Assembly (NCBI RefSeq): GCF_964213995.1
Contig: NC_135804.1
Location: 59,644,001-59,708,000 of the forward strand
DNA length: 64,000 bases
Reading direction: 5' to 3'
From: Mustelus asterias
Taxonomy: Eukaryota
Shown: positions 1 to 64,000 of the stretch, piece by piece
How positions within the stretch are numbered: position 1 is the stretch's first letter
Layout of the letters: each line of letters opens with the position of its first letter
The notes under the pieces: generated by a model
The model's input: the letters and a program-made list of their open reading frames with translations, nothing else
Databases searched by the model: none
Told to the model about the DNA's origin: nothing
Made by a program: the position numbers and the translations under genes

Positions 1-1570
1 TGGCATCAAGATAGATAAGTCGCCGGGTCCGGATGGGATGTACCCCAGGTTACTGTGGGAGACGAGGGAAGAGATTGCAGAGCCTCTGGCGATGATCTTT
101 GCGTTGTCGATGGAGACGGGAGAGGTGCCGGAGGATTGGAGGATTGCGGATGTGGTTCCTATTTTCAAGAAGGGAAATAGGGATAGCCCAGGAAATTACT
201 GACCGGTGAGTCTAACCTCAGTGGTTGGGAAGCTGATGGAGAAGATCCTGAGGGACAAGATTTATGAGCATTTGGAGAGGTTTAGTATGCTCAAGAATAC
301 TCAGCATGGCTTTGTCAAAGGCAGATCGTACCTTACGAGCCTGGTGGAGTTCCTCGAAAATGTGACGAAACACATTGACGAAGGGAAAGCAGTAGATGTT
401 GTTTATATGGATTTTAGCAAGGTGTTCGATAAGGTCCCCCATGCAAGGCTTCTAGAAAAAGTGAGAGGGCATGGGATGCAAGAGGCTGCTGCCCTGTGGA
501 TCCAGAACTGGCTCGCCCAAAGGAGGCAGAGAGTGTGTAAAAATGGGTCTTTTTCTAAATGGACGTCGGTCACCAGTGGTGTGCCCCGGGGATCTGTTCT
601 GGGACCCTTGCTGTTTGGCATTTCCATAAATGTCCTGGATGAGAAAGTGGAGGGATGGGTTGGTAAGTTTGCCAACGACACGAAGGTTGGTGGGGTTGTG
701 GATAGTCTGGAGGGATGTCAGAAGTTACAGAGGGACATAGATAGGATGCAAGACTGGGCGAGAAGTGGCAGATGGGCTTCAACCCAGATAAATGCGTCGT
801 GGTCCATTTTGGCAGGTCAAATGGGATGAAGGAGTACAATATTAAGGGAAAGACTCTTAGTACTGTGGAGGATCAGAAGGACCTTGGGGTCCGAGTCCAT
901 AGGACTCTAAAATCGGCCCCGCAGGTGGAGGAGGTGGTTAAGAAGATGTATGGTGTGCTGGCCTTTATCAATCGAGGGATTGAGTTTAGGAGTCCGGGGA
1001 TAATGATGCAGCTATATAAGACCCTCGTCAGACCCACTTGGAGTACTGTGCCCAGTTCTGGTCGCCTCATTACAGGACGGATGTGGAAAAGATTGAAAGT
1101 GTGCAGAGGCGATTTACAAGGATGTTGCCTGGATTGAGGGCATGCCTTATGAGGAAAGGCTGAGGGGGCTCGGTCTTTTCTCCTTGGAGAGACGTAGGAT
1201 GAGAGGAGACCTAATAGAGGTATATAAGATGTTGAGAGGCATAGATCGGGTGGACTCTCAGAGGCTTTTTCCCAGGGTGGAAATGGCTGCTACGAGAGGA
1301 CACAGGTTTAAGGTGCTGGGGGGTAGGTACAGGGGAAATGTTAGGGGGAAGTTTTTCTCAAAGAGGGTGGTGGGCGAGTGGAATCGGTGCCGTCAGTGGT
1401 GGTGGAGGCAAACTCAATAGGTTCTTTTAAGTAACTCCTGGATGAGTACATGGGAATTAATAGGATGGAGGGTTATAGATAGGCCTAAAGGGTAGGGATA
1501 TGTTCGGCTCAACTTGTGGGGCCGAAGGGCCTGTTTTGTGCTGTAGTTTTCTATGTTTCTATGTTTCTAA
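1..1570 (+). mobile_element. CR1-clade LINE (HER1-like), 3' part of ORF2 plus tail, frameshifted
   Basis: RT motifs across ORFs 206..829, 772..1137 and 1142..1420 ([37 protein letters not shown]) are split by frameshifts. The element ends in a gggccgaagggcctg hairpin and a (TTTCTATG)n tail. Confidence 0.93.
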
Positions 1571-2387
1571 TGCATTTGATCATCTGATCTTCTCTGCATC
1601 TGCGATCGGCTGAAGAATACTATTAGCTTCCGTCGATTTGAACAATGGCCAGAGTTTAGATAAAGTGACCATCTTGCTCTGTGTGACACATTAGTACATT
1701 GTGGGTACAATATACGCTTAGTGTTTCTCTCAGTGTCAAATATAACGTGCTGCAGTTGGTCACAGTATCAACAAGCACAGTTCTTCCTAATTTACGGTGA
1801 AAGACTCTACTGGTAAAAAAAAAGCCGAAGGATCTGAGAAAAAATTTCGTCACATAATTGTGCAAGGCGTATTTGTATAAAAATGCATGTTCCAAAACTG
1901 TGATTGGTTTAAGATGATTTTTCTTCGCAAAAGTGGTGGCCGCTCCATATTGGCTTAATTGCAGATGAATGCTCTTATAAATCTTCACATACCATGTGTC
2001 TGAGTGTGTAAGTAGCTTCAGCATTCGTTCATGGTCGGGGCAAAATTTTCTGCTTTGAGAAGCAGTTCTGCATCGCTCTGTCCAGTAGGGAGATAGGTTA
2101 ATTTAAAAAACTTTTGAGAAAATGTTGTTTATCTGTTCACACAAAACGTGCCATTTTGTGTTCAGTAAACATTGATCTGTGGCACGTAAGCTCCTTGGAG
2201 TGGCAATCACCGGCGGATTGCCACTCCGGAGGGACTCACATTCGTTATAATTCCAAAGCCACTGTCGTGCCCAACATTCGTCTCTCAGAACTGGTGAGGC
2301 AGGTGCACAGGCAAAGGAAGGCACGCCCCTTTCTGGGCACAAGCCAATCCTGTGATTTCACAGCCTGATTTTAGTTCTCTGTCGTTC

Positions 2388-2512
2388 TCCTCCCGGTCAG
2401 CTTCACAGTGATCCTGGCCTGATTCACACTCCTCCCGGTCTGCCTCATACTGATCGTGACCTGTTCCACACTCCTCCCGATCAATGTCACGCCGAGGCTA
2501 ACCTGCTACACA
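2388..2512 (-). repeat. Three diverged 42-bp tandem units; possible relic coding repeat
   Basis: Units begin ctcctcccg with a 42-bp period. The minus strand reads CVAG*PRRDIDREE / CGTGHDQYEADREE / CESGQDHCEADREE. Confidence 0.7.
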
Positions 2513-2679
2513 TCTGCAATCCGTCAACAATCATTGATGAAGCTGACCACACTGTTCTTCTACAGCCTCTCACCATGGCCCAAATGAATGTCTATGCAGT
2601 TGCGTGGTTCCATTCTTCTATTATTGATTCCTAATCAGTGAATAACAATCGATGATTTCTCTCATCGTTCCTGTAGTGC

Positions 2680-3970
2680 TGCTATTGTCTCCCAAAGAAG
2701 GTACTCTGGCTTTGTGCTTGTTCTCATCTATATGCTTCCCCGCTGAGATCTCATCCTAATACAGTGTCAGGGTTTACATCTAGGTTGACGACACACAGCC
2801 GTACCTCACCACAGCCTCTCTCAATGGCTCCCCATCCCTAAATTGTCACAATGGTTGTACAACCTCCAGTACTGGACTAAATAATCCTGCAACTAAATAT
2901 TAAGAGGTCCAACCCGTTTGTATTTGGTCTGCCACGCCATCCGTCCCCGTGTCTTTCTCGCTGGCAAGTGTCTAGGATTGATTAGAAATGTCGAAAAAAA
3001 ATGTTCTTATATTTCTCCGTGAAATGTCTTTCCGATCAGAAATCCAGGCCGTCAATAAGGCCATCAATTTAAACTCGTAACATTTCCTGACTCAATTGCT
3101 GCTCCAGCTGATTTGCTTCCAAATCCTCATCCGTGTCCTTTTCACCTCTGGATGTAACTCTACCAATGCATTCATTAACGTCCTCTTGCAACTCGGGAAA
3201 CGTTGTCTGCCTGATACGCTGCAAGAAAGGGTGACCCGAGGCATGTAGATTGACCAGACCATGGAGAGACTAGGACAGTGGATGAATGGACACCACTCGA
3301 GAATCACCAGGCAGGAGTGTTCCCTTCCTGTCGGGGAACACTTCAGAAGTCGAGGGCATTCAGCCTCTGATCTTCAGGTAAGCGCTCTCCAACGCGGCGT
3401 TCAAGACACATGACAGCGGACAATCGCCGAGCAGAAACTGATAGCCAAGTTTCGCACACATGAGGACGGCCTCAACCGGGATCTGGGTTCATGCCACACT
3501 AACTGTAAGCCCCCACGACTTGCCTGGACTTGCAAAATCTCGTTAACTGTCCTCGCTTGAAACAATTCACACCTCTTTAATCTCTACTTAACCCTCTCTC
3601 CACTCGCATTGTCTGCACCTGTTAAGACTCGCATTCCAACCATTATCTTGCAAATTGAGTCAATGTCTCCATATGCCCTATTTGTGAACCCAATCCTCCA
3701 CTTGCTTGTTGAAGGAGCAGCGCTCCGAAAGCTCGTGCTACCAAATAGGCCTGTTGGACTTTAACCTGGTGTTGTGAGACTTTTTACTGTTTTAATTCCA
3801 TGAAGGTGTTATTTGATACTTTTCGCCATATAAACCTCTGAAGCATTTATGTCGTCCAATTCAGATTTCTGCAGCATTCGTTGTTTGAAATGGTCCTGTA
3901 CTGGCGGCCCTGCCTTGATTAGTGACTTTCCTAAATTGTGGCATTCTCTCCCGAATTCATTCCGCCTGCG
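2680..3970 (+). mobile_element. Ancient L2-like LINE remnant, interrupted by a Penelope-like element
   Basis: Decayed equivalent of FHMYADDTQLYLT near 2770-2810. An L2-type 3' segment (ggcggccctgcc...tggcattctctccc) lies at 3900-3970. Confidence 0.55.
3215..3790 (+). mobile_element. Penelope-like element 3' end (GIY-YIG endonuclease remnant plus pseudo-LTR)
   Basis: Degenerate translation resembles MNGH...ITRQECSLPVGEHF...GHSASDL...IAEQKLIAKFRTHEDGLNRD. It is followed by gaaggagcagcgctccgaaagc and ctgttggactttaacctggtgttgtgagac. Confidence 0.8.
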
Positions 3971-4789
3971 GAATGTAGAGCTCCAAGTGAAGACAGAAGA
4001 AACTATCTACCTTTAAAGAGGCTGCACCAGCACTGAAACTCGAGAAATTATAACAGTTGTTATGCAAGGCTAGCTCGTTTTCAGGCTGTTGCACTCAGCA
4101 GATAAATGTATTCTGCTGTAGCAGAGATGAGCTAAAGAGGCATGTTCGTTAATTAGCTTTCGAAACCCATGCGTCCGTATCAATATTTAGCAACACGTGT
4201 TAGTAATAGCAGAACAAACCCACCAGCACTTCAGCTTATCGTTTCAATGTGTTGACCTTTCCATTGCCGTTCATGAATCCCTACTTTCAATGTTAAAAAT
4301 CTTGCTGATCCGAGGAAGGTATCATAGACAGGTTTCATTGTTCACAGCCAACGTTGCGGTGGAGCGAGCACGTCAGGCTCCTGGGATTGTTCTGGCGTAA
4401 AACATTAATCTGGGCACTACTGTTGATCAATTTGAGGGTTTTCACTCCCAGTGTACATTGCTGTTTCTTTTTAGATAAATACTAATCTAGAAATCTGCCT
4501 GAAGACAGAAAGCCAACATATGCTCCCAATTGCATTCCAAGTTGGACACTTTGTCAATAAGCATTCACAGCCACTTATAATTGCCATGTATGTTCGAGTC
4601 ACCATATTTCTTTTTTTTATCTGTTTGCGTATAACCTTTTCAGAACATCTTTAGAATAACCATTCGTGTGTTTCTTAAAGGGAATGCAAACTTCTCAAAA
4701 GAGTTATTTTATATTCGTTCAGTTATGCAGTGGGAAATATATTTTAACGTATTATTAATCCCAAGTCCCATTTTATGGAGAGATCTGGC

Positions 4790-5135
4790 AGGAAGGCCGA
4801 TGCCCAGTGAACTAGGAATGCAGGAATCCTGAGCAATGCTCTGCGGCCACGGGTTCGATTCCCACTATGGCCCATGAGGAAATTTGAATTCAATTGAAAA
4901 AATCTGAAATTGAAAAGTCGAATGATGACCATGAAAGCATTGTCGTAAAAAAACAACCTGGTTCTTTAATGCCCTTCAGGGAAGGACATTTGCCATCCTT
5001 TCCATGCCTGGCCTACATGTGACTTCAGAAAGACAGCAATGTATTTGACTTTTAACTGCCCTCTGATATGACCTAGTAAGGCACTTAGAAGGGCAACAAA
5101 TGCTGGCCTGGTCAGCGATGCCTACTTCCTAACAG
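4790..5135 (+). mobile_element. tRNA-derived SINE (core ctggttc..taatg.c.ttcagggaagg; SlmI/MetaSINE-like, tentative)
   Basis: B-box-like gggttcgattccc, a conserved core and the tail gggcaacaaatgctggcctggtcagcgatgcc. Related copies occur elsewhere in the window. Confidence 0.75.
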
Positions 5136-5149
5136 AAAAATTCTATCCG

Positions 5150-6090
5150 TGATCAGTAGTGATAGGCAATAACATCTCCTTCATGATTATCCTCAACACC
5201 GGTGCCCCACAAGGCTGTGTCCTGAGCCCACTACTATGCTCCTTATACACCTATGACTGTGTGGTCAAATTCCTCTCCAACTCGATTTTCAAGCTTGCTG
5301 ACGACACCATCATAGTCGGATCTAAAACAATGATGGGACGGAATACAGCACCTAGAGAATTGGCGCAACAACAATAATCCCTCCCTCAATGTTAGTGAAA
5401 CGAAGGAGAGAGTCATCGACCTCAGGAAGCGTAGTGGAGAACATGCCCCTGTCGACATCAACGGGGATGAAGTGGAAATGATTGAGAGCTTCAAATTTCT
5501 TGGTGTCCAAATCACCAACCACCTGCCCTGGACACTTGACACTGACGCTATAGCTAAGAAAGTCCACCAACACCTCTACTTTCTCAGGGGCCTAAGGAAA
5601 TTCGGTATGTCCGCTACAACTCTCACCAAATTTTACAGATGCACCAGAGAAAGCAATATTTCTGGATATATCACAGCTTGGTATGGCTCCTGCTCTGACC
5701 AAGACCTCAAGGCATTAAAACGGGTCGTGAACGAAGCCCAGTCCATTACGCAAACTAACCTTCCATACATTGACTCTGTCTGCACTTCCCGCTGCCACGG
5801 AAAAGTAGCCAGCATAATCAAGGACCCCATGCACCCCGGATATACTCTCTTCCACATTCTTCCATTGGGAAAAAGATACAAAAGTCTAAGGTCACATTCC
5901 AAATGAATCAAGAACAGTTTATTCCCTGCTGTCATCGGACCTTTGAATAGACCTACCGTATATTAAGTTGATCTTTCTCGACAGCCTAGATAGGACTGTA
6001 ACACGACACGGCGTTATGCTTTGTCTCTCTCGGAGCAACAAACAATACTTTTACTGTATACTACTATATGTGACAATAAAGATCAATTTA
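5150..6090 (+). mobile_element. Rex1/Babar-clade LINE, 5'-truncated
   Basis: ORF fragments GAPQGCVLSPLLCSLYTYDCV..KLADD, ESFKFLGVQIT and LYFLRGLRKFGMS. The 3' end is tgtgacaataaa. Confidence 0.85.
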
Positions 6091-7295
6091 AAAGCAGCGA
6101 CTTAAAATGGAAGTCCCTTGCCTGTGTGTTTACAAATGGTAATGTGCTACCTCTGTTCAATGAAATTGGATGACAAGATGTTGTAATGGTTTTGTTTTTG
6201 CAAAACTCTCCATCATTTCCATCTCCAAATTTACGATATACAGTAGGAGGATAAGAGTCAACTTAATAAGGAACGCTTCTCAGCAAGTGCCCAGAATTTG
6301 TTTAAAGTTGGCTTTTCTGGCTGATTTTGGACAATATGCAGAAGCTGTAACTTCTGAGTCACTGAGATCAGTGTTACGGTATTTCAGCATATAGGAAAAA
6401 TGCAATACATGTGGGAGATGTAAACTTAACTTTCCTAAAACTTGTGCAATCATTCGTAAAAAAAAGACAGACAATGTATGCAAGAAGATGCCTTCAGTCA
6501 TAGAAAGAAATTAATTAAATAATTGTCAGTAGACGAAACAGTTAGATTTTTCCTGTTGTAACGATAGTGCTGTTCGGAAAGGTACAGCGACGTGTAAAAT
6601 AGGACATCCGTTGCACGTGTGTGTCGCTATAATTATACATTGAAACGCGATGTAAAATAACTGCTGCTATTGAATACTCGATACGTCCACAGTGTGTTGC
6701 AATGTTGTTACATTTAGAACCGACATGTTCGCATTTCGAGAAGACCGAGTGAAATACGTCCACTGCCAAGTTCCAATCGTCAATACGCCTTGTCAATATT
6801 TAGCAATGTATAAGTGTAGCTCAAAGCAGAAACTTACAATTGGTTTGCACGTTATCAGCTTATCCAGATAAAGAGCCAACACAATAATCTTTTACATACC
6901 GTAAGTAGAGGTGCCACTATTTGGGTTAATTTAGCATCAACATTATTTTCAGTACTTTGTTTCCGTATTGAGTCAACTATTGTTTTTCAGGTCAGAAAAT
7001 TAAACGTTAGGTAAACCAAAGTATTATGACAGTTGAACAGTTGCCCATTTACTTGCATTTTTCAGGATCCATCTCTTTCCGGACAAATATTTTGTCGTCA
7101 GCCGAACGAAACGGATCAAATCCCAACGGATTAAAAAAAAATGAACATGGCTTTATCTGTGGAAGTATTTGAAGAAACAAATAAGACAACAGAGAAAGAA
7201 GCTGCAGAAAATGCCGACTGTCTGGAGAAAGAAAATGACAATCTAGCACTATAGGAGAATGACGCTTGGATGACGAACACATGAACTTTGTCATA

Positions 7296-7523
7296 TAAAT
7301 CATAGAAACCCTACAGTGCAAAAGGAGGCCATTCGGCCCATCGAGTCCACACCGACCACAATCCCACCCAGGCCCTACCCCCACATATTTACCCGCTAAA
7401 CCCTCTAACCTACGCATCTCAGGACTCTAAGGGGCAATTGTTTTTCTAACCTGGCCAATCAACCTAACCCGCACATCTTTGGACTGTGGGAGAAAACCGG
7501 AGCACCCGGAGGAAACCCACGCA
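7296..7523 (-). mobile_element. HE1-type V-SINE, 5'-truncated
   Basis: Reverse complement matches the 3' two-thirds of the SINE copies at 29407 and 49656. Confidence 0.9.
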
Positions 7524-8246
7524 GATTTCCATTTTGCAATAATGGAATTCGATGCATCCCCATAAAGGAGAGCTTTGATTGCTCTGGAGAAAAAAATCAG
7601 GAGTGGGAATAATTGGGCAATGCTGTCAAATTGCCAGCACGGATCAAACGGTCGCCTTCTCAGATGCAGGATTCCATAATTCGACATGGTGTCGTGTGGA
7701 AATAGATATTTGTAAAGCAAGAAACAACTTGAAGCTACTTTCAGTAAGTTGATAGGGAAATCCGAGTATTCAGCTTCACCCGCTTTCTATCAGGAGCATC
7801 AGCTGAACTGGATGTGACGCACTGGCATGTACTCAACGTGATAACGGGACGTATGAATCTACACGCAGGTTTTTCTGCGTTACTGAACAAAGTGAACACT
7901 GATCGTTAATTTGTAAGAATTCGTAGAAAACCGATTTTTAAATTTTACTTTACTATGCAGATAATTAGGTACCACAAGACACAATGTATCGTTGTAGCCG
8001 AAGGAACATATTTGTCATTATTTAAAAAAAATACTCATTGAACAATACTGTATGACAAGAAAGTTACTTTCTTCCTAAAGCAACGAAAATAAACTTCTTA
8101 AAATAACTGAGTAGCAAGTGACTACCATGTATTGCATTATCTGATAGACACGGTATCATACAGTTCAAATACTCCTGCCAGCGGTACGGCAAAGGGACGC
8201 GATCAGTGTAGACTACAGAAGTGAATTCTGCGTCGAAATTCAATGG

Positions 8247-11200
8247 CTAATTGTTTTTCGCCTCCATATAGCCAGTCTCTTTTACTCCATTTTGTTTCGC
8301 TCTCCGCAGTTGGGCATATTCAGTGCACCTTTCGTTAGCTTTGCCTTGTCTGAGCCAGTCAACGCTACACGTGAGTATATCAGGTCATTACCGACTTTCC
8401 TTTGTTGCGTCTGCAAGGTCAATGTTTGAAAATATTGTTTATTGGTTGCTTCGCAAGTCCGCTGTTCAAAAGATTCATCAGAAAGACACGCAGATCATCT
8501 TATAGACAGCATACGGGCAAAGTCAACAGAGACATATTTACTGCTACGTTCCTGGGTTTAGATGTTTCAGTAAGTGTAGGGAAGCTGGTAAAAGAGGTAG
8601 AGGAGTAGCATTGTTAATCAAGGATAGTTTAATGGCTGCGGAAAGGCACTTCGAGGGGGATCTACATACTGAGGTAATATGGGCTGAAGTTAGAAATAGG
8701 AAAGGAGCGGTCATGTTGTTAGGAGTTTACGATAGGCCCCCAAATAGTAATAGAGATGTGGAGGAAGAAATTGCTGAGCAGATTATGGATAGGTGTGGGG
8801 GTCACAGGGTAGTTGTCATGGGGGACTTTAACTTCCAAATATTGATTGGAACCTTTGTAGGTCGATTAGTTCAAATGGGGCAGTTTTTGTGCAGTGTGTA
8901 CAGGAGGGTTTCCTGACACAATATGGGAATAGGCCGAGAAGATGTGTGGCCACATTGGATTTGGTACTGGGAAATGAACCGGGCCAAGTGTTAGATTTGG
9001 TTGTGGGAGAGCACTTTGGAGATAGTGACCCCAATTTGGTGACTTTTGTTATTGCAATGGAGAGGGATAGGGCCGTACGGCAGGGCAAGGTTTATAATTG
9101 GGGGAGAGGTAATTATGATGCGATTAGGCAAGAATTAGGGGGCATAAGATGGGAACAGAAACTGTCAGGGAAAGGCACAAATGAAAAGTGGAACTTTTTT
9201 AAGGAACAAATACTGTGTGTCCTTGAGAGGTATGTCCCTGTCAGGCAGGGAGGAAATGGCTGAGTGAGGGAACCATGGTTCACAAAAGAGGTGGAATGTC
9301 TTGTAAGAAGGAAGAGGGAAGCTCATGTAGGGATGAGGAAACAAGGTTCAGATGGCTCGATTGAGGGTTACAAGTTAGCAAGGAATGAGCTGAAAAAGGG
9401 GCATAGGAGAGCTAGGAGAAGTCCTTGGCGGGTCGGATCAAGGAAAACCCCAAGGCTTTTTAGTCTTATGTGAGGCATAACAGAATGACCAGGATGAGGT
9501 TCGGGTCGGTCAAGGACGTAGTGGGAACTTGTGTATGGAGTCAGTAGAGGTAGGAGAGGTGATGAATGAATACTTTTCTGCAGTGTTGACGAAGGAGAGG
9601 GGCCATGTTTTTGAGGAAGAGAAGGGGTTACAGGCTAATAGGCTGGAGGAAGTAGATGTTCGGAGGGAGGATGTACGAGCAGTTTTGAATAAACTGAAGG
9701 TCGATAAGTCCCCTGGGCTTGATGAAATATATCCTAGGATTATTTGGGAGGCAAGGGATGAGATTGCAGAGCCTTTGGCTTTGATCTTTGGGTCCTCACT
9801 GTCCACGGGGATAGGGCTAGAGGACTGGAGAGTGGCGAATGTTGTTCCTCTGTTTAAGAAAGGGAATAGAAATGACCCTGGTAATTATAGGCCGGTTAGT
9901 CTTACTTCCGTGGTTGGTAAGTTGATGGAAAAGGTCCTTGCGGTTGGGATTTATGACCATTTAGAAAGATGCGGATTAATCCGGGATAGTCAGCATGGAT
10001 GCATGAAGGGCAAGTCGTGCCTCACAAATTTGATTGAATTTTTTGAGGAGGTAACTAAGTGTGTTGATGAAGGTAGGGCAGTTGATGTCATATACATGGA
10101 TTTTAGTAAGGCATTTGATTAAGTCCCCCATGGTCAGCTTATGATGAAAGTAACGAGGTGTGGGATAGAGGGAAGGTTGGCTGATTGGATAGGTAACTGG
10201 CTATCTGATCGAAGACAGAGGGTGGTGGTGGATGGAAAATTTTCAGACTGGAGGCAGGTTGCTAGCGGAGTGCCAGAGGGATCAGTGCTTGGTCCTCTGC
10301 TATTTGTGATTTTTATTAATGACTTAGAGGAGGGGGCTGAAGGGTGGATCAGTAAATTTGCTGATGACACCAAGATTGGTGGAGTAGTGGATGAGTTGGA
10401 GAGCTGTTGTAGACTGCAAAGAGACATAGATAAGATGCAAAGCTGGGCTGAAAATGGCAGATGGAGTTTAACCCTGATAAATGTGAGGTGATTCATTTTG
10501 GTAGGACAAATTTAAATGTGGATTCCAGGGTTAAAGGCAGGGTTCTGAAGACTGTGGAGGAACAGAGAGATCTTGGGGTCCATATCCACAGATCTCTGAA
10601 GGTTGCCACTCAAGTGGACAGAGCTGTGAAGAAGCTTTTATTAACAGGGGTTGGAGTTTAAGAGCCGTGGGGTTATGCTACACCTGTACAGGACCTTGGT
10701 GAGACCACATTTGGAATATTGTGTGCAGTTCTGGTCACCTCACTATAAGAAGGATGTGGAAGCGCTGGAAAGAGTGCAAAGGAGATTCACCAGGATGCTG
10801 CCTGGTTCGGAGGGTAGGTCTTATGAGGAAAGGTTGAGGGAGCTAGGGCTGTTCTCTCTGGAGCGGAGGAGGTTGAGGGGAGACTTAATAGAGTTTTATA
10901 AAATGATGAAGGGGATAGATAGAGTGAACGTTCAAAGACTATTTCCTCGGGTGGATGGAGCTATAACAAGGGGGTATAACTATAGGGTTCATGGTGGGAG
11001 ATATAGGAAGGATGTCCGAGGTAGATTCTTTACTCAGAGAGTGGTTGGGGTGTGGAATGGACTGCCTGCAGTGATAGTGGAGTCAGACACTTTAGGAGCA
11101 TTTAAGCGGTTACTGGATAGGCACATGGAGCACACCGGGATGATAGGGAGTGGGATAGTTTGATGAAGCTCGGCACAACATCGTGGGCCGCAGTGCCTGT

Positions 11201-14200
11201 TCTGTGCTGTACTTTCTATGTTCTATGCTCTTTGTAAACGGAAACGTATTTGGAAACATCTAGATAACTGCTTTCATCTTTATTATGTCTCTCTCTGTCC
11301 TAAAACATATTTTCAACAATTAGTGCTTCCTCTAAACCATACGACTCTTTCCAACTTTAACTCCGAACTGTTCTTTCTGTTGTGTTCCCTGGAAACTATC
11401 AGTCGTCGCAAGGTTATGTACGAAAATCAAGTGTTATCTTACCTTCATTCTTTCGCATTTGTTGCCACCTCGTAATGACGATCGCAAGCACGAGGAACGA
11501 CAACCCAACCAACGCGCGCACAGAAATCGAATAAAGTAACTTCTGGATATTTTCTGCAGGATTAATTGTAACATGAGGTAATAGTGGATATTAAATCAAC
11601 AAAAATAGGCTCCAAGATAGTTTATTATTTAAACTATGGTGATGGTTGCACTAATCCCGCAGTATTCAACGGAAGTAGAACGTTTGAATAAAAAGCTTGT
11701 TTGCAGCTAAGTATCTGCTGTATCTTCTTCCTCGAACATTTGGCGCATTATTGATTAATCTACGAAGACTAAAAGGCTGGAGTCACATGTAGGCCAGGCC
11801 AGGAAAGGGTGGCTGATTTCCTTTCCGAAAAGTCATCAGAGAGCCAGATCGGTTTTTGCGTCTGAATTATAGTTTCATGATACGTTACTAAAACAAATGT
11901 TTAGTTCAGTATTTATTAATTGGTTTTAAATGTCATGATGTGATTTGAACCGATATCCTTACAGCTTTAGCCTGCACCTCTTGAGTAATAGGCGAGTGAT
12001 ATTAAAATCACACCACCATCTTCCCTGAGTAGTATGCCATTGGAGATAATCGGACAACAACCAAATGGTTCACTCTTAACTGCCGCCTGAAAGGGTCTAA
12101 CAAGCTACTCCGTTAAAGGGCAATTAGGCATAAGCAATAAATGTTGGCCTAGCCAGCGACGTTCACATTAAATAAAAGAGTTTACTTTAAAAAATGCAGT
12201 GAACCGGACATACAGCGTTTTTTCCGGTTACAGTTTAAATGAGATTTATAAGACTGATTTCAGTTAAACCCGTCATGATCTGTAAGTAGGATGAGAAGCT
12301 GGTCATTTGGTTATTCCAAAACTCTGCACTGAACGTAACCGAACGTGTGACAATATCGGAAATCCCACGGCAATCAGTCCTTGCGCAAACAGCGTGCCTG
12401 CAGATCATAATAATAGTTTTCAAGCAAGACGAGTTCGCAACGGTCCAGTTGAAAGCATTAAAAAAAATAAACAGAAAGTGAAAAAGATTAATAACATTCA
12501 GGTTAAGAAATATTACACTAGAAAATATGAACGGATGTTTAATATTGTTCCGTTAGAAATAGAGGAATTTGAAAGCAAATCCGTTGGATTTTTGTTCTTG
12601 TATGGGATGTGAGCATTGCTGACGAAGCCAGCATTGGCCATTCCCAATTGCCCCTGAACAGAGTGGCCCGCTAAAGAGTTGCAGGGGGCAGTTAAGAGTC
12701 AACCACGTTTCCCTAGCTCTGAAGTCACATGTAAACCTAGCTGGGTAAGGAGAGCAGATTTCTTTCCCTGAAGGACATTCGTGAACCAGATTGGTTTTTA
12801 CCACAATCGATCATAGTTACATGGTCACCATTACTGAGACTAGCCTGATATTCCATAGCTATTAATTGAATTATGTTTCCAGAAGCTGCCCTTGTGGGAT
12901 GTGAATCCATGTCCTCAGATTGATTACTAGTCTGAGTGCATGGCTGGCTATATAAATCGATTTCAACACATTGCATTGAATTCAATGTAAAGGCACTTTA
13001 ATGTTTCTGTTGATATTTCCCGTGACATTTCCGTGATTATTAATATGCATAAAACTTACGAAAAATTTCACTATGAATTCTACTGTAGCTGGCTTCCCTT
13101 TTAGAACAATTTTTCCCCTACCTCGGTTCGGTTCAGGAATCGTGTACACCACAATAGCCGGAGTCTTGAGGGTGACATGAGATACCAGGCATGTATAATT
13201 GCCGTCTTTCGGTACAGGCTGAATCTCAACCAAAGTGCTGGAAACTTCATACAGTCCCTCTCTGTTCTGCACTTTACTGGTGTGTATTCCTGATGCAGTT
13301 TCGACGCCATTTTTATACCAAGTAAGGGTGAAATTTTCCGGATAAAATGCAGCCGTTTTACAAACGAGGGTCAGAGGCGCAGTCGAATTCCCTTCAGTTG
13401 TCCTGGAGACAAGATTCAGTGGGGTTGGGGCCGCTGCGGAGCAGAAAATGAACATAGTTCTGTGCATGGTTTGGAGAAATTAAATTCATTTTTGACGCTC
13501 GGTTAATATTCCTAATCACTGGCAATTCCTATTTCCTGTATTTGAATGTTACACACAAGATCAGTATAGATCTAATCTATATAAAGACTGGCATTCGATC
13601 AATTCCAATAATTTTTGAATTCCCTGTCGGACAGGGTGAAGTGATTTGCGAATCAACGTTCTGTTCAAATCGCCCAGAGAATTAAATCTTGATGAGACAG
13701 TCGTCTCGCTGAGTTGTTACGTGTTTTATGTGCAATGACATGACAGAGAGTGACGAATAATATTCATATTCTTGATGATGAAATGAGCGTTTTAATGCTC
13801 CTTTAACGCCGCAGCTTGACATTTGACTAAACAAATAACTTTCAGTTGAATCTGCCGAATTTTCACCAACACAGCCTCTCTGTTAAATTATAGGCAAAAT
13901 ACTGCGGATGCTGGAGTCTGAAACAGCCTCTGTGTTGTTTATTTATTGGAAAATTAGTGAATTTGGCAGCCATGTTGTGTCTGAAACTCCAATCTGTTGA
14001 GTGAATCGATTTGGTCAACAATTAGACAAACATTGAGTATTTGAATACGCGCCGTATCGTTCTTTGAAATTTACTTGAAGGAATACAGTTATTCATGGAC
14101 TATTAAAACTAAGCCAAAAGCTTTGTATATTTATCTTGGGAATGGAGCATTAGTATAAAAGATTTTCTGTCAGTTTTACTTCAGGAATTCATTCTGAGTG

Positions 14201-15006
14201 CCGCCAATGTAAATCTGGTGCATAAATTGACTTTATAGTTGTGATGTGTTTGATAAATATTACTAATATATTCAGTACTCTCCGAGTGGCATTGCAGGTA
14301 TAATTAGCATTTTAATGCAGAGGACACGAATGTACAACTCACTTATCGCGAAATATGTTCATAGGCATGATTTCACTGACAGAAAGTATGCACATACCCG
14401 ATTTTTGTGTTTGATATATTATGGCGATCGCGCTCACCTGTGTTCCAATCTTACCATGCACAATTAGATGCGATCCAGTTCCATTTCCTCGACCTACTCC
14501 CGGACGGAACACCGTACAGTGATAGATTCCAGAGTCTTGAAATGTCGCATTTACTAAGCGAAAGAAACCGCTACCTTTACTTCCCATACCAAACCTTTTT
14601 CTCTTGTCTGGGCTTGAATGCAGGAATTCATTCTCACCATGTTTCCACCATAACACCCGTACCCAGGCTTGGGGTTGAAAAATGTGGAATATGCAGTAGA
14701 AGGTGATGTTTCCCCCTCTGGATACAGTCGTTTCTTTTGGTGCTTGAGACACACTGAACGAAGAGTCGTCCGCAGCTGTCAGAAAGATAGACAAACACAG
14801 GTTAATTGCATTAGATACAACATAAAGGTAGAAAAGTGAAAGCATGATCTAGAGCGAGGAAATAAGGTTCTTTAAATTAATATGAAAACTACTTCCTCGG
14901 AAGTTATTAATTAAAGTAACATGGTAAGTGAAAATCTAGTGCCTGTGTGAATAATTCCTCGGAGGATCAAGTACAGAAGCACCATGATCGTTGTCATCAT
15001 TTGCAT
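8247..15006 (-). CDS. Gene A: multi-exon VJ-C1-TM Ig-superfamily receptor with ITIM (NKp30/SIRP-like non-rearranging antigen-receptor-like protein); possibly a young pseudogene
   Basis: Phase-1 exons 15006-14943 (leader), 14775-14455 (V), 13433-13122 (C1) and 11553-11443 (TM) join in frame without stops. A cytoplasmic exon at 8410-8282 carries LIYSRV. The linking cytoplasmic exon was not resolved. Confidence 0.85.
8282..8410 (-). CDS. Gene A terminal cytoplasmic exon with ITIM (LIYSRV); ITSM TEYAQL in shifted frame
   Basis: Acceptor gaccttgcag|. Phase 0 reads TQQRKVGNDLIYSRVALTGSDKAKLTKG...ME*. The shifted frame reads ANERCTEYAQLRRAKQNGVKETGYMEAKNN* to 8247. Confidence 0.7.
   Translation of the reverse strand, partial: TQQRKVGNDLIYSRVALTGSDKAKLTKGALNMPNCGERNKME
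8548..11230 (+). mobile_element. CR1-clade LINE, 5'-truncated ORF2 (APE+RT), frameshifted; intronic and antisense to gene A
   Basis: ORFs from 8611 to 11163 carry [28 protein letters not shown] and KFADDTK. Tail (TTCTATG)n. Same subfamily as 50900-54887. Confidence 0.95.
11443..11553 (-). CDS. Gene A transmembrane exon
   Basis: ttaatcctgcag| ... |gtaaga, 111 nt, phase 1-1. Reads ENIQKLLYSISVRALVGLSFLVLAIVITRWQQMRKNE. Not in the ORF track. Confidence 0.85.
11770..12020 (-). mobile_element. SlmI/MetaSINE-like SINE, decayed
   Basis: ggagtcacatgtaggccagg...gatttcctt is the reverse complement of the core of the 19420 copy. Confidence 0.6.
12590..12950 (-). mobile_element. SlmI/MetaSINE-like SINE
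   Basis: Reverse complement of the core (ctggttcacgaatgtccttcagggaaagaaatctgc) and of the tail. Confidence 0.75.
13122..13433 (-). CDS. Gene A C1-set Ig exon
   Basis: ttttctgctccgcag| ... |gtaggg, 312 nt. Reads [23 protein letters not shown]...YEVSSTL...YTCLVSH, matching the C1/MHC-Ig signature [FY]xCx[VA]xH. Confidence 0.95.
14455..14775 (-). CDS. Gene A V-set Ig exon with germline-joined J-like G strand
   Basis: tctttctgacag| ... |gtaaga, 321 nt. Reads VSQAP...GNITFYC...LWWK...DSGIYHC...GNGTGSHLIVH. Confidence 0.95.
14943..15006 (-). CDS. Gene A leader (signal peptide) exon with GC donor
   Basis: gccATG start; MQMMTTIMVLLYLILRGIIHT plus G, 64 nt, phase 1. Donor ACAG|GCACTA aligns with gene B ACAG|GTACTG. 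Confidence 0.75.
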
Positions 15007-15084
15007 GGCTTACAACTGTTGCCTCTCTGTAGTAACTGCGAGTTTACAGCTTTTAAAAATAGCTTGCTGTTAGTTTTCCATCAG

Positions 15085-15120
15085 AGACGTCGCAGTGACG
15101 TTTAACATCCGGAAAGTGAG
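15085..15120 (-). promoter_or_regulatory. Candidate proximal promoter motifs of gene A (ETS CCGGATGT, CRE-like TGACGT, IRF-like GAAAGTGA)
   Basis: Motifs cluster 80-115 bp upstream of the ATG. Motif match only. Confidence 0.3.
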
Positions 15121-15269
15121 GTCTCAGAAACTAAGCTTCCATTTTAAGTGAGATTTTCTAATTTTTGCAACTACTAAATTCCCTGGAATTACATGTTTTA
15201 CCGGCAGCATAAAGGAAATGGAATATAGATTTTCTAACGCTGAATTTACGAACATTCTCGGAGTTGGTT

Positions 15270-16200
15270 TGTTTCCTGACAGCTAATGGTTTTGTAACCA
15301 CGATGGACATCAGAGGGGTTGTGAACGAAAATAAATTGAGAATACGCACCATGGTCATATTCAGACGTATTGTAATTGGGGACGGTTGTCTGCCTGTTTT
15401 TGTATTGCACAAGAGCTGGAAAAATTCATGCAGGGACATGATCTGTGAGCTGACAACATATGCACTGTCTTCAGTGAGGACCAGTAGGTTGGGGATATGG
15501 TGACTCTTTCCACGGAGACCACAGTCGAATACGAGTTTTTTGAGAAGGAGTGATGACAATGGTACCCATGGGCATAAAGTCGTCAGATAAGCCGCCAGTT
15601 AGCATGCCAGCTATGATGGGGACTAAAAAAGTGGACGACAAGTTGTTCATTCGCGTATAAATTATGGCACAGAAAATGGTTCTTGGATAATACGTGTTTA
15701 GAGTGTGTTTGGGGAAGAAGACGAGATGTTTCTGCGTTACAGAGTTTCACGGTTATGGTAGGATGCGGAGTAGCAATTTGGTTCGCTAGATAAGTGGAAA
15801 GAAGGAAGCAGCAGAAATCATTGGCTGGAAGATAATTTGATGACGAGGGATTCCTTGAGCTTCTTGTAATATTCGCAAAGCGAGGAATGTTGAGAGATTT
15901 AAGCAGAAGGTTTTGGGTTTGGGGGATGGGTAGGGAGGGTGAATATGCGGGGTGGTGGGTTGTTTGTGGTGAGTTGTTTGTGGGAGTGGAGGTGTGGGGG
16001 GAACAAATAATTAGTTATCGTTGCTCTCCAGCACAATTGTCCAGTAATGAGCAGTTGTGGCTGTGAACGGTGAGACTTTGGGAAGTTTCTCTTGATTTAA
16101 CCAGATGAGGCTCTGGATGGTTAGACCAGTTGTTTGTAAGTCCTAGCCAATCCTTTTGGAATTGAGGATGCGAAGGTTAATGCTGTGCCATTATTACAGT
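15270..16200 (-). mobile_element. Highly decayed L2-like LINE remnant
   Basis: ORF 15158..15559 (SLLLKK...HIPNL...VVSSQI) echoes the L2 RT segment TPLLKK...RPISNL...VVASQI. Confidence 0.4.
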
Positions 16201-17069
16201 AAGCATTCAAGACCGTGAGGCATTTATTTTGACTACGTGCGCTTACGCTTTATTTCCTTTTCTTTCTCAACAGATTTCCAAATTGTTTCATTCGAAGAGT
16301 GCACTGTTTCCAGTCTCTATCCCAGAAAGACACTTTGCTACACAGCTGTATAATCTGTTCGTCGTCTCGGGAAATTGCTGTGTATATTATTGTCGCATGC
16401 TTCCTCTCAAAGTAATTTTTTGGATACAATTATTCAACCAGAGTGCGTGCTTCATACTCATTGGTGTCTCATTTCCAGAACAGTCGATTATGAGTTGGAT
16501 CCTCACTCCGGTGGCTTCAACAGTTAATCTGAACTACAAGATATTGCTCTGCTAGGCGAATGCTACAATATTAGAGACGTCGCATTTCAGATGAGGTGTT
16601 CAGTAGCCGCAACTGCTTCGTAAAACGACCTTTCCTTCGCCAGTTCTTTATTCCTGTTTTTTTTTTCCTTTCCATGTAAGATTTGCACCTCGATGTGAAT
16701 TGGATCACATCGACGATTAACCATTGCTATGGGAGAAGAACACCAAGATGAATGTTGAAGAACGAGATAAAATTGCACAGCCAACTGAGAGAGCCAACCC
16801 TCTTGGTGTGAAGATGAGTTCGGAAATGGGAGCGATTGTGCCCAGTTTCACGGAATTCAGTTATGCAGATAGGCAGGAGACGCTGGGAACAATCTTTTTA
16901 GAACAGAAAGAATGAAGAATAAATTTGATCATAATTTTCGAAACTATGAGTAGTTTTACAGAAGTAAATGGAGAAATGGTTTCTGGGATTTGTCAGGTAA
17001 ACGCGCACATTTATGATGATTAGCAAAGCAGTCATAGGTGAGAAACATTTATGGTCACTGCACCATTTT

Positions 17070-17420
17070 CTCCCTTATTCCTTCACGGATGTTGATGTCG
17101 CTGGAAAGATCACCATTTGTTACTCATCCCGAATTGCCCTATCAGAGCAAATTCAAGAATCAGCCATTTTGTTGTACATCTGGAGTCACGTGCCGGCCAG
17201 ACTGGACAATAAGGGAAATTTCCTTCTCTAAAGGGCATTACTGAAACAAAATGTTGATAGTCACCATCACTGATAGTAAATTTAGATTCCGGATAAAATA
17301 GCTGCAGTCAAATACCTCAATAACTTAAATACCAGCTGCGGTGCTGGTATTGGATCCAATGCTGCCAAATCGTTACAATCGGTCCTCTTAATTATTTGGT
17401 CAGCCACATTACCACGACGC
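17070..17420 (-). mobile_element. SlmI/MetaSINE-like SINE, decayed
   Basis: tctggagtcacgtgccggccagactgg...atttccttctctaaagggcatta is the reverse complement of the SINE core. Confidence 0.6.
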
Positions 17421-19419
17421 TACCGTCTTCGCACTCTGTCCTGCTCATGCTGAGCAATGTTTGGCTCGAATCAAGCAAACGGATGCCAAAATGTCCTAAA
17501 CACTTGACTTAAAGTGTTTTAATTGCAGCCCATCAATGGAGCAGCGTTAAGTATTGAATTCTATCACACTGAAACAAGTTGCAGGAGATAATACTGACGA
17601 GGAGAGAAAATGTGTATGCTTACGTAAGACCGAGTTTCCAACGAACTTTGAAGCTGCTGTCCTGCATTTATGTGGTACCAGAGCATTTAGGTTTATGCCG
17701 ATATGGATCGAGTATTACAACCTAAGCAAATGGATGTTTTGAGCAACAAACCATCAACCAGTAAGGAAAAAGAGAACATGTCCCCAAACCGTGGCTTTAC
17801 CAAAACAAATAGTCATTGACCAGTTGAAATGCACGATTATTACATTGAATAATAAGAAGGGAAATACGGGGATACCTAACAATAACAAGCTGACCACAGA
17901 AAATTCAGAGCGAAAGGCAAACATTCAAAGGCGAATCAAAGTGGACATTTATAAGAAAGCAAGCACCAAATATAGTGATAGAATTCTAGTTACCAACACT
18001 TAATGGCAAATGTTCATGTCAAATCTGTATGCATTAGCAGGACAAAAGAAATGGTGCTAACATAATCTTGATATTTTTTATAGTTATCCAGTCAATTGCC
18101 TTTTCTGGATGTTAAAAGCTTAATGAAAGTGTATAGTTCAATATCCAAGCCTGTTACAAAAGCAAATTAATTCTTGTTAGTGCGCGACATTTGCAGAAGC
18201 AACCATTTCAGTGCGTTCCGATTTTCGGAAATTGACTGAATTTTACAACAGGCATTTTTTGCATTCTCGGTATTCCTGCTTTCTGGTTTTTTCTCCAAAT
18301 TATTGTTAGTTTCATAATCATCAGTGTAATGAGACTATCCTTTTGTAGTTTGGATTAATATGTTCTGAAGCATTTTCTGCTCAAATTGATGAAGCCATTT
18401 AACAAAAGCAAAACCAGAATTATTGGAAAGCAGACAGGTTAGTTCAGGAGACAGCCTTAATTGTGAGACAATTAAGGAATAATTAGTTCATTAATAGAAA
18501 TGCTAGAAATACTGGAAATGTAATTTGGAAAAGAAAACGTTCTAACTTTTATAATTATGAACAAATCATTAACACTTGATTATTAATGCAGTTTCTTAAA
18601 GTGCTGTGGGAATAAAAATCTAGTGTACTTCTCAGGCCACAGAATGAAAAGAGAGAACATGACTTGTTAATCTTGTCTAGAAAGAATGAATAGGCACTTG
18701 ATTAAGGAAATGTTGAAAGATATGGATAGCGAGGGAGAGAGAGAGCTTTTGATGGTTAGGCTTTGAGAGTTATTTTCTAAGTTTTTCGGCGTCGTCACTT
18801 CAGAACTTGGCCTTTGAAGGGTGACAAGAAGTCTCTTCAATTGTTAAAGATAAGCTCTCTCCGTTTATTGCTAATTACTAATCGCACATTGCTATTAATT
18901 AGCACTTTGCCTTTTATCTTTGTGACATTTTACCTTTTTCATAGTTAATAAACATTTTGTACTCGCCATTTAGAGTGATCCTTCTTCCAATATGGTTAAG
19001 TCTCTGGAATTTGATGCGATTTTTAAGTGGGTGGTAACTGCAAACAAGTGATCCCCATAAATCTTAGATCAGATAAATAAAAAATATATAATACTGCCTC
19101 TGTGTGAAGAAGATTCCGAAGGGTACAGGGAACGTCGCTTCATTACTGATTGATTGAGAATTGCGTTGCTTTTTTCAAAAAGGCTTTGAAATAAATTTGA
19201 GGTTGAAGTCTCAACGCATATATATTCCGTGTGATAGCATTTATTTTATATTGTACTCGATACAGTTTGCATAACATCTTTAAGCATCAGACCGTTGATT
19301 AGCATACTTGATGATTGTTGTTCCCACAACCATCCTGTTGCTTATTAAAAATGCTGTCAAATTCAAGCATGTTGTGTTGATCGCTATAACTTCGGCAATA
19401 GACGAGCAAAACTGACAGT

Positions 19420-19783
19420 GTAGGCAATGGCCTCGTGGTATTATTGCTAGATCATTAATTCAGAAACTCAGTTGATGTTCTGGGGACCCGGGTTCGAATC
19501 CCGCCACGGCAACTGGTGGACTTTGAATTCAATAAAAAATATCTGCAATTCAGAATCCACTGATGACCATGAACCATTGTCGATTGTTGGAAGAACCCAT
19601 CTGGTTCACTAATGTCCTGTGGGGAAGGAAATCTGCCGTCCTTGCCCGGTCTGGCCTAGATGTGACTCCCGAACCACAGCAATGTGATTGACTCGCAACT
19701 GCTCCCTGAACAAGGGCAACTAGGCCTGGGCAATAAATGCTAGCCAGCCAGCGACGCCCATGTCCTACGAATTAATAAAAAAA
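19420..19783 (+). mobile_element. tRNA-derived SINE, best-preserved SlmI/MetaSINE-like copy
   Basis: A-box-like tggcctcgtgg, B box gggttcgaatccc, core catctggttcactaatgtcc..ggaaggaaatctgccgtcc, and tail gccagcgacgccca followed by an A-rich end. Confidence 0.85.
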
Positions 19784-21324
19784 TCCTCTGGTCATTGTCT
19801 GCATCCGCTCCATAGTATCCATTAACTGTCAGAAATAGAGTTGTTCTATGTGGGCACCAATGGGTACAAAAGGACACTTAGTTGTATTGTAATAATTTGA
19901 AAACTAGTTAACCTAATCACAAATCGGGGTCTGGTGACTTGAAAGATAGAAACGTGATTTATGTCATATTCTTCTGGACACGCCGTTTCTGCGAGACCTG
20001 ACTCTCCCTTTCCTGGCAGTTCTCAGGAGAGCTAATACTACACGGTGATATGCGTAGATATTACCCCGTCATTGCGGCTGACGTGTCGAAAGTAAGTACC
20101 TAAATTATTCTTTGTTTTTTTAAACGAAGATGTTTATTTTTCTTCACAGTTGAGAAATTGAGTAGGATGCATAGATATAGACAAAAGCCAATGGAATGTA
20201 CAATCACAGACACAAAGTGACTCAGTTATACATTTTATACCTTTACTGCGACCAAAGTCTATCCAAAGAATTAAACAAATAAAACATGCATGAAAACAAA
20301 GCCCAACCAAATTGTAAAGGTATAAAGTGCACAGGGCCTTAAACTGTTTAAGTTTCAACCCCATGACCTGCTCAGAAAATAACTGTTACTACAGCGCAAC
20401 ACGACATTCCTAACTTTTGAGAGGTGCCCATTATCCTGCCACCCAGCAGACAACGGCACTTCTTTTCGGGTTGATTACGTTTCAATCAGGGAGGCTTAAT
20501 TTAGGTATAAAATAAATGCAGTGCATCTCTGTCTCGCCTAATGCGTGTCTGATAACTACTTGTACTTTGCGTTCGGCTTTCTAATCACTCTTTCTTGACC
20601 TAACGCCTAATCCTATCTGACGAGGTGAGCCAGATTTTGTGTCTCGAATGTTTACGCGATGCTTTCAAGCAAATGCACAATTTACTTTGGACATCATAAT
20701 TACTACTTTGGGAATGGCTGCCAAGACCAGCTGGCCCTGAGATTCGCTTTTAGTGCTCACAAAACTTTTAACTATACTGCCAGTGATTCCTGATACTAGA
20801 ACTACCGCCATTGCCGTCAGACCTGGAATAAAATTCAGCATTAATCTCACTGTGATCATAGCATGCTTTGCCTTTCATCAGTGTCACTGGGAACTCTCTA
20901 ATGTTTTCAGAATAACAGGCTTTCTATTAATGTTTTAGATCCCGAGACCATGAAAAGATAGCTCAACTCTATTCAACATTTCTCAACTTTGATATTCCGG
21001 AAGTTCCCAGATTCCGGGGTTGCTGGAGTTGTGCTTAACCTGATTCCATTCTGAACATGCAAGTGTTCTATTGGAGTATTGTTCTTCCAAAACTTGTCAG
21101 AAATGCCACAGAGACTTTCCATGTTTAATAAAACTGATGTGGCGCCGTTTCTCCCAAATAATCCACAATACACGTCTGCGCTTTGTTTTTATATACTGGT
21201 ACTTTGTTCCACTAACCAACGCGAGTAATACTTCCAGCAATTCCAGTTATAGGTGTTTTGCTTTTTTATGGGCTGTTACGATCTCCTAGTGAGCAATTTA
21301 AGTGTCAATCATGGCGCAGTTGAC

Positions 21325-21480
21325 AGCAGTTCCGCCAGTGATTCAGAAGGTTTTTAGTTCCAGTCGCACTCCAAACATCGAGGCTGACACCACAGGGCAG
21401 TTCTGAAGGAACGATTCACAGTTGTATCTGTCGCCTTTCGGATGCAACTTCATACTGAGGCCCCGCCTGCTGGAAGGCGC
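21325..21480 (+). mobile_element. Deu-domain SINE remnant (SacSINE1/AmnSINE-like, tentative)
   Basis: aggctgacaccacagggcagttctgaagg...gcctttcggatg...ctgaggcccc resembles the DeuSINE head/core junction. Confidence 0.4.
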
Positions 21481-21809
21481 TCGGAATGAATTCCCAAACA
21501 TGATCTGCTTCACCTCCCCTGCCCTACGGAACGCAGCTGGTGGGAATACCAGGAAGGAAGTGACAAGTCGATTAAAAATGAAAGCAGGTAAGCATTTGGG
21601 CCTGCAGCTTACGCACCTCGTGGAAAGCATGACAAACGCTGCTCTCATCATTACACAGCGGACTAGGTACAACGTCCAGAGCACCGCCCTCAGCAAGATC
21701 CGATTACTTGAGGAGAGTCGGTTCAAGGAAATTGGCGGTGGTGACGTAATTCGTGTATGGAAATGAAGAACTGTACGCAGCCGGGATCGGCTTTTTGATT
21801 CTCAACCAT

Positions 21810-22336
21810 CTTGGTTTCCTTATCTGAGGAAGAATGTCCTTGCTATAGCGGGAATGCATCTAAGGTTTACCAGGCTGATCCCTAGGATGGCAGGTCTTCA
21901 TATGAGGAGAGATTAAGTTGGATAGGATTATATTCACTGAGATAAGAAGAGTGAGAGGGGATCCTCAGAGAAACTTGTACAATTCTAACAGGTTAGGCAG
22001 GGTAGATTCAGAAAGGATATTCCAAATGGTGGCGGAGTCCAGAACGTGGGGCCATATTTTAGGATGATGGTAAATCTTTTAGAACTGAGGTGAGAAGGAA
22101 TTTCTTCACCCAGAGAGTAGCGAATGTGCGGAATTCACGAGCACAGAAGGTAGGCGAGGCCAAAACGTTCTCTGATTTCAAAAATAAATTTCAGACAACT
22201 CTGGGGACTAAAGGGATCAAGGGATATGGGGGAAGGTGGGATCAGGATATTGAATTCGATGATCAGCCATGATCAAAATGAATGATGGGGTAGGCTCGAA
22301 TGGCCTACTCCTGCTTCTAGTTTCTATGTTTCTATC
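21810..22336 (+). mobile_element. CR1 LINE 3' fragment
   Basis: RRNFFTQRVANVRNS, then aatggcctactcctgc and a (TTTCTATG)n tail. Confidence 0.85.
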
Positions 22337-23099
22337 TTATCAGTAAATTGACTGACCTTTCCAAGGGTGTCAATGGTTGTCTGTTGGCCCTTAAACCTCC
22401 CTGTATGGCAACAAGCAAGTAACTTCCACAGGTGTTTCCACCTCTCGCATAACCAACACTGACGAAGCCCCCAATATATTCTACTTCTTGCTTATTGCTG
22501 TTCCAAAATCAGATAAGTTTATCATCCTTCCTTGGTAAGCTTCAGCGGTTGCGCAGACCTACGGGCAGGGAACGTTTAATTGGTGAAGTCGGTCAGTTGC
22601 AACATAAATTGTTTCTTCTCGCTGAAGATATCTGCTGAATGTGTGTTCTGAATCATCAAGTTTCCCGCCTCTCTGATCGCAAAGAGCCGTCTTGTTTGCA
22701 CCCGTGCTCCTTGCATTAACATCTACTCCTCTATGTCATTAATAGGCAGAGGGACAGATAGGACGTGCTTACAACGAATGACTACCGTTTCCCCGCTAGA
22801 TGCCCCCAGAGCACATGGGTCCAGAAGCGTCTCAAGCTTCAAGGCTCAACCAGGCAATCATGAAGGAATCTATTACTGAAAAACTCAAGAGTTGCCTATG
22901 TATAGCGAAAATAAACTGTATCAAAGTTGACTAGCTAACCTTGAGATATATGGTGCACTCCACTGTTCCAGTGGCCATTGGCCCTACAGCGTAGAGATCA
23001 CCATTGGTTTCACCAAAAACTAGGAGTTCCGGAAACAAGCAGAAGAGAAGCATCGTGCAGTAGAGGTCCTACTTCAATGACAAGTCATCACTATCCAGG

Positions 23100-23545
23100 C
23101 ACATTGCCGACACGTCCACCTACCGGACTCTCCATTGCAAGTTCGAAGAAATTTAAGAAAGTTGGCCGAATCAGAAAACAGGTGAACTTCCGTCACATTC
23201 CAAACACAAAGGCTGGAATATATTCTACGATGCTCTGAAGTCTGTCTGTCAACTCCCACTCTACGAGTACGTTCCCATTTATCAGTGTCATGATGTTAAT
23301 ATTGGTCACAGGGAATAACCGCACACATTCTAAAATGACGGGCAGAGAGATTTAGATACATCTTTCATGAACTTCCACCCCTTAACGAGAATAATGAACA
23401 TGCTACTACTGGTGTCCATCAAATGTTCTGCTGAGGACGCGGACTTTCCCCACACCCCCGTCCAACAAAAATTCCCCGCCGCACCGCCGCCACCGCCCCC
23501 CCCCCCCCCCCCGCCACCACCCCACCGCCCTCTCCCTCCCCGCCG

Positions 23546-23576
<31 letters not shown>

Positions 23577-24558
23577 CCCCGTCACCTTTCGCCATGCAGT
23601 TAGAAATGATGCTGCTGACTAGCAGCCAAGCTCCGGGAGTTGATTATCTCTCAGCTGTGGTGCACAAGGCCAGGGGTAATTGGCTGGTCAAAACGCTCAA
23701 TGAACTATTTCAGCCCAAATGCCAGTAAGGAATCATTCCACAAAAACAGAAATATGTTTCCATTATCGACATATACAAACTGAAAGAAGCTCTGCAATCT
23801 TGTGGCAATGAAAGTTGAATCTCACTTCTCTGCATCATCAGAAAAGTATTCAGCAGACTCCTATCGAACTTTTAGTACGTCATCTTGATCAGAATGTGCA
23901 GCCAGAGAGATAATGTGGTTTCTGAAAAGGCTGATGGAGCTATGATACCGTGTCTGCAGATAGACCGCTCAAGGATGAATGTTAGGAAAATAACACGGAC
24001 TTCGACACCACTTTTGTTAACCTGACCATTTCCTTCAACACATTCCGTCATGAGGGCATTTGAAAGGTACTGGAGAAGTTAGACTGCACTGGGAAATTCA
24101 TCACAATGGTTCAGCAGTTTCACCACGGCATGCTCACGGATGTATTGGATGATGCTGAGTCATCTGATTCATTCCGTGTCACTAACGGAATAAAACAGGA
24201 CTGCGTGCATGTTTTTGTTAATCCACAGGGCTCAGCAATGCCTTCAAAGATATCCATCCGATCATTGAAATCAGATATCATATGGGCGGGAAGCTGTCTG
24301 AACTGAGACGGCTCCAAAGACTACGGTCTCCAAGACCGTATTTGACGATTTCATGTTTGTCGATGACAGTGCACGAACTGTCAGATCCGATCTTGACATC
24401 CATCGTAGCATGCGCGTGTGTTCCACTGCATGTGACAACGTTGGCCTTATGATCAGCACAAAGAAAACCGAAGCAACGTACCAGCTTGTTCCAGCGAAGC
24501 CCTATCTCAAGTTCGGTGGCCCATAGTGGTTCGCTTATGTTGACTGCCCTCTCTCTCG
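23100..24558 (+). mobile_element. Decayed RTE-clade LINE, 5' part (split by the full-length CR1)
   Basis: Remnants FYDALKSV, KFITMVQQFHHGM, FRVTNGIKQDCV and FMFVDDSA, typical of RTE/BovB-like RT. Confidence 0.7.
23450..23582. repeat. C-rich low-complexity tract (poly-C/CCG, then (CA)n)
   Basis: Runs of more than 10 C. The minus strand is G-quadruplex-prone. Confidence 0.9.
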
Positions 24559-24570
24559 CTGTCCCCTCTC

Positions 24571-25185
24571 CAGTGTTCCTCTGGGAGCGGGCCTGCGGGG
24601 TGGAGACTGTGAGCGGTGAGAGAGAGAGCGCGGACTGTGAGTAAATTCTGGGGTTTTTTTTGTCTAATTTTCGGGAGGTTTTTTGTAATTAACGGAAACC
24701 GGAAGGCCGCATCGCGAAGCCTGCCGGTAGCTGTAGTTTTTTTTTCTCTCACTTACCTTATAAGTACTCGCCTCGGGGTATCGGCCTCAGTGTTCCTCTG
24801 GGAGCGGGCCTGCGGGGTGGAGACTGTGAGCGGTGAGAGAGAGAGCGCGGACTGTGAGTAAATTCTGGGGTTTTTTTTGTCTAATTTTCGGGAGGTTTTT
24901 TGTAATTAACGGAAACCGGAAGGCCGCATCGCGAAGCCTGCCGGTAGCTGTAGTTTTTTTTTCTCTCACTTACCTTATAAGTACTCGCCTCGGGGTATCG
25001 GCCTCAGTGTTCCTCTGGGAGCGGGCCTGCGGGGTGGAGACTGTGAGCGGTGAGAGAGAGAGCGCGGACTGTGAGTAAATTCTGGGGTTTTTTTTGTCTA
25101 ATTTTCGGGAGGTTTTTTGTAATTAACGGAAACCGGAAGGCCGCATCGCGAAGCCTGCCGGTAGCTGTAGTTTTTTTTTTCTCTC
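24571..25185 (+). repeat. Tandem 217-bp 5'-UTR monomers (about 2.8 copies) of the CR1
   Basis: cagtgttcctctgggagcgg recurs at 24571, 24788 and 25005. The units are essentially identical. Confidence 0.97.
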
Positions 25186-25312
25186 GGGCCCCTAGCCCTA
25201 TAAATTGGTGCAGAGGAGATACCCGATCCTCTACACTGGTAGAGGATCCCACCCTTCCATCCTCCTCTAACCTAATTATAAGTGTGGGGAAGTTTTTTGT
25301 TTTCTTTTTTTC

Positions 25313-26251
25313 TTGCTGGTAATGGCTTCAGGGATGGCAGTTCAGGCAGTATGCTGCATCTCCTGTGGGATGTATGTGGTGAGGAAATCCAGTAGTGTTT
25401 CAGGAGATTTTAGTTGTAAGAAGTGCATTAGATTGCAGCTTCTGGAGGAGCGTGTAAAGGAGATGGAGGGGGAGTTAGAGGAACTCCGCATAATTCGGGA
25501 GGCGGAGGTGGAAGTTGATAGGAGTTATAGAGAAATAGTAACTCCTAGAAATGAGGCTTGGGTCAATGCCAGGAGGAGGGGTAAGAAGCAATCGGGAAGA
25601 CAATCCCCTGGGGCGGTTCCCCTCCATAATAGGTTTTCGGTGCTGGAGGCTACAGTTGAGGAGGAATCAACTGAGCATAGAGAGCAGATCTCTGGGGGTG
25701 AGCCGAGTGAGAAAGCTCAGGAGGTTAGGGGCTGTAAAAGACTGGGCCTTGTGATTGGGGACTCCACAATTAAGGGGACAGATAGGAGGGTCGGAACTAA
25801 AGGGAGGGACTCAGGGTTGGTGTGTTGCCTACCAGGGGCTGGGGTCCGGGATGTGTCTGACAGGGTATTCAGGACTCTTAGGGGGGAGGGAGATAAACCA
25901 CAAGTTATTGTACATGTGGGGACACACGACATAGGGAGGATAGGGGAAGGGGATATTAGGCAGGGATTTATGGAGTTGGGGTGGAAACTAAAGGCCAAGA
26001 CTGACAGAGTGGTTATCTCTGGACTCTTGCCTGTACCACGGGATAGTTTAGAGAGGAATAGGGAGAGGGAAGGTTTGAATTCATGGCTGAGGGGATGGTG
26101 CAGGAGGGAGGGGTTCAGGTACTTAAGCAATTGGGGCTCGTACTGGGGAAGGTGTGACCTCTATGAGAAGGATGGTCTACACCTTAATCAGAAGGGGACC
26201 AATATCCTGGGGGGTAAATTTGCTAAGGCCATGCAGGGAGGTTTAAACTGA
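25313..26251 (+). CDS. CR1 ORF1p: zinc finger/leucine zipper plus SGNH-esterase domain
   Basis: CISC...CKKC, heptad LEERVKEMEGELEEL, and esterase blocks VIGDS / PGA / HVGTHD / DGLHLN. The first ATG is at 25322. Confidence 0.92.
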   Translation: MLVMASGMAVQAVCCISCGMYVVRKSSSVSGDFSCKKCIRLQLLEERVKEMEGELEELRIIREAEVEVDRSYREIVTPRNEAWVNARRRGKKQSGRQSPGAVPLHNRFSVLEATVEEESTEHREQISGGEPSEKAQEVRGCKRLGLVIGDSTIKGTDRRVGTKGRDSGLVCCLPGAGVRDVSDRVFRTLRGEGDKPQVIVHVGTHDIGRIGEGDIRQGFMELGWKLKAKTDRVVISGLLPVPRDSLERNREREGLNSWLRGWCRREGFRYLSNWGSYWGRCDLYEKDGLHLNQKGTNILGGKFAKAMQGGLN

Positions 26252-26302
26252 TTCGGGGGGGGGGGAGGGATCCTGAGTAGGGGGGCTGAAAGTGAGGGAT
26301 GC

Positions 26303-29123
26303 ATGGATGGGGACTGCAATGCACGGCATTGCAGAGGTGGGGTGGAGCAGGGTTTGAAATGTGTATACTTCAATGCCAGGAGTATTCGCAATAAAGTGGG
26401 TGAACTTGCAGCGTGGATCAGTACCTGGGACTTCGATGTTGTGGCTATTTCAGAGACATGGATAGAGCAGGGGCAGGAATGGATGCTGCAGGTCCCGGGG
26501 TTCAAATGTTTTAGTCGAAGTAGGGAAGGAGGTAGAAGAGGGGGAGGGGTAGCATTATTGGTCAGAGATTGTATCACAGTGTCAGAGAGGAGGTTTGATG
26601 AGGACTTATCTGTTGAGGTAGTATGGGCGGAGATTAGAAATAGGAGAGGAGAGGTCACCCTGTTGGGAGTCTTTTATAGACCTCCTAAAAGTTCTAGAGA
26701 GGTTGAGGAAAGGATTGCGGAGTCAATCCTGCTTAGGAGTGAAAGTAATAGGGCAATTGTTATGGGGGATTTTAACTTGACTAATATTGACTGGAATTGT
26801 TATAGCTCTAGCTCGTTAGAGGGGTCAGTTTTTGTTCAAAGCGTGCAGGAAGGTTTTTTGACTCAGTATGTAGACAGGCCAACTAGAGGTGAGGCTATAT
26901 TGGATCTGGTGCTGGGAAATGAGCCAGACCAGGGTGCTAGACTTGGAAGTTGGTGTGCATTTTGGTGATAGTGACCACAATTCGGTTACGTTCACCTTAG
27001 TGATGGAAAGGGATAGGCATGAACCTCGGGCCAGTGGTTTTAGCTGGGGGAAGGGTAATTATGAGGCTATTAGAAGAGAATTAGGAAACATAGGTTGGAC
27101 TAGGAGATTACAGGGACTGGGAACGTCCGACATGTGGAGTTTTTTCAAGGAGCAGCTACTGCGAGTCTGTGATAGGTATGTCCCTGTCAGGCAAGGAGGA
27201 ATTGGTAGGGCTAGGGAACCGTGGTGCACCAAAAAAGTTTCTTTGTTGGTTAAAAAGAAAAAGGAGGCTTATGTTCGGATGAGACGTGAGCACTCGGGTA
27301 GTGCACTAGAAAGCTTTAGATTGGCAAAGAAGGAGTTGAAGAGCGAGCTTAGAAGGGCTAAAAGGGGACATGAGAAGACTTTGGCGGATAGGGTTAAAGA
27401 GAATCCTAAGGCGTTCTATAGGTATGTCAAGAACAGAAGGTTGGTTAGGGCAAGTTTAGGGCCAGTTATAGATGGCAGAGGGAAGTTATGTGTGGAACCG
27501 GAGGAGATTGGTGAAGCATTGAACCAATATTTCTCTTCGGTGTTCACGCAAGGGGACATGAATATAGCTGAGGAGGACACTGGGTTGCAGGGGAGTAGAA
27601 TAGACAGTATTACAGTTGATAAGGAGGATGTGCAGGATATTCTGGAGGGTCTGAAAATAGATAAATCCCCTGGTCCGGATGGGATTTATCCAAGGATTCT
27701 CTGGGAGGCAAGAGAAGTGATTGCAGAGCCTCTGGCTCTGATCTTCAGGTCGTCGTTGGCCTCTGGTATAGTACCAGAAGATTGGAGGTTAGCGAATGTT
27801 GTCCCATTGTTTAAGAAGGGGAACAGAGACTTCCCCGGGAATTATAGACCGGTGAGTCTCACTTCTGTTGTCGGCAAGATGTTGGAAAAAATTATAAGGG
27901 ATAGGATTTATATTTATTTGGAGAGTAATGAATTGATAGGTGATAGTCAGCATGGTTTTGTGGCAGGTAGGTCGTGCCTTACTAACCTTATTGAGTTTTT
28001 TGAGAAAGTGACCAAGGAGGTGGATGGGGGCAAGGCAGTGGACGTGGTATATATGGATTTTAGTAAGGCGTTTGATAAGGTTCACCATGGTAGGCTTCTG
28101 CAGAAAATGCAGATGTATGGGATTGGGGGTGATCTAGGAAATTGGATCAGGAATTGGCTAGCGGATAGGAAACAGAGGGTGGTGGTTGATAGTAAATATT
28201 CATCATGGAGTGCGGTTACAAGTGGTGTACCTCAGGGATCTGTTTTGGGGCCACTGCTGTTTGTAATATTTATTAATGATCTGGATGAGGGTATAGTTGG
28301 GTGGATTAGCAAATTTGCTGATGACACCAAAGTCGGTGGTGTGGTAGACAGTGAGGAAGGGTGTCGTAGTTTGCAGGAAGACTTAGACAGGTTGCAAAGT
28401 TGGGCCGAGAGGTGGCGGATGGAGTTTAATGCGGAGAAGTGTGAGGTAATTCACTTTGGTAGGAATAACAGATGTGTTGAGTATAGGGCTAACGGGAGGA
28501 CTTTGAATAGTGTGGAGGAGCAGAGGGATCTAGGTGTATGTGTGCATAGATCCCTGAAAGTTGGGAATCAAGTAGATAAGGTTGTTAAGAAGGCATATGG
28601 TGTCTTGGCGTTTATTGGTAGGGGGATTGAATTTAGGAGTCGTAGCGTTATGTTGCAACTGTACACAACTCTGGTGCGGCCGCACTTGGAGTACTGTGTG
28701 CAGTTCTGGTCCCCACATTACAGGAAGGATGTGGAGGCTTTGGAGAGGGTGCAGAGGAGGTTTACCAGGATGTTGCCTGGTATGGAGGGGAGATCCTATG
28801 AGGAGAGGCTGAGGGATTTGGGATTGTTTTCGCTGGAAAGGCGGCGGCTAAGAGGGGATCTTATTGAAACATATAAGATGATTAGAGGTTTAGATAGGGT
28901 GGATAGTGATAGCCTTTTTCCTCTGATGGAGAAATCCAGCACGAGGGGGCATGGCTTTAAATTGAGGGGGGGTAGTTATAGAACCGATGTCAGGGGTAGG
29001 TTCTTTACCCAGAGGGTGGTGAGGGATTGGAATGCCCTGCCAGCATCAGTTGTAAATGCGCCTAGTTTGGGGGCGTTTAAGAGATCCGTAGATAGGTTCA
29101 TGGACGAAAAGAAATTGGTTTAG
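26303..29123 (+). CDS. CR1 ORF2p (APE endonuclease + reverse transcriptase), one frameshift at about 26932
   Basis: ORF 26303..26968 (YFNARS, ISETW, MGDFN) and ORF 26889..29123 ([33 protein letters not shown]) overlap. An extra G in cagggtg breaks EPDQ-VLDL. Confidence 0.92.
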
Positions 29124-29231
29124 GTTGGAGGGTCACAGTTTTTTTTTAAACTGGTCGGTGCAACATCGTGGGCCGAAGGGCCTGTTCTGCGCTGTAATGT
29201 TCTATGTTTTATGTTCTATGTTCTATGTTCT

Positions 29232-30120
29232 TTCTCGATTATTACATCCACAAAACGCCAGCAAGAATTGTAAAAGCACCTCTGTAACCATTAAAACACC
29301 ACGAAGACGAACAGTCTGCCTACCAGACTGAAATTCTATGGAGCAATGATCCTCTCTATGCAGGCCACGGCGCTGGAAATTGTACCTCCGCCATGCCGAA
29401 AAGTTCGACGGCACGGTAGCACTGTGGTTAGCACTGCTGCTTCACAGCTCCAGGGTCCCTGGTTCGATTCCTGGCTCGGGTCACTGTCTGTGTGGAGTTT
29501 GCACATTCTCCTCGTGACTGCGTGGGTTTCCCCCGGTTGCTCCGGTTTCCTCCCACAGTCCAAAGATGTGCGGGTTAGGTTGATTGCCCAGGTTAAAAAT
29601 TGCCCCTTAGAGTCCTGGGATGCGTAGATTAGAGGGATTAACGGGTAAATATGTGGGGGTGGGGCCTGCGTGGGATTGTGGTCGGTGCAGACTCGATGGG
29701 CCGAATGGCCTCCTTCTGCGCTGTAGGGTTTCTATGATAGATTCTATGATTTGCTGTGGCTTTAACTTGAGTTATCCTTGGAAGCTTCTGAAGATTGGAT
29801 GGTCGTACAAAATACCAGACAGTGATGGGTTGACCCGAGCTTGTATGTCAAACATCCGCACAATAAAGAGAGGTCACAACTGAATTGAGTTGGTCTGATT
29901 GACAGAATGCCTGGCACTCGTTCACCAAAGTTAATCTTCTATGGAGATCTTGAGTAAAGGGGCTCCCACAGTCAAAGGAACAGCTCCGAGGACATTCTGA
30001 AGACTTTGCTTTGGCGTGTTAATATCGACCCTGATTCATAGGTGAAGTTCATCGAGGTTTGCGGCGTCTGGTGCAATGGAACAAAAACAAATGGGCGTGG
30101 GATCGTTCAATTTTGAGAAT
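29232..30120 (+). mobile_element. Decayed RTE-clade LINE, 3' part (contains HE1 SINE)
   Basis: KLLKIGWSYKIPDSDGLTRACMSNI and cagaatgcctggcactcgttcaccaaagttaatcttctatggagat resemble the RTE C-terminus. Confidence 0.6.
29407..29751 (+). mobile_element. HE1-type V-SINE, full length
   Basis: tRNA head (A box tagcactgtgg, B box ggttcgattcc), V-domain tgtggagtttgcacattctcc...ccggtttcctcccacagtccaaaga, and CR1-derived tail gggccgaatggcc. Confidence 0.93.
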
Positions 30121-30854
30121 CATTTACATTGGTTTAGTTATTGGCATTCGTGAAATAATCACTGTGTGCCAACCCAATGTGGTTTTATGCTGAATTATGG
30201 GACAGTAACTCACCATATGACTTGGTCGTACCATCACACTCAAAATTAACAAGAGAAAAAGAATGTATGCCCTTAAGCTTGGCATGCAAGATGTCAAGGT
30301 TGACCAGTTAATGGTATGGAACCATCCACCTCCTTCACAATTAAAATTCTCAACTCCATTCCATTAATTCAAAGTGCTATTATGCAAAGAAACACAACAT
30401 TTAGCTTTGTGCTTTAATTTGAGACAGTTTAAAATGTGATATTTAAAGGAAGTCAATTTCAAATTCAAGACGTAACCAGCTTTGATTTTGCAAGTTTAGG
30501 ATCAAGTTCTGTAATTAGCTTTTGTAACTCTACAGTTGTTTTAAATTTCAACATATATTTTCAAATCACTTTCGAGCATTGATTCTACATGTATTCTGTA
30601 TAGCCTTTGCGTATTTTCTGTAGCTTTAAGTTTGGCAAAACTATTCTGCAATTTTACTTGACTTATACCAAGAACAGCAACAACAAAAACACACTATAAC
30701 CAAGCAGTTGCCCTAACAAAACCACGTTGATGAGTGTCTGTTTCAATTAAGTTCTACATCCACTGGACATCTGGACAAATGAGTGCATTTTCCTAGGCAT
30801 CTCATTCTGTCTTATCTCAAATAAAAGTAGAACTATTCTGACTCACATTCTTCG

Positions 30855-30879
30855 CGTGTGTGTGTGTGTGTGTGTGTGC
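30855..30879. repeat. (GT)n microsatellite
   Basis: About 12 GT units. Confidence 0.9.
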
Positions 30880-31309
30880 TCTCACGTGCTTTATGTACTA
30901 TGTCAGTTGTTTGCAAATTGCTTTCTTACTTTTAAGGTTATAAGCAAATTTATCAATCAATGTTTTGTTGCAAAAATAAATTAACTCATCCCAAAAAACC
31001 AAAGTAATATCGACCTTCTAATCACCTATGCAAAACAGAAAGTCGCTGATAGGAATCTGATTTGAACGCAAATAAATGAAATCTGAGACTATGAGCTCAA
31101 GATATCAATCGCGGGGGGCATGACAATATATTTCCCCCATTCTGAACAACTAGGGAATGAAGATAGCGTGAAATATGATATTATCTTAACAAGAAGTAAG
31201 TAAATTAACAAACTAACTTTAGTGACTGGACTGGTCCCACAAGTAACTGACATCTTCGAAGGCCATTCAGGGGACAGTAGTAAATATGAGCATATATTTC
31301 CTTTCATAA

Positions 31310-32880
31310 GAGGACCAAAACTGTTCACAGTATTCCCGTTGTCGTCTGCCTGGTGCTTTGTATAGTTTTAGCAAGTCTTCCCTATTTCATGCACAATTCC
31401 ATTTGAAATAAAGAGTAACAATCCATTTGCCTTCCCTATTACTTCCTGAACATTCAGGCTCGCTTTTTGTGATTTTTGCCCGAGGACACCCAAATCCCTC
31501 TGGGTTGCAGCTTCCTGCAGTCTTTCTCCATTTAAACAATATTCGGCTCCTTTATTCTTCCTCCTGACGTGCATAAATTAACATCCTCCTACATTGCATT
31601 CCAAGTTTTTGCCCACTCACTTAAGCTATCTGTATCCTCTGTAGACTATTTGTGTCATCCTCATCACTTGCCTTTCCACCTATTTTGTGTTATTAGCAAA
31701 TTTGGTAATAGTACAATTACTTTGCTTATCCACGTCACTGATATATATTGTAAATAATTGTGGCCCCAGCACTGATCCCTGTGACACTCCACCAGTTATA
31801 GGTTGCCATCCTGAAAATTTCCCTCTTATTCCAAATCACTATCTTCCTGTAGGTAGCCAATCCTCTATCCATGCTCATACACTTCCCCCGACACAATGGA
31901 CTCCTATCATATGAAGTAGCCTTTTGTGTAGTATCTTATCGAATGCTTTTTGTAAATTCAAGTATACTACATCTCATGGTTCCTCTTTATTAATCCTGCT
32001 CATTATCACCTCAAAGAATTGTAATTAATTTTGCAGCAATATTTTCCCCTCATGAAGTCATAACTGACTCTGCTTTATTATGTCATGCATCCCTAAACCC
32101 TCTGCTAAAACATATTTTATGATAGGCTCTAACATTGTCCCAATAACAAATATTAAGCTAACTATCTTATACTCACCTGATTTTCTCCCCCTTCCTTTTT
32201 GAATGGTGTTACATTGGCAGTTTTTCGATCCTCAGGGAATTTTCCAGAACGGAAGGATCTTGGAAACTTACAACCGATGCACTTACTGTCTCTGTCGCTA
32301 CTTCCTTTGATATCCTAGGATGCAACCAATCAGGTCCAGAGACTTATCGGCCTTGAGCCGCATTAGTTTACCTAGTACTTTGTTCTCGAGTGCACCTTAT
32401 TGTATTAATTCCTTCACCTCCTCCCCCACCCCAGCTCCCACCGTTTTTGCCCTTGATTATTTAGTATTTCTGAAGTGTTATTAATGTCTTCCATCGTGAA
32501 GACAGACTCAAAGTATTCATTTAACTCCTCCACCATTTTCTGGTTTCCCATTTTTACTCCCCCATGTTCAACTAAGGGGTTTATGGTCCCGTCAACCTCT
32601 CCTGTCCTTTTCATAATTTTAAAGAAACTCTTACTGTTGTTTTTACATTACCCTCTCGTTTAATTCATGGTTTATCTTCTCCCTCTTCATTATTTTGGTC
32701 ATCTTTTGCTGAATTTTAAATCATTCGCAATCCTCTGGTTTATCATTAATCTGTGCCACATAGTGTGTTCAGTTCATTTAGTGTTATAAAATCTGTATAT
32801 GCATTTAATAACCATGGTTGAATTATCCCCTTCCTAGAAATCATCATCCACACAAGGATATTTATTTGTCTGAGGATCAC
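31310..32880 (-). mobile_element. Decayed CR1 ORF2 fragment
   Basis: EYCLNGERLQ..TQRDLGVL and MVEELNEYFESVFT, with many stops. Confidence 0.8.
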
Positions 32881-33389
32881 ACTTTGGTCTGATCAGCCAT
32901 CTCAGAGTTGAAAGAAGCCATCCTTGTTCCCTCGGGCCTGCCTTAGGGAACAAGAGGTATTTGCAAGAGAGCATTCTGGAACAGATTGTCTATGCCTGCG
33001 GCAGAACCTCACCCTGTGCCTTAGATGTTAGACATGATGATCTTACCTCGAAGGACGAGCAACACCACTTTCCTATCAATTCAAATTGCCCAAAACTATA
33101 CCAATTATATGTTTCGTGGTACTCGGGTGTCAACAAACGATATAATGCACACATGATCTGGAAACATTTCCATCGTCTGGATTGAAACGAATAGAGAACT
33201 GATTGCAGCGTTACTTTTATTTGTGGGGTTGCAATGCAGTTCATTTTTAAAGGAATGTGAACATGATAATGTGGCTATACGAACTTGTATACTTCCCTAC
33301 GTTGAACAATCATAAACTTTTTCAAGAAGACAGAGTTGCAATATTAATTCTTCGGCCGTGACATATTTTAAAATGTTCATCGCGGAACC

Positions 33390-34870
33390 ACGGAATTGTT
33401 ATGGTACGAAAAGAGGCCATTTGGCCCATCGTATCTGCGTCAGCTCTGCAAGTGACCATCATGCTTGAGTGCAATTCACCTGCATTTCCCCCCTCGCTCT
33501 GCATTTTTTTCTATTCAAATAATCACCTAATGCTCTTTCGAATGCCTCTGTTGAATTGACATTCACCTCACTTCCAGGCAGCGCATTCCAGACCAGAAGC
33601 ATTCATTGTCTGTAGAGATATTTTCTCACATCACATTTGGTTCTTTTGAAAATTACTTTAAAACTGTGCCCTCTCGTTACTGGTCCTTTTACGAACGGGA
33701 ACAGTTTGGATCTATTTACACTGCACAGCCCTCTCATGATTTTGAACATCTCTCTCAAATTTCCTCTGAGCCGCATTCTCTCCAAGGAGAACAATCGTAA
33801 CCGCTCACATCTGTCCTCATAACTGAAGTTTCTCATCCCTTCATCCATTCTTGCAAACCTCTTCTGCACTATCCAATGCGTTCACACTGTTCCCATAATG
33901 TGGCACCCAGAACTGTATAGAATTTTCCAGCTGAGGTCCAATTAGTGTCAGTTTAACGTCCTTGCGTATGTACTCCAAGCACGTATTAATTGAGTTCAGA
34001 ATACTATATGCTTTAGTAACCGTTCTCTCCACCTTTCCTTACGATCTATTCACATATGCACCCAGGTCGCTCTGCTCTTGCATCCCTTTAAGAATTTTAC
34101 CCATTGTTTCATATTGTCTCTCCATGCTCGTCCAACAAAAATGCATCACCTCACATTTCTCCATATTTAATGTTATCTGCCACCTATCTTCCCATTCCAG
34201 CAACTTATCTGAAATTCTCCACTACTCTTTGATTTGATTTGATTTATTATTGTCACATCTATTAGCAGACGGTGAATAGTATTGTTTCTTGCGCGCTGTA
34301 CAGACAGAGAATACCGTTTATCGAGAAGGAAGCGAAAGAGTGCAAAATGTCGTGTTACAGTCGTAGCTAGGGTGTAAAGATCAACTTAATGCAAGGTAGG
34401 TCCATTCAAAAGTCCGATGGCAGCAGGGAAGAAGCTGTTTTTGAGTCGGTTGGTACGTGACCTCAGACTTTTATATATTTTTCCCGACGGAAGAAGGTGG
34501 AAGAGAGAATGTCCAGAGTGCGTGGGGTTCTTAATTATGCTGGCTGCTTTACGGAGGCAGCGGGAAGCGTAGACAGGGTGTACTCATCACAGTTTACGAT
34601 AATTATGGTTTTGTGTCATCCGCAAACTTTGAAATTGCCCCGTGCACACCAAGATCTGGATAATTAATATTTCTCAGAAAATGCAAGGGTCTCAATACCG
34701 ATCCCTGGGGAACACCACTACAAATCTTTCTTCAGTCCAAAAAATATCTATCAACAATTACATTTTGCTTCCTATTATACAACCAATTTTGTACAGCCGC
34801 TATAACTTTCCCTTTTATTTCATGAGCTATAACTTTTCCCACAAGTATGTTGTATGGCACTGCATCAAAA
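33390..34870 (-). mobile_element. Decayed CR1 3' half, interrupted by a Rex1 fragment
   Basis: QKRFARM..MRNFSYEDRCERLRLFSLE and PQLENSIQFWVPHY. The RT portion resumes at 34580. Confidence 0.8.
34230..34580 (-). mobile_element. Rex1/Babar 3' fragment
   Basis: (GATTT)n tail tttgatttgatttgatttattattgtcaca. The body is the reverse complement of the 5780-6090 type. Confidence 0.85.
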
Positions 34871-35540
34871 ACCCGCCTTTACCACCCTCCGAGGCAGTGC
34901 ATTCCAGGCCGTCACCACCCTCTGGGTAAAAAAGGGCTTTCCTCACATCCCCCCTAAATCTCCTGCCCCTCAACCTGAACGTATGTCCTCTTGTGACTGT
35001 CCCTTCAACTAACAGGAGCAGCTGCTCCCTACCCATTCTGTCCATGCCCTTCATTATCCTGTACACCTCAATCATGTCGCCCCTCAGTCATCTCTGCTCC
35101 AACGAAAACAATCCAAGCCTATCCAACCTCCCTTCATAACTTAAATGTTCCATTTCAGGCAGCATCCTGGTGAATCTCCTCTGCACCCTCTCGAGTGCAA
35201 TCACAATCTTCCTATAATGTGGTGACAGAACTGCACACAATACTCCAGCTGTGGTCTCACCAAAATTCTATACAACTCCAACATTACTTTCCTGCTTTTG
35301 CAATCTATGCCTCGATTGATAAAGGCAAGTGTACCGTATGCATTTTTCACCACCACCTGCCCTTCCGACTCCAGAGATCTGTGGATAAACACGCCAAGGT
35401 CCCTTCGTTCCACAGAACTTCCTAGCGTCAATCATTCATTGAATGCTTCCTTATCAAATTACTCTTTCGAACGTGTATCCCCTCACACTATTCAGGGTTA
35501 AATTCCATCTGCCACTGAGCTGCCCATTTGATAATTCCAT

Positions 35541-36366
35541 TGTGGTGATATAAACAGGGCCAAGTTTTAAGGCTGATAAAATTGGATATCCTAAATTAAA
35601 GAATTGGCCATATTCAAATCAAACGCAGTCAAACCTCAGGCAGGCCAATCATACAAACACACAAACGTGTCTGGGCCTGACCCATCAACCACCCATCAAA
35701 GGTCGTTGCACTCTACTTGAGACTTAGCAGGAGATCGTGGCACCTCATTGAAATGCATCGGCCTATTGTTAGAAGTGCAGATCGAACCAGACTTTCTGTC
35801 ACCAAGAGTTCCTGTAGATACCTTATATGATAACAAGTTCAACGACATGGAGATGGACATCTGGGGGGGCGGACCCTGGTGTCCTGTCAGGCAGACATCA
35901 AGAAACCCACTGGGTTTTGGAACCCTATCCTGGGACCTCATTGGCCGGAAGCCAGAGAAGTTTCTGGAAAGGCAAGCAGGCTGGGGGATAAAGGGACACA
36001 TTTTCAGACACACTGCAGCGAAGACTCGACAGGGGAGACGGCCGTGACCATTCGGAAGACTGACCTGAGAAGGAAGGCAAGAAGCAGCGACCATCGAGAC
36101 TCACCTTCGTGATGACGGACCAGAGGGACTTAGAGAATCGGACCAGCAGTTCAACCAAACTATCTTTACGGGTAGTATACTTGAATCTGCTGGGTTATCC
36201 TCTTGTTTTATGTGGGTAATTTAAGGATTAATAATGTTATTATTGATAAACTTGTTGAACCTTTACTTGTGTTTGTCCTTTGTCCATCTTGCAAATAAGG
36301 GCACCGGGGTAAAACCTTGGAGTAAGTAAACTAGTTGAAAGTATCTGAGAATTAACAGGTACAACA
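35541..36366 (+). mobile_element. Solo LTR (826 bp) with 4-bp TSD CCAT
   Basis: ccat|TGTGGT...ACAACA|ccat. The flanks rejoin into continuous CR1 sequence. Internal CCAAT, ccggaag and TATA-like gataaag motifs. Strand is tentative. Confidence 0.85.
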
Positions 36367-38334
36367 CCATCTATATCTTCTTATAGGTAGTTAGCCTTGC
36401 TGCTAACCACCTGGCAAATCTTTGTGTCATCTGCAAACTTATTAATGCTTCCCCACGAAGTCATCAATATCATTTCCATAAAGGACAGATAATATAGGAC
36501 CCAACACGGATCCCTGTGGTATGCAAATCGACTATGGCTTCCAGTCACGAAAGCAGCCTTCTGCCATCTCTCTCTCGTACAATAGAACCAATTCTGAATC
36601 CACTTTATCAAATTGTCCTCTTCCCATGTGCATTTACCTTCTTTACAAGTCTCCTACTGGGAACATTATCAAAGGCTTTGCTGAAAACCATTTTAACTAC
36701 GTCGACTGCACTACCCACGTACACACACCTGGTAACCGCCTCAAAAAATTCAATCAAATTTGTTCGGCATGATCCCCCCCTGATGAAGCAACAATGACTA
36801 TCCAAGTGGGTATAGATTCTCTCCATCAGAATTTTCTCCAAAGGTTTCCCTGCCAATGACGTAAGACTCACTGACCTGTACTTCTTTGCTTTATCTCAGC
36901 AACCCTTCTTAAATAGTGGAACCGCATTGGCTGTTCTCCAGTCATCTGGCAACTCCCCCGTGGCCAGAAAGGAATTGAAAATTTGGGTCAGAACACCTGC
37001 AATCTCCTCCCTTGTTTCCCAGAGCAGCCTAGGGCAAATCCATCGGGACCTGGAGATTCATTCTCTTTTAAGGCTGACAACGCTTCCAATACCTTGTCCT
37101 TCCCTATGTCAATTTGCTCAAGAACCTCACAGTCCCTTTCCCTGAATCCCATACCATCGTCCTCATTGCCTTGGGTAAAAGAGGATTCATTCAATCTCTA
37201 CCAATGTCCTCTGGTGCCACCTACGGATTGCCCTCTTGGTCCCTAATGGGCCCCACTATTTCCCTCGTTAACATCTTCCCATTGATATTATTAGAGAATA
37301 TATTGCGATTTTCTCTTCTTTTACCAGACTGAAATTTCCCATACCCCCCCCCCCCATGCTTTCCTATTCGCTTCCTTAAGCTCCAACCTGCACTTCCTAT
37401 ACCTCACTAATGTTTCCACTGAATTGCTCCCTTTCTACTTCATAAAAAGGCTTTCTTTTCCTTCTCATTGTATTGTGAATATCTCTGGTCATCCATGGTG
37501 TTCTTAGCTTGTTATGCCTTCCTGTCACCCTGGAGGGAACATGCAGGACTTGCACCCTCCCCATTTCATGTTTGAATATCCCCACCCACCCCCCCCCCCC
37601 CCCCCCCCCCGCCCCACCCCACTGCTCTTCTGAAGATTTTGTCATTAGTAGCTGTTCCCAGTCTACCTTGGCCAGATCCTGAACTATTTTACTAAAATCC
37701 GCTCTCCCCAATCTAAAGTCTTTTTTTGCAGCTTGTCTATTTCCTTGTCCATAACAAGTTTGAATTGTACCATGTTGTGACCGCTATCACTAAAATGCTC
37801 CCCCACCATTTCCTCAACCTCTTGTTCGGCTTTATTCCACATAATTGGGTCTAGCATAGATCCTTCCGTTGTTGGACCTTCTACATATTGATCTGCAAAG
37901 TTCTCCTGCACATATTTCAAGTAATCTATTCCATCCAAGCCCTCACCTCTATGTATATTCCATTTATTGTTGGGAAAGTTAAAATCACCTAATATAATAA
38001 CCATATTGATATTGTTTTTACACACATCCGCAACTTGAGCACATATTTTCTGCTCAATATCCCTCTGACTATCTGGGGGTCTATAATAAAGACCTAACAA
38101 TGTGGCTGTCCCTGTTCTATTCTTAAGCTCTACCCATAAAGTTTCATCAGAACCCCTTTCCAAAATTGATTCCCTTCCAAAATTGATTCCTTCATTAATA
38201 ATGCAATGCCTCCTCCTCTTTTATCTCCTCCCCTGTCCTGTCTGAAGATTCTATATCCCAGATGTTGAGTTGCCAATCGTGCCCTTCCTTCAACCATGTC
38301 CCCGTGATGGGCACGATATCACATTCCGTATGTG

Positions 38335-38568
38335 CCACTCAACTCAACCGAATCAAACAATTCAAGAACATCTACTTTCCTGCTGCCATCAGACCTTTGA
38401 ATGGGGCCTATCTCATATTGAGTTGATCACTAGCCATGACTGTAACACTACATTCTGTACCCTCTCCTTTCCTTCTCTATGTACGGTATGCTTTACTTGT
38501 ATAGCATGCAACAAACAATACTTTTCACTGTATACTAATACATATGACAATAATAAATCAAATCAAAA
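38335..38568 (+). mobile_element. Rex1/Babar 3' fragment
   Basis: ttcaagaaca..tttcctgctgccatcagac...gacaataataaatcaaatcaaa tail. Confidence 0.8.
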
Positions 38569-39619
38569 TTATCACCTTCAATTCATCCGTTTTACCTGCA
38601 ATTCTCCTGGCGTTAAAGTAGAAGCCATCCAGCCTGGCGTTACTCCCTTGAAACTTGATGCAGCTGCAATCCCTCTGACTTGATTGTTTTACTCTATGAT
38701 TTGGTGCCCTTATTCTGTGCACCCCCCCCCCCCCCGCCCCCCTCGCGCCCTTACCCCCACCACATTAATTTAAACTCCGCCCAACAGAACTAGCAAGAAT
38801 GTTAGTTGTCCCAGTGATCCAGCAGTCTAAAACCCTCCTTCTGCACCAACTCTTAAGCCACGCATTAATCTGCAGCATCCTACTATTTCTGTGTTCGCTA
38901 GAACGTGGCATTCGGATTTCGACCCGAGAGGTCCTGCTTTTTAATCTAATGCCTAACTCCCTGAATACTTGATGCAAGACCTCACCCCTCTTTCTATCAT
39001 TGGTACCAATATGTATCATGACCTCTGCCTAATCACCCTCCCCCTTCACGATACACGGCAGTCATTCAGTAACATCACGGACCCTCGCACTAGGGAGGCC
39101 ACCTATCATCCTGGAGTAACGTTGATGGACACAGTAGCGCCTATCTCTCACCCGATTATAGAATCCCCTATTACCATTCAGCTGCTACTCTCCCCTCCCC
39201 CTCCTGTACAGATAGGCTGCTTGTGGTCCCAGAAGCTTGGCTCTGCCAACACCGCCTCGAGGAACGAGCGCCCTCATCAGGCTCCAAAATAGAATACCGA
39301 TTTGCTAGTAAGACACCAGGGGACTCCTGAACTAACTGCCTACACCTTCCTTCCTCTAATTCCTTCAGCTGCGGTGCAACCACCTTCCTAAATGTGCTAT
39401 CCACAATGTTCTAAGACTCGCGGGTGCTCCACGATGTCTCCAGCGCCCATTCCAGCTCCGAAACCCGAGCTTCAAGGAGCTGCAGCTGCCTCCTTTTCAG
39501 CACTCATGCTGGCCCCGGGCACTGTAATTGTGCCCGGCCTCCCAGATGGAGCAAGAAGATCCAACCACAGCTCCGAGCTCTATCAAATTGCAGAGATTGC
39601 TTTGGAAAAGTGCCCTTGC

Positions 39620-40700
39620 ATTGGAAGAAATGAAATGCAACCCCATTATTCAAAGAGAGGTGGAAGAGAAAACTTTGAATAAAAAGCAAGTTAACCTGAC
39701 CTCAGGAATAGGGCAAACCCAAAATCCATTGGAAAGGACATTCTAACAGAGCAAGTAGAAACTTAGGCAGAGCTCATTCAGATTTATGAAAGGAAAATGG
39801 TGTTTGACGAGTTCATCAGATAGTTGTAGGTTGTAACGAGTAAGACTAATGAGGGATAATTAATGGCTTTGGTACAGTTGAACATTCAAAAACAAAATAG
39901 CCCATATGCGCCAGATGATAAACGATCAAACTGTGCTACCTTAGAAGGGCGTACTGAATGAACGTGGCTGAAAGATATATCAGCAGAGAGGAAAGAAAAC
40001 TGAGAAATATATTGCCCATTTTGGGTTGGCAGGCTATAACTAACACAACACCATAAGAATCAGCGCTTGCACTTGACGATTTGCAATATATGTGATCAAC
40101 AGAGATGACTGGGTTCAACGCAATGATCCTTTTTCGGCGGTACAATGTTCCATGGCGCAGTAAACTGTGAGAAGGACGCAAAAAACATTGCAAAGGAATG
40201 TAAGCTGAAGTGAGTGCTGAAGAAAATTGCGGATGAGAAGCAACGTTTTGAAATGTGAAGCTATCCACGTTGCAAGGAACAAAAAACGAAAAGGAGAATA
40301 TGTTTTAAACGTGAGAGAATCAGAAACGCTCCAATTCCAAAGGACCTGGGCGTCATTTGGCCCCAATGACCGGATATTAACATTCGCTACGGGAAAGCAA
40401 GAAATATGTTGATCGTTATTGCGATTGGATTGTAGTATACGTGTAAAAGTCCTTTTGTTCCTACTATTTCGCAGCGTCCTGTTCAGACAACATCTTCTAT
40501 TCCTGGAGTATTGTGTGCAATTTTGTTCTTCTCATCTCCATGAATATATCGTTAACTTCGAGGGACTGCAAAGTATGTGTACTGAATTTATTCATGTGAC
40601 GATGGCATTGTTCTATGAGAGAAACAATAGTAGACTAGGTCTATGTTATACCTAACTTTGAAGAATAGGAGGTTTCACATTGAAGTTTGTATAATTAGCA
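39620..40700 (+). mobile_element. Very old CR1 RT remnant
   Basis: KCEAIHVARNKKRKGEYVLN and LEYCVQFCSSHL. Confidence 0.65.
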
Positions 40701-40719
40701 GTGCGACACAAGGGAAAAC

Positions 40720-41760
40720 TCACCAAAGTTTGGAGTCATAACTACAACCAGGGAAGATGGATGTTCTTTTTTTGGAAGCTAATGATCTCAACCACGCAAC
40801 AACACTGCAGGACATAGTCATCGTAATATCCTAGACGCAATCATTTTCGGCTGCTTCGTCAGATACCTTCCGTCCATCATAGGGTCAGCAATGGGGATGT
40901 TCGCTGATAATTTGGGGGACTCTGGTATAGTAGAAGTGTCATTGGATTTGTAATCCAGAACCCTGGACCAATTCTCTGGAGACATGGGTTTTGATCCCTC
41001 CACAGTTGCTGGTGGAATTTGAATTCATAAATGAATCTGGAATTGTAAAACTAGCCTTAGTAATGCTGGAGATGGTCCTTACCTGACGCTCAAGTTGTGT
41101 TGTCAGTGATCAGTACAAACGATAACGTTGCCCAGCGCCTTATATTTCTGGAAACGGGTGTTTCATTAAATGAGGAGTTTTGAGGTAAATGTTCCGCCAT
41201 CATTAGCGAACACCAAACAACTGATATATAATGGATGGAAGGTAATCGAAATTTCGGAAGATGGTTTCAGAACATTAACTTGTGGATCTCCTGCAGCGAT
41301 CCCTGGCGTATGACGATTGAACTACAAAAATCATTGCCAACTTTCTTCCAGCTAGATATGATTCCATCCTGTTAAGAGTTTTCGTTCGTGTTCCAATCGA
41401 CTTTAAAATTACCAGGGGTCTATGATGCCACATTCTGTCAAGTGCTGTCAAAGTCAGTCACTCTGGAATTCAGCGCTTTTGTCAAGTTTGGACAAAGTCT
41501 GCAATGAGACTGAGAGCCGGCTGCTCCCGGCAAGGAAGCCAAACTGGGCACCAGAACATTGATGAATAACTGTCGCTTAGCCGCACTGTTGATGACAGAC
41601 TGCGTTACAGTTTCGATGATTTAGTGTAGAATGATAGGATGCAATTGGGCGGCTAGTATTACTCCCGCGAAGTCAGTTAACGGTTGTGGGAAAAAATGCC
41701 GACTGGAAAAAATGACGTGAATGTTTAATGATTTATAACCCAATGCTGCACAGGCAAGTT
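40720..41760 (-). mobile_element. Decayed CR1-group LINE RT remnant containing a SINE head (40910-41080, +)
   Basis: tgatgccacattctgtcaagtgctg is the reverse-strand remnant of an AAFDRVWH-type motif. Confidence 0.5.
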
Positions 41761-42869
41761 CCAAGGACCCTAAACAAAAGTCTGCAAACAAATAGAGCTG
41801 CAATTTTGCTGTGAGATGGTATCTTTGAAAATTGGAACGCATTCGTCCAAAGTTGCTCTCTTTCTTATTTTAGCCTTGCATGGAGCAATTTAAACGGACG
41901 GATAAATGCGTCCGTTTGAAGAGGTGACAAATTGAAAGTAATGCCCAAATTTCACTCACTTAATAACTTTTAAATTTAGGACATATTGCCGCAGATCACA
42001 TTTAAGAATGGGCTTGATTTGAAACTTGGTACTGGCCTGTTTCTAATCATTTTATGTGGCAGCAATGAACTGAACATCAGATCAAATGTAAACCTAGCCA
42101 TTTACGAAGTGAGAGTTATGGTTTAAACACTCACGACAGAGTCAATAAATAATTATCTGGGTACTGTTCCAATCAGCAGCGAAAGCAATTGAAGTAGCTC
42201 TCGTCCAAAGCCCCGTTTATAAAATCAAAGCTACATGTGTTCTCACCGGCATGGCTGAAAACACGCGTAATAACATCAATTCAAAGACAGTTGAAAAAAA
42301 TTAGCAGCACGACAACAGTGCGTTTAGAAAATTACTGTCTCCTCCCCACCGCCTATACTACTTTTAATTCTACTGCCCTGTTATCATCTGAAAAAATTAA
42401 ACGTGGGCAAATAAATCGACCTATGGCAGAAGAAAATTAATGAATTTACATTCTTATCCTGAGCCCAGCTATGTTGACCTGCTCAATCGAAAAGACTACT
42501 GCCACCAATAGCTGTTTAGATGAGCACATGGAATTCCAAGGCCAGTCGTGCAAATATACAATTACATAAACGAAACAATTTCTAGAAAGCAAAAGCAAGA
42601 ACAGAAGGGTCAAAGTCATAATCAATTTTCTGAGTTGTTCGTGGTTACTCGCAATATACTTAAATATATTAGTATCTCTGCCGAGGTGAAAATTTTCCGG
42701 TATAAAACTTTACAGTTAAGAAGATCAATAACAAGTACCCAATGGAAAATACAGGTGAATATTATAAATTGCCAAACAACAATTATAATTGCAGTGAATA
42801 ACACTAGACTACAATCTTGTAAAGTATATTAATTAACAGTTGAATTAAATACATTCTGGTTCGTAGGAA

Positions 42870-43310
42870 GATACACACATAGGGACATAGGACACAGGAA
42901 TAGGCCATTCAATTCTTCGAGCCTGCCGCTCCATTTAATGAGATTATGGCTGATCGTCCGTCTCATGGTCATTTTTCGCACGATCCCCATATTCCTTAAC
43001 ACAAAGGCAAAATACTGCGGACGCTGGAATCTGGAACAAAAGCAGAAAATGCTGGGGTACCTCAGAAGACCTGACGACATCTTTGGAGAGAGAATGGAGC
43101 TAAGATTTCGAGTCTGGATGACCCTTCGTCAGGGCTCAAATGTTGCTTCATACCTTCACTGTTTAGAAATCTATTGGTGTCTGTTTTGAGCAGCCTCACT
43201 GACCGAGTCCTCCGGGGTAGAGCATTCTCAAGATTTGTAACGCTCTGAGTGAAGAAATTACTCCTCATCTTAGTCCTAAAATGCCTATCCTTATTCTGAA
43301 GCAGCATATT
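42870..43310 (-). mobile_element. CR1 3' fragment with nested Penelope-derived insert
   Basis: FRTKMRSNFFTQSVTNLENALP and tail gaatggcctattcctgtgtcctatgt. Confidence 0.75.
42997..43137 (-). mobile_element. Penelope-derived short element carrying a hammerhead-ribozyme-like core (43132-43106)
   Basis: The minus strand reads CTGACGA-A-GGGTC-atcca-GACTC-GAAA, followed by ...ccagcattttctg...gattccagcgtccgcagtattttgc. Confidence 0.7.
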
Positions 43311-45114
43311 CTGCTCCTATCGGCCGGCATCCACCGTCACGGATACTACCCACCCTCACAAGCGAAAATCATCATTAATATTAGTAATTAAGTAAAGAAC
43401 AGACTGGCATATGGGTAGGATCTATATTTTTACTTATTTCATTTTGCACGCAATATTTTTGAAATTAGACCAAAATAATAAACATGCAGCCAAAGATTCC
43501 AGCAATTTCTACACATTTTCATGCAGAAGTGTAATGAGCAACTGATGAGTAGTGAACTTCCGTTGTGGATTTGCATATCAGCTGGACATCCCAGAGACAT
43601 TAAAGCGAGTCGCCTGCGACGCAGAATATCTGGAACAATTACACTAATATTGTATACACGGAACAAAACTTTTGTAATCTTGCACATCCCGAACAGTTGC
43701 CGGAGTGTGGCGACCAGGGAATTTTCACAGTAACTTAATTGCCGTGTTCATGTAAGCCTACCTGTGACACTAAGAAATAAACTAAAAAAAATTCTTAATA
43801 TATGAATGCCACTTAATTTAGATATAGTTTGATTCCTTGAGGGAAACTTCACACTTCCTCATGTTGTTTATATACTGCTCTGCTTTAATTGGTAAACGAT
43901 TCATTATTGTTTAAAACTGGGTGGATTGGTACACGGAAATAACTAGGAATGGTATAGTTGATCCTTGCTCTGCCTTCCTCAACTCTATTCCACGATTGAG
44001 CATCTAAATTAAAGTTCTACCCACTTCATAACAGCTCATGAACCATTTGTGTCGTTTGCTTTGTGGCACCCACAATATCATACCTCAGTGGAAAGCACCA
44101 GCTTGAACAACCTCATGCCAATCTTATTGCGAGCCTAAGGTTGACTGACTGTTGAAATATAAAGCAAGTGTTTCAGTATTTGGTCCAAGCTGTGTTTTGT
44201 AAAAATACTGGCACAGTCAACTGATCCGACATGGTATTTACCACTGACAGGTTGAAAGTGGTAAATTCGATGGTGAGGAACGTTTCAGGAATTGACGTTA
44301 TGTTTCGTGCTCTGAATGAATGTTCTACAGTTTTCCAATTTGCGAATATATCTGCAAACTAAACAAAAAGAAAGCAGAAGTTAGCGATTAACCTCTATCA
44401 AAATGACAGGTTACAAAATAATTCAGTGGTAGAAATGAATGTGTAAAGATAAAGATGGGCGGTCTAGAAATGTATTACTCAAAGCCAACTAGCGTAATGT
44501 TCTACTGCTTTTATTGGAACGATGTTTCTGATATTTTGATTTGAATGTTGCAAAATCGGGAAGAGAGCTTGCACAATAAGATGTTGCATTGATCCCATTC
44601 ATCCTATTGTGGTGATGCGGCAATGTCTCAGAATGTGATTAAATCGGTTGTGCCGCGGAGATATATGTGTTTACAATCCTTTCGCTTTAGAGTTCTGGTC
44701 AGGAAGCCTCAGTTCTCTTCGTGCCATTGTTAATATTAAGTCATCCGGTAAAACTCGCTGCCAAACAGCCGTATACCATAAACCGTGTACTGGTTATGAA
44801 GAAATAAGCCGTAAATCCAATGGTATCAGTCGCAAAAAACAAGAAGCGAATTGGCAGTTGTATGTCCTGGTGCGAGAATGGGCTTTCGCAAGAGAAGCGT
44901 GCTCGCGGTCTTGCCATTGAAGTTGTGCCACGAACAGAACACTAACCTGTTGTTGTCTGAACGAAGAATTGCAAAAACTGTGGTTGTGTCATGTTTGTGC
45001 GACTAGCCTCAATCCAACGAACGTTGCTGGAGATCTGAAGTGGAGAATTTGAAATCAGACTTAAAAATACAACTGGCAGCATGATTTGGAAAAGTATGTT
45101 TCAGGCAAACTGTT

Positions 45115-45480
45115 GGTTTTTTTATTGTTTGGATGTGGGTGTCGCTGGCTAAGCCTTTGCTAATTACTCTTGAACTGCATGGCATGCTAGGTCATTTCTG
45201 AGGGCTGTTTAGAGTCAACCATATTGTTGTGGACTTCAGGTCACATGTCGCGAAACCGGGTAAAAGCGGCAGATTTCCTTCCCTAAATGCCATTCGTGAT
45301 CCAGAAGAGTTTTACAACAACTAACAATGAATAGTTTCATGGCTGGCATTAGAACATTAATTCCAGATTTTCTTTAATCATTTAATTCAAATTGACTTCA
45401 TCGGCTGCGCTCCAATTCGAACCCTGGTCCTCGGCACATTATCCTGGGTCTCTGGAATACGAGTGGCAATACCACAGCCC
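45115..45480 (-). mobile_element. SlmI/MetaSINE-like SINE
   Basis: ggatgtgggtgtcgctggct...ggcagatttccttccctaaa...ttcgaaccc is the reverse complement of the 19420 copy. Confidence 0.75.
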
Positions 45481-45699
45481 CAATGTGCTATTCCTGCTTC
45501 CCCTATAGTCGAAGCGTTTTGCTAATCATCTTTCCGTTAGAGAAACATACATGGCCTCTGGACTACATATGACTCCAGTCCTAAACTATTATTGTGTACT
45601 CTAATCTGTTCCCTGAAAAGGGGAAGTAACGCAGTGAGTTGTAACGAAACGTCAAGGAGAACAGCACGTACCTCAAGACAAAATACTCCTAACATTGTA

Positions 45700-47670
45700 C
45701 GAATTCCACCAAATTAGTCAAAAATCACCTGCCCTTTATGAACCCATGCTGCGTCTTACCAATGGGACAATTTATATACCGATGTCTCGCTATTTCTTCC
45801 TTGATGATAGATTCAAGCATTTTCCCTACTACAGAAGTTAAGCTAAGTTAACCGGCCTATAGTTAGGGAATTCCACAGATTCACAACCCCTTATGTGAAG
45901 AAGTTCCTCCTCAACTCAGTCCTAAATCTGCTTCCCCTTATTTTGAGGCTATGCCCCCTGGCTCTAGTTTCACCCGCCAGTGGAAACAACTTCCCTGCTT
46001 CTATCTTATCTAGTCCCTTCATAATCTTATATGTTTCTATATGATCGCCCCTCATTCTTCTGAATTCCAATGAGTATAGCCCCAGTCGAGTCAGTCTTTC
46101 CTCGTAAGCCAACCCTCTCAACTCCGGAATCAACCTAGTGAATCTCCTCTGCACCCCCTCCAGTGCCAGCATATCCTTTCTCAAGTAAGGAGACCAAAAC
46201 TGTACACAGCACTCCAGGTGTGGCCTCACCAGCACCTTATACAGCTGCAACATAATCTCGCTGTTTTGAAACTCCATCCCTCTAACAAATTCCATTTGGC
46301 TTCTTAATTGCCTGCTGCACCTGAAAACCAACTCCTTGAGATTCCTGCACAAGGACACGCAGGTCCCTCTGCACAGCAGCATGTTGCAAGTTTTTACCAT
46401 TTAAATAATAATCCATTTTGCTGTTATTCCTACCAAACTGGATGACCTCACATTTATCAACATTGTACTCCATCTGCCAGTCCCCCGCCTACTCACTTAG
46501 ATTATTTATATCCCTTTGCAGATTTTCAGCGTCCTCTGCACACTTTGTTCTTCCACCCATCTTAGTGTCATCTGCGAATTTTGACATACTACACTTGGTC
46601 CCCAAGTCCAAATCATCTATGTAAATCGTAAACAATTGCGGTCCCAACACTGATCCCCGGGGCACACCACTAGTCACTGATCGCCAACCAGAAAAACACC
46701 CATTTACCCCCACCCTTTGCTTCCTGTTAGTGAACCAATCCTCTATCCATGCTAATACATTACTCGTAACACTGAGCACCTTTATCATATGTAACTGTCT
46801 TTGGTGCGGCACCTTGTCAAATGCCTTCTGGCAATCCAGATACACCACATCCACAGGCTTCCCATTGTCCACTGCACATGTAATGTTCTCAAAGAATTCC
46901 ACCAAATTAGTCAAACATCACCTGCCCTTTATGAACCCATGCTGCGTCTTACCAATGGGACAATTTATATCCAGATGTCTCGCTATTTCTTCCTTGATGA
47001 TAGATTCAAGCATTTTCCCTACTACAGAAGATAAGCTAACCGGCCTATAGTTACCTGCCTTTTGTCTACCTCCTTTTTTAAACAGTGGCGTCACATTTGC
47101 CGTTTTGCAATCTGCGGGAACCACCCCAGAGTCCAGCAAATTTTGGTAAATTACTACTAGTGCATTTGCTATTTCTCCCACCATTTCTTTTAGTACCCTG
47201 GGATGCATTCCATCAGGACCAGGAGACTTGTCTACCTTGAGCCCCATTAACTTGCCCAACACTACCTCCTTCATGATGATGACAGTTTCTCGGTTCTCAC
47301 CTGCCATAGCCTTCCTGTCATCAATGTTTGGCATCTTACTTGCATCTTTCACTGTAAAATCTGACACAAAATACCTGTTCAATGCCTCAGCCTTTTTCTC
47401 ATTTCCAGTTATTACATCCCCCTTCTCGTCCTGTAAAGGACCAATGTGTACTTGAGCCACTCTTTTTCGTTTCATATATTTGTGGAAACTTTTGGATCTG
47501 TTTTTATATTCTGAGCTAGTTTACTCTCATAATCCATCTTACCTTTCTTTATAGCTTTTTTCGTGGCTTTCTGCTGATCCCAATCCTCTAGGTTCCCACT
47601 CATCTTTGCCACTTTGTATGCATTTTCTTTCAATTTGATACCCTCCTTTATTTCCTTCGATATCCATGGA
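45700..47670 (-). mobile_element. CR1 ORF2 fragment (distinct subfamily) with internal duplication at its 3' end
   Basis: ORFs 46918..47475, 46489..46914 and 45891..46400 carry RT motifs. Bases 45701-45864 duplicate 46895-47053. Confidence 0.92.
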
Positions 47671-48600
47671 GACAAGAGGTTTAAAGGAACAGCACAAGAT
47701 CAGAGATATCTGACGTTTGGAGTGGAAATGCGCTACAGCTCAACCCTATCCACCGATTAATAAAGGTTAGTCCAGCTGACATGTTGCGAGAAGCACGACT
47801 CATAATATCATGCTAGCTTTTTGATTCAGATCTACTAAATCGACACAAAGCAGGAACCTACCACAGGCTGAATGTCTGGTCCTTACTTCGTTAAAGTTTC
47901 ATATCTCTTTGCAATCATCTGAATGTGTCGTTTTCCTTCGCTTCTGCTCGCAGCTCCATGCGCAGCTATCACTAAACATTTTCATGAACATTCTTCGCTG
48001 CTGGACTGAAGCACGTGGATTTGGGCCAAATTTTCAGCTCTGGTTGAATGAAGCTAAAATTTGCCTCAGCAATTCTGGTCTAGAGAAAGACAGATGAGCG
48101 GGATGATTAATCCGAATTGCTATTCCTGAGATTTTTGCGAGAATTCTGGATGCGCGGAGGCTGGTGGAGATCTGGATGGCACTTCGCTCAGAGCGCCCAA
48201 GGCTATTTATTTGCTCACTTACACTGCCTATCCTCTTGCACGAAGACAAACCCCTTAGATGAGATGCTGCAGAATTGCCCACTCCTGCGGTCTGAATCGA
48301 CATTTTGAGGAATGATCAACGGTAGATGTTGACGAAGAAGATTATTAGAACATAGTGATACAGGAGCGGATGAAAAAGCATTGCTTTTCGCATGGAAACT
48401 TCGAACGCTTAGGAGGAGACCTCCGACTTCCCGGACTCTCACCATTACCGATCACAATACACAACTTTAGCCATGTGATATCTCGTGTCATGGTCACACA
48501 TTCCGTTTCTTTGTACATGCAATCAATTTCTTTACCAAATCATTCAAGGCATCGTTGTTATTTGCTGCGAGTGGCAAACGTTTATTCTTCATTTTACAGT

Positions 48601-48655
48601 ATGTCGCTGAGAACTGCAGTTCAGTGTATGGTTCTTCTGTGGATGGTCTGGACAG
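48601..48655 (+). CDS. Gene B leader exon
   Basis: [18 protein letters not shown] plus G|gtactg, 55 nt, phase 1. It is preceded by acceptor-like ttcattttacag, suggesting an upstream non-coding exon. Confidence 0.8.
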
Positions 48656-51600
48656 GTACTGTTGCTTGTTATATGTTGCCATTCAGAATACCTTAATTTC
48701 TATTTTAGAATATTCGCAAAGGTTCTACGTTAAAAATTAGATGCGTTACAGCTCCAATTCGATCGTTGGTGCTTCTTAATTGTTCTTGTACTTTACTTAT
48801 CTTAGTTTTTGTTTTCTTTGACGCATACAGTTCATCGCCGTTCTTTTTTTATAGGTGCGAAAGTAACATGGAGCAACGTGGATCAGTTCCCTAAACATTT
48901 GACGGTTGCCAGGGCTGACAATGTTTCCATGTTCTGCACATTTCCCATATTTGAAGACGCTCCTGAAGGTTCTTGGTGGAAACGGGGCGAGGAATCTGTT
49001 CTGGAACCAGACAGCAGAAAGAAAATTTATCTAAAGAAGGGCAGTAGTTCATTTGAAGTTCTGAATGCGAGTGTTGCAGACTCCGGAATGTATCACTGTT
49101 CAGTAAAACATCAACAGAATAAGATTGGGGATGGAAGTGGCTCCCAGCTCACCGTGTGTGGTAAGTATCACTGTACCGCGGAAAGGATGCTTTTCAGCTG
49201 TGTGTGATTTATGTAATTTGAACATATCACGAGATGAAAATCTGGATTCGTTTTTCGCTGCTGGTATTTCATTTCTGTTGACCTGCAGGTTCAACGGCCG
49301 TCAATTGCCTGTCTCCTGATTCGCACCACTGCCCAAGATCAACTTCACCCACTCCCTGTCTATCCTCGTGACGTTATAAAGTGTTTTTCATCCAACGAGT
49401 GCAGTTGGTTCAGTTATCACTGTTACTGAAAGTGATACTGACATAAAAAGATCGCATCAACTCTGAGATTGAGATTAATCAATTGGATGAGTTGCTCGAT
49501 TTTCTTGTCATCGAAACATCAGTGCCTAAGTGCAAACATTGAACAATTTTAACACGGCCTCTGTCGAATCTTTTGTAAACGATTAATTCATGTCAATAGG
49601 TCCCAGAATTTACCTTTGTTAAAAGCTCAATAGTGTTAATCTCTTCTCATTGAATGGGCGGCACGGTAGCACAGTGGTTAGCACTGCTGCTTCACAGCTC
49701 CAGGGACCTGGGTTCGATTCCCGGCTTGGGTCACTGTCGGTGTGGAGTTTGCACATTCTCCTCGTGTCTGCGTGGGTTTCCTCCGGGTGCTCCGGTTTCC
49801 TCCCACAGTCCAAAGATGTGCGGGTTAGGTTGATTGGCCATGCTTAAAAATTGCCCCTTAGAGTCCTGAGATGCGTAGGTTAGAGGGCTTAGCGGGTAAA
49901 TGTGTAGGGATATGGGAGTAGGGCCTGGGTGGGATTGTGGTCGGTGCAGACTCGATGGGCCGAATGGCCTCCTTCTGCACTGTAGGGTTTCTGTGATTTC
50001 TTTCTGGGTTTCTGTGATTGCTTTCAATATTTCACGCACCAGTTAACTTTTGAACTCATGCTTTATATTGCCAAGCTATTATTTTTTAAACTGAATTGTC
50101 CAAATTTTGATTTGAGAAAGATTCTTATACATGCGTATGAAGAGGATGGAGTTAAGTCTGACACATCGAGTTGAGGTCTATCCACCATAATGTAACTGAA
50201 TATCAAAGTAACCGAGCAAGATGGAAAGGCCTACTCCTGTTCCTATCTTGGTACTCAATGCTGCACGCTTGTGTCAGTTGATAACATTGTTTGAGATGCC
50301 AAACTTTCACTGAATATTCCTGCAATGCATATCAGAGGGCATGCGGTGATCTTAACCTGAATGTTGCTTTTCAACCGAAGTCCTGGGATATACAGGACAG
50401 TGAAGATATCAATTGCCTGCTTTGAGACCCTTTGGCGTCAGCCAGTTGGATTCCTCAAAACCAATAATTCCAGACAGACTATCACCGAACGTTCCTGTGT
50501 ATTCCTGCTGTTTAAATCAGGATTTCTATTTAAATTCCCCAAACCTGACACGGAAGTTACAAGACAGCAGAAAACAATATCCTCATTCGCTTGCACGGAT
50601 AATCTATAGCATTGCCTATTACAGCTAAAAAAGAATCTATGGTTTTAAAAAATGCAGGCATTCTGAATCACTTGGAGTAAAGGTTAACATTATTAACTCT
50701 TTAAACTGTCACCGCTCTGTGTTCCTGCTTTTTAAACTGTCACCGCTCTGTGTTCCTGCTTTTTAAACTGTCACCGCTCTGTGTTCCTGCTGTTTAATCT
50801 GTCGCCGCTCTGTGTTCCTGCTTTTTAAACTGTCACCGCTCTGTGTTCCCACTCTTTAAACTGTCACCGCTCTGTGTTCCTGCTTTTTAAACTTCTTTCC
50901 CAGTGCACTCTGAGGAAGGGGAAAAAGGGTTCAGTGTTCCATTGGAGCAATTCTTTTTCTTTGTAGCAGTAAGTTATATGGAGGGGATGGAAGTGAAGGC
51001 AGTGCAATGTGCCTCCTGCAGAATGTTTGAGGTGAGGGACACCGTCAGTGTGTTTGCTGATTACACCTGTGGGAGATGCACCCACCTGCAGCTCCTCCAA
51101 GACCGCGTTAGGGAGCTGGAGCTGGAGTTGGATGAGCTTAGGGTCATCAGGGAGGCAGAGAGGGCCATAGACACAAGCTTCAGGGATATGGTTGCTCCAG
51201 GGAATGAAAATAGATGGGTGACAGTGAGAGGGGCTGGGAGGAAGCAGTCGGTGCGGGGTCCCCTGTGGTCGTTCCCCTTAGCAACAAGTATTCCACTTTG
51301 GATACAGGTGAGGGGGGCGACCTACCAGTGGTAAGCCGCAGTGACCAGATCGCCAGCGATGAGTCCGTCCCTGTGGCTCAGAAGGGAAAGGGGGAGAGCG
51401 CTAGAGCTATAGTTATTGGGGACTCGTTTGTTAGAGGGATAGATAGGAGGTTCTGTGGCAACAAGAGAGACTCACGGATGGTATGTTGCCTCCCGGATGC
51501 CAGGGTCCGTGACATCTCCGTCTGTGTCTTCAGGATTCTAAAGGGGGAGGGGGAACAGTCACTAGTCGTGGTGCACGTCGGCACGAAAGACATCGGTAAG

Positions 51601-54600
51601 AGAGGGGACGGGGATTTAAAACAGCTATTCAGGGAGCTAGGGTGGAAGCTGAGAGCCAGGACAAAACAGGTTGTCATCTCTGGTATGTTGCCGGTGCCAC
51701 GAGATAGCGAGTTGAGGAACAGGGACAGAGTGCAGTTAAACACATGGATGTAGGGATGGTGTAGGAGGGAGGGTTTCAGCTATGTGGATAATTGGAACAC
51801 TTTCTGGGGAAGGTGGGACCTGTACCAACAGGACGGGTGCACCTGAACCAGAGGGGCACCAATATCCTGGGAGGGAAATTTGCTCCAGCTCTTCGGGGGG
51901 GTTTAAACTAATTTGTCAGAGGGATGGGAAAAGGAGTTGTAGTCCGGAGGTCAGTGAGTGTAGTGAGGTACTGGGAAGGGTATCATGGTCAAAGGTGGGT
52001 ACCAGCAGACAAGAAGGTGGGTTGAAGTGTGTCTACTTCAATGCAAGGAGCATCCGATATAAGGTAGGTGAACTTGGGGCATGGATTGGCACTTGGGACT
52101 ACGATGTTGTGGCCATTACGGAGACATGGGTAGAACAAGGACAGGAATGGTTGTTGGAAGTTCCGGGGTATAGATGTTTCAGTAAGTGTAGGGTAGCTGG
52201 TAAAAGAGGTGGGGGAGTGGCACTGTTAATCAAGGAGAGTGTAACGGCTGCAGAAAGGCATTTCGAAGGGGATCTGCCTACAGAGGTAATATGGGCTGAG
52301 GTTAGGAATAGGAAAGGAGCGATCACGTTGTTAGGAGTTTACTATAGGCCCCCAAATAGTAATAGAGATGTGGAGCAAGAAATTGCGAAGCAGATTATGG
52401 ATAGGTGTGGAGGTCACAGGGTAGTTGTCATGGGGGACTGTAACTTTCCAAATATTGATTGGAGCCTTTATAGGTCGAATAGTTCGGATGGGGAAGTTTT
52501 TGTGCAGTGTGTGCAGGAGGGATTCCTGACACAATATGTGGATAAGCCGACAAGAGGTGGGGCCACATTGGATTTGGTAATGGGAAATGAACCGGGCCAA
52601 GTGTTGGATTTGGTTGTGGGAGAGGACTTTGGAGATAGTGACCACAATTCGGTGTCTTTTGTTATTGCAATGGAGAGGGAGAGGGCCATGCGGCAGGGCA
52701 TAGTTTACAATTGGGGGAGAGGTAATTATGATGCAATCAGGCGGGAATTAGGAAGCATAGGATGGGAACAAAAATTGTCAGGGAAAGGCACGAATGAAAA
52801 GTGGAACTTTTTCAAGGAACAAATACTGCGTGACCTTGATAGGTATGTCCCTGCCAGGCAGAGAGGAAATAGCCGAGTGAGGGAACCATGGTTCACAAAA
52901 GAGGTGGAATGTCTTGTCAAGAGGAAGAAGGAAGCGTATGTAACGTTGAGAAAACAAGGTTCAGTTGGCTCGATGGAGGGTTACAAGTGAGCAAAAAATG
53001 AGCTGAAAAAGGGGCTTAGGAGACCTAGGAGGGGGCATGAGAAGTCCTTGGCGGGTCGGCTCAAGAAAAACCCCAAGGCTTTATACTCTTATGTGAGGAA
53101 TAAAAGAATGACCAGGGTGAGGTTGCGGCCGGTCAAGGATGGCAGTGGGAATTTGTGCATGGAGTCAGAAGAGATAGGACAGGTGATGAATGAATACTTT
53201 TCTTCGGTGTTCACCAAGGAGAGGGGCCATGTTTTTGAGGAAGAGAGGGTGTCACAGGCTGATAGGCTGGAGGAAGTAGATGTTCGGAGGGAAGATGTAC
53301 TAGCAATTTTGAATAAACTGAAAGTTGATAAGTCCCCTAGGCCTGATGAAATATATCCTAGGAGTCTTTGGGAGGCAAGGGATGAGATAGCAGAGCCTTT
53401 GGCATTGATCTTTGCGTCCTCACTGTCCACGGGGATGGTGCCAGAGGACTGGAGAGTGGCGAATGTGGTTCCTCTGTTTAAGAAAGGGAATAGAAAAGAC
53501 CCTGGTAATTATAGGCCGGTTAGTCTTACTTCCGTTATCGGTAAGTTGATGGAAAAGGTCCTCAGGGATAGGATTTATGACTATTTAGAAAGATGCAGCT
53601 TAATCCGGGATAGTCAGCACGGATTTGTGAAGGGCAAGTCTTGCCTCACAAATTTGATAGAATTTTTTGAGGAGGTAACTAAGTATGTAGATGAAGGTAG
53701 TGCAGTTGATGTCATATACATGGATTTTAGTAAGGCGTTTGATAAAGCCCCCCATGGTCGTCTTATGAAGAAAGTAAGGATGTGTGGGATAGAGGGAAGT
53801 TTGGCCGATTGGATAGGTAACTGGCTATCTAACAGAAGACAGAGGGGGGTGGTGGATGGAAAATTGTCGGACTGGAAACCGGTAACCAGCGGAGTGCCAC
53901 AGGGATCAGTGCTTGGTCCTCTGCTATTTGTCATTCTTATAAATGACTTGGAGGAGGGGGCTGGAGGGTGGATCAGTAAATTTGCTGATGACACCAAGAT
54001 TGGTGGAGTAGTGGATGAGGTGGAGGGCTGTTGTAGGCTGCAAAGAGATGTAGATAGGATGCAGAGCTGGGCTGAAAAATGGCAAATGGAGTTTAACACT
54101 GACAAATGCGGGTGATTCATTTTGGTAGGACAAATGTAAATGTGGATTACAGGGTCAAAGGAAGGGTTCTGAAGAATGTGGAGGAACAGAGAGATCTTGG
54201 GGTTCATATCCATAGATCTCTGAAGGTTGCCACTCAAGTGGATAGAGCCGTGAAGAAGGCCTACAGTGTGTTGGCGTTCATTAACAGGGGGTTTGAGTTT
54301 AAGAGCCGTGGGATTATGCTGCAACTGTACAGGACCTTGGTGAGACCAAATTTGGAATATTGTGTGCAGTTCTGGTCACCTCACTACAAGAAGGATGTGG
54401 AGACACTGAAAAGAGTGCAAAGGAGATTTACCAGGATGCTGCCTGGTTTGGAGGGTAGGTCTTATGAGGAAAGGTTGAGGGAACTTGGGCTTTTCTCTTT
54501 GGAGCGGAGGAGGTTGAGAGGAGACTTGATAGAGGTTTGTAAGATGATGAGGGGGATAGATAGAGTGAACGTTCAAAGACTATTTCCTCGGGTGAATGGA

Positions 54601-57572
54601 GTGGTAACTAGGGGGCATAACTATAGGGTTCATGGTGGGAGATATAGGAAGGATGTCCGAGGTAGGTTTTTTACTCAGAGAGTGGTTGGGGAGAGGAATG
54701 GACTTCCTGCAGGGATAGTGGAGTCAGAAACTTTAGGAACATTTAAGAAGCTATTGGATAGGCACATGGAGAACTTCGGGATGATCGGGAGGAAATGGCT
54801 TGATTTGAGTTTCAGACAAAGCTCGGCACAACATCGTGGGCCGAAGGGCCTGTTCTGTGCTGTACTGTTCTATGTTCTATGTTCTATTATCTTGAAGTTA
54901 AAAATTACCCGTTTAACAATAGGATAAATAACGAAACATTTTCGTAATAAAGTCAGATAAGTTGTGACAGTCGATCTAGCTGACACAATTAGTATGAACT
55001 TTATATTCATTTACGGGTTTTATTCATTTACTTGCTGGGCCAGCATTCACTGCCCATCCCCACTCCAGAGGGAATTTGAGATCAATCACAGGCCAGGTAA
55101 GAATGGCAGATTTCCTTCCCCAAAGGAAAACATGGAACCAGATGGGTCGTTACGCCAATCGACATTGGTTTCATGGTATTTCCAGATTTTTATTCGATTC
55201 AAATTTCACTATCCAACTGTGGGCTTTGAAACCAGGTCCCCAGATCTGGCTCTGGGTCTCTCCAGTGACAACAGCACTACACCACTGCTGTTCCGTAAAC
55301 AACTGTAATGCAGATTTTAATCCATACATTTATAATCAACATTTATAATGCCTTTATTGACATTAGAGACATTTCGGCGATTCACGGTCTTCATAGTCAG
55401 AGGATAATGTGCGTGGTAATAAATGAAATATTCGAACATCAACGAATTTTAAAGTAGGCACGCAAAACAACATACGGCAAGTACATTATGCGAAAAACGA
55501 AAGAGGACTCCACTGCTCCGTTCTGACTGCGTGGCCCAGGCATCTGTATACACATAGAGATGAATTGCATTCGGGCCATCGCTGCTAACCCCAATAGTTT
55601 GCCAGGACCTGATGTTTCCTTTCAATGTCGCGTACCTCCATGTATGCGAACAATACCGCGAGATTCAGTCCCGCTGTTTACGATACACCCGCATACTTTG
55701 CAGTGCGCCGTTAAATTATTTCTAAAATGAATACAAACACGATGTTTAAGAAATCACAGAGCGAATAACTATTTCCACTGTTAAGAGTGTAACATAATTG
55801 TTGCGGCATACAAACGCCAATGTGTTCTTTACATTAAAAATTACCTTCTATTTCCCTGTTAAAGTTCCCCCAACCCCCCTGAAACTCGTTCAGGTTGAAG
55901 GGATTTCTGCAACTTCTCTGAGATTCGAGTGTAAAACGGCTGCCTTTTACCCGGAGGATTTCAAAATCTCCTGGCGCAGAGATGGTGTGGGAATTCTGGC
56001 CGGAATAGAAACTGTGAGACACAAGACAGTGGATGGTCTCCGAGAGGTCTCCAGCTCTTTGGAAGAGGCACAGCCTGCTTCGAGCCGAATAGTTTATACG
56101 TGCCTGGCATCTCATATCTCCCTTAAGGTGCCCGCCAGTGTCAGCTATATCGACATTCAAGGTAAGATTGGGCACATTTGCAGCAGCAAGTGCATTTGCA
56201 GCGTCCAACCTATAGTTATTTATTAAACATTTAGCAGGGCAGCTGTTCAAACACAAAGTTGCAGGGTTCTTTATTCTCAATGTCACATCAATGTAAATGA
56301 ATTAAAATACCATGGTTTGTAACTGCAGGAGAGGGAATATTTCCCTGAAAAGATCTGAAACGGGAGGGCGATGTGCGAAGTACTCAAAACTGAAAGCTCA
56401 TTTGTTATCAAATTCTTGCCAAATGAAATGAACGTACACATGAAATGGATCAGTTTTAGCAGTATCACTTTAATTGGACAATTCCTGTGTGGAACTTTAG
56501 CCAAGGATATCGTTCAAGGACATTTCCTCCATGATCCAGATCCTTTTGACCATTATTGAACTGTTTCTCTTTGATCCAAACACTAAACTTCGGGGGAAAA
56601 AAATGTTCCGCCTGGAGTTACATCATTCATTGAATTCCTTATTTCATTATTTTAACTCTCAAACTGCGAAGGCATAAAAATTGCTTCCAACGCTCCTCTG
56701 GTTGCAATTTCGGTTGTGGACCCTTTACTCCAATAAACAATACCCTATTACAGTTATTAGCACTGTGGGTGTAAACTTTAAAAATGAGGAAACTACAGTG
56801 CAAGTACAGAGCATTTGGCGCTTGATCCGTGTTCTGGTGCGAGTGCATCTGCCATGAGGGAAACGACCCAAGCTACCAAACTGAATATCAGAATCCGAAA
56901 GCATAACTTTCGGCCTGATGAAGTTAACCGTGCGGGAAGATCATAACCTGATCATCAGCGAGCTAAATTTTGATCGCTGAGGGCGGTGTTGTGTGACCGA
57001 GTGGTACTGTCCCACATTATTATTATAGGGTCCAGAGGAACATTTCTGTTTTTTCCTGCACAGCCAAAAATAATTTTTAATTCATTTGTTTGGGATTTCT
57101 TTACCTATTTTGCTGTTACATCTGGTAGAAAGAACAAGCACACATATTATATCCTAAAATGGACATCAGTGTCCTATTTGAAGAGAAGCCAATTGCCGAC
57201 AAAATGGCGCTGGCACCAAACAACAGGCTGTCTTGGAAGATGGAGTGGATTGTGTTAAAATGTTCACATGGTGCTCAATTTGCAGAGCGTCTTTTGAGGG
57301 TATTTTCCATTCGCTCGACTTTGGAAATTTAATATCGGTTACAAAGTTTAGAGTAGCAATTGTATGGAGCTCTTTCATGTCCAGAAGCCAGCACTATTTG
57401 GTTTCATTCAATAATTCATATGTACAGACAATTTATGTGTATATTTTAATCCTGCACTGCAGATAACAGTTTCCGGAACATGATGATTTTACGGCTTGTT
57501 CTGGGTTGTTTGATAATTCTTGGATTGCTGGGCATAATTGTGGATGGACCATGTAGCATCTTTCAAATGAAG
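48601..57572 (+). CDS. Gene B: multi-exon VJ-C1-TM Ig-superfamily receptor with TM arginine (putative activating paralog of gene A)
   Basis: Exons 48601-48655, 48855-49160, 55865-56161 and 57463-57572 all have GT-AG boundaries and join in frame without stops. Confidence 0.88.
48855..49160 (+). CDS. Gene B V-set Ig exon with germline-joined J-like strand
   Basis: ttttttatag| ... |gtaagt, 306 nt. Reads VDQFP...NVSMFC...SWWK...DSGMYHC...[10 protein letters not shown]. Confidence 0.95.
49656..50019 (+). mobile_element. HE1-type V-SINE, full length
   Basis: Same structure as the 29407 copy. Confidence 0.93.
50697..50893. repeat. 31-bp minisatellite, about 6 copies (ttaaactgtcaccgctctgtgttcctgcttt)
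   Basis: Period 31 (50701, 50732, 50763...). It abuts the 5' end of a CR1. Confidence 0.95.
50900..54887 (+). mobile_element. Near full-length CR1 (ORF1+ORF2, several stops/frameshifts) in gene B V-C1 intron
   Basis: ORF1 remnants (CASC..CGRC, VIGDS, HVGT), APE 51782..52990, RT 53048..54115, C-terminus 54106..54927, and (TTCTATG)n tail. Confidence 0.95.
55020..55290 (-). mobile_element. SlmI/MetaSINE-like SINE, decayed
   Basis: aggccaggtaagaatggcagatttccttccccaaagga...gaaccagatggg. Confidence 0.65.
55865..56161 (+). CDS. Gene B C1-set Ig exon
   Basis: tttccctgttaaag| ... |gtaaga, 297 nt. Reads VPPTPLKL...[21 protein letters not shown]...EVSSSL...YTCLASH. Confidence 0.95.
57463..57572 (+). 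CDS. Gene B transmembrane exon
   Basis: cctgcactgcag| ... |gtaagg. Reads [37 protein letters not shown]. Confidence 0.85.
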
Positions 57573-59129
57573 GTAAGGGGACGCCGTTTTAATTCAGCAA
57601 ACCACGTTCAAAGTATATACACAGTTAACACTGGTGGGCTGGAAATGGGAAATGTGCTTTTGTCCGTCGTTTCTCCGGTAATTTAAGGCTCACGGGTAGT
57701 GATATTAAATTTTGCTATGAAGTAACTCACAACATAGAAGGCCACCACTTTTACCACGACAATGCTCATATTTAGTGCTGCTGAAAAATGACAGAGATGA
57801 AACGTTAAATCTGTTTCCCTTCCAAATTGTGCCGCCTGATCTGCCGAGCTTTTGCCACGTTTTCTGCTTTTATTTTATATTATATTAGTTTTCGTATTAA
57901 ATTCAGTTTCGGGCATGATATGCCAAGTAATAAACACCGAATGTCAGTTTTGAACGCTGGTTTAGTTTTATCTCCTTTCGTGAAAATGATTTTGGTTTCA
58001 ACTTCTCACTTGAGATATTTGAGCACAAACTTCCGGCTAGCATTGCAGCGCAGCACTGCTGGCGGTTTGGTCTTTTTTCAACGACGAAAAACGAGATCCT
58101 CTGCTTTATATGTTGGCCGTAAAAGCCCAATTGGTCATTTCGTAACTGAGCATCGTGGAGCTCACTCGTGTCCTGATCAGAAATTAGTTTTCAATCTACT
58201 TCGCTGAAACCGATTCATTTTTCATTCATTTCAGTAATCTATGTGGTTAGGAACGTCCCGTGTTGTTTTTTTAAGAACACGTTGCACTTTCAGCTGCTGT
58301 GAAAGACTGCATGCCAATATTGATCCGTTCTTCTGCTTTGCACGATTTTTATGTATGGTTGGAAAATTTATAATACAAACGCCACTTTCTGAGCACTGTT
58401 TTCCATTTTGCGTTAAACTCTGCTAAAATTATGCTGTTAGGAATCTGGCAGAGGTACTTTATTTCGGAAATATGCCTCTCATGATGAAATTTTCAGCACG
58501 TTTACATGTATAATTTTATCTATTTTGCTTCCCTTCTCAAGGCACTGTGTCTAGCTGCGATGCCCACAATCTTCTCGCCCCACCAAATCGTTTCGTATTA
58601 CTGTTAAGGCGTGAGCGTCACGTTGTTGAACTCAGAGTCGTCATTTTTAGATTAGCAATTTAAATCGAGGCCCTGGGATAAGCATCTGGAGTAGAATGTA
58701 ATGCTAATTTCCCCCAGCTATCCCTGAAAACCCAGACAGCTTCATATTTTCAATTGTTGCAGAACAGTGCATATAGTATACGACATAGAGGACACCTAAC
58801 CTGCCATCTTACGATGAGTACGTCTCGGTGCGACAGCGAAGGGTTGCATACGTATTCATTCAGTGCTACATGGAATTTTTTTTCACATGTGCAAGAGATC
58901 ACGGGATACCAAGCGACAGCTTGAAAATTTCAATTCAAATATATAACAAGAGCCTTTTTTTAACTTAAATGTCATTCTACATTGAATGAGTGGAAATCCG
59001 TCAATTCCGGATAGGTAATGAGGAGTTAACGTTTACCTTTTATATAAAAGGGATGTAACACATGATTACTCACACGCACAATAATCAAAGTTTTCGCCAA
59101 ATGAAACTGAAAACGCAAATTCAACTTTA

Positions 59130-60790
59130 GCAAGCTGATATTTTGTAATCCCATTTTCCAGCTTTTGGTCCATAGACCTCTATGCTATGGCATTTCAAAT
59201 GATCGTCTAAATACTTCTTAAATGTTGTGCGGGTTCCCGCCTCTACCACCCTTTCAGTCAGTGAGTTCCAGATGATCATTACCCTCTGGGTGAAATGATT
59301 TCCTCTCACATCTCCTGTAAACCTCCTACCCCTTAACTTCAGTCTATGCCCCCTGATTATTGACCCCTCTACTAAGAGGAAATGTTCCTTCCGAGCCACC
59401 ATACTTATGCCCCTCATAATTTAATTCATCTCAATCAGGTCCCCCACCCCCACAGCCTTCAGTGATCCACGGAAACCAACCCCAGCCTATTCAGTCTCTC
59501 TTGTTAACTTAAATGCACCAGGCCCAGCTGAATCTCCTCTGCACTTTCACTCGTGCAATCAATTCTTCCCTATCGTTTGGCGACCAGAACTGCATACACT
59601 ACTCCAGCTATTGCCTAACTAGAGTTCATACAGCTCCATCATAAACACCCTGCTCTAATATTAAATGCCTCAGCTGATGAAGACAAATATCACATATGTT
59701 TTCTTAACCGCTTATCTACCTGTCCTGCTATCATCAGAGATCTATGGAGATGCACACCAAGTCCCTCTGATTCTTTGTACTCCCGAGGATCTGATCATTG
59801 GTTGTACATTCCCTTACCTCTTAGTGCTCTAAAATATATTACTTCACACTTTTCGAGGTTGAATTTCATTTGCCACCGTTCTGCCCATCGAACCAACCCG
59901 TCCATATTCTAAGCCTTTGCTCCTCGCAGTTTGCCACACCACCAATTTTTATGTCCTCTGCGAACCAACTTATCATACCACCTATATCCACGTCCAGAAT
60001 ATTATTGTATACTACGAAAAACAAATGGCCCAGTACCAATCCTGTGGAAGACGACTGGACACAGGCTTTCAGTCACAAAAACAATCTACCAACATCACGC
60101 TCTCCCTCCTGCCGCTAAACCAATTTGGCATCCAGTTTGTTAAATTGTCCTGGATCCCATGGCAATCCCATCTTTATCAGCCTCCCATATGGGACCTTGT
60201 CAAAAGCTTTACTGACGTCTATGTAGAATACACCAACTGCACTACCCTCACCGACACACCGAATCACCTCCTCGAAAACGTCAGTCACATTTGTAAGGGA
60301 TGATCTCCCTTTGACAACACTGTGCTGATTATCCTTGATTAATTCTTGTGTCCCCAAGTGCAGATTAATTATGTCCCTCAGAACTTTTTCCAATAGTTTC
60401 CTATCACAGAAGTTAGTCTCACTGGCTTGTAATTTCCTGTTCTTTTCCTACTTCCCTTTTTGAAAAACGGTACCACATCAGCTATCATCCAGTCCTCTCG
60501 TGCCTCTGCTGTTGGACTTTAACCTGGTGTTGTGAGACTTCTTACTGGGTTACCCCAGTCCAACGCCGTCATCTCCACATTATGGCTCTGCTTTGGCCGG
60601 GGAAGATTAGAAAATTATCGCCAGAACCGCTGCAACCTATTCCCTTGCCTACCACAGCAGCGTAGGATGCAGCTCATCTGGGCCTGGGAATTTATCAACA
60701 TAAGCCCCGTTAAAACCTCCTCTCTCTTAATGTTTATCAACATCAGGCCCGTTAAAACCTCCTCTCTCTTAATGTTAAGTTCTAACGTTG
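59130..60790 (-). mobile_element. Decayed CR1 3' half with Penelope pLTR fragment (60509-60586, +) and 42-bp tandem duplication (60691-60775)
   Basis: RGHRLKLRGRRF..VRGNHFTQRV and YIDVSKAFDKVPYGRL. The pLTR fragment matches 3752-3790. Confidence 0.8.
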
Positions 60791-61424
60791 GAAATGGTGG
60801 CATATTCATTAAAATTAAATTTGCCTCGGTCTTGGTTGTATTTAGTGTAAGGATATTTTAATAATTACAGTCGAATAACAACGAAGGGATGTAATTGGAG
60901 ACAGTTCCATTAAGTTAGTAATAGTTTGATGTGATACAGATGAGCGTGCATCTATGAGTCCAGAAATATAGATGCAGTGCTGAATTTACTTGCGGATCTT
61001 GGGAAATTAATGCTGACGCAATTAAGTGGGAACTGTTTGTGAATATAAAATTGAAACTGTAATTAAAAGATAGTGCATCGTTTGGAAAACAAATTTCAAT
61101 TTTATTTTTGATCGGTTAAGATCGATTGATAATCTCCGCCTCTGTTGATATCGACACGAGAGCAATACCTTAAAATTGGTTAAGAAGAACACGTGTTCCG
61201 GTACAGGCGGAAGAAGAAACACACGAAGCAAGGAACAAGGTGAAGGAGCCACAATCGAGACGAATCAGGGGCGTATCCAGCATTCGCTCACAACCATTTT
61301 CAGCTGTATTTAGACACACTTTTTTCCTACAGCATTAGAATATAAAAATACAGTTGTTAGTTGGCGCCCGTGCATAAAATGAGTCAGTGCATTCCTTGTA
61401 AGTGCTGTAACAAGAATGGAGAGT

Positions 61425-62713
61425 TAGAACATAGAACAGAGAACATTACAGCGCAGAACAGGCCCTTCGGCCCACGATGTTGCACCGACCAGTTAAAAAA
61501 AAAAACTGTGACCCTCCAACCTAAACCAATTTCTTTTCGTCCATGAACCTATCTACGGATCTCTTAAACGCCCCCAAACTAGGCGCATTTACTACTGATG
61601 CTGGCAGGGCATTCCAATCCCTCACCACCCTCTGGGTAAAGAACCTACCCCTGACATCGGTTCTATAACTACCCCCCCTCAATTTAAAGCCATGCCCCCT
61701 CGTGCTGGATTTCTCCATCAGAGGAAAAAGGCTATCACTATCCACCCTATCTAAACCTCTAATCATCTTATATGTTTCAATAAGATCCCCTCTTAGCCGC
61801 CGCCGTTCCAGCGAAAACAATCCCAAATCCCTCAGCCTCTCCTCATAGGATCTCCCCTCCATACCAGGCAACATCCTGGTAAACCTCCTCTGCACCCTCT
61901 CCAAAGCCTCCACATCCTTCCTGTAATGTGGGGACCAGAACTGCACACAGTACTCCAAGTGCGGCCTCACCAGAGTTGTGTACAGTTGCAACATAACGCT
62001 ACGACTCCTAAATTCAATCCCCCTACCAATAAACGCCAAGACACCATATGCCTTCTTAACAACCTTATCTACTTGATTCCCAACTTTCAGGGATCTATGC
62101 ACACATACACCTAGATCCCTCTGCTCCTCCACACTATTCAAAGTCCTCCCGTTAGCCCTATACTCAACACATCTGTTATTCCTACCAAAGTGAATTACCT
62201 CACACTTCTCCGCATTAAACTCCATCCGCCACCTCTCGGCCCAACTTTGCAACCTGTCTAAGTCTTCCTGCAAACTACGACACCCTTCCTCACTGTCTAC
62301 CACACCACCGACTTTGGTGTCATCAGCAAATTTGCTAATCCACCCAACTATACCCTCATCCAGATCATTAATAAATATTACAAACAGCAGTGGCCCCAAA
62401 ACAGATCCCTGAGGTACACCACTTGTAACCGCACTCCATGATGAATATTTACTATCAACCACCACCCTCTGTTTCCTATCCGCTAGCCAATTCCTGATCC
62501 AATTTCCTAGATCACCCCCAATCCCATACATCTGCATTTTCTGCAGAAGCCTACCATGGTGAACCTTATCAAACGCCTTACTAAAATCCATATATACCAC
62601 GTCCACTGCCTTGCCCCCATCCACCTCCTTGGTCACTTTCTCAAAAAACTCAATAAGGTTAGTAAGGCACGACCTACCTGCCACAAAACCATGCTGACTA
62701 TCACCTATCAATT
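61425..62713 (-). mobile_element. Young 5'-truncated CR1, sibling of the 24571 element
   Basis: ORF 61521..62726 is identical in amino-acid sequence to the C-terminal part of 26889..29123 from LIGDSQHG to EKKLV. Confidence 0.97.
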
Positions 62714-62974
62714 GGCCGTGGATCAATCCTCATGTTGAAATTTTAGGAGGGCTGGCACCTATCTTGATGTATGAATCTCGTCAATTGAAAGTATTTTAAA
62801 ATTAAATTTAACTCTTGATTTTTAGACGTATCACATTACTTTAAGTAAATAAACATTTCATGTGTCTTTTTACCGTCGACTTTGGAAATGACTGAGCGAG
62901 CCTTTCCTGTTCATAGAATTTAAATCTGAGTTGCATTCCGGTATCTTCAACACCAGTCCATGCTGGTTGTATAC

Positions 62975-63028
62975 CTGTCTCTGTAAATATTCCATGAACG
63001 AAATAAAAAAAACGAAGAAACGATACAT
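62975..63028 (-). pseudogene. Candidate third paralog leader exon, 1 nt short in a T8 run
   Basis: ATGTATCGTTTCTTCG-T8-ATTTCGTTCATGGAATATTTACAGAGACAG|gtatac. One extra T gives MYRFFVFFYFVHGIFTET plus G (55 nt, phase 1, as in gene B). Confidence 0.4.
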
Positions 63029-64000
63029 TGTCCACTTTCTTCACTTCCGGAGAAAATCTTAAACCGGTACTCTGTTTCCCTCTTCTGGGCATCAGTAGAC
63101 TGCACAACATCTATTATTTCAGCGAAGGACAAGGAGATCTTCCGGTCAGCTGTTTCTCAATACTCAGCTCTTAAATTCGAGTATATCTTTGAGAAACCTC
63201 CCAACGTTATTTTGTGTTTAGGGTCTAAAACAGCACCTGTTTACTCAGTTACAACTAATAACTTTAACATTAATTATTGGTTTTGTGAAATGCTATAGGA
63301 TGACTGTGTAGGCTTTACGGCGCCACGTCAATGGAAACTCACTACTTTCCTTTACAATTGTAAGCGTATAGTCGGGGAAACTTTCACATTATAAAGTGAA
63401 TGTATTCAGTTCCCACATTTGTACAAACAAATGTCTGAATTTGAATTGAGAATTCTTAGATATCCATTAAGGTTAAATATTCCATATTTCAATTAATTTT
63501 AAAAGCATGTAATCGTTGAGAATATGAGACGCAAATCAATGAGTGAGAGATAATTGAATATAAATATGACTCAAGCAGGGAGTGATCTCATCAGCTCGCA
63601 GAGAGATACCGTCCAGTCAAACGAGTTGTTTCCCGCACTGAAACTGGATTAGTTTGAGATGAACCCTGTCGTTAATGCGAAGTGTGTCCGAAATAAAATA
63701 ACTGCAATTCGCACCAGGAAAGCAAATAACACACGCAATGGTCGTTTTTCTTCAACTTGATTATCTCTAATGTGGAATCTTGCATAATTTCTGCAGCCTT
63801 GACCTGTCGATTAGCATGCGTAACATGCGTGTATTTGCATGTTTTAATCTGAGCTTTATATGTTGGGGAGATATCCAAGTGAAATATTTCATCTTCACAT
63901 GATATATGCAGGTGGAAATCATTGCCGAGCGAACAGGAGTGGAGGCTCCAACAAATGAACACATCTGGTCCACCAGTGTATTTTAAGATCGGCAGATTGC

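Follow-up and report, generated by a model that had tools for sequence, protein, structure and literature searches.

Two head-to-head shark receptor genes that probably belong to a large SIRP-like, non-rearranging V(J)-C1 family of cartilaginous fishes

Among living animals that possess antibodies and T-cell receptors (TCRs), sharks, rays and chimaeras form the oldest group. Searches for relics of the gene split by the RAG transposon turn to non-rearranging V(J)-C1 genes, among them UrIg, UrIg2, PRARP, NKp30 and SIRP. The tail of SIRP-α follows a pattern of ITIM plus TEY-type motif, and the basic transmembrane (TM) residue of SIRP-β is a lysine. NKp30 (NCR3) has an ectodomain consisting of a single V(J) domain without C1, and KIR2DL4-type receptors combine a TM arginine and an ITIM in one chain. 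PRARP, as reportedly described by Fu and colleagues in 2019, is a bony-vertebrate gene pair with a non-rearranging VJ, a C1, a TM and an ITIM-type tail.

PRARP genes are also named in excerpts of PMC10751288. UrIg and UrIg2, as set out in the relevant passages of PMC12227049, possess a non-rearranging single-exon VJ followed by C1-type domains (three C domains in UrIg, which is secreted, and nine or more in UrIg2), and those passages give them neither ITIM tails nor a paired activating form; the same source provides accessions for a multigene NCR3 family of nurse sharks. SIRP-type V-C1 receptors were proposed in 2009 as related to antigen-receptor precursors (PMC2785349, excerpts), and a 2014 survey, in the portions concerned, reports neither an FcR-γ homologue in shark genomes nor LRC-type receptors in sharks (PMC4016189).

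The window described here, a stretch of 64,000 nucleotides from Mustelus asterias, contains two genes of this general design. Gene A spans 8247-15006 on the minus strand and gene B 48601-57572 on the plus strand, in head-to-head orientation with a leader-to-leader spacing of 33.6 kb (15006 to 48601). The features are the following:

15203..15352, minus strand: upstream first exon of gene A, as in the RefSeq Mustelus asterias model (residues 1-50 of the database protein P0002 match 50/50)
14943..15006, minus strand: family-type leader exon of gene A (MQMM...LRGIIHT plus 1 base; read from translation and DNA)
14455..14775, minus strand: V(J) exon of gene A (Pfam V-set E 2e-08; phase 1 at both ends)
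13122..13433, minus strand: C1-set exon of gene A (Pfam C1-set E 2.8e-12, above the curated cut-off)
11443..11553, minus strand: TM exon of gene A (ends in phase 1; Arg codon at 11516-11518)
11346..11395, minus strand: candidate 50-base juxtamembrane exon of gene A, phase 1 to 0 (from a scan of stop-free AG...GT/GC stretches)
8548..11231, plus strand: CR1-like LINE in the intron between the TM and last exons of gene A, antisense to the gene (89% identity over 2727 bases)
8247..8410, minus strand: last exon of gene A (ITIM LIYSRV at 8366-8383, ITSM-like TEYAQL downstream)
48601..48655, plus strand: leader exon of gene B (plus 1 base; donor CAG/GTACTG)
48855..49160, plus strand: V(J) exon of gene B (Pfam V-set E 2.1e-07, I-set 1.1e-07)
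50891..54927, plus strand: CR1-like LINE in the V-C1 intron of gene B (endonuclease and reverse transcriptase ORFs)
55865..56161, plus strand: C1-set exon of gene B (Pfam C1-set E 8.5e-05, 23.3 bits against a cut-off of 21)
57463..57572, plus strand: TM exon of gene B, activating type (Arg, 16 hydrophobic residues, Asp)

Consistent with the initial annotation, which had proposed two head-to-head paralogues about 33.6 kb apart, the products are related far beyond chance (V 43/99, C1 48/98 and TM 5/34 identical residues; between-gene tblastn E-values of 1e-17 to 1e-24). Both genes display the leader, V, C1-set and TM exons joined by phase-1 introns that had been predicted, with Pfam V-set and C1-set matches in each, and all five quoted shared motifs occur in both genes where they had been placed. 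Each gene has one C1 exon, and no extra Ig exons are present in the 64-kb window, the remaining tblastn matches corresponding to LINE parts of chimeric gene models. The exons of A and B were searched separately, and full-length comparisons were made with database proteins.

In gene A, the V, C1 and TM exons are each bounded by an AG acceptor and a GT donor, all in phase 1. The Pfam V-set domain is N-terminal, and a J-like strand (GTGSHLIV) of the SIRP-type, germline-joined form GxG[ST]xLxV is fused within the V exon. A search for recombination signal sequences (heptamer CACAGTG or nonamer) returned none in 14300-14900 around the gene A V exon or in 48750-49350 around that of gene B. Since the J-like strand lies inside the V exon and no such signal is found in or beside either V exon, the genes are non-rearranging, as had been claimed. 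The V exon of gene A is 106/106 (100%) identical to M. asterias P0002 (XP_078066559.1), and the C1 exon is 97% identical to it in a HMMER search. Two first exons are available to gene A. The upstream one ends at a phase-1 donor (CCG/GTAAAA) and encodes no clear signal peptide; the family-type leader resembles those of Heptranchias P0162 and P0163 (...LTLRGIIYTAAD) and is followed by a GC donor instead of GT.

The gene B leader resembles those of the family members P0050 and P0185, its V domain is 75% identical to Heterodontus P0057, and its C1 domain is 69-72% identical to P0050 and P0057. The TM exon carries the arginine, and lacks the tyrosine motif, exactly as first annotated, and closes at a phase-0 donor (AAG/GTAAGG), so that gene B must have at least one further exon; none was found beyond the TM exon. 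This TM module is shared with P0050, P0005, P0063, P0132, P0145 and P0170.

A and B are not the matched inhibitory/activating pair that the initial annotation saw in them. Ectodomains that resemble each other closely yet bear opposite signalling modules, as in paired receptors, are seen within the family at large but not between A and B, whose identities are those given above. In the V tree, gene B falls in a seven-row clade (SH-aLRT 99) whose other rows are three inhibitory forms from rays, one from Heterodontus and two activating forms from Scyliorhinus, and gene A lies elsewhere; the C1 tree agrees on the placement of both. The nearest relatives of gene B include a Heterodontus inhibitory form (V 72-75%, C1 72%) and exclude gene A. 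The C1 tree, in which 35 rows are inhibitory, 10 activating and 55 unclassed, requires at least seven changes of state, and both modules occur inside the gene B clade and inside the C1 clade of gene A. As judged from these trees, A and B belong to separate lineages that are older than the shark/ray split, each with both modules; because the lineages appear to predate that split and gene A is not among the nearest relatives of gene B, the two are not a matched pair.

A segmental inverted duplication was considered as the origin of A and B and rejected. The long matches between the two halves of the locus are LINE copies: the element at 8548-11231 is 89% identical over 2727 bases to that at 52160-54885, within the larger copy at 50891-54927 (Pfam Exo_endo_phos 1.8e-21, RVT_1 1.8e-31). 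Once repeats are set aside, DNA-level alignment is confined to the C1 exons (66.5% over 269 bases).

An exhaustive HMMER search that used the C1 exon of gene A as query retrieves 932 proteins at E<=1e-3, of which 10 reach E<=1e-30. Among 30 relatives examined, 29 are named, and all 29 come from cartilaginous fishes (13 genera, including Callorhinchus), so that the family spreads over sharks, rays, skates and a chimaera; within one species, its members lie on a single chromosome-sized contig. A search with P0002 gave 23 family matches and 10 reptile multi-V proteins at 22-27% identity, within the reach of its word index. A family profile search gave 16 proteins, all from cartilaginous fishes and none from bony vertebrates, although this search too is bounded by its word index, so that a blank means little. 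At the sensitivity reached, the family thus appears restricted to cartilaginous fishes, in line with the cartilaginous-fish system first suggested.

The expectation of generic labels was likewise borne out. The RefSeq names are automatic ones: SIRP-alpha-like, SIRP-beta-like, tapasin-related-like, MHC class II beta-like and B7H6-like, with P0002 itself called 'tyrosine-protein phosphatase non-receptor type substrate 1-like' (SIRP-alpha-like). Both genes are real and have a bearing on immune evolution, yet they are already in databases under such names. In the literature searched, no description of this family came to light.

The anticipated division into inhibitory and charged-TM forms is present across the family. 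Inhibitory tails hold several copies of ..Y[AS]x[LIV] together with TEYAxL. An arginine-bearing TM module that ends in 'DH' and is followed by a short tail occurs in six species and in gene B, and the Arg...Asp TM module is common to the chimaera and sharks. Taken together, these data make it likely that A and B are members of a large non-rearranging V(J)-C1-TM receptor family of cartilaginous fishes that is most like SIRP, with opposite signalling modules and from separate lineages.

Several features are shared with SIRP. Both systems combine an N-terminal V with a J-like strand and a following C1-set domain, and both include ITIM-tailed as well as basic-TM, short-tailed members. By motifs alone, the SIRP contrast between tail tyrosine motifs and a basic TM with short tail is seen in the last exon of gene A and the TM exon of gene B. 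In the PDB, SIRP-α (2wng) is the best non-rearranging match to the family profile over V and C1 (62.2 bits, with 45.0 bits for its third domain), and in the ESM Atlas the Callorhinchus member P0054 lies nearest to two SIRP-α clusters (0.97 each). Together with the RefSeq names, the apparent resemblance of the ITIM plus TEY-type tail to that of SIRP-α and the two C1 domains of the skate member P0015, these observations would fit a reading of A and B as true SIRP-α/SIRP-β orthologues, that is, a CD47-binding cartilaginous-fish SIRP locus in which one C1 was lost or never duplicated.

We consider such orthology rather unlikely. SIRP has a V-C1-C1 layout with two C1 domains, whereas A and B have one C1 exon each; the basic residue of the shark family is an arginine near the outer leaflet, combined with a terminal aspartate, rather than the lysine of SIRP-β; and the shark genes are many and spread over megabases, whereas SIRP genes are few. 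A tail-only search retained 2 of 144 candidates, both from Callorhinchus, and no SIRP tail, within the limits of its word index, so that tail homology was not detected there. Moreover, Ig lambda ties with SIRP-α at 62.2 bits, and the SIRP likeness is therefore not specific. When the V exon of gene A is searched by itself, the 60 matches listed out of 439 include neither SIRP nor NKp30.

That last result bears equally on the shark NCR3 family and on its ligand family B7H6, to which A and B would belong if their recognition were of NKp30/B7H6 type. The VJ-type V exon of gene B with its GNGTGS-like G strand, its TM arginine and its short tail recall NKp30, gene A being of the long-tail type, and three relatives, from two rays and the basking shark, are automatically named NCR3 ligand 1-like. 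A C1-set exon is present in both A and B, however, whereas NKp30 has none, and the label NCR3-like is given to none of the 29 relatives that have names. Even with the multigene NCR3 family of nurse sharks (PMC12227049, as excerpted), membership of A and B in either group is very improbable.

Antigen receptors and their presumed precursors offer a further comparison. The initial annotation put both genes on a putative pre-RAG scaffold, an idea of the kind published in 2009 (PMC2785349). The V plus C1 layout, the phase-1 exon structure and the Ig lambda score are shared with TCR and Ig light chains, from which A and B differ in having no V/J split or RSS and in carrying signalling motifs within the chain itself. 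With UrIg and UrIg2 they share the non-rearranging, single-exon VJ followed by C1-type sequence, and the C1 exon finds its best summed PDB match in UrIg2 (E 1.4e-16), where the score adds up three domains of 14-24 bits each; UrIg and UrIg2 have at least three C1-type domains, as against the single C1 exon of A and B. Compared by description alone, gene A has the VJ, C1, TM and ITIM architecture attributed to PRARP (a name also found in the excerpts of PMC10751288), although PRARP is a bony-vertebrate gene pair and the present family is large, occurs in cartilaginous fishes and has an additional Arg-TM form. A cysteine often marks the outer edge of the TM segment in inhibitory members (13 of the 21 TM-bearing rows of the family alignment), as might suit chains that pair in TCR or Ig fashion instead of acting singly. 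That A and B are PRARP counterparts or remnants of antigen-receptor precursors with such pairing nevertheless seems quite improbable, and the SIRP-like single-chain family remains the preferred reading.

The signalling end of gene A departs from that of its relatives. Codon 11516-11518 of the TM exon specifies arginine in the window, where P0002 and most inhibitory relatives have cysteine. The arginine is absent from the initial description of the gene. Gene A hence resembles KIR2DL4 in combining a TM arginine with an ITIM exon, but its arginine is not conserved, being replaced by cysteine in the M. asterias protein P0002.

The initial claim that gene A leads to an ITIM exon stands as to the ITIM in the last exon; the connection to it is imperfect in phase, in frame and in the strength of the intervening exon. 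For the ITIM to be read, the acceptor at 8411/8410 must be used in phase 0, and the TM exon ends in phase 1, so that a small exon is required between them. A direct splice from the TM exon to the ITIM exon was rejected on phase and would meet a stop after seven codons. Neither local alignment nor pattern searches located the P0002 juxtamembrane exon in the window. An exhaustive scan yields 11346-11395 as the sole candidate homologous to the family juxtamembrane exon. With this exon in place the ITIM exon would be in frame; the candidate has a loose likeness to the ...NRSEEL exon of P0002 and to the ...RGEEL of P0007, a weak acceptor and donor, and no RNA support. Within the last exon, ITIM and ITSM stand in different frames in the window, as opposed to one frame in P0002. 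An extra base after 8345 unites them in one contig of the sequencing run X1 and in the DNA run X7 (60.1/60.1 depth). Because X7 carries the frame-restoring base at that depth, the one-base deficit is probably an assembly slip.

Given the GC leader donor, the TM arginine, the weak small exon and the frame difference, gene A may have an impaired inhibitory tail here, whether in the genome or in its assembly. Carried further, the same points, with the missing P0002 juxtamembrane exon, the stop on direct splicing and the LINE inside the intron, could mean that gene A is decaying or dead for signalling, or that it has become a short-tailed Arg-TM form, leaving no working inhibitory gene here. This is a possibility, albeit a doubtful one: the exons for V, C1 and TM, and the last one, all remain open, the V domain is fully identical to a RefSeq protein, the frame-restoring base is present in X7, GC-AG introns exist, and the exons are covered in a probable RNA run.

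That run, X1, is tentatively taken for RNA; it reaches a depth of about 4, its organism code differs from that of the window-matching DNA run, and its evidence covers gene A alone. An X1 contig aligned at 13125-13432, the C1 exon, breaks within 1-3 bases of both exon borders and continues elsewhere, with 117 and 127 further letters that map away from the adjoining DNA. Depth is about 0 in unique intron bins of gene A after allowing for the exon bases therein, and the TM-exon bin (11400-11599) has a depth of 2.44, equivalent to about 116 letters of contig at depth 4.21. The TM-exon bin and the last exon, where a contig lies at 8232-8374, have equal depth (4.2-4.3). No joint between the TM and tail exons of gene A was seen in X1. 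By arithmetic from the depths, about 5 letters of contig seem to pass the TM donor, as would fit an unspliced or read-through transcript without the ITIM. Gene A is thus probably transcribed in a close relative, with splicing at the C1 exon.

Within the SIRP-like family, gene A would derive from an inhibitory lineage. Its V domain is predicted to bind a ligand, upon which the tail ITIM LIYSRV and the ITSM-like TEYAQL would be phosphorylated, and the phosphorylated tail would attract SHP-1/SHP-2-type phosphatases, so that activation is damped. Gene B has what appears to be the conserved activating module of the family, in which an arginine lies in the outer third of the TM segment, an aspartate closes the segment on the inner side and the tail is short; gene B would pair with an Asp-bearing ITAM adaptor and trigger the cell, possibly of the NK or myeloid type that the initial annotation proposed. 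A and B may accordingly be regarded as neighbours from two old lineages and not as counterparts, with both modules present in each lineage, as in classical paired receptors.

A large class-wide family with both modules would place the paired logic of KIR, LILR and SIRP on an antigen-receptor-shaped ectodomain early in jawed vertebrates, and it offers a concrete gene set for tracing SIRP ancestry. Since the 2014 survey, in the portions concerned, found no LRC-type receptors in sharks (PMC4016189), the family may fill their role. A bolder proposal, which we hold to be distinctly unlikely, is that the V(J)-C1 stock ancestral to SIRP- and PRARP-type as well as rearranging receptors survives in cartilaginous fishes as this family, that the family's Arg...Asp module couples a TCR-shaped germline chain to a CD3-ζ/DAP12-type adaptor, and that it supplies the whole paired NK/myeloid repertoire. 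If true, in animals from which KIR/LILR-type genes are reported missing, this family would be the paired NK/myeloid repertoire.

The V(J)-C1 anatomy of genes A and B, the two receptor-like genes of the window (8247-15006, minus strand, with an ITIM exon, and 48601-57572, plus strand, with a TM Arg), is real. The motifs quoted in the initial annotation were all recovered in place, on both strands, and the exons, together with the LINE copy lying in gene A, are as follows:

14943-15006, minus strand: gene A leader of the family type, with a GC donor (14941-14942)
14455-14775, minus strand: gene A V exon, AG before, GT after, phase 1
13122-13433, minus strand: gene A C1 exon, AG before, GT after, phase 1
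11443-11553, minus strand: gene A TM exon, AG before, GT after, phase 1
8548-11231: LINE copy occupying most of the gene A intron between TM exon and last exon
48601-48655, plus strand: gene B leader
48855-49160, plus strand: gene B V exon
55865-56161, plus strand: gene B C1 exon
57463-57572, plus strand: gene B TM exon

Pfam assigns the V exons to the V-set (E values of 2e-08 for gene A and 2.1e-07 for gene B) and the C1 exons to the C1-set (2.8e-12 and 8.5e-05, respectively, exceeding the curated cut-off). Each V exon contains a J-like strand, GTGSHLIV in gene A and GSGSQLTV in gene B; no RSS heptamer or nonamer was found within or flanking the two V exons, nor any additional Ig exon across the window. 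Outside the two genes the window is CR1-like retrotransposon sequence. It includes a nearly full-length CR1-like LINE (25313-29123), whose ORF1 carries a GDSL-esterase domain (E value of 1.1e-07) and whose ORF2, of 744 residues, matches reverse transcriptase (1.1e-35). The segments 27931-29218 and 61425-62713, on opposite strands, are 99.5% identical, which indicates that this LINE family was recently active. A 144-residue ORF at 5472-5906 matches Pfam ALKBH8_N (E value of 9e-10) and may be part of a repeat.

Database searches, run exon by exon, show that the two genes belong to a larger family. Against 1.84 billion representatives, the gene A C1 exon matches 932 proteins at E<=1e-3. The top single-C1 match is a Mustelus asterias protein, P0002 (XP_078066559.1), named ‘tyrosine-protein phosphatase non-receptor type substrate 1-like'. 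Its first exon corresponds to window 15203-15352 (50/50 identical), and it is identical to the gene A V exon over 106/106 residues, 97% identical to the C1 exon, 31/36 to the TM exon and 87-97% to the last exon, which points to this species, or one very closely related, as the source of the window. When clusters were looked up for 30 matches, 29 could be named, all 29 from cartilaginous fishes, in the genera Mustelus, Scyliorhinus, Heterodontus, Heptranchias, Stegostoma, Chiloscyllium, Cetorhinus, Carcharodon, Mobula, Narcine, Amblyraja and Callorhinchus. Hemitrygon and Pristis joined this list when P0002 and a profile of 31 members were used as queries. Family members of one species share one chromosome-sized contig. 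The initial annotation had forecast generic labels, and the relatives' automatic names are indeed diverse (SIRP-alpha-like, SIRP-beta-1-like, tapasin-related-like, MHC class II beta-like, CD276 homologue, NCR3 ligand 1-like, Ig lambda-like). This V(J)-C1 family is already in RefSeq under such names; no description of it was found in the searchable literature.

The family consists of SIRP-like V(J)-C1 receptors, and is possibly PRARP-like. Against the family profile, the V and C1 domains of SIRP-alpha (2wng) score 62.2 bits, as does Ig lambda; the third domain of SIRP-alpha scores 45.0 and UrIg2 46.9. SIRP-alpha clusters (two) are also nearest to the Callorhinchus member P0054 in the ESM Atlas (0.97). 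With the C1 exon alone, UrIg2 ranks first by summed score (E value of 1.4e-16, adding up three domains that score 14-24 bits each), followed by SIRP-gamma and SIRP-alpha at about 1e-12. Among the best 60 of 439 matches, the V exon alone retrieves generic V-type proteins (VNAR, light chains, PD-L1) and neither SIRP nor NKp30; searching with the tail by itself likewise recovered no SIRP tail. In the literature, SIRP is already presented as a V-C1 ‘link to antigen receptor evolution' (PMC2785349), UrIg is described as VJ with three C domains and UrIg2 as VJ with nine or more (PMC12227049), and PRARP and NKp30 are called MHC-linked VJ genes (PMC10751288). P0001 (Carcharodon carcharias, ‘titin-like', 1105 aa), which ranks first overall among matches to the C1 exon, has 10 C1-type stretches and looks like a UrIg2-type gene as described in PMC12227049.

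The 31-member alignment and a pattern scan define two signalling modules. The inhibitory module has an uncharged TM whose outer border commonly bears a Cys; next come a small juxtamembrane exon (...R.EEL) and a tail that carries TEYAxL in addition to two or three ITIM-like motifs. In the activating module, an Arg precedes 16-18 hydrophobic residues leading to ...VDH and a tail of about 12 residues; its carriers are Heptranchias P0005, Scyliorhinus canicula P0050, Heterodontus P0063, two Chiloscyllium species (P0132, P0145) and the chimaera Callorhinchus P0170. The TM and last exons of gene A are of the inhibitory type, the gene B TM exon is of the activating type, and the gene B leader matches that of P0050. 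Judging from these motifs, the gene A type would signal through SHP phosphatases and the gene B type through an Asp-bearing ITAM adaptor. About 700 bases 3′ of the gene B TM exon, 58281-58427 resembles the C-terminal part of the activating-type model P0005 (39% identity across 49 residues, including a stop) and may be conserved intron, 3′ sequence or a decayed exon.

Gene A shows several irregularities. Its TM exon ends in phase 1, and in the last exon the ITIM frame begins in phase 0 at 8410; P0002 bridges the two with a 14-residue exon that is not present as such in the window. A scan of every AG...GT/GC stretch that stays open and has the required phase gives many short candidates, of which 11346-11395, with weak sites and a retained ...NSSEL motif, is the sole homologue of the family juxtamembrane exon. 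In the window, LIYSRV (the ITIM) and TEYAQL (ITSM-like) occupy separate frames; in P0002 they share a single frame. One extra base after 8345 (window 8345-8346), present in one contig of the probable RNA run X1 and in the DNA run X7 (60.1/60.1 depth), restores the P0002 reading, and the unique X7 pieces listed show 0-2 mismatches to the window. The missing base hence most probably reflects one allele or a slip of the assembly within a short A/T run. TM codon 11516-11518 encodes Arg, at a helix depth similar to that of the activating-type Arg; the position is Cys in the 97%-identical P0002 and in 13 of 21 aligned relatives. The RefSeq model P0002 begins not at the family-type leader but at 15203-15352, without a clear signal peptide. 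The orthologue models P0002, P0010 and P0164 (Mustelus and both Scyliorhinus species) have other first exons, lacking a typical signal peptide, which may be prediction artefacts or a real first-exon change in carcharhiniform sharks.

Read contigs placed on the gene A side (8200-14199) are consistent with splicing, X1 being RNA by guess and differing from X7 in organism code. A 552-letter X1 contig on 13125-13432 stops 1-3 bases short of each C1 exon border and carries 117 and 127 extra letters that do not adjoin this exon in the window; X7 contigs, unlike it, cross both borders. X1 depths of 1.58 and 0.69 in the bins around the exon equal 75 and 33 exon bases at depth 4.21, and unique intron bins have depth 0. 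The TM-exon bin, at 2.44 (about 116 letters at depth 4.21), leads us to infer a C1–TM joint with about five letters past the donor, a joint absent from the rows listed. A 157-letter X1 contig (depth 4.3) spans 8232-8374 of the last exon. In X3, a ‘fish metagenome' RNA-Seq run, a contig across the C1 exon/intron border (13008-13228; 93% identity, 15/221 letters differing) may represent unspliced RNA or a related shark's DNA in the sample.

Genes A and B share 43/99 residues of the V exon, 48/98 of the C1 exon and 5/34 of the TM exon; as DNA, the C1 exons alone can still be aligned (66.5% across 269 bases), and every long match between the window halves is a LINE copy. The V and C1 trees have about 100 columns each and many unresolved forks, and only well-supported clades were used. 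The 68-row V tree places gene B inside a seven-row clade (SH-aLRT 99) with one Heterodontus inhibitory, two Scyliorhinus activating and three ray inhibitory forms, and groups gene A with P0002 of Mustelus, one Mobula protein and members from Scyliorhinus, Heterodontus and Heptranchias. The C1 tree (100 rows) is concordant, places a Heptranchias activating form among the gene A relatives and requires at least seven module changes (35 rows inhibitory, 10 activating, 55 unclassed). The paired-receptor logic proposed initially holds for the family and fails for genes A and B as a couple. On our reading of these sequences, the two genes are neighbours, not counterparts, representing two lineages that predate the shark/ray split, with both modules in each.

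What the first reader, a model, noticed from the sequence alone, without database searches (positions are those of the whole stretch)
14455..14775. V exons encode a germline-joined J-like strand with no RSS
Both V exons run from the YHC cysteine through a 7-8 residue CDR3-like loop (TVFRPGVG versus SVKHQQNKI) into GNGTGSHLIV or [10 protein letters not shown], then a phase-1 donor. I saw no heptamer/nonamer at either exon. Established: NKp30, CD8, SIRP and some NITRs have such VJ-type domains, the proposed substrate of the RAG transposon insertion. The V domains differ more than the C1 cores, which would fit ligand-driven divergence (inference).
Basis: partly seen in the sequence, partly recalled or inferred. 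Interest (0 to 1): 0.7.

Follow-up and report, generated by a model that had tools for sequence, protein, structure and literature searches.

The report
Non-rearranging paired immune receptors of sharks
The two exons belong to two genes of a 58-member shark family of antibody-shaped surface proteins with no rearrangement signals, whose near-identical outer parts sit on either brake-type tails or switch-on-type membrane anchors, so they likely form a paired on/off innate receptor system rather than a relic of the antibody ancestor.

Summary
Both exons are real, intact VJ-type exons with phase-1 donors and no RSS (same-genome Ig/TCR controls light up). Each belongs to a leader-V-C1-TM gene. They are 2 of 58 related V exons on one chromosome; named relatives come only from sharks, rays and chimaeras. 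Members have either ITIM/ITSM-type tails or a transmembrane Arg with a short tail (p=0.0002), and opposite types share near-identical V exons: likely paired receptors kept alike by gene conversion. Trees place the family outside Ig/TCR/UrIg, nearer NKp30/CD28-type domains; Asn/Thr/Asp replaces the J Phe/Trp. The loop is 10 residues in both genes, not 7-8, and fixed across the family. Family-wide, V is no more divergent than C1 (44% vs 44%). B is activating-type. A has a V exon identical to an inhibitory paralogue, but a CR1 LINE replaced two tail exons and it gained a TM Arg: a possible recent switch, or decay. I found no description in 8 paper searches, but key papers were unavailable. This scan reported the family before on other DNA (33 notes, at least 16 genomes). 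No ligand or signalling was tested.

The parts
14943..15006 (-). Gene A leader exon (predicted; phase 1, non-consensus GC donor shared with paralogue L024)
   Evidence: use of this donor not shown
14455..14775 (-). Gene A VJ-type exon (the finding); 0 of 321 nt differ from inhibitory-type paralogue L024
13122..13433 (-). Gene A C1-set exon
   Evidence: Pfam C1-set 47 bits; V-to-C1 splice bridged by a contig of run X1
11443..11553 (-). Gene A transmembrane exon; Cys-to-Arg change relative to L024 and L018
8546..11230 (+). CR1-type LINE copy standing where paralogue L024 has 1.4 kb with two cytoplasmic exons (one carries the first ITIM-like motif)
8248..8410 (-). Gene A last cytoplasmic exon (ITIM- and ITSM-like motifs); out of frame if joined to the TM exon, and with a 1-nt deletion between the two motifs
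48601..48655 (+). Gene B leader exon (predicted, phase 1, GT donor)
48855..49160 (+). Gene B VJ-type exon; third Cys at its end
55865..56161 (+). Gene B C1-set exon
57463..57572 (+). Gene B transmembrane exon of activating type (Arg near the outer end); a 4-nt tandem duplication shifts the frame past the stop found in L025 and L027

Best explanation
Genes A and B are non-rearranging leader-VJ-C1-TM genes of a 58-exon cartilaginous-fish family that likely acts as paired inhibitory and activating leukocyte receptors. Shown: gene anatomy, absence of RSS, family size and clustering, two tail classes, near-identical V exons on opposite tail classes. Inferred from other receptor families: long-tailed members would recruit SH2 phosphatases through ITIM/ITSM-like motifs; short-tailed members would signal through their TM Arg and an FcR-gamma/CD3-zeta-type adaptor; gene conversion would keep the binding domains matched so both partners see the same ligand. 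B is an activating-type member with an altered short tail. A descends from an inhibitory-type gene and is predicted to have lost its tyrosine motifs through a LINE-linked deletion; it is either a nascent activating/decoy form or a decaying copy.
For: 58 V exons on C4 (1 at 54.66 Mb, 28 at 58.79-59.96 Mb, 29 at 67.67-70.02 Mb); 56 of 58 have a C1 exon in the DNA fetched. All 43 and all 61 named hits of two searches are sharks, rays or chimaera. Among 84 distinct TM segments from 123 family proteins, 2 of 16 with TM Arg carry a tyrosine motif against 44 of 68 without (Fisher p=0.00018; median tail 33 vs 95 aa; a cruder first rule gave p=0.028). Of the 28 genes in the window's cluster, 9 have Arg-free TM plus tail exons with motifs, 12 have TM Arg and no such exons in the DNA fetched, and subfamilies A, B, C and D each hold both types. 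L018 (inhibitory) vs L008 (activating): synonymous divergence 2/68 in V, 22/74 in C1 (p=1e-5); L009 vs L013: 97-99% identity through V and C1, then 59-77%. Two zeta/FcR-gamma-family TM exons exist in the genome. TM Arg pairing with CD3-zeta/FcR-gamma: PMC6514059; homogenised ligand-binding exons in paired receptors: PMC3210942; activating forms arising from inhibitory ones: PMC2213150 abstract.
Against: No ligand, cell type, adaptor binding or phosphorylation was tested. 24 of 68 Arg-free proteins have no tyrosine motif in their annotation (some truncated models, some a Cys-rich tail class). Proteins and genes are related, so the Fisher test overstates independence. 13 of 58 V exons lack the G[TSI]G motif and several are broken. 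One low-depth X1 contig (4.2) carries a 6-nt in-frame deletion inside the CDR3-like loop; DNA of that individual was not available, so somatic change is not excluded. For A: its Arg lies one position off the register of the ordinary activating members, the flanking intron is as diverged as the TM exon (6.4% vs 7.2%), and the only A-type transcript seen carries the Cys-type TM.
Confidence: 0.8

Rival explanations
1. The genes are close relics of the VJ-C1 gene that the RAG transposon invaded and form TCR-like A/B heterodimers.
For: One VJ exon plus one C1 exon plus TM is the layout of a TCR chain; A and B are divergently oriented 34 kb apart; an LTB4R cluster lies at C4:47.1 Mb, and human LTB4R is near TCR-alpha/delta (recalled). 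A clade with UrIg was not rejected (p-AU 0.073).
Against: V tree separates the family from Ig/TCR/UrIg at 95/95; clades with Ig light chains (p-AU 0.007) and TCR (0.04) rejected. 0 of 45 exons keep Phe/Trp at the J anchor; 34 have Asn, forming a predicted glycosylation site. A and B are neighbours in a tandem unit repeated three times that also holds C- and D-type genes. PMC12227049 favours UrIg/UrIg2 as the candidate.
Confidence: 0.07
2. The family is the cartilaginous-fish orthologue group of SIRP (CD47 receptors).
For: NCBI auto-names many members SIRP-alpha- or SIRP-beta-like; human SIRP-alpha is the 4th PDB hit of P0005; colinear V-C1 match to a lizard SIRP-like protein, hhalign probability 98.5; clade with it not rejected (p-AU 0.098).
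Against: The family V profile scores the lizard SIRP-like V domains at 15-22 bits, below turtle and viper multi-V proteins (up to 54) and NCR3-like L057 (57); the V tree puts them on the Ig/TCR side. One C1 rather than two, Arg rather than Lys (SIRP features recalled). SEP-domain genes, the type of SIRP's human neighbour NSFL1C (recalled), lie on C7 and C20, not C4.
Confidence: 0.15
3. They are germline-joined Ig light-chain or TCR genes.
For: Sharks have germline-joined Ig genes (PMC12227049; 6 found here); some members are auto-named Ig lambda-like.
Against: All 6 germline-joined Ig exons keep F/W-G-x-G, the family 0 of 45; family plus germline-joined IgL rejected (p-AU 0.0014); TM and tyrosine-motif tail exons follow C1.
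Confidence: 0.02
4. Narrower rival for gene A only: it is a decaying duplicate, and the TM Arg is incidental.
For: Two tail exons lost, 1-nt deletion in the last exon, GC leader donor, Arg off-register, no transcript of this version seen, and runs X2/X3 show only the undeleted last exon.
Against: Leader, V, C1 and TM frames and their acceptors are intact; joining TM to the last exon would give a short motif-free tail, the typical activating layout.
Confidence: 0.55

Closest known systems
NKp30 / NCR3 (and CD28-family V domains)
   Same: Single-exon VJ-type V; same Cys-to-GxG spacing as NCR3-like L057; NKp30 ties for best structural match (Z 14.2, rmsd 2.1, 101 aligned, 25% identity); TM Arg in activating members.
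   Different: Extra C1 domain; about 58 copies; ITIM-type partners; on C4, not on the chromosome with class II-like and NCR3-like exons (C8).
SIRP-alpha / SIRP-beta
   Same: VJ-type V followed by C1; paired tyrosine-motif and charged-TM members.
   Different: One C1; Arg instead of Lys (recalled); shorter CDR3-like loop; V tree and SEP-gene location do not support orthology.
UrIg / UrIg2 (PMC12227049)
   Same: Shark non-rearranging VJ followed by C1; UrIg2 is the top PDB hit of P0005, summed over its C1 repeats.
   Different: UrIg has three or more C1 domains, is an Fc-like dimer and is MHC/AgRC-linked; separate in both trees.
PRARP / VJC1 genes
   Same: Named as non-rearranging VJ genes (PMC10751288, PMC11599192); V-C1 layout with ITIM/ITSM recalled.
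   Different: Described as MHC-associated; no sequence in hand, so orthology untested.
Paired receptor families (KIR, Ly49, NKG2, PIR)
   Same: Clustered genes, opposite signalling ends, homogenised ligand-binding exons, birth and death of activating forms (PMC3210942, PMC2213150).
   Different: Built from VJ plus C1 domains; named relatives found only in cartilaginous fish.

Membership tests
Rearranging Ig/TCR | RSS-flanked, split V and J segments | tested here: not met
   no RSS at A or B; controls positive
Rearranging or germline-joined Ig/TCR | F/W-G-x-G J anchor | tested here: not met
   0 of 45 family exons with the motif (N 34, T 7, D 4); 6 of 6 germline-joined Ig exons keep it
Germline-joined IgL / TCR | V domain nests in an Ig or TCR clade | tested here: not met
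   (p-AU 0.0014, 0.007, 0.04; quick trees, few outgroups)
SIRP | VJ-type V followed by C1-set domain | tested here: met
SIRP | V-C1-C1 ectodomain (recalled) | tested here: not met
   A and B have one C1 before the TM exon
SIRP | One clade with tetrapod SIRP V domains | tested here: inconclusive
   apart in the best tree, not rejected by AU test (0.098); one lizard SIRP-like protein only
SIRP | Linkage to NSFL1C (recalled) | tested here: not met
   SEP-domain exons on C7 and C20 only; which one is NSFL1C was not determined
SIRP | Binds CD47 | not testable with these tools
   none
NKp30/NCR3 | VJ-type V of NKp30-like fold | tested here: met
   tied with VNAR and NCAM domains, so not specific
NKp30/NCR3 | Single Ig domain, MHC-linked (PMC6514059) | tested here: not met
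   C1 present; family on C4, class II-like C1 and NCR3-like exons on C8 (labels recalled from motifs)
UrIg/UrIg2 | VJ plus three or more C1, MHC/AgRC-linked | tested here: not met
PRARP/VJC1 | Orthology by tree and synteny | not tested
   no sequence retrieved; PMC6761025 not held
Paired receptors (kind) | Similar ectodomains on ITIM tails or charged TM with short tail | tested here: met
Paired receptors (kind) | Ligand-binding exons homogenised between opposite types | tested here: met
Paired receptors (kind) | Opposite signalling shown in cells | not testable with these tools
   none

The most novel reading that the evidence does not exclude
This is an undescribed main NK/myeloid receptor system of cartilaginous fish, older than the shark-chimaera split, built from antigen-receptor-type VJ and C1 domains and reading a polymorphic self ligand such as MHC class I; and gene A catches an activating receptor being born, a LINE having removed the brake exons of an inhibitory gene while its V exon stayed identical.
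Probability: 0.2. Interest if true: 0.8.

Novelty: new variant of a known kind. Interest (0 to 1): 0.5.

Why it matters
Sharks have MHC, Ig and TCR, but a large variable inhibitory/activating receptor family like KIR, Ly49 or SIRP did not turn up in my paper searches. A family of dozens of genes shared by sharks, rays and chimaeras gives concrete candidates for how the oldest jawed vertebrates tell healthy self from threat, and makes that testable with ectodomain binding screens. It also shows that a VJ-C1-TM layout can serve innate paired signalling, so that layout alone does not mark an antigen-receptor ancestor. Gene A offers a rare close comparison (identical V, different tail) for how activating partners arise.

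Tried and rejected
Complex prediction of two copies of the P0001 V-C1 region gave no answer (score 0.01, alignment not used); it is no evidence either way, and an A/B heterodimer was not modelled. The run search listed no holder on record as RNA; X1 is RNA by guess only. The ESM Atlas could not be read. PDB sequence searches with the V exon or V profile gave generic Ig proteins. SIRP was not among the 50 listed VIA-align rows, which does not exclude it. The C1 tree supports one family clade (99/97) but resolves no sister. Linkage to RAG1 rejected (C9). Cadherin search gave no marker near the cluster; no flanking gene was identified within 7 Mb of it, so synteny stays coarse. Positive selection on V not shown. 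A pure assembly duplication of the B region was considered: 10 kb are 100% identical to L019, but identity falls gradually to 94-97% on both sides with indels, which fits recent unequal crossing-over better; not excluded. Papers not held: PMC6761025 and PMC3709836. The one supplement file of PMC3964593 held as text has no SIRP, NCR3 or ITIM hit; supplements of the other papers were not opened and may list these genes.

Full report
Observation. Exon A (14775-14455, minus) and exon B (48855-49160, plus) have AG acceptors and phase-1 GT donors, are open, and score as V-set domains. The F-strand cysteine, the loop and the J-like strand are in one exon. An RSS scan (heptamer starting CAC, spacers 11-13 and 22-24) found nothing in either exon, within 1 kb of A or in A's V-C intron; the one 4-mismatch hit near B lies in a repeat. 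Window counts match a Markov background (18 vs 15.2, 1 vs 1.9, 0 vs 0.5 at up to 4, 3, 2 mismatches). Around all 58 family exons (plus or minus 500 nt) there were 4 hits at up to 3 mismatches against 2.2 expected and 28 against 17.9 at up to 4, a mild excess that counts duplicated loci more than once. The scan found proper signals at Ig light, IgH and TCR segments of the same genome. Two details are wrong: the loop is 10 residues in both genes and is fixed (41 of 45 exons with the motif, 58 examined), and V is not more divergent than C1 across 903 pairs of 43 loci.

Gene anatomy. Each exon belongs to a leader-V-C1-TM gene; A and B point away from each other, 34 kb apart. The A exon is identical to part of P0001, an annotated Mustelus asterias protein auto-named SIRP-alpha-like; P0001's C1, TM and tail match the paralogue L024, not the window. 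A contig of run X1 (RNA by guess, one study, coded organism A) joins the 14455 donor to the C1 acceptor, so an A-type gene is spliced as predicted; its TM alleles are the L024 type. The same contig (depth 4.2) lacks 6 nt inside the CDR3-like loop, at a short direct repeat; runs X2, X4 and X5 do not show this. An allele, a related species or an error is likelier than junctional diversity, but this result counts against certainty. A second X1 contig (depth 64) matches a D-type member.

Family. Searches of the own genome give 58 related V exons on C4 in two clusters and one outlier; 56 have a C1 exon in the DNA fetched. The window is part of a roughly 160-175 kb unit (D, A, B, C types) repeated three times. 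All named hits of two word-index searches are cartilaginous fish, including Callorhinchus. From the profile search I looked up 20 of the 150 listed: 9 single V-C1 hits were all cartilaginous fish; the other 11 were multi-domain proteins of a lizard, a turtle, a viper, a sea turtle, bony fish, coelacanth, sharks, a skate and a mussel. The best outside V domains were turtle and viper multi-V proteins (up to 54 bits).

Signalling ends. Of 84 distinct TM segments from 123 family proteins (isoforms with identical TM collapsed; proteins without a TM dropped), 16 have an Arg near the outer end; 2 of these have a tyrosine motif, against 44 of 68 without Arg (p=0.00018). In the window's cluster of 28 genes, 9 have Arg-free TM with motif-bearing tail exons, 12 have TM Arg with no such exons in the DNA fetched, 3 are inhibitory-type but partial or broken, 2 have no TM found, 1 has a Cys-rich tail, and 1 is gene A. 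Subfamilies A to D each hold both types. Opposite types share their ectodomain exons far more than their surroundings: L018 vs L008 differ at 2 of 68 synonymous sites in V and 22 of 74 in C1 (p=1e-5); L009 vs L013 are 97-99% identical through V and C1 and fall to 59-77% after it, probably near the floor of a forced alignment. PMC3210942 (passages) describes this pattern for paired receptors; PMC6514059 (passages) describes TM Arg pairing with CD3-zeta/FcR-gamma; two exons of that adaptor family are in the genome. The signalling itself is inferred.

The two window genes. B has the activating-type TM; a 4-nt duplication moves the frame past the stop seen in L025 and L027, and no motif exon was found downstream. 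A differs from inhibitory L024 at 0 of 321 nt in V, 5 of 313 in C1 and 8 of 111 in TM, including Cys to Arg. A CR1-type LINE (about 8546-11230) stands where L024 has 1.4 kb with two tail exons. Joining TM to the remaining last exon shifts the frame to a short motif-free tail; that exon also has a 1-nt deletion, absent from X1, X2 and X3 contigs. PMC2213150 (abstract) reports that activating KIR and Ly49 arise repeatedly from inhibitory genes. Against a true switch: the Arg is one position off the family's activating register (read), the neighbouring intron is equally diverged, and no transcript of this version was seen. I put decay at 55%.

Relationships. The model of A's V domain is confident (pLDDT 90). 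VIA-align ties VNAR, NCAM2 and NKp30 at Z 14.2; Foldseek lists VNARs first and NKp30 at rank 10 with TM-score 0.79, the highest of the first 40 ranks shown. In a 50-row V tree the 25 family rows form one side (95/87), and a 95/95 branch separates Ig, TCR, UrIg, CD8-like and SIRP-like rows from the family, NCR3-like, CD28H-like, B7H6-like and turtle rows. AU tests on a thinned 37-row quick tree reject union with germline-joined IgL (0.0014), IgL/kappa (0.007) and TCR (0.04), but not with UrIg (0.073), SIRP-like (0.098) or NCR3-like (0.21); the IgL tests also force the light chains into one group. Outgroup labels are mine, from recalled motifs. The J anchor is Asn, Thr or Asp, never Phe/Trp, unlike 6 of 6 germline-joined Ig exons. 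C4 carries a ZFHX3-like gene at 22.9 Mb, an LTB4R cluster at 47.1 Mb and human-X-type markers at 82-126 Mb (names recalled except LTB4R); class II-like and NCR3-like exons are on C8, a UrIg-like gene on C16, RAG1 on C9, SEP genes on C7 and C20.

Literature. Eight searches listed no paper on this family. Seen: PMC12227049 (abstract, first part of text, passages, first part of Discussion), PMC10751288 (passages), PMC11599192 (passages), PMC3964593 (term search of text and one supplement file), PMC2213150 (abstract), PMC3210942 and PMC6514059 (passages). Ohta 2019 and Flajnik 2012 were not held; Fu 2019 and Dornburg and Yoder 2022 were seen only as reference entries. An earlier mention there is possible. 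This scan's own notes report the family on a neighbouring gene and in at least 16 genomes; I had written down my reading before opening them, and they are not independent support.

Verdict. It is not filed as SIRP, NCR3, UrIg or Ig/TCR, because a defining feature of each failed. Confidence in the paired-receptor reading 0.8; interest 0.5.

Noticed in passing
window 48143-64000 vs L019/L093 (G000:C4:59533300-59549157): About 16 kb are 99.98-100% identical to the next repeat unit, with identity falling to 94-97% on both sides; the left part of the window is closer to the third unit. Looks like a recent unequal crossover; assembly duplication not excluded.
   Followed up: partly
window 14499-14504, run X1: One low-depth spliced contig lacks 6 nt in frame inside the CDR3-like loop, at a short direct repeat.
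   Followed up: partly
P0129, P0133, P0174, P0091, P0180-P0186: Turtle and viper multi-V proteins with GxG J-like strands come in tyrosine-motif-tailed and TM-Arg short-tailed forms; they are the nearest outside V domains by profile score and may be a reptile paired family of related origin.
   Followed up: partly
L007 (G000:C4:59.05 Mb); P0082, P0097, P0156: A third tail class: Cys-rich juxtamembrane segment and basic C-terminus, no tyrosine motif, found in sharks and rays.
   Followed up: no
window 49157-49159; L009, L013, L017, L021, L023: B- and D-type V exons end in an extra Cys at the V-C1 linker, a possible interchain disulfide.
   Followed up: no
window 14943 (leader donor), also L024: Gene A's predicted leader exon ends in a weak GC donor; the annotated paralogue protein P0001 uses a different upstream exon instead.
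   Followed up: partly
G000:C4:47.07-47.20 Mb (L082, L083): Cluster of at least four GPCR hits, one confirmed LTB4R-like, 7-12 Mb from the family; the human gene lies near TCR-alpha/delta (recalled).
   Followed up: partly
L067 (G000:C16:64.42-64.43 Mb): Germline-joined V plus C1 resembling UrIg/UrIg2.
   Followed up: partly
L068 (G000:C17:70.92 Mb): Unassigned C1-set exon that falls on the Ig/UrIg side of the C1 tree, without support.
   Followed up: no
L009:6170-7030: The first ITIM-type tail exon is tandemly duplicated in this D-type gene.
   Followed up: no
window 50697-50893: Tandem repeat of 31-nt period whose copies each give a weak RSS-like match (4 mismatches); treated as chance.
   Followed up: partly
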